Shown here: one piece after another, positions 1 to 64,000 of the stretch
Position numbering within the stretch: the stretch's first letter is position 1
How the letters are laid out: every line of letters starts with the position of its first letter
From: Octopus sinensis
Lineage: Eukaryota
Direction: 5' to 3'
Length of the DNA stretch: 64,000 bases
Assembly: GCF_006345805.1 (NCBI RefSeq)
Contig: NC_043011.1
Location: 10,788,001 to 10,852,000 of the forward strand
Notes under the pieces: generated by a model
What the model saw: only the letters and a program-made list of their open reading frames with translations
Told to the model about the DNA's origin: nothing
Databases searched by the model: none
Program-made: the position numbers and the translations under genes

Positions 1-159
1 CACGGAGTAGTTGGCGTTTGGGAAGGGCATCCAGCTGTAGAAATACTGCCATATCAGACTGGAGCCTGGTGCAGCCTCCTGGCTTCCGAGACCCCGGTCA
101 AACTGTTTAACCCATGTTAGCATGGAGAACGGACGTTAAACAATGATGATGATGATGAT
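1..159 (+). mobile_element. 3' end of RTE-type LINE (3' UTR + (GAT)n tail), truncated by window edge
   Basis: GGAAGGGCATCCAGCTGTAGAAA...CCCATGTTAGCATGGAGAACGGACGTTAAACAA(TGA)n matches the 3' ends of the RT-bearing copies at 14.1-15.6 kb and 29.8-32.1 kb. Confidence 0.85.
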
Positions 160-570
160 TGTACATGTACTTTTGGCTACCATTTCTGATGAGTTGTAGT
201 GCACCAAGCAATGTATACATTGTATACAAAGTTCATTGTATTTATACATATATATATAATCAAAATAAGCATCTGGATATCAAACAGTGATGCAGTATGA
301 CTGTTTCAAGCAGCTCCATTTAATTAAACAATGCAATCATTACATCAATTTAAAAGCAGTGCCATCTTCAGCTGCACAAATAAATAAATAGAATTTTAAC
401 AAGTAGGACACATTAACATAATTTTTCCAAAATATTTTAACAGAGGAAGAAGATGGAAGAAATTCATGTTGTCGAACCACTAAGTTATGGAAATGTAAAC
501 ACACCAACACTAGTTGTTGAGTGTTGACGGAAGAATAAACACAGACACACACAGATACATATACATATAA

Positions 571-717
571 ATACGATGGGCTTCTTTCAGTTTCCATCTA
601 CCAAATCCACTAACAAGGCTTAGTAGAAGACACTTGTCCAAAGTGCCACACAGTGCGACTGAACCCAGAACCATGTGGTTGGGAAGCAAGCTTCTTACCA
701 CACAGCCACTCTTACGC
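571..717 (-). mobile_element. tRNA-derived SINE (head and body fragment)
   Basis: Minus strand reads GGCGTAAGAGTGGCTGTGTGGTAAG (A-box-like)...GGGTTCAGTCGC (B-box-like); same family at 28.5 kb and 36.9 kb. Confidence 0.75.
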
Positions 718-986
718 CCATGGTTAACCACATACTTTAAGCTGAAACAGGATCTTGTATGTGGTTAACTGAAAGTTTTAATTCATTTTCTTTCTTCTGC
801 TAGTCTGTGTTATTCTCGGAGAATTTATGGTGGTAATAGTGTCTTTAGACGTCTGTTTTTCAGTGCATGGTGAGGCACAAGCCAAGCCCTTGTTATGATT
901 ACGTATATAATTATAAAATATTTGTAAATTTTTTTTTTTATTTCCATGCAGACCACCTGGTAAAAATCATTAATGATTTTTACCCT

Positions 987-1044
<58 letters not shown>

Positions 1045-1168
1045 GCATCCATCCAACCTATGCTAGCATGGAAAATAGACATTAAATGTTGATGATGAAG
1101 ATATATGTGTGTGTGTGTGTGTGGCATATTAGCAATTTAAAACCTAAAGGCAAATTTATAAACATCCC

Positions 1169-1589
1169 TAAAGTAACAAGGGTACAAAGTAGTACCAGTA
1201 TTGCTAGAAATAAGAGTCAGAACAACTCATTAGCCACACAAAATCTCAATTCTTGTCAGTGGATCTTACTGCACCTAGAGTTATGTTCAACTCACCTCGC
1301 CAACTTATGAGAAAAAAAACCATTGAAAGTATGTGTTGTCTCAAAATGGTAGATGTGTATACTATAAATAATGTAGGATCCACTGATGAGAATTGAGATA
1401 CCCTGCATCAGAATTCAAAATCACATGATGCGGGTATTTCTGCTATTTCAGTAAGGAGCTTTGTCTCAGTAAAGCAGAGCGCTCTGTCTCTCTCGTAAAC
1501 CTACTAAGATTGTGCTTTTTGTGGCTAATGAGTTGTTTTGACTCCTATTTCTAGCAATACTGCTACTACTTTGTACCCTTGTCACTTTA
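1169..1589. mobile_element. Fold-back element with ~70-bp terminal inverted arms, TATA box and degenerate hammerhead (PLE pseudo-LTR-like)
   Basis: 1169-1240 is the reverse complement of ~1517-1589; 1244-1268 mirrors 1374-1400; TATAAATA at 1363; CTGATGA at 1383 followed by a GAATT/AATTC stem and AAAA (decayed GAAA). Confidence 0.6.
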
Positions 1590-2214
1590 ACAATACGATT
1601 TTTAATCGAGATATCAACCTTTATTTATCCTTTTCAAACATATTTTTACCTCATGTAACTCTTATTTCTTTCTAAATAATATATAGATATGTTCCTTGTC
1701 TTCATGTAATTTTATATTATAACCCATGTTAGCATAGAAAGTGGACATTAAACAATGATGATGATGATGATGATGTATTTATTATGTTGATGTAAATCAT
1801 ACATATAAAATGATTATCTAAATTTTTGTTTCTTCATATACCATGTTATATATATATATATACATATATATGATAGACAGAAACTAAAAGAAGTCCATCA
1901 TATGTATATGTGTGTGTGTGTGCATGTATGGCTGGTTGCCTTTATGTATATGTGCATAAATGTAGTTGGGAATGTTTATATGTTTGTGTCTGCTTGTCTT
2001 GATGTCTACATAGCTGCAGGTACAATAAGCCATCTTAAAGTGAGTGAAGATTGCATTCTTTGAAAGAATTTGTGAAAGTCATAATTTGAATTCTGTATTA
2101 GTTAAGTGTTTCTAATGAAGACCAGTAATTAATGCAATTCAATATCTGTCATAAACTAATAAACTATAAAGATACTGAAGCATGATGTATCAATACTGAA
2201 ATGCTGTTGCTTAC

Positions 2215-2398
2215 CATTATTGATGCACTCATCAAAGCCTTGTTCTCGTAGGCATAGAGCAAAGATTTAAATAGTTCTGCTTTCTTCTCTTGGCTTCTGT
2301 ATTCACTTAATCTTACACTTTCTCCCACACCTCCAGTCATATCAACCATAGCATCACGAGATTTCCCTCCTGTTAGGGCTTCATAAGATCCAAACAAT
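2215..2398 (-). CDS. CAPN5: Calpain-5/TRA-3-like protease, coding exon 4 (LFGSYEALTGGKSRDAMVDMTGG...LMSASIM)
   Basis: Calpain CysPc motif GSYEALxGG..DAMVDxTGG; AG acceptor 2400-2399 and GTAAG donor at 2214; phase 2 matches the previous exon (AA+A=Lys). Confidence 0.9.
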
Positions 2399-2854
2399 CT
2401 ATCAAAATATTGACAGTGCATATAATTGTTTGTTACTTTTAGACAAACGAAAAAAATACAGAAGAGAGAGAAAATAGAATCTAATGATATTTATGCCTTT
2501 CCCAAAGTGTGTGTGTGTGTGTATTTAGGATGAACTGATGGATGGATGATTGAATGGACAGATGGTGGAAGACACACACACACACACACACACACATACA
2601 TAGGCAGATAGAGAGGTAGGTATAGAGGAAGGATTATTTAATTTAGAAACGTGAAGGTGAAGAGAATGTTTTAAAATTGATTAAATTGAATCAAATTTAA
2701 ATTTATATCAAAATGTTAAGATTAATTTCAGAAGTATGTTTGCCTTCAGATTATATTAATAATAGGTTGAAGATAACAAAAGAATACAGCTGAAGCTCTT
2801 TAAGAAACAAACATAATCCAATAATTCCTCATAAAAAAATAAAGCTGGTCTTAC

Positions 2855-3057
2855 TTTGCATATGCTTTCTCAAGTAAAGCACTCCAAAATTCATTCTTTG
2901 AAGTTGAATGAGCGAAAATAAGTTTTCCATTAATTGTTGGTAAAAGATCATCAACAACAACATCAACCCAGTCACCCATCTGCCAGAACTTGAAGTGGAA
3001 AATTCCTGCATATTTATTCTTAGGACTCCATTCCTGTTCTTCATAATCTGGAACAAC
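2855..3057 (-). CDS. CAPN5: Calpain-5-like, coding exon 3 ([41 protein letters not shown]...[14 protein letters not shown])
   Basis: Diagnostic GIFHFxFW..[13 protein letters not shown] and [14 protein letters not shown] motifs; the PDxxEQEW insert is characteristic of calpain-5/TRA-3; ttcag acceptor and GTAAG donor; 203 nt. Confidence 0.93.
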
Positions 3058-4353
3058 CTGAATACCAAAGACATTACATATGTATAAAACTAAGGCAACT
3101 TACTAATGAGGCCCAAAACTCGATGTCAGAATACCTAAAGGCTTTGGTTTGCCACAGTGTTGTGTAACAAATGTCAGTCCAGTAAATTTCATTGCAATCC
3201 AAGTTATTACTGCATCTCCACAACAGACTCACTCTAAATAGTAATCTTGCAGTAAGCCTTATGATACTGTCACCTGATGTGAAAGAATTGTTTTGTCAGA
3301 AGTGTAAAGTGTGCATGTGTGACATTTTTCAAAACCTCAAAGTCTGGGAATATAATGAGAGGGAGTAAGTGTCAAATAGGAGACTATCCAAAAGGCTTGC
3401 AATGGAATGGTCTGTGCCAAAGGCATTCAAAGGTCGTTTAGTGTAGTTAAACTGAGCAATGAATTCAACTTGTTATTTAAGAATTAAAAAAAAAACAAAT
3501 TGCTGAAAATTATCTATTTTAAGAAATACAGAATCATTTAAGTAAAATATTTTAGTTGGACAGCATGGAAAAGTGTAATTAAAATGAACAAATTTTGTTT
3601 GGGTGCAGTAGAGGAAATTTAACCCTTTCGAAACCGGATGAAAATTATCAAAATTCCAAAATTTTTAAAAACTGAAAATGTTTTATTTGATGAAATTCAG
3701 AATTTCTCAAATGAACAATTTACGGCTGTCTGGTCTTTGTTATAATGCAGTGGTGATAGCAGTATTTCAACTACTGACACTTCTAACAGACGTTCATATG
3801 CTAATCTACTCATAAAAGTGCAACTCTGAAGAAATTACTTAGTAGTTTCTCAGAGACATGACAATGTAGGTGTCTATAGAGGTGTGATGGTCATGTTTTT
3901 CTCAAGAGAATCAACATCAAGTAAATAGCTATCAGAGGAATGAAACCGTCTTCAGTTTGAAAAAAGCTTATGACTGTTCTACTATAGAACTGATGTTTAA
4001 GGAGAAAATATGTATAACTGAACAATATTGATTGTTGGTACTTGGTACAACTTATTGATGAGATAAGATGTACAGCTTTACTTCAGTCATCATCATCATC
4101 GATAATTGAAATTAGAATATAGAATTTTAAAACTGAAAGCAGTAATTTCAATGAGTAATGAACAGTATAAAATGTAGTTTTGATATCATACACATTGATT
4201 TTATCTTTCATTCATCCAGAACTGATATTATCATCATGTAACCTTACACATTTTTTGCCTATTTTTCGAAGAAAACAATAACAGCATCCATTAGTCTTAA
4301 ACTATCTCCCATTATCTTCAACATTACAATAAATGGGTTACATTTCATCTTAC

Positions 4354-4485
4354 CTTTTTCCATAGATCAGGGTTCTCAGCCACAGAAGCACAAGCTGCAA
4401 CAAACCAACAGTTTCCTAAACTGCCTTGTGCAAAATCTTCAGCACTTGCTGAGTCTAAAAAGAACTTGGGGTCCTCTGCAATATC
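4354..4485 (-). CDS. CAPN5: Calpain-5-like, coding exon 2 with catalytic Cys (DIAEDPKFFLDSASAEDFAQGSLGNCWFVAACASVAENPDLWKK)
   Basis: QGxLGNCWF active-site motif; ttgcag acceptor and GTAAG donor; 132 nt, phase 0/0; absent from the ORF track because it is short. Confidence 0.93.
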
Positions 4486-5125
4486 CTGCAAATAGGTTAA
4501 AGGGGTATCTTCTCAGAGTGCATTCAAGGAACAAGAAGTCTGGAAACCTTTCCAGCTCAAGTCAGCCAAATGGATATAAAACCAAGGAATGACAGTAGTG
4601 ATTGTGAGATGGGAGTAGTGCAGCTGACAATGATGAGTGGGGGATGATGTTGAGTATGACAATGGGAATGGTGATGGATGGTTGATGATGGTGATAGATA
4701 ATGAATGATGATCAATGAAGATGAGAATGATGATGATGATGATAACTACAGCAATGATGACAATAACGATGATTATAACGATCCTTTCACTGCATCAACA
4801 AGTCATGTGGAAACGACAATCCTCATCATCGAAATCATAACATTTGTGCTTCTCTTTGCACACAGCTAGTTTCTTCTTGAGTTTCCATGGCTTTTTGAAT
4901 CTTCCTGAAACTGGGATGCAGAGGTAATTAAGTGGAGTTAGAGGAGGCTTACATGCAGACTCAACTTCTCTAGCTTATGGGTTAGCAAGAAATAGTTCGA
5001 TGGAAGGTAATAGAACTTAGGTTCAACAAGTAGAAAGAATCAACTTTGTTTGGTTATCAGAACAGAATCAGTAATGGGAATCTAATGACTCCTCCCAAAC
5101 ACTAGCATAGCCAGAGTGTGTGCCA

Positions 5126-5581
5126 CCTTGCGAGCTTACACATGTCCTCAGCAGTCACAGCCCATGTTTCACTGCCATATAGCATGGCTGTTTGTACACA
5201 TGCCTCATACAGTTTACTTTCTACTCTGAGCGAGAGGCCTTTTGTCCCTAGCAGAGGTAAGAGCTCTCTGAACTTTGCCCAGGCTATTCTTATTCTAGCA
5301 GCTACACTTTCCGCACACCCTCCCCCACTACTGACTTGGTCACCTAGGTAACGGAAGCTATCAACTACTTCTAGTTTTCTCCATGGAATGTGACAGAAGC
5401 AGTTCTCTGCACATATTCAGTGTTTATTGCTCCTGGGCATCTTCCACATACAAAAACTATTTTCCTAGTTAGCCTTCCTTTCATATTGCTGCACCTCTTA
5501 TGTGTCAATAGCTTACACTGGGTACATCTTATAGAGTTTCTACCTATGCCTTTTCTACAGATCAAGCAGGGCCATCTACCT
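5126..5581 (-). mobile_element. RTE LINE fragment (PHD insert and RT C-terminus), degenerate
   Basis: ICRKGIGRNSIRCTQCKLLTHKRC..FVCGRC followed by VVDSFRYLGD; homologous to the larger copies. Confidence 0.85.
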
Positions 5582-6009
5582 AAAAAGTCACAGATTGGCT
5601 GACCGAAATTGCTAAGAGTTTTAAATTCTATCTGCTATTTTCCTAATATAGGTATTGCTGTTTCGTGGTTCACCCAGCCTCCCACCCTCACCACCAATAC
5701 TGGAAATCCCTGTCCTCTCACTCTCCACCACCAGTACCGGAAGTCCCTATCCTCTGACAGCTTTCACTTGTCTCTCATGAACACTTCTAAAGGCGTAATG
5801 CCATCCCCACCCCTACCTGGGGTCTATCTCCTATGTAAGGTTGTGATTATATAATGCATAAAAATGATGGTGTACTGCATGCAGGTTGAGGGCTGTTGTT
5901 TGTTTATGAATTCTGCCAAATGCGAGCTTTCTTTTCAGGTACATGATGCTGCTGTCCCCCATCTCAGGGTCACATGGGCTCACACCTCCCACACCCTCAG
6001 GGTTGGCTC

Positions 6010-6295
6010 AGGGTATGTCTGATGAGATTGTTGAGATGCTTGAACAGAGATGTGTAGATTTGTACTGCATCCAAGAAAGAAGGTGGAGAGGAGACTCTGC
6101 TAGGTTCCTCACAGGCAAAGAACATAGATACAAGATCTTTATTGGTAGGGAACACTGACAGGGTCAGGGGCATGGATATACTTCTTGCAGAGAAATGGGT
6201 CGATAAGGTAATTGAGGTAGTCAGAGTCTGCGATGGAATACTTAAGATTAGATTAGTGCTACATTATGGGTTAGCAACCACTATCTCGGCCTATG
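6010..6295 (+). mobile_element. RTE LINE AP-endonuclease fragment
   Basis: EIVEMLEQRCVDLYCIQERRWRG..GMDILLAEKWVDKVIEVVRVCD..TISAYG is an APE N-terminus. Confidence 0.75.
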
Positions 6296-6407
6296 GGGCT
6301 ACCTTGCCTAAACAGCCACAGTAGCCTGGGGTAGCCTTCTACCTGGCTGGCTCCTGCCAAACCATTCAACCCATACCAGCATGGAAGACAGATGTTAAAT
6401 GATGATG

Positions 6408-6444
<37 letters not shown>

Positions 6445-8479
6445 AAGAGAGAGAGAGTGAAGGGGAGATAGAAAAAATAGATGAATATAGAAAACATTTT
6501 ATTTGATATAAATACTATTTTGTAAGGAATATTTTGGGGCAATTTTAACATTTAACATTTTGACGATCTTGCTTTTAGAAATACAAGCTTGAATTACTGG
6601 CTAAATTCTATTTTGGTAAATTCTATTTTCTCATTTATTCTTCTTTACTAATTAACACTAATTTAATCTCCCGCCTCCTTCTCACTCACAATTCCATTAA
6701 TTTCCATCCCTCTCTCTCTCTCTTCAAACTCTTTCTCTCCTTTAACTACTTTATTTGTCTTCTCTTCAGAATTTTTATTGCGCTTTTATAGTTACTGATA
6801 AAAGATCTTTATAGACAAAGCTTCATGTGACCACTGTGTAACAAATCTAAACTCACTTCCCACTAATTCCCTTCATGATCTTACTTCAATTGGTTTCTTT
6901 TCTGCTTTTGTATTTTTGCCAGATTGTAACATCATGAGTTGCATGGACTCTAGGTCTTCTCTTTATTTTTTGTTTCTTGTTTTTAGCTATTTTTCAGTGT
7001 TATGCTATATTGCAAATGTTAATAAATGGTCTGTTAACTCATATTTAAACAGATTCAGTTATTTCCAATGCTTACACTATCAGAAATTTTCAAGTAGATT
7101 TAAATGTTGTGATAAGTGAAATATACTGGGTGTTAGATAACATTATAGTTTAAACAGACAAACAAGGAATACAGCTCTAAATTTTACTTCCTTACCATCA
7201 GTTATTGTCCTGGAAAGAAGTTGTGACAATTTAAGTGATAAATTTAAGTGACAGTTTAAGTGATAAATGTATATAAACTTGTATGATGTTAAATACTCCA
7301 TCCTAGATCATATGTTAAACCTATAAAATATTCTTAACGTAATTTTTTCCTATTATTTTGTTCAACATTCTGAAAGCAACAGATGAATGAATAAGTAAAA
7401 CTCATAAGTAAAACTTGCTGTTGTTTTTCACTTTCTCTGTATCTGTGTGTGCATTTATTGAAAAACCAGATACATCTGAGATGATTAATTAAATAAGACT
7501 TCTTGAAATCTCAGCTCATTAATATTACTGCAACAATTTTACAACCACTGACCCAGTCACCACCAAAACCATCAAGCAACTCACAAATATTATTTTTCTG
7601 TTTTATCTAAAATTACTAACAAATTCTAGACCAACCACTTGTAGCTGGCTATGTTTCTATAAATAACTCTTCTACTGGGATGGGCAAAAGTAATATATTG
7701 AACAGGTGATACTCTTGAATTATTCATCAATAAACTCATTACCAACTGAAACCTGTGTTTAAACCCAAGCCATAACTGATCAAGAATTACAATCTGAAGT
7801 TTTCCAGCAGTAAATATACTGTCTTTTTTTTTTCCTTTCAAAACTTGCATACATAGAACTATATTGTTCAATGTATCTGTTCTTTTAAGACTATAAGGAA
7901 ATGTGCCAGCCATTTCTAACTAGTCATGAGGCTGTGTAGTGGCACCTTAATTGTAGTTGTGTTCATGTGGGCCCCGGTGGCCTAGGGCTCAGAGACACTT
8001 GTTAGAATAACTGTGATCTACAGACCAAGTGTTCCAGACTTACAGCCACCACAGCACACCTTCCGAAATGCAGTTATTGATCATACTGCACATTGCAACA
8101 TGCAATCATATGACATGCAGTGTTAAAGTGTCAACATGGCGTTATAGTAGAGGATTTGGTTGTTGTAGATGTGTCTGTTTATTTAGGGGTCATTCTACAT
8201 GTAGTGGCAAAGGTTTTAAGTGATGGAGTTTACTGCAACAACAAACTTTAGCCCTTGCAACTGGTCTTCTGAATTGCTTTTCTTTCATTATGTATGTGGT
8301 CTACAAGTATCGTAGATGTAAAGAAGACAGTGTTGTAGGAGTGCACACAGCATGTGTACTACAGCAGTACTATGCATAGTTTAAATACTGAGATTGAAAA
8401 GCAGGGGCGAATCATGCCTAACTAATCTACAAAAAAGTAAAATATTTTGCATTAGAATTCTGAGTAGAAATATGTAATC

Positions 8480-8870
8480 ACCAGGGATCAGTCCTCAGCC
8501 CCCTCTTATTCATTATAGAACTCAAGGCAATAACATAGGAATTCAAGACAAGCTGCCCCTGGGAGTTTCTCTATACTGATGATGTTGCTCTAATAGCTGA
8601 GTCACTGTCAGAACTGGAGACGAAGTTTAGGGTGTGGAAGCAAGGTCTAGAATCGAAGGGCCTTAGGGTCAACCTTGCAAAAACCAAAGTCTTAGTAAGT
8701 AGGAAGGCTGTCAAATCATGACTTCCTTCAGGTAAATGGCCCTGCTCGATCAGTAGAAAAAGCATAGGTAGAAACTCCATATGGTGTACTCGGTGTAAAC
8801 TATGGACACATAAGAGGTACAACAATACCAGAGGAAGGTTAACAGGGAAAATAGGTGTAATGGAGATATT
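8480..8870 (+). mobile_element. RTE LINE RT fragment, degenerate
   Basis: HQGSVLSPLLF..CPWEFLYTDDVAL..KTKV..WPCSI; same family as the other RTE copies. Confidence 0.8.
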
Positions 8871-8934
8871 GTATGTAAATGGGTACATTCTGGAAAGGGG
8901 CTGCAATGGTAAATGGCAATGGGGAAGTGAACTG

Positions 8935-9245
8935 GCTTCAATAACATGTAGCATCATCTTCTTTACCACCAGGCGTGCCCCATTGCAGAGTGTTGGTGTA
9001 TCCAAATTCCTCAATAAAGTTCCCACTTTAAGTTCCAATTTGTGGGAAGGCAGCCCTGGAGGCTCCAATGAATTGAAAAATTCTGTTAGATAATTTATCA
9101 CCTCTTCTGGATCTGGGACTGTATCAACTAACTTATAGAGTTGAAGACTTCCAGGAAGGTACTGCAGCAGCTGCCCATTAATTTTACTTACAGTGCTGTG
9201 TTTTGGAGCCAGTATTGCTCTTTCACACAGCCAATTGAGATTGTG
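8935..9245 (-). mobile_element. Helitron PIF1-helicase fragment
   Basis: WLCERAILAPK..YKLVDT..NYLTEFFNSLEPPGLPSHKLELKVG..LLRNLD..LCNGARL is the Helitron helicase C-terminal region. Confidence 0.8.
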
Positions 9246-10713
9246 ATTATTTTTTTACCAATGGAGGATCTCTTGTTTGGAGAAATTATGTCAAGAAATA
9301 TGACGTAATAAAATAAGATGAGAATTGTATGTTAATAATGAAATGTCAATAAAAAAGGCTAAATAATATCAATATTTGAGCAAATTCTAAGAAATACATA
9401 CAATGAACTAAGATGACATTGATATGTAATTAATAAAATATCAATAAAAAACATTAATACCAATATCTTAAAAAGACGAAAAACATTCAATGGATTAATC
9501 ACGCTAGATAGAAGGGAGACAATCAATTTATGAAAGTTACTTTGCAAAAAGTTACATCACTTCTCTACGTAACCCAGGAAAGGGTATTTTCTGCTCCCAA
9601 AGGTCCCATTACTCATTATGTGAAAAATTTTAAGAGTCTAAAACCATCTCTGGAACATAAGTAATGAATGTTCCCAGTTTGGAGAAAATCAGCTGTGAAC
9701 TTCAGAAGTTACACGGATTTACAAATACACACAGTCTGACTTTAATATATATAGACAGACATTATATATTCTGCTTATCCAATATGCAATGTTTTCATAT
9801 ACAGACATGATGGTTTACTTCTAACTTCTTTGTGATGAGATCAAGGCTAAGTTTGTAGGAAGTTGATTAAAACACTCCTTTTATTACTGGTACATATTTA
9901 TTCACTCTTAGTGAGATGGAAAGTAAATTTGACATGGTAGGAACTTGCAATGTAAAGCTAACTTTATATATTCTACTGATCAGTATTTTACCATTTATGC
10001 CAATCCCAAAGCTCAGTATTATAGGAAAGAGAATTTTAATCAAAACATTTGTGGTATAAATTATGTGAAATTCTTGAACTGACAATTGAAAGTCTGTCAC
10101 AATCTCATTTTGTACAGATCTTAGTTTTATTTCTCTGTCATTCACCATCCACCACAAAGTATTTCAGGAGTGTCATTTTACTGAGTCATAAAATGAATCT
10201 CTCTGGAATAAATAGCAACAATATAATAGGCTGAGGGCTATTTTCAGTTGACCAAACTGAAACAGTGCAGGCTCTCGTATATGTAATAAAGTGAGTAGTG
10301 TTTTATATACAGTGGGAAGGCCTCATATACGCACGCAATAGAAGGAACTGTAAAACTTCAGTCAGCTAAAAATATGCAAGCAATTAGTAAACAAAACTCT
10401 ATATGGAAGATTTTTAGAATGCAGCAAGGAAAATAACTCAAATGAGACCTCCACAGCAAAGCCTAGTGATAAAAAATTATTTATTTATGTATATACTTAC
10501 TTTTATTTGTACTAACATTGCTTGTACTAATGCTTGTATAGCAACCACCTTGAGTGAAGGCAGGTGTAACATGAATGAGGGTAGATTAAATGGCAGGACA
10601 ACTGTTATATGTCAGTTGGCAAATGCTCATTGGAGCCTTTTTTCTGGATGCTGAAATCTACTGTTCTCCCCCACCCATGTTACCTCCTGCCACCTACATT
10701 CCCTCAGAGTTGG

Positions 10714-10838
10714 TACATAGGCACATTGAAAAGTAAGTCTAGTGAGATTGTTGAGATGCTTGAAGAGAGGCATGTTGATGCATGTTGCATTCAAAAAGTA
10801 AGGTGGAGAGGAGCTTCAACCAGGTTCCTCACAAGCAA
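10714..10838 (+). mobile_element. Short RTE AP-endonuclease N-terminal fragment
   Basis: IGTLKSKSSEIVEMLEERHVDACCIQKVRWRGASTRFLT, homologous to 6010-6295. Confidence 0.7.
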
Positions 10839-11080
10839 ACCCACTTTCAAACCCTGTGTTATCTTGTCTTATTTCACCAATTTTTTTTACAGACTGTACA
10901 AGGTGCTTTTTCATGGTACAAGCACTACAGAGGATAAGTATGACTCACAAGACTGAAAAGCCCCTGTGAAAGTGGGGGCATGTAGAAGAGAGTTTGATAA
11001 CTTTAGGCAAAGTACTGAAATATGTTAAAAGTGTGATGAGATTGTATAACATGGAAAACAAGTGTGTTAAATATACATAC

Positions 11081-11242
11081 TCCTGGTCTCTTCCATATAA
11101 TGCCACTTGGAGGACTTCTGCTAAAGAAGATTGCAGAGTTGTTTGCTGGGAACTTCGGATCAGTAAATAATATAGATTTCTTCCGACACTCATTACGTAA
11201 TTTGTGAAACTTCTGTTCAGCAAATGGAATTAATTTTGGCAT
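11081..11242 (-). CDS. CAPN5: Calpain-5-like, first coding exon (MPKLIPFAEQKFHKLRNECRKKSILFTDPKFPA...IIWKRPG); exon starts at 11245
   Basis: Q.F..LR..C.....LF.DP.FPA..WKRP calpain N-terminus; ttgcag acceptor 3 nt before the ATG implies an upstream exon; GTATGT donor at 11080; 162 nt. Confidence 0.9.
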
Positions 11243-12734
11243 CTCCTGCAATTTAAATTAAAAGTTTATAGTTTGTAAGTGCACATGATATATTTCTCTA
11301 ACTTGTATCTGTATAGAAAGACAGAGATGACCAACAGCAACATCACTACACCTGACAGTTAAAATGTGATATCACATCATGCTATCTTGAGGTAAAGGAT
11401 ACCATCTAACAATCAATAAACAATCAGATTCATTATGGGTCTTTTTTTTATCTAGATATTTTCAGTATTTTGTGTGTGTGTTTACAAATAACTTACAACT
11501 TACCTATTTTCCAACTGAATAAACTATTTATGTATTTATGTATGCCAGTATTATCATCAGTTTATCATTTATATATTCACATTTTATGCCGGCAGGGTTG
11601 AACAAATCATCATAGTCAAAGTTAAATCCTACTGGAAACTGCTACTTACGTGTGTGTGTGTGTGTGTGTGCGTGTGTCATGTGTGATAGAAGAATGGTTG
11701 ATACACAAATTACAAACCAAAAGAGGTTAGTTCAATTTCCGTTTCAAGCTACCCTTTTCATTTGTTGTTTTTATCTCTAAACTTATGTTTAAATATCATA
11801 TTCTAAGCCTGTTTCAAGGGTGTGTTAATTTCATTCTAGCAGGGAAAGCATTTGCACAAATCAGAAAATGTGTTGTTTATTGATTTCTGTATCAAAACAA
11901 GCATCTTTCGTGGGGAGGGGTACTTAGGGCAGAACGTGTAAGGCATTCATCATTGGAGTGACCAAATCAGGTCAGAACACTGTTTCAGGCAACACACCAG
12001 CATTTGGAACCAAGCCCTGTATTTTTAACACCAACAAAATATTATTTATGCCATTCTACATTTGTATACACATTATAAATATTATACACACTGGTATTTT
12101 AATCTAAAGCTATTTCAAGTGCATATATATTCATACATAAATATATATACACATCATTTGATCCCCACTTTCCATACTGGCATGAGCCGGATGATTTCCC
12201 ACAACCCGACAAATTTCTTATTGAGAGCACTTCTCTCAAAAACATTTGGCTTGGCTTCAATGGTTGGATGCTAATCACTTTAGAAAGTGCATTTCCTCAT
12301 GGCATTAGACATTGATAAGCCTTTGGCATGCCACAATTCTCAACTTCATCTAATCATTTGCCAACCACTTCCCAGTAAGTACCCATGGCACCAACACTGA
12401 TCACTCACAAGGAATGTGGCAGGAATTGAGAAAGGACTCAATAATCTAAAATGTATAGAGCAGAGAAGAAAATATAAGAGATGAGAGCAGAAAGGCCAAA
12501 AACGATTGGATAAGAGGGGAAGTACTCATAAACCTAGAGTGTGTACACTCACTTTAAGTGACCAAGGAGGGGAATAGGAGAGATTGTTCTAATGTCCAGC
12601 TTTTGCATACTTGCATGTATTGGTCAGATTTTATTGAGGCAGATTTTGTGAGAAAATGCCCTTCCTGTTGTCAAGATATTTCCCCACACATTATTTACAA
12701 TTGATGGACATTTGTCCTCATCTTGTTTGTTGTT

Positions 12735-12777
12735 AACACGTTTCGGCTGATATACCCTCCAGCCTTCATCAGGTGTC
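12735..12777 (-). ncRNA. Minimal type I hammerhead ribozyme motif (canonical core)
   Basis: gacac CTGATGA a ggctg gagggtatat cagcc GAAA cgt gtt: intact core and 5-bp stem II; 3' side slightly eroded. Confidence 0.7.
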
Positions 12778-12804
12778 TTGGGGAAATTTCAACCTGGGTT
12801 CTGC

Positions 12805-12835
<31 letters not shown>

Positions 12836-12912
12836 TAGGTCACTGCCTGGAATCAAACTCTGAATCTTTGGGTTAATAGCCTGCGCTCTTAACCACAACA
12901 CCATATATCCGT

Positions 12913-12985
12913 GGGCAAATGGCGTAGTGGTTAAGAGCACGGGCTACTAACCCCAAGATTCCAAGTTTGATTCCAGGCAGTGACC
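12913..12985 (+). promoter_or_regulatory. tRNA-like Pol III head (A box TGGCGTAGTGG, B box AGTTTGATTCC); mirrored at 12838-12910 on the minus strand
   Basis: GGCGTAGTGGTTAAGAGCACGGGCTACTAACCCCAAGATTCCAAGTTTGATTCC has D-arm, anticodon-arm and T-arm spacing but no acceptor stem. Confidence 0.75.
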
Positions 12986-12987
12986 TA

Positions 12988-13039
<52 letters not shown>

Positions 13040-13107
13040 TAATAATAATAACAACAACCATCAACAAATACTTTAGGAATGAGAACCCGGGTTCGAAATT
13101 TCCCCAA

Positions 13108-13150
13108 GACACCTGATAATGGCTGGAGGGTATATCAGCCGAAATGTGTG
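13108..13150 (+). ncRNA. Hammerhead motif, second arm (G8 mutated to A)
   Basis: gacac CTGATAA t ggctg gagggtatat cagcc GAAA tgtgtg. Confidence 0.55.
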
Positions 13151-13510
13151 AACAAGAAACAAGATGAGGACAAATACTGTCAATTGTAAATAATGTAAAT
13201 AATGTACATAATTCCTCATCTCTTAAATATAGAACCGTCTTATTTTATTTCCCTGTGACCAGAAACATTTTCACACAACATTGGAAAGAAACTAGCAAAG
13301 CCTGCATGATAGTGACACTTGTTTACAACTATCAAACACTGTGAAGACAAAGAAACACACACACACACACACACTCACACACTCACTCTCACAGATACTT
13401 ATATATCTATAAGTACATATTATTATCGACATCATCAGCAGCAGCAGCAATGTCAACCACATAACACACATTGATATATATATATACACACACACACACA
13501 CAAATATATA

Positions 13511-14148
13511 TTAGGTTGGCAACTAAGTTCCCGCTGTTTTTTTAAATTTAAATTTTTTTAAAGGTTTAATAAAAAATAACAACAATAATGTATTCACCCT
13601 TGTTGTTTACAACTTCTTCCCAACTTTCAACAAGATTTTCAATACCTAGTTGGTAGAAGTCACCCGATTTCGACTCGAAAAATTGATCCAGCCAATCTCT
13701 CAATTCTGCAACAGTATTGAAAGAAACTCTGTGCATAGCATTTGAAAGAGATCGAAAGAGGTGCCAAATCAGAAGAGTATGGCGGGTATTTGTAGCACTT
13801 CCCAGCCATGCGTTTGAATGGCTTCCTTGGACATATTGGTGATATGAGCACGGGCGTTGTCATGCAGCAGAAGAACTCCATGCTGCCGATTAGGTCTTTT
13901 CTCTTGAATAGCCATGTTGAATCGTTCCATCTGTTGAACATAGAGTTCCATGTTGACCGTTTAGTTCCGTTCAAGCAATTCGTAATGGATAATCCCTTCT
14001 CAGTCTCACCATACGCACAACATCATTTTATGTGGATGAAGATCTTGTTTCATGTGCAGTGTTGCTTGTTTACTGGGGCTAAGCCATTCCTTACGCTGCT
14101 TCATGTTGATGTTCAGGCACCATTTTCTGTTACCAGTAACAATTTGTC
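13511..14148 (-). mobile_element. Mariner transposon, 3' half with one TIR, degenerate
   Basis: TA followed by TTAGGTTGGCAACTAAGTTCC TIR; transposase motifs IVTGNRKW (decayed TGDEKW), LLHDNARAH, PPYSSDLAP; ends at the RTE junction. Confidence 0.85.
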
Positions 14149-15564
14149 CACCAAGGTTCAGCCCTCAGTCCCCTTTTATTTATCATAGTCCTCCAGGCAA
14201 TAACAGAGGAATTCAAAACAGATTGCCCCTGGGAGCTCCTCTATGCTGATGACCTGGCCCTCATAGCAGAATCACTACCGGAACTAGAAAAGAAATTTCA
14301 GGTGTGGAAGCAAGGTTTAGAATCAAAGGGCCTTAGAGTAAATGTAGCAAAGACCAAAGTTATAGTAAGCAGAAAGGCGAACTCATCACACACACCCTTG
14401 GGCAGGTGGCCCTGCTCGATCTGTAGGAAAGGTCTAGGTAGAAACTCCATAAGATGTACCCAGTGTAAGCTATGGACGCATAAGAGGTGCAGCAATATGA
14501 AAGGGAAATTAACTGATAAGATAGCTTTCATATGCGGCAGATGCACAGGGACAATAGACACCACAGATACTCAGAAAACAGATTCCATCACACTCCAGTG
14601 GGAGAAACCAGAAGTAGTTGATAGTTTCCGCTACCTAGGTGACCAAGTTAGTAGTGGAGGTGGATGCTCAGAGAGTGTCACCACTAGAATACGAATAGCC
14701 TGGGCAAAGTTTAGAAAGCTCCTACCCCTACAGGCGACAAAGGGTCTCTTGCTCAGAGTGAAAGGTAAATTGTATGATGCATGTGTGCGAACTGCCATGC
14801 TTCATGGTAGTGAAACATGGGCTATGACTGCAGAGGACATGCGTAGACTTGAAAGAAATGAAGCTAACATGATCCGCTGGATGTGTAATGTCAGTGTGCA
14901 CGCACGACAGAGTGAAAGCGCCCTGAGAGAAATGCTGGACATAAGAAGCATCAGATGTGGTGTGCAAGAGAGACGCTTGCTATGGTATGGTCATGTACGG
15001 CGGATGGATGAGGAGAGATGTGTGAAGAAGTGCCGCTCCCAAACAGTTGAAGGTATCAGGGGGAGAGGTAGACCCAGGAAGACATGGGATGATGTAGTCA
15101 AGCATGACCTCTGAGCGTTGGGCCTCACAAAGGCAATGACGAAGAACCGAGATCTCTGGAGATATGCTGTGACTGCAAAGACCTGGGCTGCTTCCTGCAC
15201 CAGTTTCGCATAGCCCCAGCCCATTCAAAGTACCTTGGATTGCAGAACAACCTGCTGTGCTTGAGGAGACCTATTGAGTCAAGTACATGAACATCGAAAT
15301 AAATATCAAATGGAAATAGTAGTTGTGATACCTGTGCCAGTGGCACGTAAAAAACACCATCCTAACATGGCCAATGCCAGCTCCCCCTGACACCTGTGCC
15401 CACTACACTCACAGAGTGGTTGGTGTTAGGAAGGGCATCCAGCTGTAGAAACACTGCCAGATCAGACTGGAGCCTGGTGAAGCCCCCTGGCTTCCCAGAC
15501 CCTGGTCGAACCGTCCAACCTGTGCTAGCACAGAAAACAGATGTTAAACGATGATGATGATGAT
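14146..15564 (+). mobile_element. 5'-truncated RTE LINE (RT C-half with PHD insert, 3' UTR, (GAT)n tail)
   Basis: HQGSALSP..ELLYADDLAL..KTKV..C4HC3..FRYLGD..LHGSETW..GRGRPRKTW (ORF 14302-15114). Confidence 0.92.
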
Positions 15565-16345
15565 AGCCAAGAAATACGTGTAGTCATTTTACCAAATATA
15601 TACATCTTATTTATTGTTTTGCACATTACTTAATCATTAGTATATGTTTTTATCTTATATTTAATTTTTTCTATAGGATGTAATTTTTTTCTATATGGTA
15701 TTGTTGAATTGATAAAAGGTGTCTTTTTCTATTTTATATATATATATGTATATATATATATACACACTTTATTAATAAAGCTGCAAAATCAGCATGATCA
15801 ACGCCTGTGCCACCTGACTGACTCATGTGCTGGTGGCATGTAAAAGCAACCAATACACTCTCGATGTGGTTGGTGTTAGGAAGGGCATCCAGCTATAGAT
15901 ACCTTGCCAAATCTGATTGGAGCTTGGCGCAGCCTCCCACTTTGCCAGTTCTCGGTCAAACCATCCAACCCATGTCACTGTGTCTATGAACTGTGTTTTA
16001 GAAGCAGTTGCCAAACAAAACTTGGCAAGTAGCTTAAGAAAAACAAACCCATTAGACAGACTCAGTAACTATAGAGACAAGTATACAGAGGGTGGTGGGT
16101 AGGAAGGAATCTGTCTGGGTATATATGGTAGCAGACAGGTGATATATAACATCTAGGGGCGTACACTAATTACTCTTGTTATTGTATTTCTACAATTAGA
16201 TGGGAGTGTTTTTCAAGTTTTGGTAACATTAATCATCACATGTAGCAGAATAAAGAATCTGACTCCCCTCTTCCTCTTCCTCTTTCCATCCCTCTCTACC
16301 CACTCTCACTCTCTTTGTGCTCATATAAAGACACATACATACATT

Positions 16346-16387
<42 letters not shown>

Positions 16388-16690
16388 AAGCGATTATGTG
16401 GATAAACAAATTAGATATATTAAATATAACAGTTTGGATATGAAATACAAAATGTTATATATGTATACATACAAAACAAGAGAAAGCAAAGAGTGGAGAT
16501 TTCCAGGTGATTAATTTTAAAGTATAAATATATAGACATTTCGTTTATGGATTTGGTTTGCAAGATTCTTTATGTGATTTCATGTGCTGAAGCATATTTT
16601 GTTGTGTCTGGGGAGAGTCATTCTCTTCTAGTGTCTTATTATTTAACACACTCACTGGTAATGTTTCCACTCATTTACTTTTTCATTTTC

Positions 16691-16727
16691 CTAAAATTTT
16701 CGTTGTAACTTGCAACCTTTTCAATAG
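16691..16727 (-). ncRNA. Minimal hammerhead motif, U3-A8 core variant
   Basis: cta TTGAAAA g gttgc aagtt acaac GAAA at TT tag. Confidence 0.6.
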
Positions 16728-17803
16728 TCATTGACTCTGTCCATTATCTGAGCTGCATCCGTTTTGTTTGTTTGTGCGCATGTGTGTGGGTCAGTGTGTG
16801 TGTGCACACATGTATGTATGTACATACATATGTATGTATGCATGCATGCAAGTGTGTGTATGCATGTATATGTGTGTGTATACCTGTGTCTCCTTGTGTG
16901 TGCATGTCTGAGGGTGCCTGTGTATGGTTTTTTTGTGACTATATAATGTGTCTGTATGTATAGATGTGTGTCTCGATTTGAGTCCTTGTGTGAAGTGAAG
17001 TGTGTGTGTGTGGTCGTGTGTTTCAGTCTTCATTTGTGTATGTGTGTGTATGTGTGCTTGTCTGTTTTTATTACCTATGTACCTATCTGTCTGTATGTCT
17101 ATCTGTTCACTTTCATATCCATTTGCCTACATACATGTACATATACACATGCACACCCACACACATACATTTACATAACAATTCACTAACTATTCTACCT
17201 GTATATAAATATAAACTGTGGGTATTGGGGTAAGAATACCTACTACGTATATTTCCTATTTAGTACTGGGGATGTTTCATTTATGAGGATGTATTCCTGT
17301 ATTTGACTGAGCGTTGGGCCCTTTGGGTGCTTGGATAAAATGCAGATGTCAAGTTAACCCAGGTTGCCTCCATATTGGTCCTTGGCATATTGGTAGAGTA
17401 TAGAGGACTGTTTTTTATTGTCATATTGTCTCAAGTGTTCATTTAGTCTTTCGACAATGCTCCTAGATATCTCTATGTATGTCAAGCACCTTCTATGCAT
17501 CTTATGCTGTAGACTACATTTCTAGTTCTACAGTTAATGCCAGGGCTAATCCTACATACCATGCAGTTATCATTGGTGCATATGGCATTCTCAAAATGGT
17601 ACATCCTACATAGTTGTGATCTGATGGAGTTCCCTGGCTTTTCACCAATCTTAATGTTGAGTTCGAGCTTTCCTAAATCTACAGGTTAGTTCTCCATGGG
17701 CTGTGGCATACAAACATATATGTGTATGCGTGCACACACTGACCCAAACATGTGCACAAACAAACAAAAAGAACGCAGCTCAGCTAATGGACAGTATCAA
17801 CAA

Positions 17804-17841
17804 CTATTGAAAAGGTTTGTAAGATGCAACGAAAATTTTAG
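17804..17841 (+). ncRNA. Minimal hammerhead motif, U3-A8 core variant (inverted arm)
   Basis: cta TTGAAAA g gtttgt aagat gcaac GAAA at TT tag. Confidence 0.6.
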
Positions 17842-17919
17842 GAAAAGTAAATAAGTAAATGAGTAGAAATAATAAGGCACTAAATGAGAATGACACTCCC
17901 CAGACACAATATATAGATA

Positions 17920-19170
17920 TATTTATAATAATAAATCAAACATACAGTCTACAAACAAGTGAGAAAATTAAAGGGGAGGAAGTGAGGTGTTATAAGTCCG
18001 ACAGCTGTTTCTGGGGGGCTTGAAGATGCATTATAATGTTAGCCTCTATCATCAGCTCATAATGCAGAGAAGGTCAAATGTGGAATGATTAAATGTGGAG
18101 ATTAAGCAGAAATTAGAGGAAGTAGGAGGGTCAGTCAGTTTTTGGGGAGTGTCAAGACAGAGAATGGTGAGAAGAAATAAGAGAGCTAGTTCAGGAAGAG
18201 GGAGGGGGTTAATAATGTGGATGTTAAGAGTGGTGGTAGTAGAGGTGTAGAGTTGGGGGATAAGTGGGAAGGGTGGGATAGATAGTAACTGAAGGGGGGG
18301 GGGGGGTCAACTATTGTTGGGTTTGTGTATAGGTGTCAAAGTTTAGGGATTATTACTGGTAGAATTATTACTAGTAGTTGAGATGGTGGGAAAAGGAATG
18401 CCAATTATTTGAGGGAGGGAGGGAAAATGTCTAATTTGATAGTGGAGGGAGATTACTAAGGTGTCTAGAAAGGTATGAGAGAAGATAGAGGGAGATGGAC
18501 AGAGTGGGGAGTGAGTCAGTGTTCAAGGTAGCAGTGAAGGGTGGTGGAGGAGGAGTGCTGAGGTATGCAGAAGTGTATGAAATTGAATAGGAGAAGAATA
18601 GAGAGGGGAGAGATTGATAGATTAGTGATAGATAGGTTGAGCAGGGTAGTTGTGATTTTGGTTGAAGAGGAGAAATGACAGAACAGGGAAAGAAAACGAC
18701 CTGAGGCAATGAGTGGGATGGAATATGGTGGGTAATAGGAATTTGCAAAGGTAATCATGAGAAGGAATAATTTAATAGAAAGGGTGGTTATAAGTGGAGG
18801 AGGTAAGTTGCTAGGCTGACCAAGTTGTACCCCAATGTTAATTATAATTAAGGATAATCATAGTTATGGGATAACATAGATTTGGGCAAATGATGAGTAG
18901 AATCTGTATTCAGAAACGATTATTACATCTGAGAATTTGTTAAGTGATGAGGGGTTGTGTAAAGGATGGTTAGCAGTGGTTCCCTTAAACACAATTTACA
19001 GATGCTGAGGTTTATTTTGTATGGGGGAGCCTCACTTACAATAGACCAGAATAGGGTACAGGGAACATTTGGGGATTTGAGATTGTGTGTATAAGTTGCT
19101 AAGGAGGTAGAAAATTTAGAATTTGGACTGGAAAAAGATTTCAGGTGTGCTTGGTAGTGACACTTGAAAC
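17920..19170 (-). mobile_element. Degenerate Penelope-like element 3' part (GIY-YIG C-terminus, pyrimidine-rich 3' UTR, hammerhead at 17996-18058)
   Basis: FKCHYQAHLKSF..STSLATY..WSIVSEAPPY..CKLCLRE is a PLE endonuclease tail; CTGATGA...GAAACAGCTGTC near its 3' end. Confidence 0.7.
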
Positions 19171-19907
19171 CAAATGCCACGAATATAGACCATTGCTTAG
19201 TGGAAGTGTGGTGTTATCACTTGAGACTTGTAGACTACATTTTTGAGCAGACAGAAACCTCCAAGAGGGCAAAGTTCAGACTTCCGACAATAGCAAGTTT
19301 TCCTGCCTGCTCTGCAGTTGAAGTTTACCACTATGGAGGTCAGGTTCCTATGTGGTGGAAATATATACACTGACAGCCAGATTTAGCCAAGCCATCAAGA
19401 GTCTGAGTAGTCACTACTGACAAGCCTATGGTTGATAGGTAAAACTAGTTTAGTCTAGTGATCCTAGACACTCATAGGGCAGTTATTTCCCCTGTTAGTG
19501 AATATCTATTGCACACTTCTTATGGCACAAAGAGATTTTAACTGTTATTTCTTGCAATGTAAGTGCTCAGCACTCTCAGTCAAAATTAGTGATGAGAAAA
19601 TTTGTCCTATACAGTATTATATTGTGCTTAGCTGTTTATATTATTTTCATGTGTGTGTGTGGGGGGGGTAAATTCCACCAGGTAAATTTCATCATAGGTG
19701 AAATTATCATCACCATCACCACCACCACCACCATTACCATCATATTACATGGGTTATGATATTATGGAAATGAAAAAAAAAAGAATATCAATAATGTCAA
19801 TAAATACAAAAAATATGAGGGAGAAAAAATAATTAAGGAACAATCACCCAAAGAAATAAACAGTGAATACTGTTTCCTTCTTCTTCCCTCTCCCTTCCCC
19901 TCTTTCT

Positions 19908-20007
19908 NNNNNNNNNNNNNNNNNNNNNNNNNNNNNNNNNNNNNNNNNNNNNNNNNNNNNNNNNNNNNNNNNNNNNNNNNNNNNNNNNNNNNNNNNNNNN
20001 NNNNNNN
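19908..20007. other. Assembly gap (100 N)
   Basis: Run of N flanked by CT-rich repeats. Confidence 1.
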
Positions 20008-20081
20008 TGAAACTGTATACAGCCTCTTATTTACCTTGGCACCTTCCTCTCTCTCTCTCTATCTATCTATCTATCTTTCTT

Positions 20082-20112
<31 letters not shown>

Positions 20113-20873
20113 ATCTCCCTCTCTCTCTCTCTCTCTATCTATATCTCCCTATCTCTCTCTCTCTATATATATATAGATAATATAATATTGTTATAATTCT
20201 TTGTATGTGTGTATTTTTATCTCTTCTTACTATAGTTTTAATCCTGTAGAACATTGCAGTATTTTTATATATTGTATTTATAACCAAAACTGCTCCTTTC
20301 TATTTCCTCTTCTCTTCTACACTTCCTCCTACTCTGTCTATCTGTCTCTGTCTGTCTGTCTCTCTCTCTCTCTCCTTTTCTCTGACTCACTTCCTCATCC
20401 TATGCAGCAATGACAGATACCTCAAACATTCATGTCAAATGCTAAGAGCCAATGGGGGAGCTTCTGCATGGGCAGTCTCCCTCAAACCACACACACAATC
20501 TATATTTGGAAAACTGAGGTCCTGAATTCCGTATACATATGAAAAAGATAGAATGGTCAAAGCTGGTGTACTTTTAATTATAAGTCTCCTAATCATGGTT
20601 AACCTGGTGTTAAATAATGACAAACCAAACATTGTCTTACTTGGACTGTTTCCCTCATTGTTTGATGGCCTCAATAGAAAGCTCTCCATGATAACTTTCT
20701 GTTATCACCACCTACTCCATCATCGTTATCATTGCTACTAGCATTACACTCCTCTTTACATTTATCTCTACTGTCAGTTTTATCTACTGTCTTTAGAGGC
20801 AGATGATATTCTCATTGCTATTATCTCTCTACTCACCAACAGAAATATTTCTCATATAAAGCATAGCCGTTCT

Positions 20874-20911
<38 letters not shown>

Positions 20912-21196
20912 TAGAGTACAACAAACAAGACTAAGTCTTAATTATCTAAATGTCACATCATTAAATATGTAAAACACACACATTGTGGTACAGCTGCTTA
21001 CTTGTGTATGGATATATAAACTTGTGTAGTATTGGAGTAGAAATATATATATATATATATATATTAATAAAAGGAATTCCAACCTTGTCTGATTTTCACG
21101 TTTTATTTACAATCTTATAATGATATATTATAAGATAATATATTATAATTGAATAAAATAAAATGAAATAGTAGAATGTTAAATGTTCATTCTGAT

Positions 21197-21241
21197 TGAA
21201 CTAGTACTTTCATGCATTGAATTCTGCAATCTTCGGGTTCA
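21197..21241 (-). ncRNA. Minimal hammerhead motif, U4C variant (inverted arm)
   Basis: Reverse complement of 24578-24622. Confidence 0.7.
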
Positions 21242-22204
21242 TGTAGTAGTGGTGACAGTCATGCTTCACAATTTTTGACTGTAGCAAGATGATTGATTCT
21301 GTGCTATAAATACAGCTGGGTAGGCTCCAGAGTGCTAGGTTTTGCAAACTGTATTCTGACCAATCAGTGTGTATCACTCATTACTTAAGCTGATTGATTG
21401 GTTGGTTGAGCTGATTGTTTTAGGCATCACGCTTTGTTGGACATGTCAAGAGTCCTGTATCTTGACCCTGGCCGAAGCAGCAATTGTTGGTTATTTTTAG
21501 AAATGTTGTAAATATCCTTTGTCAGAGATTTTTATATTTTTATATTTCAATGTCATCATCATCATTGTCAGCACCTTAATTATTGTTGCTAGTGGTGATG
21601 GTGGTGGCAATAGAACTTTTAACCCTAAATAAGATAATTTTCCTGCTATCTTCATCTTGATCACCTTTAGTATTGTTGTTGTTGTTAGTGGTCATGGTCG
21701 TAGCAGTGAAAGTAGTACCTCTAAGTATTATTATTATTGCTTATTTAGCTTGGGTTTGAATTTATCAATAAAATTATTTTCTCTGATTCTCCTCTCGATT
21801 TCACTTGGGCTGTGTAATTTGTAGAACGGAAATATTATATACATTTTCCGGCCACATGTTGCTAGGTGTTACTCAAAGTATCTGACGGACCTCTGGGTCT
21901 CTAATCTGTTGTCGGTGTACACGTGAGCATTCTGATAGTGCATTTCCCATCTGACCTACATATATTTCTTCACAATTTGGGCATTTGATGCAGTAAATTA
22001 AATTTCTGCTTTTGCAGTTCATATTCGCGTTTGTGAATATTTTCCCGGTTTTTGTGTTTATATATTGACTGGTATGTATGAATTGGCATGTGCCACATCG
22101 GCTATCATTGCATTTAGATACCGTGAATGTTTGGTCTTTGTTGCTAAGGTCAAATTTTGCCTTTGTTAGTAATGTTTTCAAGTTTTTAGGCTGTCTTTTA
22201 CTAA

Positions 22205-24083
22205 AACGATCAAACAATAATAATTAAACAAGCAGATAAAGGTGGTGCAATTGTTATTATGGATACCGAATACTATAAGGATTTGGTTGAAGACCAACTG
22301 AAGGATACAACCTTCTATTGTGAAATACCCGCAAATATAGACCACCACATCATGAAAAAGATCAACAACCTGATCTCAACACACCACAACTCACTTACAG
22401 ATAATGAAAAAGACTACATCACCAATTTCGAACCAAAACCCAGCAACTTCTACGGCTTACCAAAAATACACAAATCAAAAAATATTCAACAGGCAGTAAA
22501 AGAACAAGAAAGTGAGTACATAAAATTACTACATCCAAAAGACCTAAAACTTGGACCTATTATAGCTGGTCCAGCATGCCCTACACACCGTCTAAGCAAT
22601 TTTATTGACATTGTTTTGAAACCACTATGTACTTACATACCCAGTTTCATCGGGATGACATCGACTTCCTGTCTCATCTTCCCAAAACAACAGAAACAAA
22701 TTCAGTTTTACTAAGTTTTGATGTGGTAAGCCTCTACAACCAATATTCCACACGATTAGGAATAAAGGCGATTAAATACTGGTTAGAAAAACATAGAGAA
22801 GTGATTCCTAGCAGATTCACAGTGCCATTTATATTAGACACAGTCAAACTTATTCTAGAAAATAACACATTCTTCTCTCAATGGAAAGAATTACATCCAA
22901 ATTAGAGGCACGGCGACGGGAACGAGTTTGCTCCCGTTTACGCCAACTCTGTAATGGGATACTTAGAACAACAACTCTACCAAGAGGTGGAGGTAAACTA
23001 TGGCACTGGATTTAGAAAGTATATTGAATAGGCATGGAAGAGATCCTAGACGACTGCTTCATAATCTGGACAGAATCTCTAAATACTCTGGAAGAGTTCA
23101 ATATCCTCCTGAACAACCTACACCCATCTCTCCAATATACAAAGGAGATGAATAGTACCAAATTACCATTCCTAGATATAATGGTAATTAAAAAAGACAC
23201 CACCATCACCACAGCTATATACTATAAACACACAGACACACATCAAAATTTTAAGTCGTGCCATCCACCACATACAAAACGTAACATCCCATACTGCCTA
23301 GCCAGAAGAATTTGTACCATTGTAGAAGATGCAAATATCAGGAACAAACGCCTAATAGAACTAAGAGAATTTTTGCTCAAACAAAAATACCCATCTCTAC
23401 TTATAGAAAATGGCATACAGCGGGCTATAAAAATACCCATACAACAACTTAGGACACCCAAGGAAGAAGGAAAACAAGAACAAGTCATACCATTCATAGT
23501 GACACACAACCCATGTCACCAGAATATCTTCAACATTGCCAAAGCAAACCTACCAATCATTGCCCAAAGTAATGAATTAAAAGACATAATCACGGATCGA
23601 GCTATGGTGCTTAGTAAAAGACAGCCTAAAAACTTGAAAACATTACTAACAAAGGCAAAATTTGACCTTAGCAACAAAGACCAAACATTCACGGTATCTA
23701 AATGCAATGATAGCCGATGTGGCACATGCCAATTCATACATACCAGTCAATATATAAACACAAAAACCGGGAAAATATTCACAAACGCGAATATGAACTG
23801 CAAAAGCAGAAATTTAATTTACTGCATCAAATGCCCAAATTGTGAAGAAATATATGTAGGTCAGATGGGAAATGCACTATCAGAATGCTCACGTGTACAC
23901 CGACAACAGATTAGAGACCCAGAGGTCCGTCAGATACCTTTGAGTAACCACCTAGCAACATGTGGCCGGAAAATGTATATAATATTTCCGTTCTACAAAT
24001 TACACAGCCCAAGTGAAATCGAGAGGAGAATCAGAGAAAATAATTTTATTGATAAATTCAAACCCAAGCTAAATAAGCAATAA
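22205..24083 (+). pseudogene. PLE RT/GIY-YIG ORF with several frameshifts (ORF pieces 22259-22714, 22627-22905, 23034-24083)
   Basis: Contiguous PLE motifs across frames; the breaks I inspected look like 1-nt deletions (e.g. WKR[F]LDD). Confidence 0.9.
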
Positions 24084-24399
24084 TAATAATACTTAGAGGT
24101 ACTACTTTCACTGCTACGACCATGACCACTAACAACAACAACAATACTAAAGGTGATCAAGATGAAGATAGCAGGAAAATTATCTTATTTAGGGTTAAAA
24201 GTTCTATTGCCACCACCATCACCACTAGCAACAATAATTAAGGTGCTGACAATGATGATGATGACAATTGAAATATAAAAATATAAAAATCTCTGACAAA
24301 GGATATTTACAACATTTCTAAAAATAACCCAACAATTGCTGCTTCGGCCAGGGTCAAGATACAGGACTCTTGACATGTCCAACAAAGCGTGATGCCTAA

Positions 24400-24515
24400 A
24401 CCAATCAGCTCAACCAACCAATCAGCTTAAGTAATTGAGTGATACTACACACTGATTGGTCAGAATACAGTTTGCAAAACCTAGCACTCTGGAGCCTACC
24501 CAGCTGTATTTATAG
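24400..24515 (+). promoter_or_regulatory. Candidate PLE pseudo-LTR promoter (CCAATCAG x2, CTGATTGG, TATTTATA)
   Basis: Three CCAAT boxes followed by a TATA-like box about 65 nt upstream of the hammerhead; AATAAA at ~24711. Confidence 0.5.
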
Positions 24516-24577
24516 CACAGAATCAATCATCTTGCTACAGTCAAAAATTGTGAAGCATGACTGTCACCACTACTACA

Positions 24578-24622
24578 TGAACCCGAAGATTGCAGAATTC
24601 AATGCATGAAAGTACTAGTTCA
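24578..24622 (+). ncRNA. Minimal hammerhead motif, U4C variant
   Basis: tgaac CCGAAGA t tgca gaattcaa tgca t GAAA gtac TA gttca: 5-bp stem I, 4-bp stem II, palindromic AGTACT stem III. Confidence 0.7.
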
Positions 24623-24799
24623 ATCAGAATGAACATTTAACATTCTACTATTTCATTTTATTTTATTCAATTATAATTATTATCTTATAATATATCATTA
24701 TAAGATTGTAAATAAAACGTGAAAATCAGACAAGGTTGGAATTCCTTTTATTAATATATTCTTCTATACACAATCACACACACCCATATATATATATAA

Positions 24800-24961
24800 A
24801 GTTAATCCAAACAAGAAAACAAAAAAACACAACAACGCAAGGACGTGGAACAAATAAAGTATTATTGGACGCTCAGGAAAGAAGGAGGGTTTAATGTTTC
24901 GAGCGGAGCTCTTCGTCGGAAACATAGGAGAAGGAAAGATCCCGAGAAGGGAAGACAGAGG

Positions 24962-24993
<32 letters not shown>

Positions 24994-25088
24994 GCCGGTG
25001 GTACTCACGAGGTCACATACAAACATACTAACACAAATGTTTATATATATATATATATATATAAACATTTGTGTTAGTATGTTTGTAT
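24800..25088 (-). mobile_element. Short PLE-type terminal fragment with hammerhead (24889-24923) and a 72-bp palindrome (25017-25088)
   Basis: gttt CCGACGA a gagc tcc gctc GAAA ca TT aaac on the minus strand; palindrome centred on (TA)n. Confidence 0.6.
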
Positions 25089-25128
25089 ACACAAACTCAG
25101 ACACATATATCTGGTTTGTGAGGAATGT

Positions 25129-26458
25129 ATCATCATCATCGTTTAACGTCCGTTCTCTATGCTAGCATGGGTTGGACGGTTCGACCGGGGATCTGGGAAG
25201 CCAGAAGGCTGCACCAGGCTCCGGTCTTATCTGGCAATGTTTCTACAGCTTGATGCCCTTCATAACATCAACCACTCCATGAGAGTAGTGGGTGCTTTTT
25301 ACGTGCCACCTGCACTGGTGCCAAGCGAGGCTGGCATCGGCCACGGTCGGATTGGTGCATTTTATGTGCCACTGGCACGGAAGCCAGTCGAGGCGGCACT
25401 GGCTTCGGCCACGATTCGGATGGTGCTTTTTACGTGCCACCGACACGGAAGCCAGTCGAGGCGGCGCTGGCATTGGCCACGATTCGGATAGTGCTTTTTA
25501 TGTATCTCCAGTCCAGGGATCCTGGCATCTGCCGGGTGCCAGTCATAGGATTGGTTCAATTTCGATTTCACCTGCCCCAACAGGTCTTCGCAAGCAAAGT
25601 GTCTTCGGTGCCTGTCGTCGGATGAGGTTCGATATCGACTTCACTTGCCTCAACAGGTTTTGTGTGTCCAAGGGAGGAAAGGCATGCATAAGTGGGCTGG
25701 ACTCACTTGTCCTGCCAGGTCTTCTCACGCACAGCATATTTCCAAAGGTCTCGGTCACTGGTCATTTCCTCAGTGAGGCCTAAAGTTCGAAGGTCGTGCT
25801 TCACCACCTCGTCCCAGGTTTTCCTGGGTCTACCTCTTCCACGGGTTCCCTCAACTGCTAGGGATTGGCACTTTTTCACACACCTATCTTCAGCCATTCT
25901 CGCCACATGACCATACCAGCACAATCGTCTCTCTTGCACACCACAACTGATGCTTCTTAGGTCCAACATTTCTCTCAGGGTACTAACGCTCTGTTGAGTA
26001 TGCACACTGACATTACACATCCATCGGAGCATACTGGCTTCATTCCTCGCGAGCTTACACATGTCCTCAGCAGTCACGGCCCATGTTTCACTGCCATGTA
26101 GCATGGCTGTTCGTACACATGCATCATACAGTCTGCCTTTTACTCTGAGCGAGAGGCCTTTAGTCACCAGCAGAGGTAAGAGCTACCTAAACTTTGCCCA
26201 GGCTATTCTTACTCTAGCAGTTACACTTTCAACGCACCCACCCCCACTACTGACTTGGTCACCTAGATAACGGAAGCTATCAACTACTTCTAGCTTTTCC
26301 CCCTGGAAAGTGACGGAAGTTGTCTTCTGCAGATTTTCAGAGGTTAATGCTCCTGAGCATCTGCCACATACAAAAACTATCTTCCCAGTTAGCCTTCCTT
26401 TGACATTGCTGCACCTCTTATGTGTCCATAGCTTACACTGGGTACATCTTATAGAGTT
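25129..26458 (-). mobile_element. 5'-truncated RTE LINE with minisatellite-containing 3' UTR
   Basis: ORF 25703-26167 KGRLYDACVRTAMLHGSETW..GRGRPRKTW; (ATC)n at the left end. Confidence 0.92.
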
Positions 26459-26479
26459 CCAGGTACATCTTATAGAGTA

Positions 26480-27400
26480 TGTATATCATTATTCAGTTTA
26501 TTTCAAGATTTCTTTCCAATAGAGAAAGAACCAGTTTCTAACCTAGATCCAAGGCTCCTTCATTGGAATTTCAACAACAGAGTGTGTGCATGTGTATTCC
26601 CATGCATATAGTTACATATCTAGACATGCTCATATATATTTAAATGATAAAGCTCTGGTAAGTTTTAGAGATTTTTACAGTTCTAGTGATGGATTGGATC
26701 TGTAGTCTTCAAATTAGCGTTCTCCTTTCTGGTTTTGAGAGGCCTAATTTCTCAAGATTTGTATATAGGCAGTGTGTTGCATAATTCTGGATGCAGATTG
26801 TCCCAATATGATTTCAATTGTTACATATAGCCAACAGTGGGGTTTTGCTTTGCTTTTCCGTGGCAGTTAAATAGATCTGTAGTGGTTAAGGGTGTGTCAG
26901 TATGTATTGAGGTAAACAGAGGTGACAGGCATGTGGATGCCTTCCAAGAAAATAATTGAATGACATCGATTTACAGTTTAACTAATTTATTTACTGTACT
27001 TGCATTATTTGTTGGTATTCACAATTCTTCACTACATGTATTTGTTCACAACTGCAATGAGTTGGGAGGAATAAAAACAGGGTACATCTGTGTAGGTGAT
27101 ATGTTAGAACTGAATATGTTTGTGTCTGTGTGTGTGTGTCGTTCATCTGAGAAAGTAGTCTCGGCCATGTCCCTTCGTTCGAACCTTTCTCTTGCTCTCC
27201 ACCTGTCTGTCACAAACCTTTCAGACTGCATCCTAGGCCATTCTTGTCTGTCCCTCTGATGACCACGGTATTTATAACAGCCATGGTAGCTAGAAGGACA
27301 GACATACTGCAGCAGAGATTGTGTCTAAATAGGTCAGTTGAACTTTGCCTGACATGGCTGAGGCCGTAGGTCAAAAGGAGATGATTTATCATTTTTTGAC
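26480..27400 (-). mobile_element. Highly degenerate PLE-like remnant
   Basis: VVIRGTDKNG (ADKG-like) precedes PVTSVYLNT (DVxSLYTN-like); decayed CCAATGA...GAAACTGGT at 26524-26572; related segment inverted at ~45.4-45.6 kb. Confidence 0.4.
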
Positions 27401-28101
27401 AGGACAAAGAAAATTATTTTCACACCTGTTGGTCGTGGTGGTTCAGAGTGAGAATCCTTAGATTCAGTTTCGAATCTAAGCTTGGAGAAGGGAAGTGTTA
27501 ATTTTTACAGATCATTATTCAATTCATAACTCCAAGAGAGATGAGTTTTGTAGTTACAGTTTCTTCTAGAACTACAGCTAGAAATTGTTTACCTGCTCAA
27601 CTGTTGTTTTTGTTCTGTTCCTCAACTGTGTTGTTGTTGTTGTCGATGTGTCCAGCCATGTTGTTTGTAGTAACTCTCTGCATGCTAAATTCAAGTTCCA
27701 GCTGCAAATCACTACGATCATGAATAAAAGGCTCTCTCAGTTAATTCCTCTGAAGATTAACCAGTTATTTAACAAGGCCGACAGTTGTGGCTCCAAAGTT
27801 GGATATAGTATTCGTTGTATTTTTGATAAATTATCTCCCATGCCAAAACACGCAACTTGTCACTTTGAGTATGTATGTAAGTTTTTCCCTCAGACATATT
27901 AGGGATACACTGTCTGGGAAGCATGCAAAGCAATGTCTTCCCAGATTAAACTATGAATAGTAATTACTAGGACTTAACCCGTTGCTATACTGCCATTAAA
28001 TATATTTGTTAATCATGCACAGACCTTCTTTTAATAATAGACGGTTATATGGTGAAAGTTACATTAGTTACTATGGTGACAATAGTCTACATATCTTGCT
28101 A

Positions 28102-28133
<32 letters not shown>

Positions 28134-28294
28134 GCATACACACACACGCATACACACACGCACTATTTCACTCTCAACAACAAAAAGCTGTCTTTTTTCT
28201 TGAAACAAATTCTAATTCTATCTTTCACTCTCTCTCCATCTCTCCCCCTCTCTCTCTCACTGAAATTTCCTCTCAACAACAACAACCAGTCATT

Positions 28295-28675
28295 ATATCT
28301 TTTATCTTTTACTTGTTTCAGTCATTTAACTGCAGCCATGCTGGAGCACAGCCTTTAGTCAAACAAATCAAGTCTAGCATTTATTCTTTGTAAGACCAGT
28401 ACTTATTCTATTGGTCTCTTTTGCCGAACCACTAAGTAACAGGATGTAAACACACCCGCATTGGTTACCAAGTGATGGTGGGGGGAGGAAAAACAAAAAC
28501 ATATACATATATACATACGACGGGCTTCATTCAGTTTCCATCTACCAATTCCACTTGCAAGGCTTTGGTCAGCCAAAAGCTATAGTAGAAGACACTTGCC
28601 CAAGATGTCACGTAGTGGGAATGAACCCAAAACTATATAGTTGGGAAGCAAGCTTCTTACCACATAGTCATGCCA
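28295..28675 (-). mobile_element. Composite tRNA-derived SINE (head, microsatellite linker, body, AAAGAT tail)
   Basis: Head like 571-717; body like 35430-35650 and 58340-58625. Confidence 0.75.
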
Positions 28676-29015
28676 GTGCTTTACTTTTTTCAAGTCTAGT
28701 ACTTATTCTATTGATATCTTTTGTCGAACCACTGAGTTATAGGGACATAAACAAAACAACACCAGTTGTCAAGTGATGGTGGGGGACAAACACAGAAACA
28801 AAGACACACACACACATATTGTTATGGTATATTCTGTTAAGAACATAGTAGAGTACAGTATAAAGCTGAACCACCTTCAAATTTCATACCACATTATCCA
28901 GTAGTAATATCATACATACTTCCACATTTGCATTTGGTTATCTGTCATGTGTGAATAGATAATTGAAAAAATTGGGAGTCTACAAGAAGGAGTACAGTTG
29001 GACATTTATTTTTTA

Positions 29016-29121
29016 ATCACTACAATTGTTTGCACGCAATGTAGTTCACCAGGCATGCAAATACTAGATTATGCAATTGTTTCCCTGCATCACGAGAACT
29101 AGTTGTGTTTCCTCAGGTGAT
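29016..29121 (-). ncRNA. Hammerhead motif with long stem II region, G12 decayed
   Basis: atcac CTGAGGA ...~77 nt... cAAA caattg TA gtgat: perfect 5-bp stem I, palindromic ACAATTGT. Confidence 0.55.
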
Positions 29122-29216
29122 ATGTAAATATATATATATATACATATAAAAGAATTTTTTGCATAATAAGATAAAAAAAAACAAGGCTGTGTAGATATTA
29201 AAGCAGTTATAGATAG

Positions 29217-29262
29217 GTCTTACAGCTGTTTCTAGGATTAATTATATCCCTTCATCGGAGAT
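29217..29262 (-). ncRNA. Minimal hammerhead motif, U4C variant
   Basis: tct CCGATGA aggga tataattaa tcct a GAAA cagctg TA aga. Confidence 0.65.
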
Positions 29263-29771
29263 GGTGTGAGAGGATAGTTAAGTCATAGTTAGTTTAGATG
29301 TGATACAAAATACAGATTGAGGTGGAGGAAAGAAAATAGATGCAAGATATGTATGGGTATTGAAGTTGTAAATCCATTTTTTAGGCATAATGGTATATAT
29401 GCAATATTCCAATATCCTATGAATAAAGTCCAAAAGTCCAACAGAGTTTAAAATGAGTCCATCCAAATATAGAGTTCATAAGCAATGTAAGATTCCCTTA
29501 GGAGTGAGATCCTGCAGATTTTTAAACTTGGTTATTCCCAGTAGAGAATTTATATAGAGTGTTGTAGAGTCAAAGGTTTGAGACAGCCTTGCTTCTTTAA
29601 TTTCATTACGCAAAAAATTCTTATATACACACGCTGACATAGAAACAATGTTGAACCCTTTATTCGCAATATTACCAAATCTGGAACTTAACTATGGTCT
29701 GTCTATAGCATTACCTGACACCTTTGGGTTTCAATGATACCATTATCTCTTATCTCTTATATATATATATA

Positions 29772-32137
29772 TCACTTGTGCTAAATGAGGATACAAAGAG
29801 AGAGGTATGGAGACGCCACTATGAAAGGTTGCTGAATGAGGAAAATGAATGGGATAAAGAGAGTCTGCCGAATGTCGACCCAACAGAGGGACCAGCAATC
29901 CGAGTTGACAGTTCCTTAGTAGTTAAGGCAATTACAAGCATGAAAACAGGGAAAGCCCCAGGCCCATCAGGAATTACTGCAGAGATGCTCAAAATATCTG
30001 GTAGTGTCGGCTATAGCCTAGTCACCCGTATAGTTAACCAGGTGATACACGAAGGAGTCATACCCAATGACTGGTGTAGCAGCATAATAGTCAACTGCTA
30101 CAAAGGTAAAGGTGGTGCCCTAGATACAAATAACTACAGGGGTATCAAGCTGCTGGATCAGGTAATGAAGGTTACGGAGAGGGTTATAGCCCAACTAATT
30201 AGAGAGAGAGTTAGCTTAGATCAGATGCAGTTTGGGTTCGTGCCAGGGAAAAGTACTACTGATGCTATATTCCTGGTGAGACAGCTGCAGGAGAAATACC
30301 TAGCCAAAGATAAGCCCCTGTACCTGGCTTTTGTTGACATGGAGAAAGCCTTCGACAGGGTCCCCCGATCCCTTATCTGGTGGTCAATGAGGAAACTAGG
30401 GATAGATGAATGGTTAGTGAGAGCTGTGCGAGCCATGTACAAAGACGCTGCTAGTAAGGTAAGGGTTGGCATCGAGTACAGTGAAGAATTCCGGGTAGAG
30501 GTTGGGGTCCACCAAGCTTCAGTCTTCAGTCCCCTCCTATTTATCATAGTCCTCCAGGCAATAACGGAGGAATTCAAGACAGGATGCCCCTGGGAGCTCC
30601 TCTATGCTGATGACCTTGCTCTAATTGCTGAGTCACTATCAGAACTGGAGGAGAAGTTTCAGGTGTGGAAGCAAGGATTAGAATCGAAGGGCCTTAGAGT
30701 CAACCTAGCCAAAACCAAAGTCCTAATAAGTAGGAAGGTAGACCAATCACAAACGACTTCAGGTAGATGGCCTTGCTCGATCTGTAAAAAAGGTGTAGGT
30801 AGAAACTCTATAAGGTGCACCAAGTGTAAGCTATGGACACATAAGAGGTGCAGCAATGTCAAAGGAAGGCTAACTAGGAAAATAGTTTTTGTCTGTGGCA
30901 GATGCTCAGGAGCAATAAACACTGAAAATGCACAGAGACCAACTTCCACCACATTTCAGAAATAGTTGATAGCTTCCGTTACCTAGGTGACCAAGTCAGT
31001 AGCGGGGGTGGGTGTGCTGAAAGTGTAACTGCTAGAGTAAGAATAGCCTGGGCAAAGTTTAGAGAGCTCTTACCCCAGCTGGTGACAAAATGTCTCTCGC
31101 TCAGAGTAAATGGCAGACTGTATGATGCATGTGTACGTACAGCCATGCAACATGGTAGTGAAACATGGGCCGTGACTGCTGAGGACATGTGTAAGCTCGC
31201 AAGAAATGAAGCCAGTATGCTCCGATGGATGTGTAATGTCAGTGTTCATAATGACAGAGTGTAAGTACCTTGAGAGAAAAGTTGGACCTAAGAAGCATCA
31301 GTTGTGGTGTGCAAGAGAGACGTTTGTGCTGGTATGGTCATGTGGCGAGAATGGCTGAAGATAGTTGTGTGCAAAAGTGCCACACCCTAGTGGTTGAGGG
31401 AACCTGTGGAAGAGGTAGACCCAGGTGGTGAAGCACGACCTTCGCACTTTAGGTCTCACCAAGGAAATGACTAGAGACCGAGACCTATGGAAATATGCTG
31501 AGCGTGAGAAGACCCGGCAAGACTAGTGAGACCATAACCCGTGGCCTCTACCTGGTATGTAGCCAGTCGACTTATACATACCTTTCCTTCTTGGGACACA
31601 AAACTCCACTTGTGAAGACCCGTTGAGGGAAGTGAAAATCAAAATCAAAATCAAAATCAAAATCAAAATCAAATCAAATCAGATATCAGAAAGCAGAACC
31701 AAAATCGAAGTCGATCAACATTAATGGAAATTGCGGCTGTGATACCAGTGCCGGTGACAAGTAAGCGAACCATTTGATCATGGCCGTTGCCAGCGCCGCC
31801 GTGACTGGCCTCCGTGACGGTGACACGTAAAAAGCACCATCCGTTCGTGGCCATTGCCAGCCTCGCCTGGCCCCCGTGCCGGTGGCACGTAAAAGCACCA
31901 TCTGTTCGTGGCCGTTTGCCAGCTCCGTCTGACTCCTGTGCGGGTGGCACGTAAAAAGCACCCACTACACTCGTGGAGTGGTTGGCGTTAGGAAGGGCAT
32001 CCAGCTGTAGAAACACTGCCAGATCATACTGGGCCTGATGCAGCCTTCTGGCTTCACAGACCCCAGTTGAACCATCCAACCCATGCTAGCATGGAAAACG
32101 GATGCTAAATGAAGATGATGATGATGATGATGATGAT
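29772..32137 (+). mobile_element. 5'-truncated RTE LINE containing the whole RT domain, inserted in a (TA)n run
   Basis: ORF 29724-30965 MKTGKAPGPSGI..NYRGIKLL..QFGFVPG..FVDMEKAFDRV..LYADD..PHD; (GAT)n tail; (TA)n on both flanks. Confidence 0.95.
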
Positions 32138-32148
32138 ATATATATATA

Positions 32149-34539
32149 CTAGCAGAATTGCCCGGCGATGCTCGGGGCTGAATTGCTTGAAAGTACTGTT
32201 AATGATTGCACTGAATTATGATGATTATTCAGGCAAATATTGATATAAGCTTACGGTGGGAGATAAGGACTTAACGATCAAACGTGTGCCATTGCATTGT
32301 TTTGGCGGAACCAAATTTCTAATGAGCATTATAGGGGCACCAACTTTAAGTTTGAGAATGTGTGGTGGTAGTCCGGTGGGGCTCAAAGGAATTGAGTACC
32401 TCTATTGGATAGTTGATGACGTCCTCTGGGTCAGGAGTTGTATCGATAGACTTATATACATAGACATCCCCAGGAATGAGTTTTAGAATTTTATCATTAA
32501 TATGGTGAACAGTTTTATTCCTCGGGGCTAGAATAGCCCTTTGGCCAATCCAATCCATATTCTGATAATTAGCTTGTAGATCTGGGAACACTGCATCTCT
32601 GAGATCAGAAGGCGTTTTAACAATGGTACAAATGGAATCGATAGCAATATTACCATTTTCATCCCCTGGTATTTTGCCTTCGCCAAGTGCAAGGAGGGTG
32701 TGAGAAAATGCTGCTGATGTGATATTACGTCGCATATGAGCACGCATATTGGTGTGAAGTTTGAGAGTCTTCACCAGTGGCCACAATGTGGATGACTTAA
32801 GACACGCACTTACTGCATCAGTTCTAGTCCCTTTGGGAATAACAGGAAGTGTTTGTCGGAAATCCCCTGAAAGAAGAAGTGTTATGCCACCCATGGGAGC
32901 TGAAGAGTGTTTGATGTCTCTGAGAGATCTATCTAGTGCCTCAATAGCACCTCTGTGGGCCATCGTGCATTCATCCCAAACGATAAGCTTGCATCGTCTG
33001 AAGACTTCTGCCTGATCGGAGCTGTTACTGATGTTGCAAGTTGGTGTCTCAGTCTTCGCTAAGTCAAGCGGAAGCTTGAAAGTGGAGTGAGCTGTCCTGC
33101 CGCCTGGCAACAAAGTAGCCACAATTCCAGATGATGCCACAGCTAGGGCAATGCCTTGTGTTCGTCTAATCTCAGCCAATATTAATTTGTTGAGAAAAGT
33201 TTTCCCAGTGCCCCCAGGAGCGTCCAGGAAAAATATCCCCACAGCTTTGGCCCGGACTGAATTAACAACGGAGTTGTAAGCGAACTTCTGTTCTGGAAGG
33301 AGCTTTGGCTCATTGTCGGCTATGTACTCGACATTAAAACATGTCTCACGCAACAAATGTGAAGACAGAGTGTTTGTGCCTTCCCGGTTTGTTGAAGGTA
33401 GGCCATAGACCGGCAAGGCACTACCGCCCATATCAAGTACAGTATCTTTGAACGTAGTTTGTTACCACACAGCCACACCTGCTCCTATGTATATGTGTGT
33501 GTGTGTGTATGTACATGTGTGTGTATGGGTAGATATATTATGCATGTATATATGTGTATATATATATATATATATGTGTACATATTACATGTACATCTAT
33601 ATATATATATACATCTACACATAAAATACAAAATAGAAAGTTATATCTTGATATCGCTAGTGATAACAATACTCAAAATATATAACAGACTGGAATTGTA
33701 GGCCCGTCTCTTGCAATTTCGATCAATTGGATCTTGTCTCCCTCTTGTATAGAAGTGTACGGCTGCAGCGAAATTCATTTTTGGACTTTCTTCTATCGAA
33801 GGCATTTTAACAAAAATGCTTCCGTAAAGACGGCGAAAATATTGTCAATTTCCCCAAAAAGGGACACAATTCAATTTGAAAACAATAACGAAAGCCCCTT
33901 CTCCGAAAGGGGGAGGGTTACGATTTACAATTATTTAACAAATGCAACACAACAACGTTTCCCTGACGAGGAACCAACAAACGTGATTACAATAGTCAAA
34001 CAGTAATAATAATAACAACAAACCTTTTTAATGTATCCCCATTTATGTGAAACCACTTATTCAAGTTCAAGTCATTGATGCAATTTTATACGAATTGCTA
34101 ATACACACACACATAATAAGGGTGAAAAATTGAATATTAATTTGATTAATATGAATTGAAATCCAGTGGTGTAGCATATAAGATCACAGCGGATCTTCTT
34201 CTAGCAAAAAGGATGACCAGTATTAATTGCTCATCCCTTTTATATAAATACTTTCACTTTAATTGTTGCACACTTGCAAAGGAGAAAGGAGGAGAAAGTG
34301 TAGTGGTAATGGTAGGAGTGAAGCACTTGAAATGAAAGAGGGAAATCGTAAAATATTTACTTTTCTCGAATTTTTGCTTAATTGGGGGTGAAATTGAAAA
34401 AACTTTACATGCTACGACCCAATGGAATCTACTTGTAAAAATGATAGGTAAATTCCAATTGAAGAAATTCTATATTGTAGAATTGTATAAAAAAACGAAC
34501 AGTTTGGGAGGCAGAGAAAATCTGCCTTTTATCATAAGA
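32149..34539 (-). mobile_element. Internally deleted Helitron with PIF1 helicase segment
   Basis: 3' CCCG..CGGG hairpin plus CTAG at 32149-32152; helicase ORF; candidate 5' TC terminus at 34539 like that at ~36469; linkage of the two halves across 33460-33620 is uncertain. Confidence 0.7.
32346..33431 (-). pseudogene. Helitron PIF1-family helicase fragment (361 aa open)
   Basis: FLDAPGGTGKT (Walker A), AVASSGI, GRTAHSTFKLP, IVWDECTM, GDFRQTLPV, RAILAPRN; no Rep domain. Confidence 0.93.
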
Positions 34540-34934
34540 CTAGCAGTATCGCCCGGCGTAGCTCGGGTTTGTAAGGGAAATAATTATATAAGCATTTTTA
34601 GAGATGTAAAGTATAATAGCCATCTCAATATGGCTAACCACAAAGGGGGAGGGGTGTTACTGTAGCTTTTTACGTTCTGAGATTTAATAATAAATTTTAG
34701 AGAGTTACTTCCCTTATATATGTCAAAAATGGATTAAAAATGGGAAAAATTGATGGTAAATTTTTTTTTAAATCGTAGACTCATCGTAGACGCGCGCTAA
34801 TACCCAGACGGTCTCGATATGAATCACGACTATAAGATACCCGGTTTTGGTTAAACTGCACTGCAAAATGTGGGAGTAGTTAGGAATCTAAATCGTAGGA
34901 GACAGACACACAACCTCACTTTTATATATAAAGA
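34540..34934 (-). mobile_element. Non-autonomous Helitron (395 bp)
   Basis: Minus strand A|TCTTTATATATAAAA...CCCGAGCTACGCCGGGCGATACTGCTAG|T: 5' TC, 3' hairpin + CTAG, AT target, no TSD. Confidence 0.85.
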
Positions 34935-35028
34935 TTTCCTCTATTTACATAATATTGAGGTCTCTTTCTTTCTTTTGTTATCTTACTGTTTTTACCAATA
35001 TACATATATATATATAATATATATATAG

Positions 35029-35350
35029 TTACAGAGATGTACTTGCATAGCAAGTGACTTGATCTGAGATCGTGTGCTGGAACGAAAACAGTTGCAGCGT
35101 TGAAGGTGTTTATAAGCCATTTAAGAAACACACAAAAACCGTTAGATTCACTTCAACATTTAAATTTAATTTGTCAAAATATTTTCGTCGCTTTGAGACC
35201 GCGACCTGTGAGCACGATATTTTTGTCAGTGAACAGGTCGCAGTCTCAAAGCGAGGAAAATATTTTGGCAAATTAAATTTAAATGTTGAAGTGAATCTAA
35301 CGGTTTTTGTGTGTTTCTTAAATGGCTTACAAACACCTTCCACGCTGCAA
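35029..35350. mobile_element. Palindromic fold-back element (arms 35092-35209 / 35233-35350) carrying a hammerhead variant, flanked by (TA)n
   Basis: ~118-bp near-perfect inverted arms; extension on one arm only (35029-35091). Confidence 0.85.
35222..35272 (+). ncRNA. Minimal hammerhead motif, G3-C8 core variant
   Basis: tttgtca GTGAACA g gtcgc agtctcaaa gcgag GAAA atat TT tggcaaa; the opposite arm supplies the perfect gcgac and tgacaaa. Confidence 0.7.
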
Positions 35351-35715
35351 TATATATATACACACAAATATATATATGTATGTATGTATGTATGTGTGTA
35401 TATGTGTATGCATGTATGTGTGTGTGTGTGCGTGTCTGTGCTTGTGATTGTCCTCCACCACTGCTTGACAACGAATGTTGGTTTGTTTACATCCCTGTCA
35501 CCTAGTGGTTTGACAAAGGAAACAGATAGAATAAGTACAATGCTTACAAAAATAAAACTGGAGTTGATTCATTAAACTACAATTCTTCAAGGCATTGCCC
35601 CAGCATGGCCACAGACCAATGGCTTGAAAAAGCAGAAGAATAAAAGAATACATTCTCTGCTTTGGTCTTATGTTCAAGGCATGAGAAAGCTTGAGTTTAC
35701 ATGAGAAGGCCTAAC

Positions 35716-36000
35716 AGACCTGGTAGAAACAGCAGCCAAATCTCCCTCAAATCACACCTCATTGTCTTATGTATGTATATATATATGAGCCAATGAGGGG
35801 GACCTCTACATGGTAGCTAGACCTGGTAGAAATAGCAGCCAAATTTCCCCCAAATCACACCTTACTGTCTTATCTATGTATATATGTATGTATGAGCCTA
35901 TGAGGGAGACCCCTACATGGCAGCTAGACATGGTAGAAATAGCAGCCAAACCTCCCTCAAATCACACCTTACTGTCTTATGTATGTATATATATATATAT
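35716..36000. repeat. Tandem repeat, ~3 units of 103-107 bp
   Basis: AGAC(C/A)TGGTAGAAA(C/T)AGCAGCCAAA..AAATCACACC starts at 35716, 35819 and 35926. Confidence 0.9.
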
Positions 36001-36299
36001 ACAAGCCACTACGGTTATTTAATGTAAAGTCTTCCTCAAATCACGCTCTCACTATTTACTCTCTTCCAAGAACATTTTCACTCACTCTTATCTGTTAGCT
36101 TCCCATACATTTTACTCATGTATCTATCAGCGTCATAGACAGAAACAAATATTACATCGCCATCGCATTCTATTGTCTACCTGTCAACACACAGTGAATT
36201 AGTTTCAGTTTATTCGTTGCACACTGTGTGTGTGCGTTTGCGTGTGCTGTAACCCAAACTAAGAAAAGCATTTGACATATACACCAGAATGTGAGTTTT

Positions 36300-36470
36300 C
36301 TCTAAATTTTGCTTAATTGGGGTTGAAATTTTAAAAAGCGGACCTGGAAAAACCCGATGCATTCTACTCTTAAAAATGCTAGGTAAATTGTAATTGAAGA
36401 AATCCTATATTGTAGATTTCTATAACTGACAAAGGGAGGCAGATAAAATCTGCCTTTTATAATAAGAGAT
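36300..36470 (-). mobile_element. Helitron 5'-terminal fragment (same family as 34360-34539)
   Basis: Shared GGGAGGCAGA.AAAATCTGCCTTTTAT.ATAAGA terminus and upstream sequence. Confidence 0.6.
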
Positions 36471-36548
36471 TTTATAATAAGATATATATATATATATATA
36501 TATATATGTATTATGTATATATATGTATATATATATATATGTATATGT

Positions 36549-36834
36549 GGAGGCACAATGGCCCAGTGGTTAGGGTAGCGGACTCGCGGTCGTAGGATCG
36601 CGGTTTCGATTCCCAGAACAGGCATTGTGTGTGTTTATTGAGCGAAAACACCTAAAAAGCTCCACGAGGCTCCGGCAGGGGGTGGTGATCCCTGCTGTAC
36701 TCTTTCACCACTCTTTCTGCTGTTGGCCTGCTCACTTAGCCAGCGGGGTAGCGTCATTCGAAGGCTTAAAATAATGCGAACGCATTGTGACCAGCGATGT
36801 GTAGCAACATCTGATGGTCTGGTCGATCACGTGA
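36549..36834 (+). mobile_element. tRNA-derived SINE in a (TA)n run
   Basis: TGGCCCAGTGG A box and GGTTTCGATTCC B box; ~285-bp body; TA repeats on both sides. Confidence 0.85.
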
Positions 36835-36864
36835 TATATGTATATATATATATGTATATATTAT

Positions 36865-37007
36865 ATATGACAGGCTTCTTTCAGTTTCTGTCAACAAAAT
36901 CCACTCACAATGTTTTGGTCGGCATGAGGCTATGATAGAAGTGCCATGCACTGAGACTGAACCTGGAACCACATGGTCAGGAAGCAAGCTTCTTTACTAC
37001 ACAGCCA
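36865..37007 (-). mobile_element. tRNA-derived SINE fragment (family of 571-717)
   Basis: Shared GGCTTCTTTCAGTTTC..AAATCCACT..GAAGCAAGCTTCTT..CACAGCCAC. Confidence 0.7.
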
Positions 37008-37496
37008 CAAAGTTCTTTTTTTTTTAAGTATGTGTTGCATTGCCTATGTTTTGAAAGACATACAGAAACACACACACAAACCAAAAACTTTCTATATTGT
37101 TATATAATGAAAGCCTTTTTTAAAAAACTATGTGTTGTATTGACAAACTTGCACTTAAAATTCCTGCGTTTTTAATATTAACTTGCAAGTTACTATGGTG
37201 ACAGCGCTGCTTATCTTATCTACCTATCAGTCTATTTTAATCTTTTGCTTAGGCATAGCTAGACTAATAACCTGGTGTAGACCTCAACATATGTATGGCC
37301 CAGAACACAATGTAATATGAGTACAGAGTGGTAATAGAAACAAAGCACTGACACCTGAAAAACCAAATGCTATGTAATGAACTGCATTAGCTTACAGCTG
37401 TTTCTGCTAACTATCCACCACAGAAACAAATGCAAGCTAATGATATTCATTACATAACATTTGGTTTTTCCAGTGTCATCTCTTTGTTTCTATCTG

Positions 37497-39525
37497 CTTT
37501 TTTTTATTCACCATAAAGGTTATGTACAGAATTGGACAGCACATCCGGGGAACTTAAAATAACAATAGCGAATGACAAGACAAGAAAAAATAAAAATAAT
37601 AATGAATTATGAATAGATAATTACAAATGAGGTGTAAATGTCCACTCGATCCCCAGAATCAAGAGGTTACATTTTCGTCAGTTTTTTCCACAGAACAATA
37701 TATTTCACCGAATTTCTAAATACATTTTCAGAATATTTTTCATAAAATTCCAGCAAACAGAGTTTCAAAATTACCTTTTTCAACATTTCAAAATACATTT
37801 TCAAAACAAATTTCGAATATACATATTCCAAGACTTCCACAAACATTTTACAGAGCTTCAAAAAAATTACTTTTCTCAATTCAAAGTACATCATTTCGAA
37901 CTTACATATCACAGAATTTCAACAACATTCTACAGTATTTCAAATTCCAGTTTCAGGATTTCGAAATACATTTTCACAGAGTTTTTCTTTTTTCTCACAA
38001 TCCTTCCACATCCCTGAAGTCCATCACTACACCTGGAGCTAGACGCTCTCTCATTCAACACCTCGTGTAAAATATGTTTTCTCCAGCAGCTTCGAGATAC
38101 TCAACGGCTCCTTCCTCAGGGATTAGAGCAGTCTCCTCCAGCCGCGTGTCTCTCGGGTTGACCCATACATGTCCTTCCGTTTCATATGTTAAATCACTCA
38201 TTTCAGGGCAGTTCCTGTAGGTTACTAATATATAATAGTAGTAATCCTGATTCCTTCCTGTGTATTCCTTCATCTTCCTTTTCAGGCTTATTTCCTCCTT
38301 GTTCTCCTCTATTTGTTTCTCTCTTTCTCTTTTTTTGCCTTCTCTTCTTTCTCTTTCCTTCTCTTGTCTTTTTGGCTCTTCATCTGTTTTCTCTTTATCT
38401 CGTACTTTATGTTCCTTTCCTGTAGGTTCTTTTTCCTTTTGTGTACCGTCCTTTTTTTTTTCCGCTTGACTCTCGTTTTTTTCCTGTTGTTTCTCTTTCC
38501 TTTGTTTTCTCTTGACTCTGTTTTGGTTCTATTAATTCCTTCCCTTTGATTTCTTTTTCCTTCATTGTCTTATTATTTCCCTTCTCTTGTTGTTTTGTTT
38601 CCTTTTCTTTGCTTTCTTTCTCATTGTTCTTTTCTTCAAGTTCCCTTTCCTGCTCACACTCTGCTACGAATTCATATAGGGGGCATTCCTTTTTAATGTG
38701 CCCCCTTGTCTCGCACAAGTAGCAGTTAGGTTTTCTCCCCTCCACGATTACGCTAAGGGTTTTTTCGTTTTCAATCTTAATTCTGAAGGGAAACCTTTCA
38801 ATATCTTCTGTTGTGGCCATCAGCCACAAATCTACCCCGTATCCTTTCCAGTTCACTACATTTGACTCCTTGATTGATCCAATTACTACTTCTTCTTCTG
38901 CTGAGCCTAGAATGGCTGCTGCCAGCCATTCTGTCTTTACTTCAGGGGGTACATTCGGGATTCTGACTCGAACCCCTCTTCTTCCCTTATATGAAGGCCA
39001 CATCGTGAATTTTTCGGCTCTTAGTACGGTGGTAGCCAGCGAGGCTGCAACTTCCTCTGTTGTACACCTCACCTCCACCGTACCAAATTTCTTGCCTCTG
39101 CTCACAAAAGTAGTTTTCTCCATTATGTCTCCCAGACATTTCTCAATTTCGTCTATAGATATTCTTGCTAGCTTCCTTGTACTCCTATCTTGGGTTCTGT
39201 AGGTCACTATCTTGTTTTCCTTGTCCTCTTTTGTTTTCGCGGGGAGGGATTAGCATCACGCTGTCACCCTCCCTTTTAAAGAGTTTCTCATATTCTTTAA
39301 GTTTTTCCTTCTCAAAGAATACTTCTCTTACAGTAAGTGATAAATCACTTTTCCTTGTAGCGACCCCCCGCGTAAGTCTCCATGACTTGGGGGTCGACTC
39401 ACCTTCTACAAAAAGGTTCCAATACGTGGAGGCAAGTGCCTCGCGCGATACAATATCAATTTCACGCACAGAAAAAACTAACGTCTTATCACAATGAACA
39501 ACACCACGACAATTGCATCAGATAG
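37497..39525 (-). mobile_element. ORF1-only (HAL1-like) Tx1/L1-type retroelement with polyA and 11-bp TSD
   Basis: GTTTCTATCTG at 37486-37496 and 39526-39536; ORF1 with CYLCETRGHIKKEC knuckle (38407-39207, extended by frameshifted pieces); AATAAA + A-tail at ~37498-37508; no APE or RT. Confidence 0.8.
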
Positions 39526-41674
39526 GTTTCTATCTGTCTACCTATCTCACACACACACTGTCTGTCTCACTGTCTCTCTCTCTCTCATACACACACACAC
39601 ACATTCATTGTATTTCTCTCTCAACCACAACCTTTTCTTCTCTTTTTCTAGAAATACACTATGACATATATTTTGATTTCTCCCCTTCTTTCCCTCCAAT
39701 AGCTGTTGCGACAGACAGGCAGAGAGAGATCCCCTTTTATAATATAAGATTATTTATCAAGCATGAGTGATATCTAATTCATTTTAAAAGTGCTAATTAA
39801 ATGTATAGAATTTAATAGTAAAAATTCTTACAAAGTAACTTGAGGAGCTTTGCAGCTCCCGGTTAACTTGATAGGGGATCTTGGAACAGTGGTGGGACAG
39901 GAGATTATGTGTTCAGCTATTCTGGTAAATAAGGCCTAGAAGTGATCGGCTACTGCATGACTATCTTGAGTTGAGCATAAAAAACAAGGGCTGGAGGAAT
40001 AAACCCTATATTTTCGAACTGACTGGATTTCCAACATTTCTTACAACTGAAGAGAGGAACCGGTCATACTGGGGCCTCTCCTGCCACTGGATAACTCCTT
40101 CACAATGGAGACAGCAATACTGAAGACTGTACATACACCAACACTGTTAAAAAGTTCCATTACACAGATATTTTCTTCTACTCTAACTAAAATGGCAGCA
40201 TTGGAGAGTCTGATAATGAGAAAAGGCCTGATTGTGCTACTAGTCAAAACTTTACAAGTAAGTGACTGGCAAGTGAGATTGAGTGAATATGAACACCCTC
40301 ATCCCCAACACACACACACACACACTTAGTAGGTCCCAGGGTGAATGAACAGACCTATCCAAGAACTGCACTGTTCACTCAATCAAGAGAAGGAAATGGC
40401 CTTGAAAAACTGATCAACAATTTATCAACTCAGTTCAATTCCTGGACAGGGAACTGCACCTCTCAGATCATTTTACTTTGTGGTTATAAAAACAAAACTA
40501 ATATACTATTTCGGTTTGCTACATGGAATATGCAGACACTGCTTGAGATAATCAACTCAATACACTGACCCTAGCATCAAACAAGTCTCATATCAAGTAA
40601 GCTAAGGTGCTAGAGTGTAGATATTGTGGTGTTGAAAACACAATGGAGCTTTCTTGACAACGTACCTCTCTATGCAGAATGTACAGCTGTAATCTTCATC
40701 TCAGCAAGAAACTGCTCATATTGCAACAGCAGCTTGTCTCCTCCTTTAGTAAGAACGAAGATGTTATTTTGTTGCCCCAACTGGAGCTTTCCAGTGAATA
40801 ACTTTCATTCATGTTATGATAATCTTAATCTTGAATGACTAACAATACGAACTTTAGAAAGACCTTTGCAGACTGAACTTTTGAAGAAAGCATTGATATC
40901 CATAAGTTATCAATTGTGCTTCATTTCAGTTTGGTATTTAATGTAATTCTCTTCAAAATGCTTGGAAGCACTGAGGCATATTTTTTCCTTTGTGATGTCC
41001 AGTCAATTGCACTTTCCCCAGACTTGTGTATGTGATTGGTCAGAAATGGCAGTGAACAGCAGAATGTGCACAGGAGACAACTGAATCCTAACAGAATGAA
41101 GGTTGGGAAAACCTTGTTGACATGTTTTGTTTATATGAATATGGTATGATCTCCCATATATGATATAGTAAGCTGAAAAGTTTGAATAACTGAAAATATG
41201 CAATTAGTGAGCAAAAGCTTCCTATAGGAATGCTCAAAATTTAAAAGAACGGGAGATAGATTGAATCTGGTCTTCAAGTTCAATAGGTGAAAGTAATATG
41301 TTTCAGTCTTATTAGGTTTCCTCAACAAAATGACCCCTCATGTAGAAAGACTAAGAATACACAAATAAATATATGTAATGGAGTGACACTGATCATGAAT
41401 ATCAACAAAATGGTGAAGGGTTAGGGTTAGTCTACACACAAATAGAAATATGGTTGTGTTTCATAAGTGTAATATGAGGAAAAATTGTACTTACTGAGAT
41501 TATCTATGCAATTAGGAAACAAAAACACCATCAGGAAATACTTAAAACAGCAGAGATAACATCAAATGAAATTTTGGAAAAGAAAGAAAATGCAGTCTAA
41601 GAGTGGATCCGCGTATACATACAAGAAAACACCTACAGACAAAGTTGACCATTTTGAGACTTATGGGTCGAAAG

Positions 41675-42080
41675 AATATTGGTGGATCTTATAAATTAAA
41701 ACAGCCATCAAGTTAAAACACAACCAGCCAGATATTGCTATATGGGACCAAAACAGAAAGATATGTTCTATTGCAGAAATCAGCTACCCTCTGGATCCCG
41801 ATGTGGTTAGTAAAACAGAAAAGAAAGAGGACACCTATGGACTATTATTGATAAGGAGCTTGCAAATCCAGTTCCCAAGATACACTTTCAGTTTCACACC
41901 TATTTTCATTGGAGCAACGAGATACATACCAACTCATTTGTAGCAAAGTATGGCTGAACTTGAGTTCTTGAGGAGAGAATGCAAATCCTTAATCCATACA
42001 CAACAAATGATCATGATATCTAGAACTATAAACAACTACAATGCAAAAATGATCATGATATCAAGACCTTCTGGAGGTTT
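41675..42080 (+). mobile_element. R4/Dong/NeSL-type LINE restriction-like endonuclease remnant
   Basis: 41695-41943 translates IKTAIKLKHNQPDIAIWDQNRKICSIAEISYPLD..KTEKKEDTY..FTPIFIGA (PD-(D/E)xK fold motif). Confidence 0.75.
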
Positions 42081-43381
42081 ACAGAACAATGGATAAAACA
42101 AGAATCTTTCCTTCACAATCTTACTATCAAGTATGTGACCAGTCAAAATTTATTCCAAGTTAAAAAGAGAAAGAGTACATTCATACATACATTATATTTT
42201 TACCTACTCAATTGAATGTCTTAGACTTTATTGTAATCAATTACCTGCCCATTGGAAAGCTTGTAAGGATAAGATATGAAACAAAAAGTGAGTTCTTGTT
42301 CTTTGTCTCATACTCTGTGCAGATTTTTCAATTTAAGTAGCATGAAATGTATGAATTGTGGAACCATGTTCCCTTTCTCCAGTAATCCAGCTTGAGCTAT
42401 CTTTTAATTCAGGCAAACTAATATATATTATATTGCTCCATTAATAAAAATTGTAAAGCTAAAAATGATTTAATTTAAGGACTGGTTCACAGATATGTTT
42501 ATTATTTAGGGACTGGTTCAGAACTACAAATGTCTCTTTTTCCCTTGTAGTTTTCTGATTACATTAATCTCAAATAAGCAACTGACCTCCACAATAGATA
42601 TGCTTTTAAATTGTGGCAAACACTGAGTTGGTTGTTTTTAATCTTAACTTCCACCAGTTTTCCTTTTCATTCATCAATCTCAATATTTTCATCTTATTTG
42701 TTATATTTTTCTTTCTCACACTATTCCGGATTCTTCTGGTTACCATATCATACCATAAGACAGTCTCCTGAGATATTCTTAGACATATCTAATGGTATAA
42801 TTATGATCTTCAGTTCTCATAGCCTACACTTACTGTCAGTTAATGCTGCCTGTCTTTTGTGTAGAAGATACTTGGTATAGATTACAGGAAGTCAACCTTC
42901 AAGGGGAGGTGATAAAAATTTGTTGGTACTCTATGCTCGGTTCTACATGTGGTTTATTACCTCTCAGGTCTGTGCTTTACTTTCAGGCATCAATGTACTT
43001 ACTGAATTGTCCTTTGCTTCTGTTATAGAGAGAGACATCAGCACTTCATGTTCAGGAGTTACGCTAATGATGCTTTTATTTTTGTTTTTGCATACCTTAG
43101 CAAGACAGTTCCTGAAATTATGAACATTTCATGAAGAAACCTGAACTAGAGTGGCTACCAAGAGACCAAATATAGTGAGGTTAGGGCTATAGAAAAATTG
43201 CTGATAATGAATAACTCACTTTTATAATATACAATCATTATCATCATCCTCATTATTTTATATCTGCTTTTCCTATGCTAGAGTATTAAGGCAGCAGTAT
43301 TCTATGCTAGATGTCTTTCTTGATACCAACCTTTGCTTTCAAGTAAGGTATCTTAGTCTATACCATCAAACATGTGCATGC

Positions 43382-43431
<50 letters not shown>

Positions 43432-44517
43432 TTGCAACAAGTTTCTCAAAAACAGAGGATGTAAAACTCTGCTGTCTTTCTTTTATTTCCTTTCTGTCAA
43501 CTTTATTCTAAAGAACTCTGTCTGAAAAGTTGGATATTCCACTTTCCACAGCAATTTCATTGTTTCACTGTACTCTGTCACTTTATACACACAACACAAA
43601 TATTCATCATCATCATATTCAGTTTATGTCCACTTGCCATGTTGGCATCGGTTGGCTAGTCACCATGGTCAGAGTTGGAGCCATTTCTTATTGGGAGCCA
43701 CTGCTCCTTAACACTGGTGCTTCTATATTGTGTATATATCATTTTGTTCGGTTTCCATAGTTTGAAAGTTTAGCCAACAGAAAGCTGCTTTCCAAAATAC
43801 CTCAACCAAGCTGCATTGCTCAAGGGATTTGACAGTCTGCGTTTACGTAAATGCTTTTCTTCATCTCTCATTTCTTTTCTGTCTTCCATCCTCATTTACT
43901 TGTCTTTAGTGAGTATTTTCTTTGCTCTCCAATCTGGATTAGTTCCAACAGGGATGTGGATGAAGCATTAGACTTGTGAAGGATACTGCTTTTGTAAGCT
44001 TCAGAACAGGCCAATTCACCTGAGAGTCTGAGAGAAATAAAGCCACGTATGGTTTCTCAATAAATCTAACCAATATTCAAGAAATCTTTTACTTTTTGCA
44101 AGAGAAATCTTTTGAGTATTGCAATGATGGTTTCTACTTTTAACAAACATTGGTTTTCTTGGGCTGTACAGGTTCTACATTACCATTATTCTTAGAGTCA
44201 GAACCAATATGAATAGGGATAGGTGTCAATAAGCTCTAGCAAAGAATATTACTCCATTTTTGGAGCTTGTGTGACTTCCCACGGATGATCGGAACTATTT
44301 CAACAGGCTTAACTTTTGTCAATGAGCCTGAGGCAGATGCCTTAAATAGGATGCTACAGTAAGTGAATTTTGTCACAGAAGTATCACTAATTACAGATAA
44401 ATTATATTTTAGAACTGGTATTTTGACATATCTGGAGGGGTTGGTCCACTTTTTACAATATATATATATATACATATATACTGACATATCACAATTTTCT
44501 CAAAATTTCAAATTTAA

Positions 44518-44732
44518 CTCTTTCATTACTGTATTTATTTTGAAATGCTGTGTTTCTTTCAATTAATTTAAATATAACAAAGAATTTAGCAAAATAACTT
44601 AACATTCAGCTAGTGTTAGGAACATAAATTGGAACTAAGGTTTGGTGGAAGACTTTAATTCAAAACTTATGAAAACAAGACATTTGTACTACAGAGTCAG
44701 AGGCAGTTTCAGCTGGGTTGGTAATGAAAGAG
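44518..44732. mobile_element. piggyBac-type MITE
   Basis: TTAA at 44514-44517 and 44733-44736 flanking 12-bp TIRs CTCTTTCATTAC/GTAATGAAAGAG. Confidence 0.75.
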
Positions 44733-45695
44733 TTAATTTTGTAGATCATTTTGTGAACCAACCAATTTTTCTTTTACATTAAGTTCTTATCTTATCGTAA
44801 TCAACAAAATATGAAAGGTATTTGTAAAAAAATTCATTAAAAAATATCATTGTTTATTAGGAAACAAAGTTTGTTGAGGGCACACTTGTGTAGGTGTGCC
44901 TACATATGTGTGTGTGTGAGTGTGTGTATTACTCAGCATACCTATACAAACATGTCCCTGTGACTTTGTTTCTTCATAACTTGGTAATTTTTTGTTGTTG
45001 GGTCTTAGAACTATCAATGTTTACAGCTGTTTGTTTGTTACATTCTGTGAAAAATTTATATTTATTTACTTTTAGTTTCATGACATGCTGAAGGCGACAT
45101 TTGCTTTGAAGTTGGAAAGTTAAAGAGGAAAGAGAGGCACCCAAGTATATATGTATGTATCTATGAAAGATAATGAGTGTGTGTGTGTGTGTGTATACAT
45201 GTATATGAAAGCCAATGGGTGTACATGTGTGTGTATGTCTATGTGTAAGCGTGTTCAGTTTCATGTATTTGTATTCACTCACACACGCATGCAAAGACAC
45301 TTGTACACTGATTATCTTTCATATAGATGTACATACATACAGACAGACAGACAGACATACATATTGAGAAATCGGCAGTTACTCAATTAAGATTACAAGT
45401 TCAGGTTTATACCTGTAATTATTGGAGCCCTGGGATGTGTAACATTGCCTAAATACCAATCTTGAAAAATTAGGCTTCTCAAAACCAGAAAGGGGAAAGC
45501 TAATTTGAAGACTACAGATCCAATCCATCACAGGAACTGTAAAAATCTGTGAAACTTTCCACAAGTTTATCATTTAAATATATAAATGAGCATGCCTAAA
45601 TATGCAAATATATGCATGAGAATATATACATTAAACAAAACATTCAAATCTGCACATATGCATACATAATTCTTTTTTGTATGTATGAGTGTTTA

Positions 45696-45852
45696 TGTGT
45701 GAGAGAGAGAGAGACAGACAGAAAGAGAGAGTGCGTGCATGTGAGTGTATGTGTGAGAGAGAGAGAGACAGACAGAAAGAGAGAGTGCGTGCATGTGAGT
45801 GTATGTGTGAGAGAGAGAGAGACAGACAGAAAGAGAGAGTGCGTGCATGTAT
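45696..45852. repeat. Compound-microsatellite tandem repeat, ~3 x 54 bp
   Basis: GTGTGAGAGAGAGAGA(GA)CAGACAGAAAGAGAGAGTGCGTGCATGT repeated three times. Confidence 0.9.
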
Positions 45853-45934
45853 GTTTCTATTCTAATTTTAATTATTTAAATTTATCAGAGGCAGAAACTG
45901 ATTTCTAATAAAGATGCAAAGTTCCATTGTTAGA

Positions 45935-47770
45935 ATCATCATCATCATCATCATTTAGCGTCCGTTTTCCATGCTAGCATGGGTTGGACGGTTCTACTGG
46001 GGTCTGTGAAGCCAGAAGGCTTCATCAGGCCCAGTCAAATCTGGCAGTGTTTCTACGGCTGGATGCCCTTCCTAACGCCAACCACTCCGTGAGTGTAGTG
46101 GGTGCTTTTTACGTGTCACCCGCACAGGTGCCAGACAGAGCTGGCAAACAGCCACGAACGGATGGTGCTTTTTATGTGCCACCGGCATGAGGGCCAGGCG
46201 AGGCTGGCAATGGACACGAATGGATGGTGCTTTTTACGTGCCATCGGCACGAGGCCAGTCGGGGCGGTGCTGGCAACGGTCGCGAAACGGAAGGTTCTCT
46301 TACATGCCACCGGCACTGGTAAGACATCTGCAATTTCCATTGATCGATTTCGATTCTGATCCTCACTTGCCTCAACAGGTCTTCACAAGTAGAGTTTTGT
46401 GTCCCAAGAAGGGAAGGTATGCATACGTAGGCTGGCTCCATCCCATATAGAAGGCCACGGGTTATGGACTCACTTGTCCTGCCGGGTCTTCTCGCACACA
46501 GCACACTTCCAGAGGTCTCGGTCTCTAGTCATTTCCTCAGTGAGACCTAAAGTTCGAAGGTCATGCTTCACCACCTCATCCCAGGTTTTCCTGGGTCTGC
46601 CTCTTCCACAGGTTCCCTCAACAGCTAGGGTGTGGCACTTTTTCACACAACTATCTTCATCCATTCTCGCCACATGACTATACCAGCGCAAACGTCTCTC
46701 TTGCACACCACAACTGATGCTTCTTAGGTCCAGCTTTTCTCTCAAGGTACTTACACTCTGCCAAGTATGAGTACTGACATTACACATCCATCGGAGCATA
46801 CTGGCTTCATTTCTTGCAAGCTTACGCATATCCTCAGCAGTCACGGCCCATGTTTCACTGCCATGTAGCATGGCTGTTCGTACACACGCATCATACAGTC
46901 TGCCTTTCACTCTGTGCGAGAGGCCTTTTGTCACCAGCAGAGGTAAAAGCTCTCTGAACTTTGCCCAAGCTATTCTTACTCTAGCAGTTACACTTTCAGC
47001 ACACCCACCCCCGCTGCTGACTTGGTCACCTAGGTAACGGAAACTATCAACTATTTCTAGTTTTTCTCCCTGGAAAGTGACGGAAGTTGGTCTCAGAGCA
47101 TTTTCAGTGTTTATTGTTCCTGAGCATCTGCCACATACAAAAACCATCTTCCTAGTTAGCCTTCCTTTGACATTGCTGCACCTCTTATGTGTCCATAGCT
47201 TACACTTGGTGTATCTTATAGAGTTTCTACCTACACCTTTTCTACAGATCGAGCAGGGCCATCTACCTGAAGGCGTTTGTGATTTGTCTACCTTCCTACT
47301 GATTACGACTTTGGTTTTAGCTAGATTGACTCTAAGGCCCTTCGATTCTAATCCTTGTTTCCACACCTGAAACTTCTCCTCCAGTTCTGATAGCGACTCA
47401 TCAATTAGAGCAAGGTCATCAGCATAGAGGAGCTCCCAGGGGCATCCTGTCTTGAATTCCTCCGTTATTGCCTAGAGGACTATGATAAATAGGAGGGGAC
47501 TGAGTACTGAGCCTTGGTGGACCCCTACCTCTACCCGGAATTCTTCACTGTACTCGTTTCCAACCCTCACCCTACTAGCAGCGTCCTTATACATGGCCCG
47601 CACAGCTCTCACTAACCATTCATCTATCCCTAGTTTCCTCATTGACCACCAGATAAGGGATCGGGGGACCCTGTCGAAGGCTTTCTCCATGTCAACAAAA
47701 GCCAGGTACAGGGGCTTATCTTTGGCTACGTATTTCTCCTGCAGCTGTCTTACCAGGAATATAGCATCAG
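45935..47770 (-). mobile_element. 5'-truncated RTE LINE with probable TAGAAT TSD
   Basis: ORFs 47472-47804 and 46470-47366 (RT, PHD, thumb); (ATC)n at the left end; TAGAAT at 45931-45936 and 47774-47779. Confidence 0.93.
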
Positions 47771-47929
47771 ATATAGAATGTAAATAACAAAAACAATTTT
47801 GCATTTTAAACTTGAGAAAAGCTTTGCATATATATAATGTACAAGTTAGTTATGTGTGTGTGTGTTTATGCATGCTCTTAACGTGACTCTACACTCCTTC
47901 CACCATGTTTGTGTGGAGTGTAACATGAT

Positions 47930-50243
47930 TGGAGTCAAAACTTACACTGTGATTCCCACTGAAATGATGTGGGAACAATCTCAGAGAAGCAGACAAGCAA
48001 AGCAGGGAGGTTTACCACTCCCGGAAACTAAAACATCCGCAGAAAACAAACACATCAACACAAACACACTACCACCAAACCCCCCAACAATGTTGACAGT
48101 CATAAACACCCACAACACCGACCTAATGGAATACATTAGGTCAACCACAAACACAACCGAAAATGATACCAAAACAAAGAATCACCCACGCACGACACCA
48201 CCACAACACATTAAAATCATACACATAACACACACAGCATCCTAAAATCTCTCTACCCTGATGCAGTTGGGAGATTTCAAAAATATTTGTCGAAATAACT
48301 GTAAAAAAACCTTCTGGGAGAAGGCTGTGAGATGAGGAACAAAGAACTTTCGGACAGTAAGTGACTTTCTCTCTCTCTCTTTCTTTTTCATCTTCTTTCG
48401 TGTGTAAAACACAACTTTCAATTGGAATATGCTCAAAATAGGCAGTATAAATGTGCGTAGCTTGGTGTCGCCTTGGAAACAAGGCTACCTGTTAAACGAC
48501 ATCAAGACACAAAATCTGCATATCATGGCCATCAGTGAGACCAGACTCCACAGCCTGCAGGCACTCCAGCACATGTTCGGCACACATTTCGACATTTATT
48601 TTTCTCCGTGTCTACCGAGAATAGGCAGAGGTGGCACTGCGGTGCTTCTCCGGAAGAGTCTGGACTTCAAAGTAAGAGCAATTTTCCTAGACCTGGAGGG
48701 TAGTCCTGGATGTCGATGGCAGCAATGACTGTGCTTTTCGACTGATAACAGTTTATGCACCGTCCTTAACAGGCCAGCCAGATTTCTTTCGACGTCTAGA
48801 GGTTTTCCTGGGTACGTCTCGACCTTTACTTTTAGTGGGGGATTGGAATGCCACCCTGGACACACATCTAGACTACGTGGGCAGAGGTAGTAATAGGAGG
48901 GGATGCAAATGCCTCAAAGACCTGCTCAGACGTTTCCAACTATCTGACAGGTACCGACTGGACCACCCGAATGTGCCAATGTGGACATGGAGCAACCGCA
49001 TCGGGTCGTCCAGATTGTACTTAGAGTATTCTGTAGGACAGTAGATAAAGATAGTGTAGGTTGTCCACAATTCCATATAGTCAGTTACACAGACCACAAA
49101 TTTGTGACTTGTACACTTGACTTAGATAAGACACAGAGGCAGGGTCCTGGTTACTGGAAGCTGAACGCGTCTTTCACGGCACACCAGGCTTACAGGGACC
49201 GGATTAGCACATCAGTAAAGAGAGCTTTGACGGGTGCCATAATCAACAACAGATGGTGGTATGTTCTAAAGAAAGCAATTAAAGCAGAATCGGTTAGGTA
49301 CAGCATGGCCCTAGCATTAGACCGAAATAGAATAGAGGGAGACTTAGTTAAGAATTTAGAAGAGGCACTTAGAACTGGCATCGCGTCCAACGTACTGGCA
49401 GCGAGGTTGGCCCTCGACCAACACCTCAACGCCAAACACGAAGGATGCGTTGTCAGAGCTAGGATGCGTGCTCTGAGGAACGAAGGAGTTGAAGCCGTCC
49501 GAGGGGCCCAAGTGGTGGAGACGCAACAAAGCAACAGAGCCACCATCAGGTCACTTACAGATGAACAGAGGCGCGAATTACTTGAGCCTGAAGGGATGTG
49601 TGAGGCTTTTCAACAACACTTTGCCCGACGGTTTGGGGCAACTGGTGGGGCTGAACGCAGAGTGGACTTTAGTGCCTACCTGCATGGCCTGTCACGACTC
49701 TCAGCAAGAGAGGCGGAGTGTTGTGAAAAACCCATCACAGCCGCGGACGTACGTGATGCGATGGCAGGTTGCATGAGAGACAAGTCACCAGGCTTGGATT
49801 GTCTGCCCTACGAACTTTATTGTTGTATGCCAGACTTGTTTGGAGGCATCTTGGCAGCTGTTTACTGCAACTGGCAGCAAAACGGGAGTATCCCCGCCTT
49901 TGTAAAGCAAGGAACAGTGGCACTGCTAAAGAAAGATCCAAACAAGGAGGACGTCATAGATAATTTCAGGCCCATCACTCTGCTTTTTTGAACATTTTGG
50001 CCAAGGTTTTAGCCGAGAGGTTGGCGCTTGTCATCGAGAAACTAGTCGACAAGGCGCAAACATGCGCCGTGCCAGGTAGGAGTATCCATGACAACCTCCA
50101 TCTGATGCGCTACATCATAGACAGGGTAGTTAAGGATCCTGGCATTGGTGGGGCGCTGATCAATTTGGATCAATCAAAAGCCTTCGATAGGGTAGACCAT
50201 TACTACTTGGAGGCTGTCCTTAAAGTGGCTGGTTTCGGTCCCA
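47930..50243 (+). mobile_element. Tx1/L1-clade LINE internal fragment (ORF1 end, APE, RT N-half), frameshifted
   Basis: LKIGSINVRSL..AISETR, GDWNA, TDHK, PGYWKLN, KSPGLD, NFRPITLL, LDQSKAFDRVDH. Confidence 0.9.
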
Positions 50244-50265
50244 TCCATGATATTTGTGCCATGTG

Positions 50266-50458
50266 GTGAAAGTTGGAGGACATGGTGTTATTGTAGAAGT
50301 GGATGAATCCAAGTTCATACACAGGAAATACCAATGTGGTCATTATCGTCAAGGCTACTAGGTTCTTGGAATGATAGAATCCAGCAGTTTAGGATGTATC
50401 TTTAGTTCCAGTCCCGGACAGAAGTTCTGCTACATTATTACTAATAATTAACAGACAT
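50266..50458 (+). mobile_element. Merlin (IS1016/ISXO2-like) transposase fragment
   Basis: KVGGHGVIVEVDESKFIHRKY..G..*VLGMIE..LVPVPDRSSATLLLII matches Merlin VEIDES..RKY..WVFG..VxDRxxxTL. Confidence 0.75.
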
Positions 50459-50490
50459 GCTGCCTGCCTGCCTGCCTGGATGTATGGATG

Positions 50491-51446
50491 TGTTTCTTTA
50501 TTAGCAACACAGGGCTGCACACAGATGGGACAGATTACAAAATAGAGCTTTTCTTTTTTGGGAGGGGGGAAAAGGAGGGGGGAAGGAGAAGGGGGAAAAG
50601 GAGGGGGTAGGTTTTCGATCAAAAGGGAAAGAAGAAAAAAAGAAAAGAAAAAAAGGAAAACAAACAAAAGAAAAGAAAAAAACGATCAATAGGGATCGTG
50701 TATCACAGTGTCATGATGTAAGGTGTAAAGGGGGAAGCAGATAAGGTTTATCCATGGGAAGAAAAACCTACGGAAAAGACCACGGTAACTTCGGTCAATA
50801 TTGTTACATGTTACCACATTTGTTTGCAAGTAGGTAACCCTCTGTTTTAAATTTCCGGGTTCATAGAATTATGCTCAAGGTGGCTTCGTCATTCATACAT
50901 GCCATCCTTGCTACATTCACCCATCTTTTTTTAAAACATTCGCTAGACAAAACTTGCCTCTCTACTCTCACTTTCCTTTTCAAGTGATACTTGAAGAAGT
51001 TGATGAGAGATTGACCAGAGAGGAAAGTGTTTGTCTCCAATCCTTTCAGACACATCCACCAGATACATTCTTTCACCATAGCCACAAGGATGATAAAAAT
51101 AGCTCTTCCTTCCCGTTCGAAGGAAGGAGACATGACGATATTGACGATAGACTCTGCTGATAAACTGACTTGTACCACATGTGACAGCAGTTGTTCGACA
51201 TAAGCCCACAGGTCGGAAATTGTTGGACACTGCACGAGTGCGTGTAGAATGGTTTCGGCGCTCTGACCGCATCTCAGGCAGGTCGGCCCCGTGTATCTCG
51301 AGCCGTGTCTGTAGAGCTTATCCCGAACGGGTAGCGCTTCTCGGTAGCACTGCCAGGCCAGGGATCTCTGGAAGTTGTCCATGGGCTATGGCCCGAAAGT
51401 CGTCCTGAACAGGCGGGTCAGGTATTCCTCGTCGACGTCCAGGTTC

Positions 51447-51447
<1 letters not shown>
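50491..51447 (-). mobile_element. 5'-truncated Tx1-type LINE (zf-RVT C-terminus + 3' UTR)
   Basis: ORF 50861-51382 ALPVRDKL..CLRCGQSAETILHALVQC; AATAAA at the 3' end; (GATA)n at the 5' junction. Confidence 0.9.
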
Positions 51448-51479
<32 letters not shown>

Positions 51480-51480
<1 letters not shown>

Positions 51481-54400
51481 GTTTTTATTATGGCCACACA
51501 GGGATAAACACAGAAAATAGACGAAATACAATGTTTTTCTTTTCAAGGTGGGATGGGAGGGACACATAAAAGAAAAAGTCCAATCAATAGGGATCGTTGA
51601 GCTGTGTTATGTACAAAAAAGGAAAGACATATATATATAAAGTTCCAAAAAAAGTGGCGGGGAAACGATATTGTTTACAGTTTAGGTGTAGCCTTGGAAA
51701 GAAAAACCCCTAAAAAAAAAGACCTCAGGCAGTTCAAAATGTCCGTAAGAGTAAGAAACTTTCCTCTCGTTTTCTCTTTTTGTTATAGATTTATGCTTAA
51801 AATGTTGTCGTCTTTCATACTGACCATTCTTGCCACATTAACCCATTTTTTATTGAAACTTTCATTCGACAATACTTTCCTCTCTATTCTCATCCTCCTT
51901 TTCAAGTGTTACTTGAAAAAGTTGACGAGAGACTGATCATAGAGGAAAGTATTTGTTTGTAGGCCTTCCAAACACGTCCACCACACGCATTCTTTCGCCA
52001 TAGCTATCAGTGTTACAAAAAACGTTTTCCCTTCCTGTTTAAAAGAAGGTGGCAGAACAATATTCACGATAGACTCGGCTGATTAGTGGGCCCGTCACCC
52101 ACGCGATACCAGCTGTTCGACGAAGGTTCACAGCTCTGAAATATCTGGACACTGCATGCGTGCATGCAGAACGGCATCTCGGGCAGGTCGAACCGTGTCT
52201 GCAGCTCTTCTCTCGAACTGGTAGTGCATCTCGAAAGCATTGCCAAGCCAGGAATCTTTGGAAGTTATCCATAGGCCCTGGCCCGAACAGGCGGGTTAGG
52301 AATTTTTCGTCGATGCCCAGATTTTCCCCGAGTGTGTCGTCGGACCTCCCCTCCACTAGACCTCTATAGAACGCGTTGGTCATTTGGAAGTTGCACAAGA
52401 TTGATCCCGGGCGGCAGAGCTGCTGTAGAGCTTGGCGACACTCTCAGTGCCAATCGCCCAGTTTCGGTCTCTTTCTGATCCATGTTTGCAGTTCGGTCAG
52501 TGAGACAAGCTGCGGGAAGGCGTGCCTCACAAATGGCACCCACACCTGTTCACCGTCGTCGATGAAGTTCCAGAGATGCCGCAGTCTCAGCGCATCATTA
52601 AACACGGCATGCCCAGTCCTCCATTTAACGGATGTTGACAGCAAATGGATCGCCTCATCATCAGAATGCCACCCTTCCACAGGAAGTGGAAGAGCATGCG
52701 TTCTTATTTCTAGATGGTTCCATTGGAACAAGGCACGACGGTCAGGCGGTAATCGATGATTGATGCAATATACGCATTAGCCACCTCCGCCTGACCTTTT
52801 AGAGACAGCTTTCTCTCGGCCCATGTTTGGCTGAGAGCGACCACTCTACTCGTGATCTCGTCCCAGTTCTTATCCATTTGGAGGTCCAGACTGAACCAGA
52901 CCCCGAGCAATTTAACCGGTCCGTCCGTCCATCGTCCCACTGCTGAGTCACTGTTGGGCGATATGGGCTTGCTTCTCCAGGTGCCGAGTAGCAAACCCAC
53001 TGACATTTTCGGGTTAATTTTCGCTCCCGTCACCGTTTCGTATTCTTTTAGTGTCTCGCCTAACATCTCAATGTGCTTTTCGCGCAACACTATGACGGTG
53101 ACATCATCCGCATATGCCGACACGCTCGTTCCGCAACCCAGTTCCCATGGGATGCCCCTCAGTGTCACCAGCTTCAGCAGTAGCAGCTTGAGAGTCAATA
53201 CACACAGAAGCGCAGATAGGGGATGTCCCTGATGGACCGAACGCGTGATGTCAAACGGTTTCGACAGCTGACCGTTGACCTGAATTACCGATCGGATGCC
53301 GCTATACAAGGCAGCGATCCAACCGCAGAAGACGGGACCGAAGCTAGCCGCCCTGTACCGATGGTCGATCCTATCAAAAGCTTTAGACTGATCCAAATTG
53401 ATCAGTGCCCCACCCATGCCAGAACTTTAACTACTCTGTCCACGATGTAGCGCATCAGATGGAGGTTGTCATGGATGGTTCTGCCTGGCACGGCGCATGT
53501 TTGCGCCTTGTTGACCAGTTTCTCGATGACAAGCGCCAACCTCTCAGCTATTACTTTGGCCAAAATTTTCAAATCTGCGTTGAGCAGAGTGATGGGCCTG
53601 AAATTATCTATAAAATTCCCCTTGTTTGGGTCTTTCTTCAGCAACGTCACTGCACCTCGGCTCACGAAACCAGGGATTCTCCCGTTATGTTGCCAGTTGC
53701 AGTAGACGGATGCCAAGAGGTCGCCAAACAAGTCTGACATTAGACCATCCAAACCTGGTGACTTATCCCTCGCACAGCCTGCCATCACATCCCATACATC
53801 GGCAGCTGTGATGGGTCTCTCACAACACTGCTTCTCTTGCCGAGAGCCGCGGCAGGCCTGTCAGGTAGGCACTGAAGTCCATCCTGCGTTCCGACCCACC
53901 ACTCGCACCAAACAGTCGAGCAAAGTGCTGTTGAATAGCCTCACACATCCTTTCAGGTTCAAGTAAATTGCATCCCTGTTGATCTATTAGAGACCGAATG
54001 GTGGCTCTGTTGCCACGTTGCGCCTCCGCTACCCGGGCCTCTCGCGCAGCTTCGATCCCTTCGTTCCTCAAGGCACGCATTTTAGCTCTGACGACGCAAC
54101 CTTCGTGTTTGGCGTTGAGGTGTTGGTCAAGGGCCATCCTCGCAGCCAGCACGTTGGTTGCACTGCCAGTTGTAAGTGCCTCTTCTAGTTTCTTAACTAA
54201 GTCTCCCTCTACACTATTTTGATCTATCGCTAATTCCTTGCTAAACCTAATTGATTCCGATTTGATTGCCATTTTCAGGGCAAACCACCAGCAGTTGTTA
54301 ACGATGGCTCCCGTTAATGTCCTCTTATTAACTTGTTAATCCGGTTCCTGTAAACCTGCTGTGCTAAGAGCGACGTGTTCAGTTTCCAGTAACCGGGACT

Positions 54401-57224
54401 CTGCCTATGTGTCTTATCTAAGTCGAGCGTACACGTCACAAATTTGTGATCTGTATAGCTGACTATTTTAAATTGTGGACATCCTACACTATCCTTATCC
54501 TCTGTCCTGCATAGAACTCTAGATACGATCTCGACAATCCGACGCGGTTTGTCCAAGTCCACGTTAGCACATTTGGATGGTCGAGTTGGAACCTGTCAGA
54601 CAAATGGAAACATCTGAGTAGGTCTTTGAAGCACTTACATCCCCTTCTCTTACAATCCATTCCCACATACTCTAGATGTGTGTCCAAGGTAGCGTTCCAA
54701 TCCTCTACTAACAATAAAGGTCGAGACGTTCCCAGGAAAACCTCTAGACGTCTGAAGAAATTCGCCCGACCCGTTAAGGACGGTGCATACACTGCCATCA
54801 GATGGAATGCACACCCATTTCTGCCATCCACGTCCAAGACAACCAGCCTACCCTCCGGGTCTAGGAATATTGATCTTACTTTTACATTTAAACTCTTTCG
54901 AAAAAGCACCGTGGTACCTCCACCACCCATGTTCGGCAGACAGGGAGAAAAATAAATGTCGAATTGATCGCCAAACATGGACGCGAGGGCCCGCGGCTTG
55001 CTGAGTCTGGTTTCACTGATAGCTACTATATCCACATTCAGTGACTTGATATCATTTAGAAGGTATCCTTGCTTCCAAGCCGACGCCAAGCCATGCACAT
55101 TCACACAACCTACTTTAAGCATAATGGATGGTCGAAAATTTGTGTTTCACACACAACAGTGAAAGAGACGAGAGGGAAGGTTACTTACTTGTTTAGAAAG
55201 TTTGAGTAGTTTCCTCCTCTTTGGGGATGTCTTAAAAAGTTTTTTTAATAAATACTTCTGGTATCCCCCGACTACATTTGGAAAGAGGGTTTTGAGTGTG
55301 TGGTGCTGCATTTGTGTGACGTGTACTATTTTTATGTGTGTCGGTGGTGTTGTGCGTGGATGGTTATTCAGTTTATAGTCATCTTCACAAATGCTTGTGT
55401 TAGATTCGATGTGGTTCATTAGTTTTGTATTTTCTGTGTCTATTGCTGTTAGTTGTTTGCGTGTTTTTGCAAAGTAAGGGACTGTCAGGAGTTATATATC
55501 TCCCTGCTTTACCTGCATTTGCTTGTTTCGTGGTTTTTTGGGGTCTTTTCCTTTTACCCTCTGTGGCTATTTGCCATTCTGTTGAACTTTCTTCGTTAGA
55601 CGAAAAGTCTGATGAATCAGAAGCGTTTGCATCTATATGTGTGTTTGTAGAAGGTGTTGTTGTTTTGTGTGATGTTTGTGTTGTTGGTGTATTAGGGGCA
55701 GAATTTGTCTTTTCGTCATTGTTATTTGTTTTCTTGGTTGTTGTTCTTGGTGCTGGTGTTGGTGTTGTTTCTCTAGTTGGTTGCGATGTCGAAGGTAATT
55801 GTGATGGTATTGTTTCTCTTCTTGGTGATGTGGTTGGTGAGGGTGAAACAGTTTTTGCATCGTCTGCTGTTTTTCCTGTCTTTTGCGTTGAAGGTGGTGT
55901 GGGTAGTAGAGGTTTTCTTCCAGGTTTTGGGAGTGGTTAATGTTGCCTATTTCTGGCAGCAGTTGGGCAATCATATCTGAGGTGTGCCTCAGTGTTGCAC
56001 AAATAGCATCTTGGCCTCCTGTCCTCCACCACTACATACAATTTATGGTCTTTTGTCAGTTGAACACTGGTTGGTAAATTATTTATTGCTTCTTGGGAGA
56101 TTTGAAGCAATATTTCAAGGTTTTTACCAGTCCAGCTTTCCTCTGGAATGTCGGCGATTTCTAAAATATCTGCTTCTTCTATATCAAAGCAGATGGCCAA
56201 TACCAGCCACTGGGTATCCAATTCTGGAGGCACATTGTTTATTGTTATGTTCGTTACTCTGCGCCCAAGATAGCTAGGTACCATTGTTACCTGGTCTGTG
56301 CGCAGAGTAAACGTCAAAAACTTCTTTGCTAGTTCTTCCATATGGTAGCAAATTTAACACCCCCAATTCACATAATTTCGGAACTTCCACACAGAAGCGA
56401 GGCACTTCTCAATCTTTTCTGTAGCTGGGCTTTCTGGTTTCTTTGTTTTGGTGTTGAGTATTTCGTAGATGATGGTCTTCTTTTGTGCTTCTTCCAAAAT
56501 GTTGCGTGGAATATTTAGGTGTATTGTGTCGCCTTCTTTGGTGAGTAAAGATTTTGTCTCCTGTATTTGTTGTGCAGTAAATTTTAAAATTCTCTGTTTC
56601 GGTCATATTGCTTCCGCGAAATTTGTCGTGTTTTTTTGTGGAGGTAGTGGTGGTGTTGGTGGTGATGCCTGTGTCAGTCGTTCATAGTAGTAGTAATAGA
56701 TGGCTGTGAAGTCGGGTTGTTTACCAGTTTTTGTGTGGCGGTGTTGCTTTTCCCCTTTTTCTCCTCCTTCATGAAATTGTGGTGAAGGCAGTATAGGAAA
56801 ATCAACGTCGTAGGCATTGTCAAGGAGGGTGTCAGTGTTGATGGTGGAATTATTGGTGGCGGTGACATTGATTTTGTTGTTGTTGCTGATGCTGATGGCG
56901 GTGGTGGTGTTAGTGTCGTTCAAACTGTCAGGTTCAGCGTTTAGTAGCAGGGAATTTTGCTCTTTTGTTTCGGTGTCACGTTTGACTTGCGGTTTGGCCT
57001 CACAGTGACCAGTAGCCATTTTTGAAAATAAAAATGGCTAAAATAAAACCACAAAGCCTTTGAGAATTTTTTAAAATTTTGACCACAAAGGCTGAAATTT
57101 TGTGTGGATGTTAATGAAAGTATGGATTGGGTGTTGTTGTACACCTTTTAGACATAAAATGTTTGACAATCAACAATTTTAAACGTAGAAAACTACCAAC
57201 TTACTTGGAGCCCATTTGACTTGC
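51480..57224 (-). mobile_element. Near-full-length Tx1-type LINE (5' UTR, ORF1 ~57019-55150, ORF2 55122-51783), multiply frameshifted
   Basis: ORF1 CYLCNTEAHLRYDC knuckle; APE VGCVNVHGL/ISETR/DWNA; RT LDQSKAFD, HQGHPLS, SAYADDVT; C-terminal CPRC; tetranucleotide repeats on both flanks. Confidence 0.92.
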
Positions 57225-57271
57225 GTCCGTCCATCCATCTATCCAGACAGACAGACAGACAGACAGACAGA

Positions 57272-58269
57272 TGCTTCTTTATTAGCCACACAGGGCTGCA
57301 CACAGACGGGACAGATTACAAAGTAGAGCTTTTCTTTTTAGGGAAAAAAAAAAAGGTGGGGTAGGTTTTCGATCAGAAGGGATTTTAAAAGGGAAAGAAG
57401 AAAAAAAGAAACAAAAGAAAAAATAAACGATCAATAGGGATCGTGTATCACAGTGTCATGATGTAAGGTGTAAAGGGGGAAGCAGATAAGGTTTATCCAT
57501 GGGAAGAAAAGCCTATGGAAAAGACCACAGTAACCTCGGTCAATATTGTTACATGTTACCCCATTTTGTTTGCAAGTAGGTAACCCTCTGTTTTAAATTT
57601 CCGGGTTCATAGAATTATGCTCAAGGTGGCTTCGTCATTCATACGTGCCATCCTTGCTACATTCACCCATCTGTTTCTTAAAACATTCGCTAGACAAAAC
57701 TTGCCCCTCTACTCTCACTTTCCTTTTCAAGTGATACTTGAAGAAGTTGATGAGAGATTGACCAGAGAGGAAAGTGTTTGTCTCCAATCCTTTCAGACAC
57801 GTCCACCAGATACATTCTTTCGCCATAGCCACAAGGATGATAAAAATAGCTCTTCCTTCCCGTTCGAAGGAAGGAGACATGACAATATTGACGATAGACT
57901 CTGCTGATAAACTGACCCGCCCCACACGTGACAGCAGTTGTTCGACATAAGCCCACAGGTCGGAAATTGTTGAACAATACACGAGTGCGTGTAGAATGGT
58001 TTCGTCGCTCTGACCGCATCTCGGCCCCGTGTATCTCGAGCCGTGTCTGTAGAGCTTATCCCGAACGGGTAGCGCTTCTCGGTAGCACTGCCAGGCCAGG
58101 GATCTCTGGAAGTTGTCCATGGGCTCTGGCCCGACAGTCGTCCTGAACAGGCGGGTCAGGTATTCTTCGTCGACGCCCAGGTTCGCCCCGAGCTCGTCGT
58201 CGTACCTCCCCTCCACTAATCCCCTTTAGAATGCTTGGGTTGTGTTGAAGTCACTCAAGGTCGACCCAG

Positions 58270-58270
<1 letters not shown>
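57272..58270 (-). mobile_element. 5'-truncated Tx1-type LINE, near-identical to 50491-51447
   Basis: ORF 57635-58216; (GACA)n on the left and (GACA)n(GATA)n on the right. Confidence 0.9.
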
Positions 58271-58339
<69 letters not shown>

Positions 58340-58352
<13 letters not shown>

Positions 58353-58625
58353 CCTTAGGCCCACCAAAGCCTTGTAAGTGGGTTTCGTCCACGGAAACTG
58401 AAAGAGGACTGTCGTATATGTATGTGCCTGTGTTTGTACCCCCACCATCGCTTGACAATCGATGTTGCTGTGTTTGCGCCCCCGTAACTTAGCCGTTTGG
58501 CAAAACACACCGATAGAATAAGTACTAGGCTCACAACGAATAAACCCTTCGATGGATGTATTCGTCTAAAGGCGGTGCTCCAATATGTCCGCAGTCACGT
58601 AAATGAAACGATTAAACAATAAAAG
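58340..58625 (+). mobile_element. Headless copy of the composite SINE
   Basis: GGAAACTGAAAGA..CCACCATCGCTTGACAA..GATAGAATAAGTACTAGGC..GGCGGTGCTCCA body shared with 28295-28675. Confidence 0.65.
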
Positions 58626-59625
58626 AAAGTGTGCCATTTTAATGCCGAGCAGCGCCGTGTATCTCTGCTAGTTTAGATATCTGTCCGAGAACTAAATGTT
58701 GCGCTTATGTGTGTGTGCGTGTGTGTGTGTGTGTGTTGATGAGAGTAATGGAAATAGCAATCATCTTATTCTCCCGTGAACGTAGTACAATTCAATACTT
58801 TGGAAACAACTTTGCATCAGTCTAAATAGGTTTTTCCTTAATTTAGAAGGCTGCTATGTATCTCGTTCTACTTGGTTGCGTCTGGTGTCTTCTGCCTTTC
58901 TATCTCTACTCAGTTCAATTTCTCTTCCAAAGAGAGCAGAGTACTGCAAACATGGTATGTAAAGATAATTTATTTTAATACAATATTTATGCGTACGTTT
59001 TTCTTGCGAGTTCATACTGACCCCGACTTCCACCCCACTTGTACACATACAGTTCCCAATTTTGAAAGTATATTCAAGTTTTTCTTATTTTGGAATTAAG
59101 AAGGGTAAAAATAAAGGTACTTGTACCAAAATAAATTCTCTTCATACAAAACTTCTGTGAGCTATCCTAAGAAGGATTGCCACTTCCTGTGTATGTTTCT
59201 ATTACACACACTCACATACAAAAAAGAAAAGAATAAAGAATGTGAGCGTATGTGAAAGATAACAGGTGTACGTGTCGTGTGCGTGAGTGAATACAAATAC
59301 ATAAAGCTGAACACGCTTGCACACACACACACACGTACACCCATTCGCTTTCATATACACGTACACACACACACATGTATATCCATTCTCTTTCAGACAC
59401 TTTCATATACACACGCGCACGCGCGCCAGTCTCTTTCGGCTTTCACTTTCCAGCTTCGACACCAAAAGTAAATAAAGAAAATTTTTTTCACGGAAACTAA
59501 CGAACAGTTGTAAACTTTAACAGTTCTGAGAACAACAACGAAGGATTACCCATAACTTACAGGAAATGAAATTTTCTACAAATATCTTTCACATTATGTA
59601 AGTTCCAATTATATGGAAATTTAAT

Positions 59626-59830
59626 TCTTTCTAATATAGGCACAATTTTGGGGGAGGGGACTAGTCGATTACATCTACTCCAGTGTTTCCCTGGTACTTA
59701 ATTTATCGACCCCAAAAGGAGGAAAGGCGAAGTCGACCCCGCTGGCATTTGAACTCAGAACGTAAAGGCAGGCGAAATACCGCTGAAGTATTTTGCCCGG
59801 CATGCTAACGATTTTGCCAGCTCGCCGCCT
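59626..59830 (-). mobile_element. tRNA-derived SINE with 19-bp TSD
   Basis: AATTATATGGAAATTTAAT at 59607-59625 and 59831-59849; GGCGGCGAGCTGGCA head, GAGTTCAAAT B box. Confidence 0.9.
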
Positions 59831-60371
59831 AATTATATGGAAATTTAATGTGAAACAAAAAGAACGAGTGAATGGCCACACATGCATGCTGACATACATC
59901 ACAATTTCATCAGTGTCAAGTTTCATTTTATAGACATATATGATGTATGTCAGTGTGTGTGCACCAACCAATTTTCTTTTTCCCCCACCCCACGCCGTAG
60001 CGCATGAAATTCCGGTATAATGAGAATCTAGACATTGTGAAAGGTATTTGCAGAAAATTTGGCATCACTACAGAGGTATACCTCCCTCCCTCGACTTTGT
60101 TGTCTCCTAACTTCCAGAAAACTGAATAGAAAAACAAGTTTTGAAATTTTTTGTCACCCCCTCCCCCATTCCTCACTATCCCACTCCGGACCGATTTTGG
60201 CCAAGTTTTTAAAACTTAAAAACTATGAGAGGAGCTTTTTCGGTAAAAAAAAAAAAAGAAAGAAAAGAAAAAAAAATTGTGTGCGATTCAAGGAAGATTT
60301 GGCTGTTGTTTCTAGCACCTCCCAAGATAACCCTCCGTATTGATGCTTTTGCAATATTTTTCTCCCATTAA

Positions 60372-60585
60372 GGCGGCGATCTGGCAGAAACGTTAGCACG
60401 CCGGGCGAAATACTTAGCGGTATTTCGTCTGTTTTTACGTTCTGAGTTCAAATTCCGCCGAGGTCGACTTTGCCTTTCATCCTTTCGGGGTCGATAAATT
60501 AAGTACTAGTTGTGTACTGGCGTCGATGTAATCGGTTGGCCCCTTTCCCCAAAAAATTTCGGGCCTTGTGCCTAGAGTAGAAACG
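60372..60585 (+). mobile_element. tRNA-derived SINE (same family) with 19-bp TSD
   Basis: AATATTTTTCTCCCATTAA at 60353-60371 and 60586-60604. Confidence 0.9.
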
Positions 60586-61753
60586 AATATTTTTCTCCCA
60601 TTAAACACCATAGAATGAGGATGCCCAGGTAACACATGCGTGGTTCATTGGTGGGATATAAGCAACAAAAAAATGGTAATTTAAATTCTTACCCCCACCT
60701 CACTCAAGCGAAGCCGTATGTGTGTAAGAAAGAACATTTTCTAACAGAAAAGTATGCTATTACATACCTCTTTTTTTAAATCACAGTGGATAAATGCCAG
60801 CAATGACCTTTTCAGGCTTTCCAATATTTTAAATTATAAACAGAAATAATCGGGGGCCAGGAGTAAGGTTGCAAAAAAAAAGAAAAAAATCATAATTTTT
60901 CAAATTTTTTTAATAGTATATAACTATATTTATGGGGGGGGGGGTATAAAAACATCAATATATTCGATAGTGAGAAAGAAACGAGGAAAGGTGTTAGAAT
61001 GTGCTAGAAACAACAGCCAAATCTCCCTTAAATCACTCACTTTTTCCTCAGAAAATATCAACAATAATTTTTTTTTAATTACCGAAATGGCTCATTCCAT
61101 GGCCTTGAAGTGCCAAAATTATTTGTTAAAATCTTTCCGGAGTGGAATGATGAGGGGGGGGGGGTTGTACAAAAAAATTTTCAAAACTTTTTTCCTAAAA
61201 AAAGGATGTCCCCCACCCTACCACCACATTTCGAAGAAAAGGGTCTTCCTGATTCGAACCTCCTCTCCCTATGCCCTCGAAAAGAAATTTCCCCACAAAT
61301 CTCTTTAAAATCGTAATCCAGGCCATTTGAAAGGTATTTGTATAAAATTTCATTAAACGATATCCATTTTCCTGAAAATTATGAGGGAAAAAAGTCGGCT
61401 CGTATTAATTTTCCGAAACTTCTCTCCCCGGTCCCTCGGAAAAATTATTTCCCTTAAATCCCTATAAACTCTGAATCCACAGCATATAAGCGATGTTTGT
61501 TGAAAATTTTGTTAAAAAGTATCCATTTTTCTTGAAGTTATGAAGCAACAAAGTCGGAGGAGGGACACATCTGTAGTTATGTCGAAAATTTCATAAAAAA
61601 GATTTTTTTTCTGAAAATTGAGGAATCACTGTCGTAGTGGAGGGCAACAAAGCATTTCCTCAACTTGGTCCAAGTCCAATGATTGAAACAATTATGAGTG
61701 TGTGTGTGTGAATACTTTTTCGTTATTTTTGAAAATCATTTAATAAAACATAC

Positions 61754-62340
61754 CTTGAAATGTAATTTAGATCCGTGTTTCTCTAAATCGCGGCCGGTTA
61801 TAAACGTTGTGTGGTTCCTATTATTGCCAGACACTGAACTTCCAGAAAAGTGAAAGTTACTACTACTACTGCTACTACTACGTAGTGTAGATACTATCAG
61901 CAGCTGCAGTGTTTTTACTACCTACATGATCTCAAATAGTTATAGTATTATTTGTAATAGACACTGAAATAGAGAACCCACCACTACTACTAGTATCGAC
62001 AACAATGACGACGCCAGCAACAACGTCACAATTATGACACTGATATCGGATTTGTCTCAAGAAATTCTTTTAAACCTACTTCTACAACCACCACTACTAC
62101 TACTACAGTTTGTCGAAAGGAAATCGACTGCATTCACTTTTTTTGTTTCAAAACATAAAACCTTTCATACATCTACACACAAGCAAACACACACACACAC
62201 AAGCAAACACACACTCATACGCGCGCGTGCGCGGACAACAAGGAAGTTTGTGGGAAAACGAAACAACGCAAACGAACGAGCACAATTCTGATCTTTTCAT
62301 CAGATGTCAACAGTAAATTATCGCAATTTCGCTGCGCGCC
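61754..62340 (-). other. Candidate non-coding first exon/promoter region, possibly of the calpain gene
   Basis: AAG|GTATGT donor at 61753; non-TE-looking, CpG-retaining sequence with (TAG)n tracts; the calpain ATG exon needs an upstream exon. Confidence 0.35.
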
Positions 62341-62780
62341 CACGCTCACACATGGGCACGCAAGCGCACACACACACACAGGCTGCACCAAGCAGCCAAG
62401 AACAAAATTAAACGCAAAGAAAAACGAAAACATGAAAATAGGCGGGGGAATGAACATACGCCAAGAAAACGGGCACACACATTCCATACTTCATAAGATA
62501 CTCTCAACCTAATGATTGTCCTGATGGGATTGCAAATCAGGATCAAGTGTCACTTCTTTATATTGTACATGCTCTTACTAAGCTCTAAACAAGCCCTGGG
62601 CACTGCGAGGGACAACTGACCAGTCCTCTCACTGACGACGTTCTTGGTGCAGAAGTCTAAAAGATTTAAATGAGGACACTTCATGATGTTAGGCATTCCA
62701 CAATTAGTCAGTCCTCCAGTTTGGGCCTTGCAATATCCAAACTGCCATTCCTACACCCCCACCTCATCACAGGGAACATA

Positions 62781-64000
62781 CGAGGGGCGTTCAATAAGTA
62801 ATGCCCCTGACCCACTTGCCATAGCAGTAGAGCAACGAAACTTGGCACAGTTATTAGTCTTTTTCTACATAGGAACCACCCAGAGTTACGCATTTCTCCT
62901 ATCGTTTGATGCAGCTCTGGAGACCGTTTTTGTAGAAGACCACGACGTAACTTCAGAAATCAAGGCTGCATCATCTGGGAAACGCTTTCCTTTCAAAAAC
63001 AACTTCATGGCTGGGAAGAGGTGAAAATCAGAGGGTGCAAGGTCAGGAGAGTAGGGGGAATGGGAGAGGAGTTCATAGCCGCACGCCTGTGCTTCTGATC
63101 TGGCGACACGTGAGTTGTGGACCGGAGCGTTGTCCTGCAGGAGGAGGATGCCTTTTCTGATCTTGCCCCGCCTCTTGATTTTGATAGCTTCTCTTAATTT
63201 CCTCAAAAGTGAAGCATAATAGACTCCTGTAATTGTGGCACCCTTTGCCAGGAAATCTGTCATCACTACTCCGTCCTGGTCCCAGAAGACTGTGAGCATG
63301 ACCTTGCCAGCGGAGGGCTGCACTCTTGCCTTCTTTGGAGGAGGTGAGTCACAGTGCTTCCACTGCATTGACTGGGCTTTGGTCTCTGGATCATAGTGAT
63401 GGACCCAGGTTTTATCCTGTGTAATCAGTCTTTTGAAAAATTTTGACTCATCTTCTTGGCACATCTCCAAATTCATCCTCGAGCACTCGACGCGTTCTTG
63501 CTTCTGGAAAGGTGTGAGCAACCTGGGAATCCATCTGGCACACACCTTTTGCATACGCAAATGGTCATGAATGATAGTTTCCACAGACCCGGTACTAATC
63601 TTGACCGCATGGGCTATTTGGCGAATAGTTATGCGTCGATATTCCAAAATGGCAGCCTCAATTTGACGGACAGATGCCTCATCAATGGCAGAAGAGGGGT
63701 GACCAGATCTGGGAGCTGTTTCCACAGAGTTCCGACCATGTTGGAATTCACGATGCCAGCGTTTTGCAAGGTCATATGATGGGGCATCATCACCAAAAGT
63801 TACTTTCATTTCATCAAAAGTCTCCCGTGGTGTGCGTCCTTTCAAATACAAAAATCGGATCACTGCTCGACACTCAACAGGCTCCATTTCACACTTGACT
63901 CAGTTCAAACACCTGTAAATCAGAAACCACAATTAGGTCAGAGCTGTAATTTGCCACTTAATCTATAGAGATATAAATAATTACACATGAAAAATTTCAG
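62781..64000 (-). mobile_element. Mariner transposon (irritans/Hsmar2-like TIR), 5' TIR beyond the window
   Basis: TA + CGAGGGGCGTTCAATAAGTAATGC TIR; transposase ORF 62886-63887. Confidence 0.93.
62886..63887 (-). pseudogene. Mariner D,D34D transposase with damaged C-terminus
   Basis: WIPRLL, ITQDKTW, QDNAPVH, SPYSPDLAPSDFHLF; the true end VFYKNGLQSCIKR*EKCVTLGGSYVEK lies in another frame and contains a stop. Confidence 0.88.

Follow-up and report, generated by a model that had tools for sequence, protein, structure and literature searches.

Minimal hammerhead ribozyme motifs with alternative core base pairs in Penelope-like elements of Octopus sinensis

Minimal type-I hammerheads are a known feature of Penelope-like elements (PLEs). 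Dimers and families with a U3-A8 core pair have been described, and a spare base after A9 together with a G10.1-C11.1 pair belongs to the >80% consensus (PMC4209133). Natural U3-A8 covariation has also been reported among hammerhead core variants, and it is the only alternative at positions 3 and 8 named in the accessible part of that report (Perreault et al. 2011, PMC3088659). The reversed pair is known from engineered C3G/G8C hammerheads, in which it partly restores cleavage, including that of a PLE hammerhead (PMC11167929; also the available portions of PMC8495972 and PMC3884650). PLE hammerheads cut poorly, are assisted by protein in cleavage and are dispensable for insertion in vitro, with the uncut RNA as the template (PMC11167929). 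According to the available part of Craig et al. 2021 (PMC8557442), hammerheads are missing from some successful PLE clades. Natural exchanges of core bases bear on the role of the hammerhead for PLEs.

The window analyzed here is a 64,000-nt stretch of the O. sinensis genome (contig NC_043011.1, positions 10,788,001 to 10,852,000). The original prediction described about 12 motifs from unrelated repeat families. All 11 sites that it named are present with the cores and palindromes given, its numbers marking the lowest coordinate in each case. The sites belong to nine families, not to a dozen unrelated ones; 21197/24578 and 16691/17804 are each an inverted pair from one insertion. Two extra partial sites were found, at 1259 (minus strand) and as a core-less arm at 35170-35213 (minus strand). 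The motifs and associated features, referred to below by core position, are as follows.

24578-24622, plus, core 24583: hammerhead motif, C3-G8 with C4; stem II with a U-U mismatch at its base, palindrome of 6 nt, A17
21197-21241, minus, core 21236: 24583-type motif in the inverted copy
35222-35272, plus, core 35229: hammerhead motif, G3-C8; spare G, 6-nt AU palindrome, U17
35170-35213, minus: inverted arm of the 35229 element; stem II, palindrome and stem I' perfect, first half of the core replaced
35029-35350, no strand assigned: piece of a terminal repeat from the G3-C8 PLE family, duplicated head to head and flanked by (TA)n tracts
16691-16727, minus, core 16724: hammerhead motif, U3-A8; spare G, 4-nt palindrome, U17
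17804-17841, plus, core 17807: inverted copy of the U3-A8 motif; one extra base in stem II
29217-29262, minus, core 29258: hammerhead motif, C3-G8 with C4; stem II with an A-A mismatch at its base, palindrome of 8 nt, A17
29016-29121, minus, core 29116: hammerhead motif, C3-G8; long stem II domain, 8-nt palindrome
24889-24923, minus, core 24919: hammerhead motif, C3-G8 with C4; spare A, decayed palindrome
17996-18058, minus, core 18055: hammerhead remnant, C3-G8; 8-nt palindrome, internal deletions
12735-12777, minus, core 12772: hammerhead motif, C3-G8; spare A
1378-1435, plus, core 1383: decayed hammerhead motif, C3-G8; no spare base, 10-nt palindrome at the family level
1240-1267, minus, core 1259: shortened inverted partner of the 1383 motif

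At the family level, all nine families have the core N3-Y4-G5-A6-N7-N8-A9, G12-A13-A14-A15.1 and U16.1-H17 in type-I order, a Watson-Crick 3-8 pair, and a stem III palindrome of 4 to 10 nt with predicted duplex energies of +2.2 to -12.9 kcal/mol. This bears out their assignment to minimal PLE hammerheads. The base of stem II is more variable than the predicted 'usually one spare base'. A spare base after A9 is present in four of the nine families; in another four, both strands carry an unpaired base at the foot of stem II, and one family has no unpaired base there. The G10.1-C11.1 pair is found in five families, with a mismatch at the same place in four. This 1x1 mismatch recurs in at least six motif clusters, compared with an extra A before GAAA in one of the 56 representatives in the available text of PMC4209133. 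No report of such a mismatch as a natural class was found in the literature compared, which did not extend to Lunse 2017 and to Przybilski and Hammann 2007.

At the level of individual copies, a complete or near-complete layout is seen at five sites (24583, 21236, 16724, 17807 and 29258), and the 24583 motif is unbroken in 15 of 16 aligned family rows. Six sites are damaged in the window relative to other members of their families, with the core or its order affected at 1383, 29116 and 12772. The 1383 motif has AAAA in place of GAAA and a G at position 17, and 29116 has C in place of G12, as do 11 of 16 aligned rows. Stem I' of 12772 is lost because 3 nt are missing 3' of the palindrome; the family is intact at locus L181. 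The palindrome of 24919 reads ACAT, compared with ACGT at L045, L026 and L229, and 18055 has internal deletions that removed the 5' side of stem I. The sixth, 35229, belongs to a subfamily in which stem II starts with a G-G mismatch, and sits in an inverted duplication folding into a hairpin of -92.5 kcal/mol. Most window copies are likely to be dead passengers.

Three further features of the window belong to PLEs.

21043-24797, plus: PLE insertion, made of a direct part (22203-24797) and an inverted 5'-truncated copy (21043-22204)
22205-24083, plus: PLE reading frame, split into three segments (22205-22714, about 22645-23043 and 23028-24083)
17252-17676, minus: PLE C-terminal (GIY-YIG) remnant, 42-47% identical to the frame of the G3-C8 family (tblastn E 5e-23)

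The insertion, with inverted repeats I6, I8 and I11, is 96-97% identical to the full-length copy L210 (blastn). Its frame, disrupted by frameshifts, has a DKG motif, a reverse transcriptase (RT), a CxxxxCxxC linker and, at the C terminus, a GIY-YIG. Neither window PLE frame was detected by Pfam at E 0.001; both are identified through the intact relative L210:2191-4374 (RVT_1 E 2.7e-6, GIY-YIG E 2.3e-5). L210 is a full PLE with direct repeats 4.27 kb apart and a motif in each, a partial tandem of the pLTR type. L205 has a 748-aa frame with a U3-A8 motif (RVT_1 E 5.5e-8, GIY-YIG E 2.7e-4). In both, RT is followed by a C-terminal GIY-YIG, as in endonuclease-containing PLEs. The values for L234 (GIY-YIG E 0.0023) and L233 (RVT_1 E 0.056) are below curated cut-offs. 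Inverted copies are seen in the window insertion, L205 and L233.

In four families the motifs lie in sense orientation 3' of the RT/GIY-YIG frame and, in tandem copies, also 5' of it; in the window the distances are ~500 nt from the reading frame for 24583 and ~530 nt from the GIY-YIG remnant for 16724. A PLE frame accompanies the motif at 8 of the 13 loci for 24583 (with L210), 7 of the 14 for 16724 and 1 of the 11 for 24919 (L141), and the 35229 family is linked through L233 and L234. For these four of the nine families, a sense motif in a PLE terminal repeat is established. The link is weak for the 29258 (2 of 14 loci) and 18055 (1 of 11) families. The 1383, 29116 and 12772 families yielded no PLE frame in a search over 1.5 kb, at any of the 14 loci in two of them or the 9 in the third.

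The elements share with Neptune and Nematis PLEs, as far as the available part of PMC8557442 describes them, an RT followed by a C-terminal GIY-YIG, a zinc-finger-like linker, pLTRs, an inverted 5'-truncated copy and (TA)n targets. By eye against supplement Fig. S2 of that report, L210 and L205 have a long Neptune-type linker and L234 a short Nematis-type one; both names as used here denote resemblance by linker, with no tree behind them. The motifs themselves match the minimal PLE hammerheads described in the available parts of Cervera and de la Pena 2014 (PMC4209133) and of Lunse, Weinberg and Breaker 2017 (via PMC6765202) in their type-I order, a short stem I and a palindromic mini stem III, in lying in pLTRs, in occurring mainly as solo or inverted copies, in having U3-A8 families and in numbering thousands per genome; the spare base after A9 is shared by four of the nine families. 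The system itself is not new. Type-I hammerheads in non-coding PLE-derived repeats are likewise seen in non-LTR retrozymes (bioRxiv 10.64898/2026.07.22.740005, in part), which are tandem arrays with one hammerhead per unit; in contrast, the window motifs lie outside tandem arrays, none of 61 TRF rows covering a motif. Two direct repeats in the genome (L033 and L038, 1.2-1.3 kb apart) were considered as retrozyme arrays and rejected, since the repeated stretch extends into flanking DNA, which resembles a local duplication.

In the window, the predicted covariation of positions 3 and 8 is present, but a single U-A family and a single G-C family carry it. Whole-genome pattern counts were compared with a reversed-pattern control for one motif architecture. 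Three Watson-Crick classes exceed the control: C3-G8 (36,643 matches vs 1,869), U3-A8 (14,506 vs 3,513) and G3-C8 (8,383 vs 1,338). A3-U8 is at background level (1,107 vs 2,340), as are the mismatched classes C3-other (8,112 vs 6,715), U3-other (6,301 vs 7,266), G3-other (5,676 vs 7,516) and A3-other (6,911 vs 7,141). It should be mentioned that the control overstates chance, as in the A3-U8 ratio of 0.47, because it lacks the CpG of the pattern. Five A3-U8 candidates, four of them look-alikes with a stem II hairpin, were rejected as lacking a palindrome or stem I. The excess for this one architecture is about 53,000 matches, compared with 2,000-9,000 per genome in PMC4209133. The proposed large system is confirmed in size, but the system, its dimer logic and U3-A8 were already in print (PMC4209133 and the available part of PMC3088659).

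A structural descriptor with positions 3 and 8 left free gave 8 matches, 7 of them Watson-Crick, in 400 kb of arbitrarily chosen genome DNA. The same sequence reversed gave one match, not Watson-Crick, and 20 shuffles gave 0-3 (mean 0.75) with at most 2 Watson-Crick. Across 1.06 Mb, 21 of 23 motif clusters are Watson-Crick at 3-8 (16 C-G, 4 U-A and 1 G-C), where chance would give 0.27 for each, the clusters not being independent. A strict pairing rule does not hold, however. In a family of at least 202 copies, the first 100 have U3-G8 in 76, U3-A8 in 23 and G3-G8 in one (by eye), and the U3-G8 majority indicates that a wobble core was amplified. Our literature search returned no report of a U3-G8 hammerhead, although one UUGAAGA core is listed in PMC4209133 Fig. 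S3. The three Watson-Crick alternatives are spread over at least two PLE lineages, with C3-G8 (L210) alongside U3-A8 (L205) in the Neptune-like one and G3-C8 (L234) alongside U3-A8 (the 16724 family) in the Nematis-like one.

The G3-C8 family numbers at least 5,500 copies genome-wide. A family pattern with positions 3 and 8 free has 5,532 matches, and 92 of the first 100 are G3-C8. Its motif lies sense-downstream of an RT end and GIY-YIG in L233 and L234. The closest relative of its PLE frame found here carries U3-A8, the 16691 (U3-A8) and 35222 (G3-C8) families being related PLEs. Fully paired natural copies are found at L036, L037, L039, L198 and L207, and the AU palindrome pairs weakly (-0.2 kcal/mol). 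G3-C8 is confined to one lineage and so points to one event. L211, a parent at first sight, was rejected because it is chimeric, joining an L205-type frame to a core-less fragment. An old C3-G8 family has a motif resembling that of G3-C8; at four of its copies there is no PLE frame within 2.3 kb, and homology between the two is a guess.

Neither G3-C8 nor the C4 cores are among the 56 representatives in the available text of PMC4209133 Fig. S3. In the searched literature G3-C8 was found as laboratory mutants only, the alignments of Lunse 2017 and of Przybilski and Hammann 2007 lying outside the comparison; here it is natural and fixed. Relative to the compared literature, the G3-C8 family behind a PLE frame and the recurrent stem II base mismatch were not found in print.

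We consider it probable that the motifs are minimal type-I hammerheads in PLE terminal repeats, mostly truncated copies, whose parent RNA was likely cut slowly after palindrome pairing, with the 3-8 pair likely kept by selection. In parent elements, two motifs would pair through their palindromes before the slow cut; dimer formation, low activity and help from an element protein are extrapolated from published work on other PLEs. Inserted copies would be made from uncut RNA, and the cut would therefore serve RNA processing, not the insert ends. It may trim a tandem or read-through transcript, in L210 some 210 nt before the first Met. Several observations speak against the main reading. The predicted cut site is not enriched at the ends of G3-C8 copies, being the start of only 35, many of which are deletions between inverted arms, and the end of one. 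A wobble core was amplified, and so were subfamilies with damaged motifs, as in the 35229 duplication, the G12C of the 29116 family and the shortened 12772. Within the four families compared, in samples biased to the query, the core is not visibly better conserved than its flanks. The three families with no PLE frame nearby, the single G3-C8 lineage and the weak pairing of its palindrome also count against it. The covariation holds genome-wide, and selection on catalysis is what we infer from it. Compensatory core swaps in related autonomous elements of one genome allow selection on the active fold to be argued by comparison, and the natural 3-8 variants are a ready set of constructs for its tests. 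A further-reaching reading is tentative: that the G3-C8 motif, predicted to be active and fixed in thousands of copies, is the first natural case; that its C3-G8, U3-G8 and U3-A8 relatives trace core-pair exchange; and that, given a long dimer palindrome, a second class tolerates the stem II base mismatch. If compensatory swaps had recurred in separate PLE lineages, this would prove a need of PLEs for the catalytic fold, even though they do not copy the cut RNA.

An unlikely alternative is that what is maintained is a folded RNA signal, for PLE protein binding, for RNA dimerization or around the 5' splice acceptor and start region, with cutting incidental. Insert ends do ignore the cut site, in vitro insertion is not impaired in hammerhead mutants (PMC11167929), subfamilies with damaged or wobble cores have spread, and some 25 nt before the G3-C8 core there is a splice-acceptor-like stretch with an ATG after it. 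However, the 3-8 pair exists only in the catalytic conformation (PMC3884650, available part), and damaged subfamilies can be mobilized in trans. G5, A6, A9, GAAA and UH are also common to families with unrelated stems; the descriptor demands them, but its matches exceed controls. It is still less probable that the hammerheads are hitch-hikers or relics without benefit to the element, the three pairs having arisen by drift through tolerated intermediates. The success of PLE clades without hammerheads agrees with this, as does the U3-G8 family as such an intermediate. The lack of visible extra conservation of the core within families fits as well. Drift nevertheless fails to account for the 21 of 23 paired clusters and the lack of enriched mismatched classes, and a C-G to G-C swap takes two transversions. 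Chance matches in an AT-rich, repeat-rich genome are refuted by the reversed and shuffled controls and by family alignments that recover the layout where window copies are damaged, even though half of the window copies fail the strict descriptor, single-strand folding energies do not single out the motifs (z +0.4 to -2.5 for all six folded) and none of the 80 Rfam matches at E<=5 is a hammerhead.

As predicted, a search restricted to CUGANGA misses many of these motifs, 7 of 11 in the window and about half genome-wide, and ribozyme censuses of large animal genomes are therefore likely to be low.

All 11 hammerhead sites named in the original prediction are present in the window, which is rich in microsatellites and decayed transposons (G000:C15:10788001-10852000). 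The cores start at the following positions:

1383, 17807, 24583 and 35229, plus strand: hammerhead cores
12772, 16724, 18055, 21236, 24919, 29116 and 29258, minus strand: hammerhead cores

About 12 motifs from unrelated families had been claimed. The sites stand, but their independence does not, as they collapse into nine families (named here by core start). All nine are multi-copy in the 2.72-Gb genome, with 40 to 3,017 first-look candidates per family. Alignment of 9-30 loci per family, a biased sample of the copies nearest to the window copy, reveals the proper type-I minimal hammerhead layout at the family level in every one of the nine, with a stem I of just 2 bp in the 18055 family; six window copies are damaged relative to their aligned relatives. 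An Rfam scan of the window motifs gave no hammerhead match and their folding energies are ordinary, both of which are expected if the third stem arises only when two copies pair. The families at 29016-29121 and 17996-18058 carry stem II inserts of ~70-75 nt, far above the usual length in minimal hammerheads.

The whole genome was searched with one pattern (core, purine, G, 9-18 nt, CGAAA) for all 16 combinations at core positions 3 and 8, with C or U allowed at position 4 in the C3 patterns and U only in the others.

Matches in the whole genome by bases at positions 3 and 8, with the reversed control of each class
C3-G8: 36,643; control 1,869
U3-A8: 14,506; control 3,513
G3-C8: 8,383; control 1,338
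A3-U8: 1,107; control 2,340
C3-not G: 8,112; control 6,715
U3-not A: 6,301; control 7,266
G3-not C: 5,676; control 7,516
A3-not U: 6,911; control 7,141

The predicted covariation of positions 3 and 8 is thus borne out by the C-G, U-A and G-C classes, whose combined excess is ~53,000 for this one architecture. Among the matches listed there are at least four U3-A8 families and, for G3-C8, a single superfamily in several loop variants; at least three U3-A8 families lie beyond that of the window (L205, L208, and in the U3-A8 match list). With positions 3 and 8 left free, the G3-C8 family (35229) gave 5,532 exact matches, and 92 of the 100 listed are G3-C8, the other eight being single-change forms. 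A stricter descriptor, demanding stems I and II, Y4-G5-A6, A9, GAAA, the palindrome and UH and leaving 3 and 8 free, found 139 matches in 1.06 Mb sampled; these form 23 clusters (16 C-G, 4 U-A, 1 G-C and 2 unpaired singletons), related to one another and enriched for the searched families.

The reading frames of the Penelope-like elements (PLEs) at L210 (C3-G8) and L205 (U3-A8) are 47% identical, and the frame of the G3-C8 family shares 42-47% identity with remnants of the U3-A8 family 16724. Between these two groups the frames barely align (E 0.056 and 0.002); by eye, the linkers of the former resemble the Neptune type and those of the latter the Nematis type. Judged from these frames, the 3-8 pair has been swapped more than once. 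An old C3-G8 family (L235-L238, L147), in which no PLE frame was found, resembles the G3-C8 motif in stem I, spare G, stem II and AU palindrome, and is possibly its sister lineage.

The 24583 motif lies in sense ~500 nt downstream of a frameshifted reading frame (22205-24083), and the 3' end of the same element recurs in inverted orientation at 21043-22204. In its near-complete relative L210, the motif occurs in both of two direct repeats spaced 4.27 kb; they enclose frames of 467 aa and 728 aa, of which the longer matches RVT_1 and GIY-YIG. Taken together, the two elements show the PLE anatomy, two terminal repeats around the reading frame plus an inverted copy, given in the available part of PMC8557442. 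The U3-A8 motif 16724 is in sense behind a GIY-YIG remnant (17676-17252), with an inverted copy at 17807, and 7 of 14 other loci of the family have such remnants. The G3-C8 motif 35229 sits in a young fragment that has been duplicated head to head; elsewhere there are fully paired copies. At L233 and L234, found by tracking upstream sequence, it lies in sense ~1.9-2.2 kb behind a reverse transcriptase (RT) end and GIY-YIG, across a microsatellite-rich tail; two other loci of 61 carried unrelated PLE frames. L211 was rejected as a tandem-duplicated chimera, in which a PLE frame fragment is joined to the 3' part, lacking the core, of the G3-C8 repeat. For families 1383, 29116 and 12772 a search of 1.5 kb around the motif found no PLE frame, and they are assigned to PLEs by resemblance.

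Two side observations concern these elements. At L213-L234, the G3-C8 core is preceded at ~25 nt by a branch-point-like word, a pyrimidine tract, CAG and, after these, ATG, all behind (CATA)n, and many truncated copies begin just past this splice-acceptor-like stretch; by analogy with Drosophila Penelope, it may mark the 3' boundary of an intron in the 5' UTR. L205:1319-4516 holds an open 748-aa RT/GIY-YIG frame, with many inverted pairs 2-5 kb apart, and may have been recently active.

Given the observed layout, position and covariation, we consider it likely that a dimer-assembled hammerhead with slow, protein-assisted, putative cleavage processes PLE RNA. Transcription through tandem or partial-tandem elements would bring two motifs together, their palindromes would form a common stem III, the 3-8 pair would close the active core, and a slow, probably protein-assisted cut after position 17 would process the RNA; in L210 the predicted cut falls ~210 nt before the first Met. 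The available part of PMC4209133 describes PLE hammerheads as dimer-dependent and of low activity, and that of PMC11167929 describes protein assistance, partial C3G/G8C rescue and uncut RNA as template. The last agrees with what is seen here, where motifs are intact and cut-site ends missing: in the G3-C8 family only 35 copies start and one ends at the predicted cut position, and 17 of the 35 starts carry one common upstream word, pointing to deletion between inverted arms.

That the motif is instead a non-catalytic folded signal seems unlikely, and drift or hitch-hiking is still less probable. Several results, the scarcity of cut-site ends among them, run counter to a strict reading of the favoured account. 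In a wobble family of at least 202 copies (L239, L240, L241; G000:C1:22016880-22017300 and two more), many of them forming inverted pairs spaced by up to 5.9 kb, the 100 matches listed include 76 U3-G8, 23 U3-A8 (21 of one loop variant) and no C3. A mismatch in stem I kept the descriptor from finding this family, which is either a tolerated intermediate or a sign of dispensable catalysis; one UUGAAGA core already appears in PMC4209133 Fig. S3, as far as available. Damaged subfamilies have spread as well, and the expected better conservation of core over flanks failed to appear within four families examined, although neutral decay after insertion would give the same. Chance matches can be dismissed almost entirely: on 40 arbitrarily placed 10-kb stretches the descriptor gave eight matches, seven Watson-Crick at 3-8 (5 C-G, 1 U-A, 1 G-C), against one, unpaired, in the reversed DNA and 0-3 (0-2 paired) in 20 shuffles, and on the flanks of 139 search loci, centres omitted, 17 distinct matches (15 paired) against none reversed. 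Seven paired matches per 400 kb imply ~48,000 genome-wide, with a wide error; the window, with five descriptor matches in 64 kb, is above average.

A 1x1 mismatch replaces the usual G10.1-C11.1 pair in at least six clusters (24583, 29258, two in L095, L127 and L223) and, by alignment, in 18055 and 29116. It is always accompanied by a 6-8-nt palindrome and has become fixed in 24583, a young family with copies 99-100% identical. Other long-palindrome families have the pair and lack a spare base, which is present in the short-palindrome families.

The original prediction of a large uncounted ribozyme-retroelement system holds for size but not for novelty: in the sources as available, the PLE hammerhead system, spare base, palindrome, large copy numbers and U3-A8 (~1,300 matches in Schistosoma) are already published. 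The 56 representatives in the available PMC4209133 Fig. S3 include neither G3-C8 nor C4 cores, whereas both occur in this genome. Natural G3-C8 was not found in the literature searched, solely engineered changes, Lunse 2017 lying outside that coverage. The recurrent core-pair swaps, the wobble family, the class with a stem II mismatch and a natural G3-C8 core that is abundant and linked to a PLE frame are of specialist use and, with ribozyme activity putative, render an open question testable.

The window also holds other features:

62886-63899, minus strand: 337-aa mariner-type transposase frame (Transposase_1, HTH_48)
32346-33461 and 8571-9254, minus strand: PIF1-like helicase fragments, probably Helitron remnants
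14140-15114, 25703-26182, 29709-30965 and 46470-47849: one LINE-type RT family in several copies, its frames bearing a PHD-like cysteine cluster (RVT_1, PHD for 29709-30962), with tandem repeats of 62-68 nt nearby
48400-58200: two inverted, decayed LINE copies with endonuclease and RT pieces
38407-39249 and 55937-56353: frames with a cysteine knuckle and no Pfam match
~19900-20000: assembly gap of 100 N
35716-35996: tandem repeat, unit 107 nt, 2.7 copies

Follow-up and report, generated by a model that had tools for sequence, protein, structure and literature searches.

At positions 12688–13238 of the window, the 64,000-nt stretch of Octopus sinensis contig NC_043011.1 analysed here, two arms run outward from a common centre, each built around a tRNA-like head, an (AAT)n spacer and a hammerhead ribozyme motif. 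This 551-nt inverted structure, the single such element in the 64-kb window, had been read in a first-pass annotation as a non-autonomous, Pol III-driven SINE mobilised by the machinery of Penelope-like elements (PLEs), which raises the question of what kind of element left it there and whether its head ever worked as a promoter. We conclude that the palindrome is almost certainly a dead minimal insertion, a stub of the terminal repeat (pLTR), of an autonomous Penelope/Poseidon-type element. In itself such a palindrome is commonplace debris of PLEs; what is unusual is the tRNA-Arg-derived head within the pLTR.

Structure of the palindrome and its surroundings

The features of the window copy are the following.

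12677–12684, + strand: left copy of a probable, decayed target-site duplication (TSD); 8 nt exact; weak
12688–12910, − strand: left arm, an inverted tailless pLTR that stops at the internal reverse-transcription start
12735–12777, − strand: left minimal type-I hammerhead; core intact, predicted cut site lost by a 3-nt deletion
12805–12835, − strand: left (AAT)n spacer
12838–12910, − strand: left tRNA-Arg-like head; A box 12893–12903 (2 mismatches), B box 12850–12858 (1 mismatch)
12901–12922, no strand: fold centre, with GT at 12911–12912; decayed version of the short hairpin found before the head of the parent element
12913–12985, + strand: right tRNA-Arg-like head; A box 12920–12930 perfect, B box 12965–12973 (1 mismatch)
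12987–13060, + strand: right (AAT)n/(AAC)n spacer
13079–13238, + strand: decayed first codons of the parent PLE ORF; ATG at 13079, frame crossing hammerhead and tail
13108–13150, + strand: right minimal hammerhead; mutated core CTGATAA, 3-nt deletion
13197–13238, + strand: one-sided PLE tail of 42 nt, with 9 nt duplicated; family tails measure about 33 nt
13246–13253, + strand: right copy of the probable TSD; 8 nt, offset by 7 nt

The centre proposed earlier at about 12911 was confirmed at 12911–12912, with complementary arm segments matching at 92% (12805–12904 and 12919–13018) and 94% (12710–12790 and 13095–13175), and only the right arm is extended, by 42 nt where about 40 had been estimated. 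The four parts attributed to the arms (head, spacer, hammerhead and tail) are all present, but the A and B boxes are not all intact, both B boxes having one C>T change each and the left A box two mismatches. Similarly, the CTGATGA hammerhead core claimed for both arms is found in the left one, while the right reads CTGATAA. The statement that there is no ORF was misleading, as the ATG at 13079 starts the N-terminal codons of the parent ORF, which continue through hammerhead and tail. About 25 nt are missing from the left arm between its (AAT)n run and the hammerhead, and both arms lack the 3 nt after GAAA that form the predicted cleavage site of the family consensus. Neither arm retains the complete set of core, stems I and II and stem-III remnant of a minimal type-I hammerhead, and Rfam and ARAGORN called neither a tRNA nor a hammerhead in the window copy or in a better-preserved one. 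The 3′ end of the left arm falls within positions 135–157 of the tail query, an end class that holds 80 of 192 family ends, and three bases beyond the TSD repeat may reflect CpG decay.

Several other mobile-element remains were observed in the window. LINE reverse-transcriptase fragments lie at 14140–15114 (+), 29709–30965 (+) and 46470–47471 (−), two of them with a PHD finger match, alongside a Mariner-type transposase (62886–63899, −) and a PIF1-like helicase (32346–33461, −), the latter frame being presumably Helitron-like. Near-perfect hairpins at 25017–25088 and 35150–35291 gave sub-threshold miRNA models and are probably MITE-like. A 351-codon frame at 23028–24083 (+) resembles by eye, with no Pfam match, the thumb, Zn finger and GIY-YIG of another PLE family.

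The unit is the terminal repeat of an autonomous element

The 2.72-Gb genome was searched with the 3′ part of the window's right arm, and 30 loci were fetched; at locus L003 a GIY-YIG-like frame lies immediately upstream of the head. The GIY-YIG piece of L003, used as a query, returned 2,656 candidates, and in all 30 loci fetched from these (27 distinct insertions, including the query locus) the head lies within a few bases of the GIY-YIG end, followed by hammerhead and tail in 24. A search with the 5′ end of a near-complete copy (L062), which has an RVT_1 match in a Pfam scan, showed the tail continuous into the ORF in 27 of 30 loci. Because the head adjoins the end of the endonuclease (EN) and the tail runs into the ORF, the unit as a whole, from head to tail, is an autonomous element's pLTR. 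An autonomous PLE sharing hammerhead and tail, which the first-pass annotation had advised looking for, thus exists, and the connection of the unit to a reverse transcriptase (RT)/GIY-YIG ORF supports the earlier attribution of the palindrome to PLE machinery. The proposal of a separate non-autonomous family with a borrowed PLE end did not hold, the unit being the autonomous element's own pLTR with no subfamily split.

A majority consensus built from 66 fragments is open for 800 codons, or 835 counted from an ATG upstream of the hammerhead, and a 131-fragment pile-up altered just 2 of its positions. The consensus is a single ORF encoding an RT followed by a C-terminal GIY-YIG, as in EN+ PLEs, and the pLTRs with their hammerhead flank the ORF and overlap its start. 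By eye, the EN is not N-terminal, unlike in Naiad, and no Zn finger of the kind found in Neptune and Nematis separates RT and EN (clade definitions after PMC8557442). The GIY-YIG was not called in Pfam scans of family copies and was recognised by eye; Atlas neighbours of the family protein bear RVT_1, HTH_animal and GIY-YIG, and homologues P0001–P0019 are 55–66% identical to it. Pfam also missed the RT of a decayed copy (L172), though this is 68% identical to P0002. The 3-nt and 9-nt indels common in the family pLTR preserve the frame. Contigs of two further organisms carry pieces of both pLTR and ORF, while a scan of viral contigs found no relative and one of metagenomes a single 45-residue match at a contig end, without a pLTR.

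A second PLE family, about 29% identical, was observed at L201–L207. It carries an additional cysteine motif ahead of the endonuclease, looks Neptune-like by eye and comprises two subtypes about 70% identical. Its frames are long and stop-free, so it is probably younger; it served as a control.

Footprint of insertion

The 3′ ends of family copies fall into two classes: among 192 ends, taken from loci of several searches rather than a random sample and after dropping 23 duplicates or unrelated loci, 80 were short, 101 long and 11 other. One long and one short end were combined in 59 of 63 divergent pairs, and 35 of these 59 are flanked by a TSD of at least 10 nt with at most 1 mismatch, compared to 0.9 in shuffled pairings; TSDs in the family measure 10–14 nt. 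An inverted 5′-truncated copy, a one-sided tail and a TSD thus recur across the family, the window copy being one with a weak TSD, and the suggested PLE-type inverted duplication is well supported. All three features have been published for PLEs: inverted copies, one-sided tails and palindromic junctions are reported in PMC8557442 and PMC3846280, and PMC11167929 describes two RT start sites flanking the tail, with both nicked strands extended. The "divergent promoters" of the first-pass annotation are accordingly what a known type of head-to-head PLE insertion leaves behind, and in the window copy both have decayed.

Both arms of one insertion come from one source or subfamily, since arms of the same insertion match at three diagnostic sites (43/45, 39/43 and 40/43). 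For the 3-nt deletion in the hammerhead, no such concordance was seen (27/35, P=0.12); the deletion is recurrent, so finding it in both window arms proves nothing. The longer arm was the tailless one in 31 cases and the tailed one in 20, with 29 symmetric, such that no order of arm synthesis is discernible, and the centre dinucleotides were GT (7), AT (4) and AC (3). An identical insertion was observed at several places in two cases (L247, L248, L250, L251 and L035–L037, L039), as segmental or assembly duplicates.

A tRNA-derived head, a hairpin and a minimal hammerhead

The head is probably derived from a tRNA, judging from its alignment to the genome's own tRNA genes. Among 10 tRNA types compared, the best match was tRNA-Arg(ACG), with 50 of 73 positions identical and a score of 70 against 59 for the next, the Arg genes having been fetched by a motif they share with the head. 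In the pLTR consensus the A and B boxes are perfect, scored against the general box consensus, and the acceptor and T stems are broken; the tRNA-related head with A/B boxes that characterises tRNA-SINEs is thus found in the consensus and is decayed in the window copy. A tandem tRNA-Arg(ACG) array was observed elsewhere in the genome (G000:C2:3121920-3157893, L307–L333), with about 90 motif matches mostly spaced at about 206 bp.

At the 5′ end of the head, pLTR positions 1–24 form a small hairpin (−9.5 kcal/mol), and it is this hairpin that forms the fold centre. Downstream, the family consensus has a minimal type-I hammerhead with core, stems I and II and a palindromic stem-III remnant (fold per PMC4209133), supporting the PLE-type minimal hammerhead proposed earlier. 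A CUGAAGA variant of the core occurs in 11 of 20 upstream pLTRs versus 14 of 101 head-start arms (L070–L092 and others). Read ends from the fragmented RNA libraries showed no pile-up at the predicted cut.

Abundance and a hot spot of 5′ ends

The hammerhead 22-mer has 5,866 exact genome matches, the head 2,764, the ORF–head junction 398 and the palindromic centre, searched with a pattern of two fewer fixed bases, 342, with 0 matches for every reversed control; these counts suggest a family of roughly 20,000–37,000 arms. We took 89 loci among the first 100 hammerhead matches listed, leaving 86 after 3 duplicates were dropped. Of these arms, 40 are headless, 9 begin late in the head, 30 begin within pLTR 1–35 and 7 enter the ORF, so that 30 of the 37 arms reaching the 5′ part of the head end within 35 nt there. 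This is also the hot spot of inversion in the family, with its 342 exact palindromic centres and 398 ORF-linked junctions genome-wide. An inverted partner was found for 51 of the 86 arms. Three loci (L224, L244 and L287) are monomers beginning at the head beside a 10–14-nt TSD-like repeat.

Did the head serve as a Pol III promoter?

The sense strand of the family appears depleted of Pol III terminators. No TTTT occurs in the whole 2,658-nt unit. For the ORF, 2.7 are expected in a synonymous shuffle (P=0.035–0.038), 5.1–5.3 in a codon model (P 0.003 or less) and 2.1 in a first-order Markov model (P=0.12), GGGG being likewise absent. Nine control ORFs from the window and the loci, including two other PLE families, contain 2–14 TTTT runs each. 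When the weaker TVTTT terminators measured in mammalian SINEs (PMC8466645) are included, the 835-codon ORF has 1 motif versus 9.6 expected in the codon model (0/2000) and 5.5 in the synonymous shuffle (P=0.009), and 5 control ORFs show no depletion (P 0.09–0.96). This test was post hoc, with mostly single copies as controls and just two other PLE families sampled, and a simulation of neutral TTTT gain in copies, which ignored CpG context, was uninformative. The sole terminator-like motif, a TCTTT situated 76 nt beyond the tail, is conserved in 25 of 31 copies. Taken together, the 5′ stops at the head, the terminator depletion and the position of TCTTT suggest that Pol III used the family head.

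RNA reads are evidence neither way on the promoter. Three runs of related label held 7,350–10,565 family reads among 11.5–12.9 million, with coverage of about 3,000–4,000-fold over hammerhead and tail and about 3–35-fold over the 5′ part of the ORF. Both strands are equally represented, so that the reads are unstranded in effect. Coverage mirrors the structure of genomic copies, and read ends cluster loosely at the two genomic end classes; we read this as read-through of embedded copies. Neither starts nor ends pile up in these reads, and no GT..AG joint occurs among those listed. Neither a TATA/Inr nor an intron was seen.

Our preferred explanation, to which we give a probability of about 0.55, is a dead two-pLTR PLE insertion whose tRNA-Arg head likely served as an internal Pol III promoter. 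A Pol III transcript from the head may stop at the leaky TCTTT and provide the short, SINE-like template of most copies, or may pass it, read the terminator-poor ORF and provide a full-length template. By analogy with the biochemistry of PAc (PMC11167929), the RT/GIY-YIG protein would nick both strands of AT-rich DNA, and reverse transcription would start at two sites about 33 nt apart, leaving a one-sided tail. Insertion would thus proceed by two-ended target-primed reverse transcription by the PLE protein, with the arms joining at the small hairpin 5′ of the head, the expected start of a Pol III transcript. Confidence differs between the parts: that short templates begin at a Pol III promoter in the head seems somewhat more probable than the contrary, whereas it is doubtful that Pol III additionally makes the coding RNA. 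Equally tentative is the picture of an autonomous coding retrotransposon living on Pol III, with a 2.5-kb ORF purged of terminators and a leaky stop just beyond the RT-start region, through which one master would make the uncapped coding RNA as well as a short SINE-like one and the element would be its own SINE.

The main competitor, which we consider quite possible though not favoured, is a PLE stub with a passenger head, captured from an old tRNA or SINE, in an element transcribed by Pol II or by read-through. The built-in hairpin could then explain the 5′ stops at the head: a −9.5 kcal/mol structure at pLTR 1–24 would favour fold-back or annealing, and of the 30 head-start arms, 21 have an inverted partner. 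PLEs are known to form palindromic junctions, and since rotifer Penelope (PMC3846280) has palindromes at its pLTR 5′ ends and head-to-head junctions without any tRNA, the hairpin alone can explain the 5′ hot spot. Templates often began upstream of the head, since among 8 copies with an upstream pLTR reaching the head or beyond, 5 continue into EN sequence and only 3 start in the head, although tandem read-through could explain those five under either polymerase. The Markov test (P=0.12) and the A-rich sense strand also lean towards a passenger. On the other hand, A and B boxes stay perfect in a broken cloverleaf, terminators are depleted under two codon-aware nulls but not in controls, and monomers begin at the head beside a TSD. 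Outside this family, characterised PLEs have spliced, Pol II-type transcripts (PMC8557442), and Kojima holds that autonomous elements must use Pol II (PMC10886601).

Short copies and the case for a separate lineage

An independent tRNA-headed SINE lineage, with short masters of its own and PLE proteins acting in trans, is improbable. It would fit the observation that the ORF is reached by no more than about one in seven of the arms with a head (398 vs 2,764; 7/46); moreover, in rotifers the pLTR alone is reported to suffice for trans mobilisation (PMC3846280), and solo pLTRs keep the promoter, such that some could be secondary masters. However, the pLTR of the ORF-bearing element comprises the entire unit with its head. 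Among 30 loci picked by the head, hammerhead and tail follow in 24, which bears out the head–hammerhead linkage expected in other copies, the ORF lies upstream in 7, and the head is joined to another SINE body in none. Head-start and ORF-linked arms share the same alleles at 17 variable sites (smallest P 0.007, uncorrected) and have similar divergence (5.0% vs 5.7%), within the limited power of 177 nt compared. We thus saw no separate SINE lineage: the short copies share the variants of the ORF-linked subfamilies, rather than forming an independent non-coding lineage with only its 3′ end in common with a partner.

A retrozyme (a ribozyme-cut circular RNA unit) or a DNA MITE is hardly conceivable: a hammerhead and a terminal inverted structure are present, and animal retrozymes have been proposed as PLE derivatives (bioRxiv 10.64898/2026.07.22.740005), but copies end at the two PLE start sites, 55–90 nt beyond the predicted cut, are dispersed and variably 5′-truncated with unequal arms, and have 10–14-nt TSDs and an RT/GIY-YIG partner with no transposase. 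The retrozyme reading floated earlier, as well as the MITE named as a refuting alternative, can therefore be set aside. Neither the head-to-tail, cut-bounded units with intact hammerhead of a non-LTR retrozyme nor the equal terminal inverted repeats, short fixed TSD and transposase partner of a MITE were found.

Comparison with known elements

Octopuses reportedly carry tRNA-derived SINEs (OK, OR1 and OR2) of tRNA-Arg origin, said to have been described by Ohshima and Okada in 1994; their head, possibly also of tRNA-Arg type and in a similar animal, may overlap with that of the present family. OR2 is a CORE-SINE (PMC4758252).

The closest architecture is that of Anolis PAc (PMC11167929) and Adineta Penelope (PMC3846280), which share the pLTR–ORF–pLTR layout, an RT with C-terminal GIY-YIG, and a hammerhead and tail overlapping the ORF start. 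According to the same sources, Penelope/Poseidon PLEs also have two RT start sites and a one-sided 30–40-nt tail, head-to-head pLTRs with a palindromic junction, TSDs and solo pLTRs. Compared to PAc and Adineta Penelope, the octopus pLTR opens with a head that derives from tRNA-Arg and carries A and B boxes, followed by an (AAT)n spacer; Pol III terminators are almost absent from the sense strand, and TATA/Inr and intron were not seen. The hammerhead has the fold of metazoan PLE minimal hammerheads (PMC4209133), namely type I with a 5-bp stem I, an unpaired base before stem II, G10.1–C11.1 and palindromic bases replacing stem III (dimer type); both window copies are damaged, and cleavage is predicted for the family. 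Opposite-strand pairs of minimal hammerheads 100–700 bp apart are reported in the same paper.

Combinations of promoter and ribozyme or repeat are also known. The schistosome Sm-alpha and Sj-alpha repeats (PMC6765202) have a Pol III-type promoter followed by a hammerhead in short, often tandem, non-coding units, whereas in octopus both form the terminal repeat of a coding element, and the minimal hammerhead does not determine where copies end. TRIMp3 elements (Helenus, Ajax and Cassandra; PMC10886601) place a small-RNA-derived Pol III promoter inside a terminal repeat, yet are non-autonomous LTR elements of 0.3–1.3 kb, as opposed to the repeat of an autonomous 2.7-kb PLE. MRC1 (PMC8557442) and animal non-LTR retrozymes (bioRxiv 10.64898/2026.07.22.740005) are short units sharing PLE pLTR sequence in head-to-tail arrays, with no tRNA head described in the available portions of these sources. 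No autonomous PLE with a tRNA head in its pLTR was found in the literature searched, including the portions consulted of two papers on cephalopod repeats (PMC13282606, PMC8967140); one may be present in Repbase, Dfam, SINEBase, Ohshima and Okada 1994, or supplements.

Implications

The thousands of paired arms provide data on the insertion step of PLEs, and automatic tools would likely split this family into a "SINE" and a "Penelope". Pol III RNAs are uncapped. Should the head prove to be a functional promoter, it becomes a testable question how such an RNA, which also bears a hammerhead, is translated. The family would then be an autonomous retroelement that encodes protein yet relies on Pol III, contrary to the view that such elements need Pol II (PMC10886601), and would offer a route from a PLE to a SINE-like element.

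Follow-up and report, generated by a model that had tools for sequence, protein, structure and literature searches.

Evidence that an octopus palindrome derives from a Penelope-like element whose terminal repeat has a G3-C8 hammerhead motif

Hammerhead motifs in Penelope-like elements

Minimal type I hammerheads have been described in the pseudo-LTRs (pLTRs) of Penelope-like elements (PLEs), and natural covariation to a U3-A8 pair is reported for those of S. mansoni (Cervera and de la Pena 2014, PMC4209133). Natural core variants of hammerheads show the same pair-keeping covariation of positions 3 and 8, there as U3-A8 only (Perreault et al. 2011, PMC3088659). The tertiary pair between C3 and G8 was proven earlier by laboratory swaps and, for PLEs, the C3G/G8C double mutant partly rescues the hammerhead of PAc, a Poseidon element of Anolis (Frangieh et al. 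2024, PMC11167929). Insertion of PAc in vitro does not need cleavage, according to the same source. A G3-C8 variant is reported to work better without C17, with data not shown there (PMC3884650). Among PLEs with a C-terminal endonuclease (EN+), Neptune and Nematis combine a reverse transcriptase (RT), a CX2-5CxxC linker and a CCHH GIY-YIG endonuclease, and canonical members are without an IFD (Craig et al. 2021, PMC8557442).

The locus described here lies in a window of 64,000 nucleotides from Octopus sinensis, which is the whole stretch of DNA that was analysed. The motif of its family has the type I layout, the extra base between A9 and stem II, the G10.1-C11.1 pair, the palindromic loop III, the terminal-repeat position and the opposite-strand pairs of the published PLE hammerheads (PMC4209133). 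It differs from them in its G3-C8 core, in an extra base that is G where their consensus has H, and in a stem I of 7 bp and a stem II of 5 bp, compared with 4-5 and 7-8 bp in S. mansoni. Like PAc (PMC11167929), the octopus element has its 3' ends at two fixed points within the likely ORF start (the tail), AT-rich targets and copies that appear to come from uncleaved RNA. Its tail is about 63 nt long rather than 30-40, its likely ORF start lies about 56 nt after the predicted cut site rather than in stem II, and it belongs to a different PLE clade; the G3-C8 pair is natural in octopus, whereas in PAc it is a partly active laboratory double mutant. By motif comparison only, the octopus protein resembles Neptune and Nematis (PMC8557442), and the insertions share with them an inverted, 5'-truncated partner and a tail at one end. 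Unlike Neptune and Nematis, the octopus clade has a spacing of about 131 aa between RT motifs A and B (IFD-like) and a DKSG motif, and its GAIG motif B is absent from the supplementary alignments of Craig et al.

PLE hammerheads and the natural U3-A8 pair are already published; the present analysis adds the parent element, a three-state series at positions 3 and 8 within one clade and the Helitron-like carrier. No natural G3-C8 hammerhead was found in the literature searched, a scope that some key hammerhead papers fall outside, and the text passages and supplement of an O. vulgaris repeat paper (PMC13282606) hold no mention of hammerheads.

The palindrome and its damaged hammerhead

An inverted-repeat check of the window found 118-nt arms at 35092-35209 and 35233-35350 that are 96% complementary. 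The palindrome is asymmetric, with a 63-nt extension (35029-35091) on the left arm only. Its features are as follows.

35029..35209, minus strand: inverted arm, corresponding to PLE terminal-repeat unit positions 30-208 and running to the long 3' end (tail 35029-35091); blastn against the intact unit L056, 95.6%
35170..35209, minus strand: hammerhead remnant with N7-C8-A9, stem II, GAAA, loop III, UH and the 3' strand of stem I, without positions 3-6; from the sequence
35211..35350, plus strand: direct arm, corresponding to unit positions 9-146 and running to the short 3' end; blastn, 92.9%
35222..35272, plus strand: minimal type I hammerhead fold; from the sequence and folds
35222-35228/35266-35272, plus strand: stem I of this fold
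35237-35241/35251-35255, plus strand: stem II, with C11.1 changed to G at 35255
35229, 35234, 35235, 35236 and 35256-35259, plus strand: core of the fold, being G3, C8, A9, the extra G and GAAA
35260-35263, 35264 and 35265, plus strand: palindromic loop, U16.1 and U17, with a predicted cut after 35265
35322..35350, plus strand: likely first PLE ORF codons (MAYKHLPRC...) within the terminal repeat; from N-terminal peptide likeness

The right arm, on the plus strand, contains stem I, GTGAACA, the extra G, stem II, GAAA, ATAT, UU and the stem I partner, and GTGAACAG is present once in the window, at 35229 (+). The change of C11.1 costs this arm its G10.1-C11.1 pair, leaving G.G at these positions, and an A>G change leaves a G.U pair in stem I; the fold has a z score of -1.0. 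The left arm, on the minus strand, is perfect from N7 on and retains C8, A9, stem II, GAAA and the 3' strand of stem I, with core positions 3-6 replaced at the junction, and it contains no intact hammerhead. A descriptor open to any Watson-Crick 3-8 pair found no intact hammerhead in the window. An Rfam scan of the window returned no hammerhead match at E<=10 and scored the palindrome only as a plant miRNA hairpin, below threshold.

A preliminary description of this DNA, made from its letters, had combined the arms into one hammerhead. That motif was drawn from both arms and is thus an assembled sequence, absent from the window as written although it exists intact elsewhere in the genome. The arms do not make up a single ribozyme, the left being without positions 3-6 and the right without G10.1-C11.1, while the observation that both arms have C8 and A9 was correct (in the right arm at 35234 and 35235). 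A transcript of either strand is predicted to form a single hairpin of about -200 kcal/mol, in which the hammerhead motif would be buried, and the window copy is damaged and likely inactive. Its long end is on the inverted arm and its short end on the direct arm, inside a (TA)n tract; this end layout matches the PLE layout described by Craig et al. and Frangieh et al.

The G3-C8 motif across the family

The combined 45-nt motif has 447 exact matches in the genome, a set that leaves out copies in the Helitron-like composite described below through the motif's last letters; the reversed control has 0. When positions 3, 7 and 8 were left free, 1062 matches were obtained, which are partly non-independent (on contig C1, 24 of 76 belong to the composite). 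G3 is present in 1024 of them, and inspection of every one of the other 38 found C3-G8 in none; C8 is present in 93 among the first 100 of the 1062 matches listed. A set of 42 copies, selected through upstream or endonuclease sequence and not through the motif, has G3 in 40, C3 in none, C8 in 33 and G8 in 3. These counts bear out the earlier view that G3-C8 is a family state and not decay. It is also the consensus in contigs of four organisms.

In place of the canonical core C3-U4-G5-A6-N7-G8-A9, the family has G3 and C8 and keeps U4, G5, A6 and A9, so the consensus is not CTGANGA. A Watson-Crick 3-8 pair is possible, as G-C in this family and as U-A and C-G in relatives. G12-A13-A14-A15.1, U16.1 and H17 are present in 38-41 of the 42 copies per position. 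Intact copies are predicted to form stems I and II with G10.1-C11.1, pair probabilities being mostly >0.9 and the fold z score -2.4, and loop III is palindromic (AAUAUU). Among 20000 dinucleotide shuffles of the unit none folds as well by the criterion of a stem II of at least 5, a stem I of at least 7 and any Watson-Crick 3-8 pair, and 9 of 20000 pass a looser test. No compensatory change was seen inside the G3-C8 family, where variation is mostly CpG decay. Searches based on CUGANGA undercount hammerheads.

The terminal-repeat unit and its parent element

The terminal-repeat unit is about 207 nt long. Its ends were analysed in 40 insertions, which are 44 loci minus 4 duplicates. The 5' start lies 19-25 nt upstream of G3 in 24 of the 40, and further upstream in 2 only; the 3' ends fall into two fixed classes about 63 nt apart. 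An inverted partner is present in 21 of the 40 and a single arm in 19, and 17 of the 21 two-armed insertions have one long and one short end, with two alike in none. Target-site duplications (TSDs) are 9-16 bp, and a TSD score of at least 9 was obtained for 19 of the 40 insertions, compared with 3% of 400 mismatched controls. Translated, the last 90 nt of the unit give a peptide similar to the beginning of the ORF in relatives, and the two 3' ends are therefore likely to be sites where RT starts internally, as it does in PAc. In the same place behind the hammerheads of three relatives, N-terminal peptides resemble the MAYKHLPRC... peptide. The preferred 5' boundary, 21 nt upstream of G3 (L109-L128), resembles a 3' splice site in having CTAAC, a pyrimidine tract and AG; it could instead be a transcription start or an RT stop.

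Loose ends of RNA reads led to an upstream motif with 160 genomic matches. Upstream of the unit at one locus (L119) is a decayed GIY-YIG frame, and a search with this frame gave 40 scored matches of 306 candidates. At 30 endonuclease loci, the unit is downstream of the endonuclease on the same strand in 14, and no direct unit was found within 1.5 kb at the other 16; an inverted unit stands upstream of a 5'-truncated copy in 6 of the 30. In four loci (L160-L163), RT motifs, a CxxxCxxC linker and a CCHH GIY-YIG precede the unit by about 1.2 kb. The RVT_1 profile match is weak (E 0.005), and L162 gave no GIY-YIG domain call in Pfam. One of the four, L163, has the inverted-plus-direct layout of the window with the ORF included. 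Parent frames are broken and 5'-truncated (the longest clean frame is 352 aa), and no full-length copy flanked by two direct pLTRs was found in the G3-C8 family.

Other routes to the parent were rejected. The loose end of a read behind the unit, seemingly a continuation of the ORF, had 0 genomic matches, and same-strand motif pairs 0.4-5 kb apart, taken as pLTR pairs, were repeats of the composite instead. A generic GIY-YIG search gave 147 matches, with the unit within 1.5 kb in none of the 30 loci read.

An RT and a CCHH GIY-YIG linked to the unit, with an inverted 5'-truncated partner and an optional tail, are the features of C-terminal EN+ PLEs. The proposal that the MITE-looking palindrome is PLE-derived is supported by this linkage, by the TSDs and by the unequal arms. 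The parent PLE called for in the preliminary description has been found as an ORF beside the unit and not as an intact full-length element.

Two other observations concern coding sequences. Upstream of a parent copy is an intron-less caspase-like frame of 312 aa (L162:28-963, by eye). The window has two weak GIY-YIG-like matches in opposite orientation, at 21876-22127 (-) and 23688-23936 (+), with E about 2e-4.

Related families and the 3-8 pair

In a sister family with 50% endonuclease identity, U3 and A8 are each present in 18 of 19 copies. The motif of this sister family, in the same place, is ACTA-UUGAAAA-G-GUUGC..GCAAC-GAAA-AU-UU-UAGU, and compared with the G3-C8 family both bases differ at three pairs of stem I and one of stem II, the homology of stem I being assumed from position. 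A third family (L199-L227) is young and abundant, with 150 scored copies at 92-98% protein identity and a 1120-aa frame at one locus (L224). It has C3-G8 in 22 of 23 copies and C at position 9 in 23 of 23, 2 of 25 loci being without a match, and in its motif loop III is not palindromic and stem I holds a mismatch. For a related element, matches to an Octopus vulgaris protein reach 98%.

Metagenomic relatives (L188, L191, L192 and L193) have C3-G8, and a tandem pLTR junction is present in L188. An alignment-based scan gave 12 loci, and 4 of the 8 closest had a descriptor match with C3-G8; of the other closest loci, L194 and, with U4G, L189 have a motif recognised by eye, and L187 and L190 end before the motif. 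The three octopus families all retain U4, G5, A6, G12-A15.1 and U16.1, and two of them also retain A9. In a tree the three octopus families are separate, with the U3-A8 and A9C families joined (88/98) and the position of the G3-C8 family left open.

With G3-C8, U3-A8 and C3-G8 families and relatives in one clade, the 3-8 pair thus covaries naturally within it. The occurrence of C3-G8 in the third family and in the metagenomic relatives, together with the tree, makes C3-G8 the likely ancestral state. The suggestion of a fixed compensatory swap agrees with the other Watson-Crick 3-8 pairs in relatives, but a direct path from C3-G8 to G3-C8 is one we only infer, because the tree does not settle the nearest relative and the sister family is U3-A8. 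Catalysis may be relaxed in the octopus clade, as the young third family is abundant despite A9C, its non-palindromic loop and its stem I mismatch. The natural G3-C8 family beside its U3-A8 and C3-G8 relatives is evolution's version of the laboratory swap experiment. The series speaks for selection on the catalytic fold of PLE terminal repeats, and provides a matched natural set for asking whether PLE hammerheads must cleave.

A Helitron-like carrier

Around the palindrome, about 1.9 kb of sequence is common to the best 30 palindrome matches, and this defines a composite element.

34540..36469, minus strand: 1.93-kb composite with Helitron-like ends and the palindrome as cargo; common to the best 30 loci
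34540..34568, minus strand: Helitron-like 3' end, a GC-rich hairpin and then CTAG; from the sequence

Helitrons have a 5' TC and a 3' hairpin followed by CTRR, and insert between A and T. Among the best 30 loci the left end carries A|CTAG and a hairpin in 28, and the fixed right end or its hairpin is seen in 23. We take these ends to be Helitron-like and the composite to be a non-autonomous Helitron under that rule. Its junction has 494 exact copies, sometimes in tandem. Near-identical palindromes have been multiplied as composite cargo and are therefore not independent evidence. The C11.1 change is present in all 28 readable right arms of the best 30 loci while other composite copies keep C, which indicates that the damage arose after capture; it did not stop the composite from spreading.

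Inside the composite, after a stretch that is presumably SINE-like, are three direct repeats of about 105 nt (35716-35996). An older copy (78%) of the composite's right-end region abuts its left end at 34361-34539 and suggests insertion next to a related Helitron-like end.

Proposed mechanism and alternatives

We consider it probable that the palindrome consists of two copies of the octopus PLE terminal repeat, one inverted and one direct, with a G3-C8 fold that is likely derived and compensated, intact copies that would cleave weakly and a window copy that is likely inactive. The PLE protein would nick AT-rich DNA and reverse-transcribe uncleaved RNA, RT starting at two internal sites in the first ORF codons, one for each arm. 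Two cDNAs primed at the staggered nick would then join head to head. In the intact motif G3 would pair with C8, as happens in the double mutant made in the laboratory, and weak cleavage would occur after U17, either in a dimer held together by the palindromic AAUAUU or with help from protein. One insertion in a (TA)n tract would later have been captured and multiplied by the Helitron-like composite. The laboratory report of better activity without C17 fits the U17 of the octopus motif. In the predicted ground state, however, G3 is paired with U17, which lengthens stem I, and the best cofold is favoured by 5 kcal/mol over a dimer designed to be active. The chances that intact family copies self-cleave are about even, and cleavage by the window copy is clearly unlikely.

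A serious alternative, which we hold to be possible but short of probable, is that the motif is hammerhead-derived and no longer cleaves, being kept as a protein-binding or RT-positioning element or as the hitchhiker of a master copy. The third family spreads well with A9C; nearly all copies begin upstream of the motif and so were made from uncleaved RNA; and hammerhead mutants leave PAc insertion unaffected (PMC11167929). RNA-seq reads (three runs of one study) come from both strands and show no pile-ups of starts or ends, an absence of cut ends that fits a non-cleaving motif, although standard reads are uninformative on self-cleavage. Against loss of function, two families have changed both positions 3 and 8 and both have kept a Watson-Crick pair, for which we estimate a chance of about 1 in 9 under uniform change, and most of the remaining core is kept across the three octopus families.

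Long inverted arms and hundreds of near-identical palindromes would also be expected of a MITE, a DNA transposon with an incidental likeness to a hammerhead. Such elements have terminal inverted repeats that are fixed and symmetric and a TSD that is short and fixed. The insertions have neither: nearly half consist of one arm only, the arms differ in length and are truncated to varying extents, the unit stands at the end of RT/EN copies, and the identical palindromes have their flanks in common, leaving this reading with almost no likelihood. A circular-RNA retrozyme, amplified by its own cleavage and ligation, would account for a short, non-coding, abundant unit bearing a hammerhead, and retrozymes have been linked to PLEs (bioRxiv 10.64898/2026.07.22.740005). 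It is nevertheless very unlikely, since the head-to-tail units, each with a hammerhead, of non-LTR retrozymes are missing among the 44 loci, the copy ends are not at the cleavage site and the tandem cases checked are repeats of the composite. MITE-like palindromes in cephalopod repeat libraries can thus be PLE ends.

Returning to the PLE-derived palindrome, a wider proposal is put forward more tentatively. One octopus PLE clade may hold working natural hammerheads with G-C, U-A and C-G pairs at 3-8, of which the G3-C8 form would cleave with the element's protein or as a dimer, be tuned by U17 and escape standard descriptors; the clade would be an unnamed C-terminal-endonuclease group with an insertion in the RT fingers. 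A motif A-B spacing of 131-133 aa and DKSG are seen in C-terminal-endonuclease PLE RTs (P0001, P0004, P0006, P0007, P0009, P0010 and L224); the long spacing may be an IFD-like insertion, and the clade is possibly unnamed.

Several further copies were noted. The window holds a 5'-truncated copy of the U3-A8 sister PLE at 16540-17676 (-), with its endonuclease at 17676-17245 and a hammerhead fold at 16690-16728 that has one stem II and one stem I defect. A clade relative in a single contig (L189:1730-1780) combines C3-G8 with a G at position 4. A U3-A8 hammerhead, in this case without the extra base, is also present in a PLE family that is more distant (L070, L079, L083-L085), and a canonical C3-G8 minimal hammerhead occurs in another repeat family (L062:2460).
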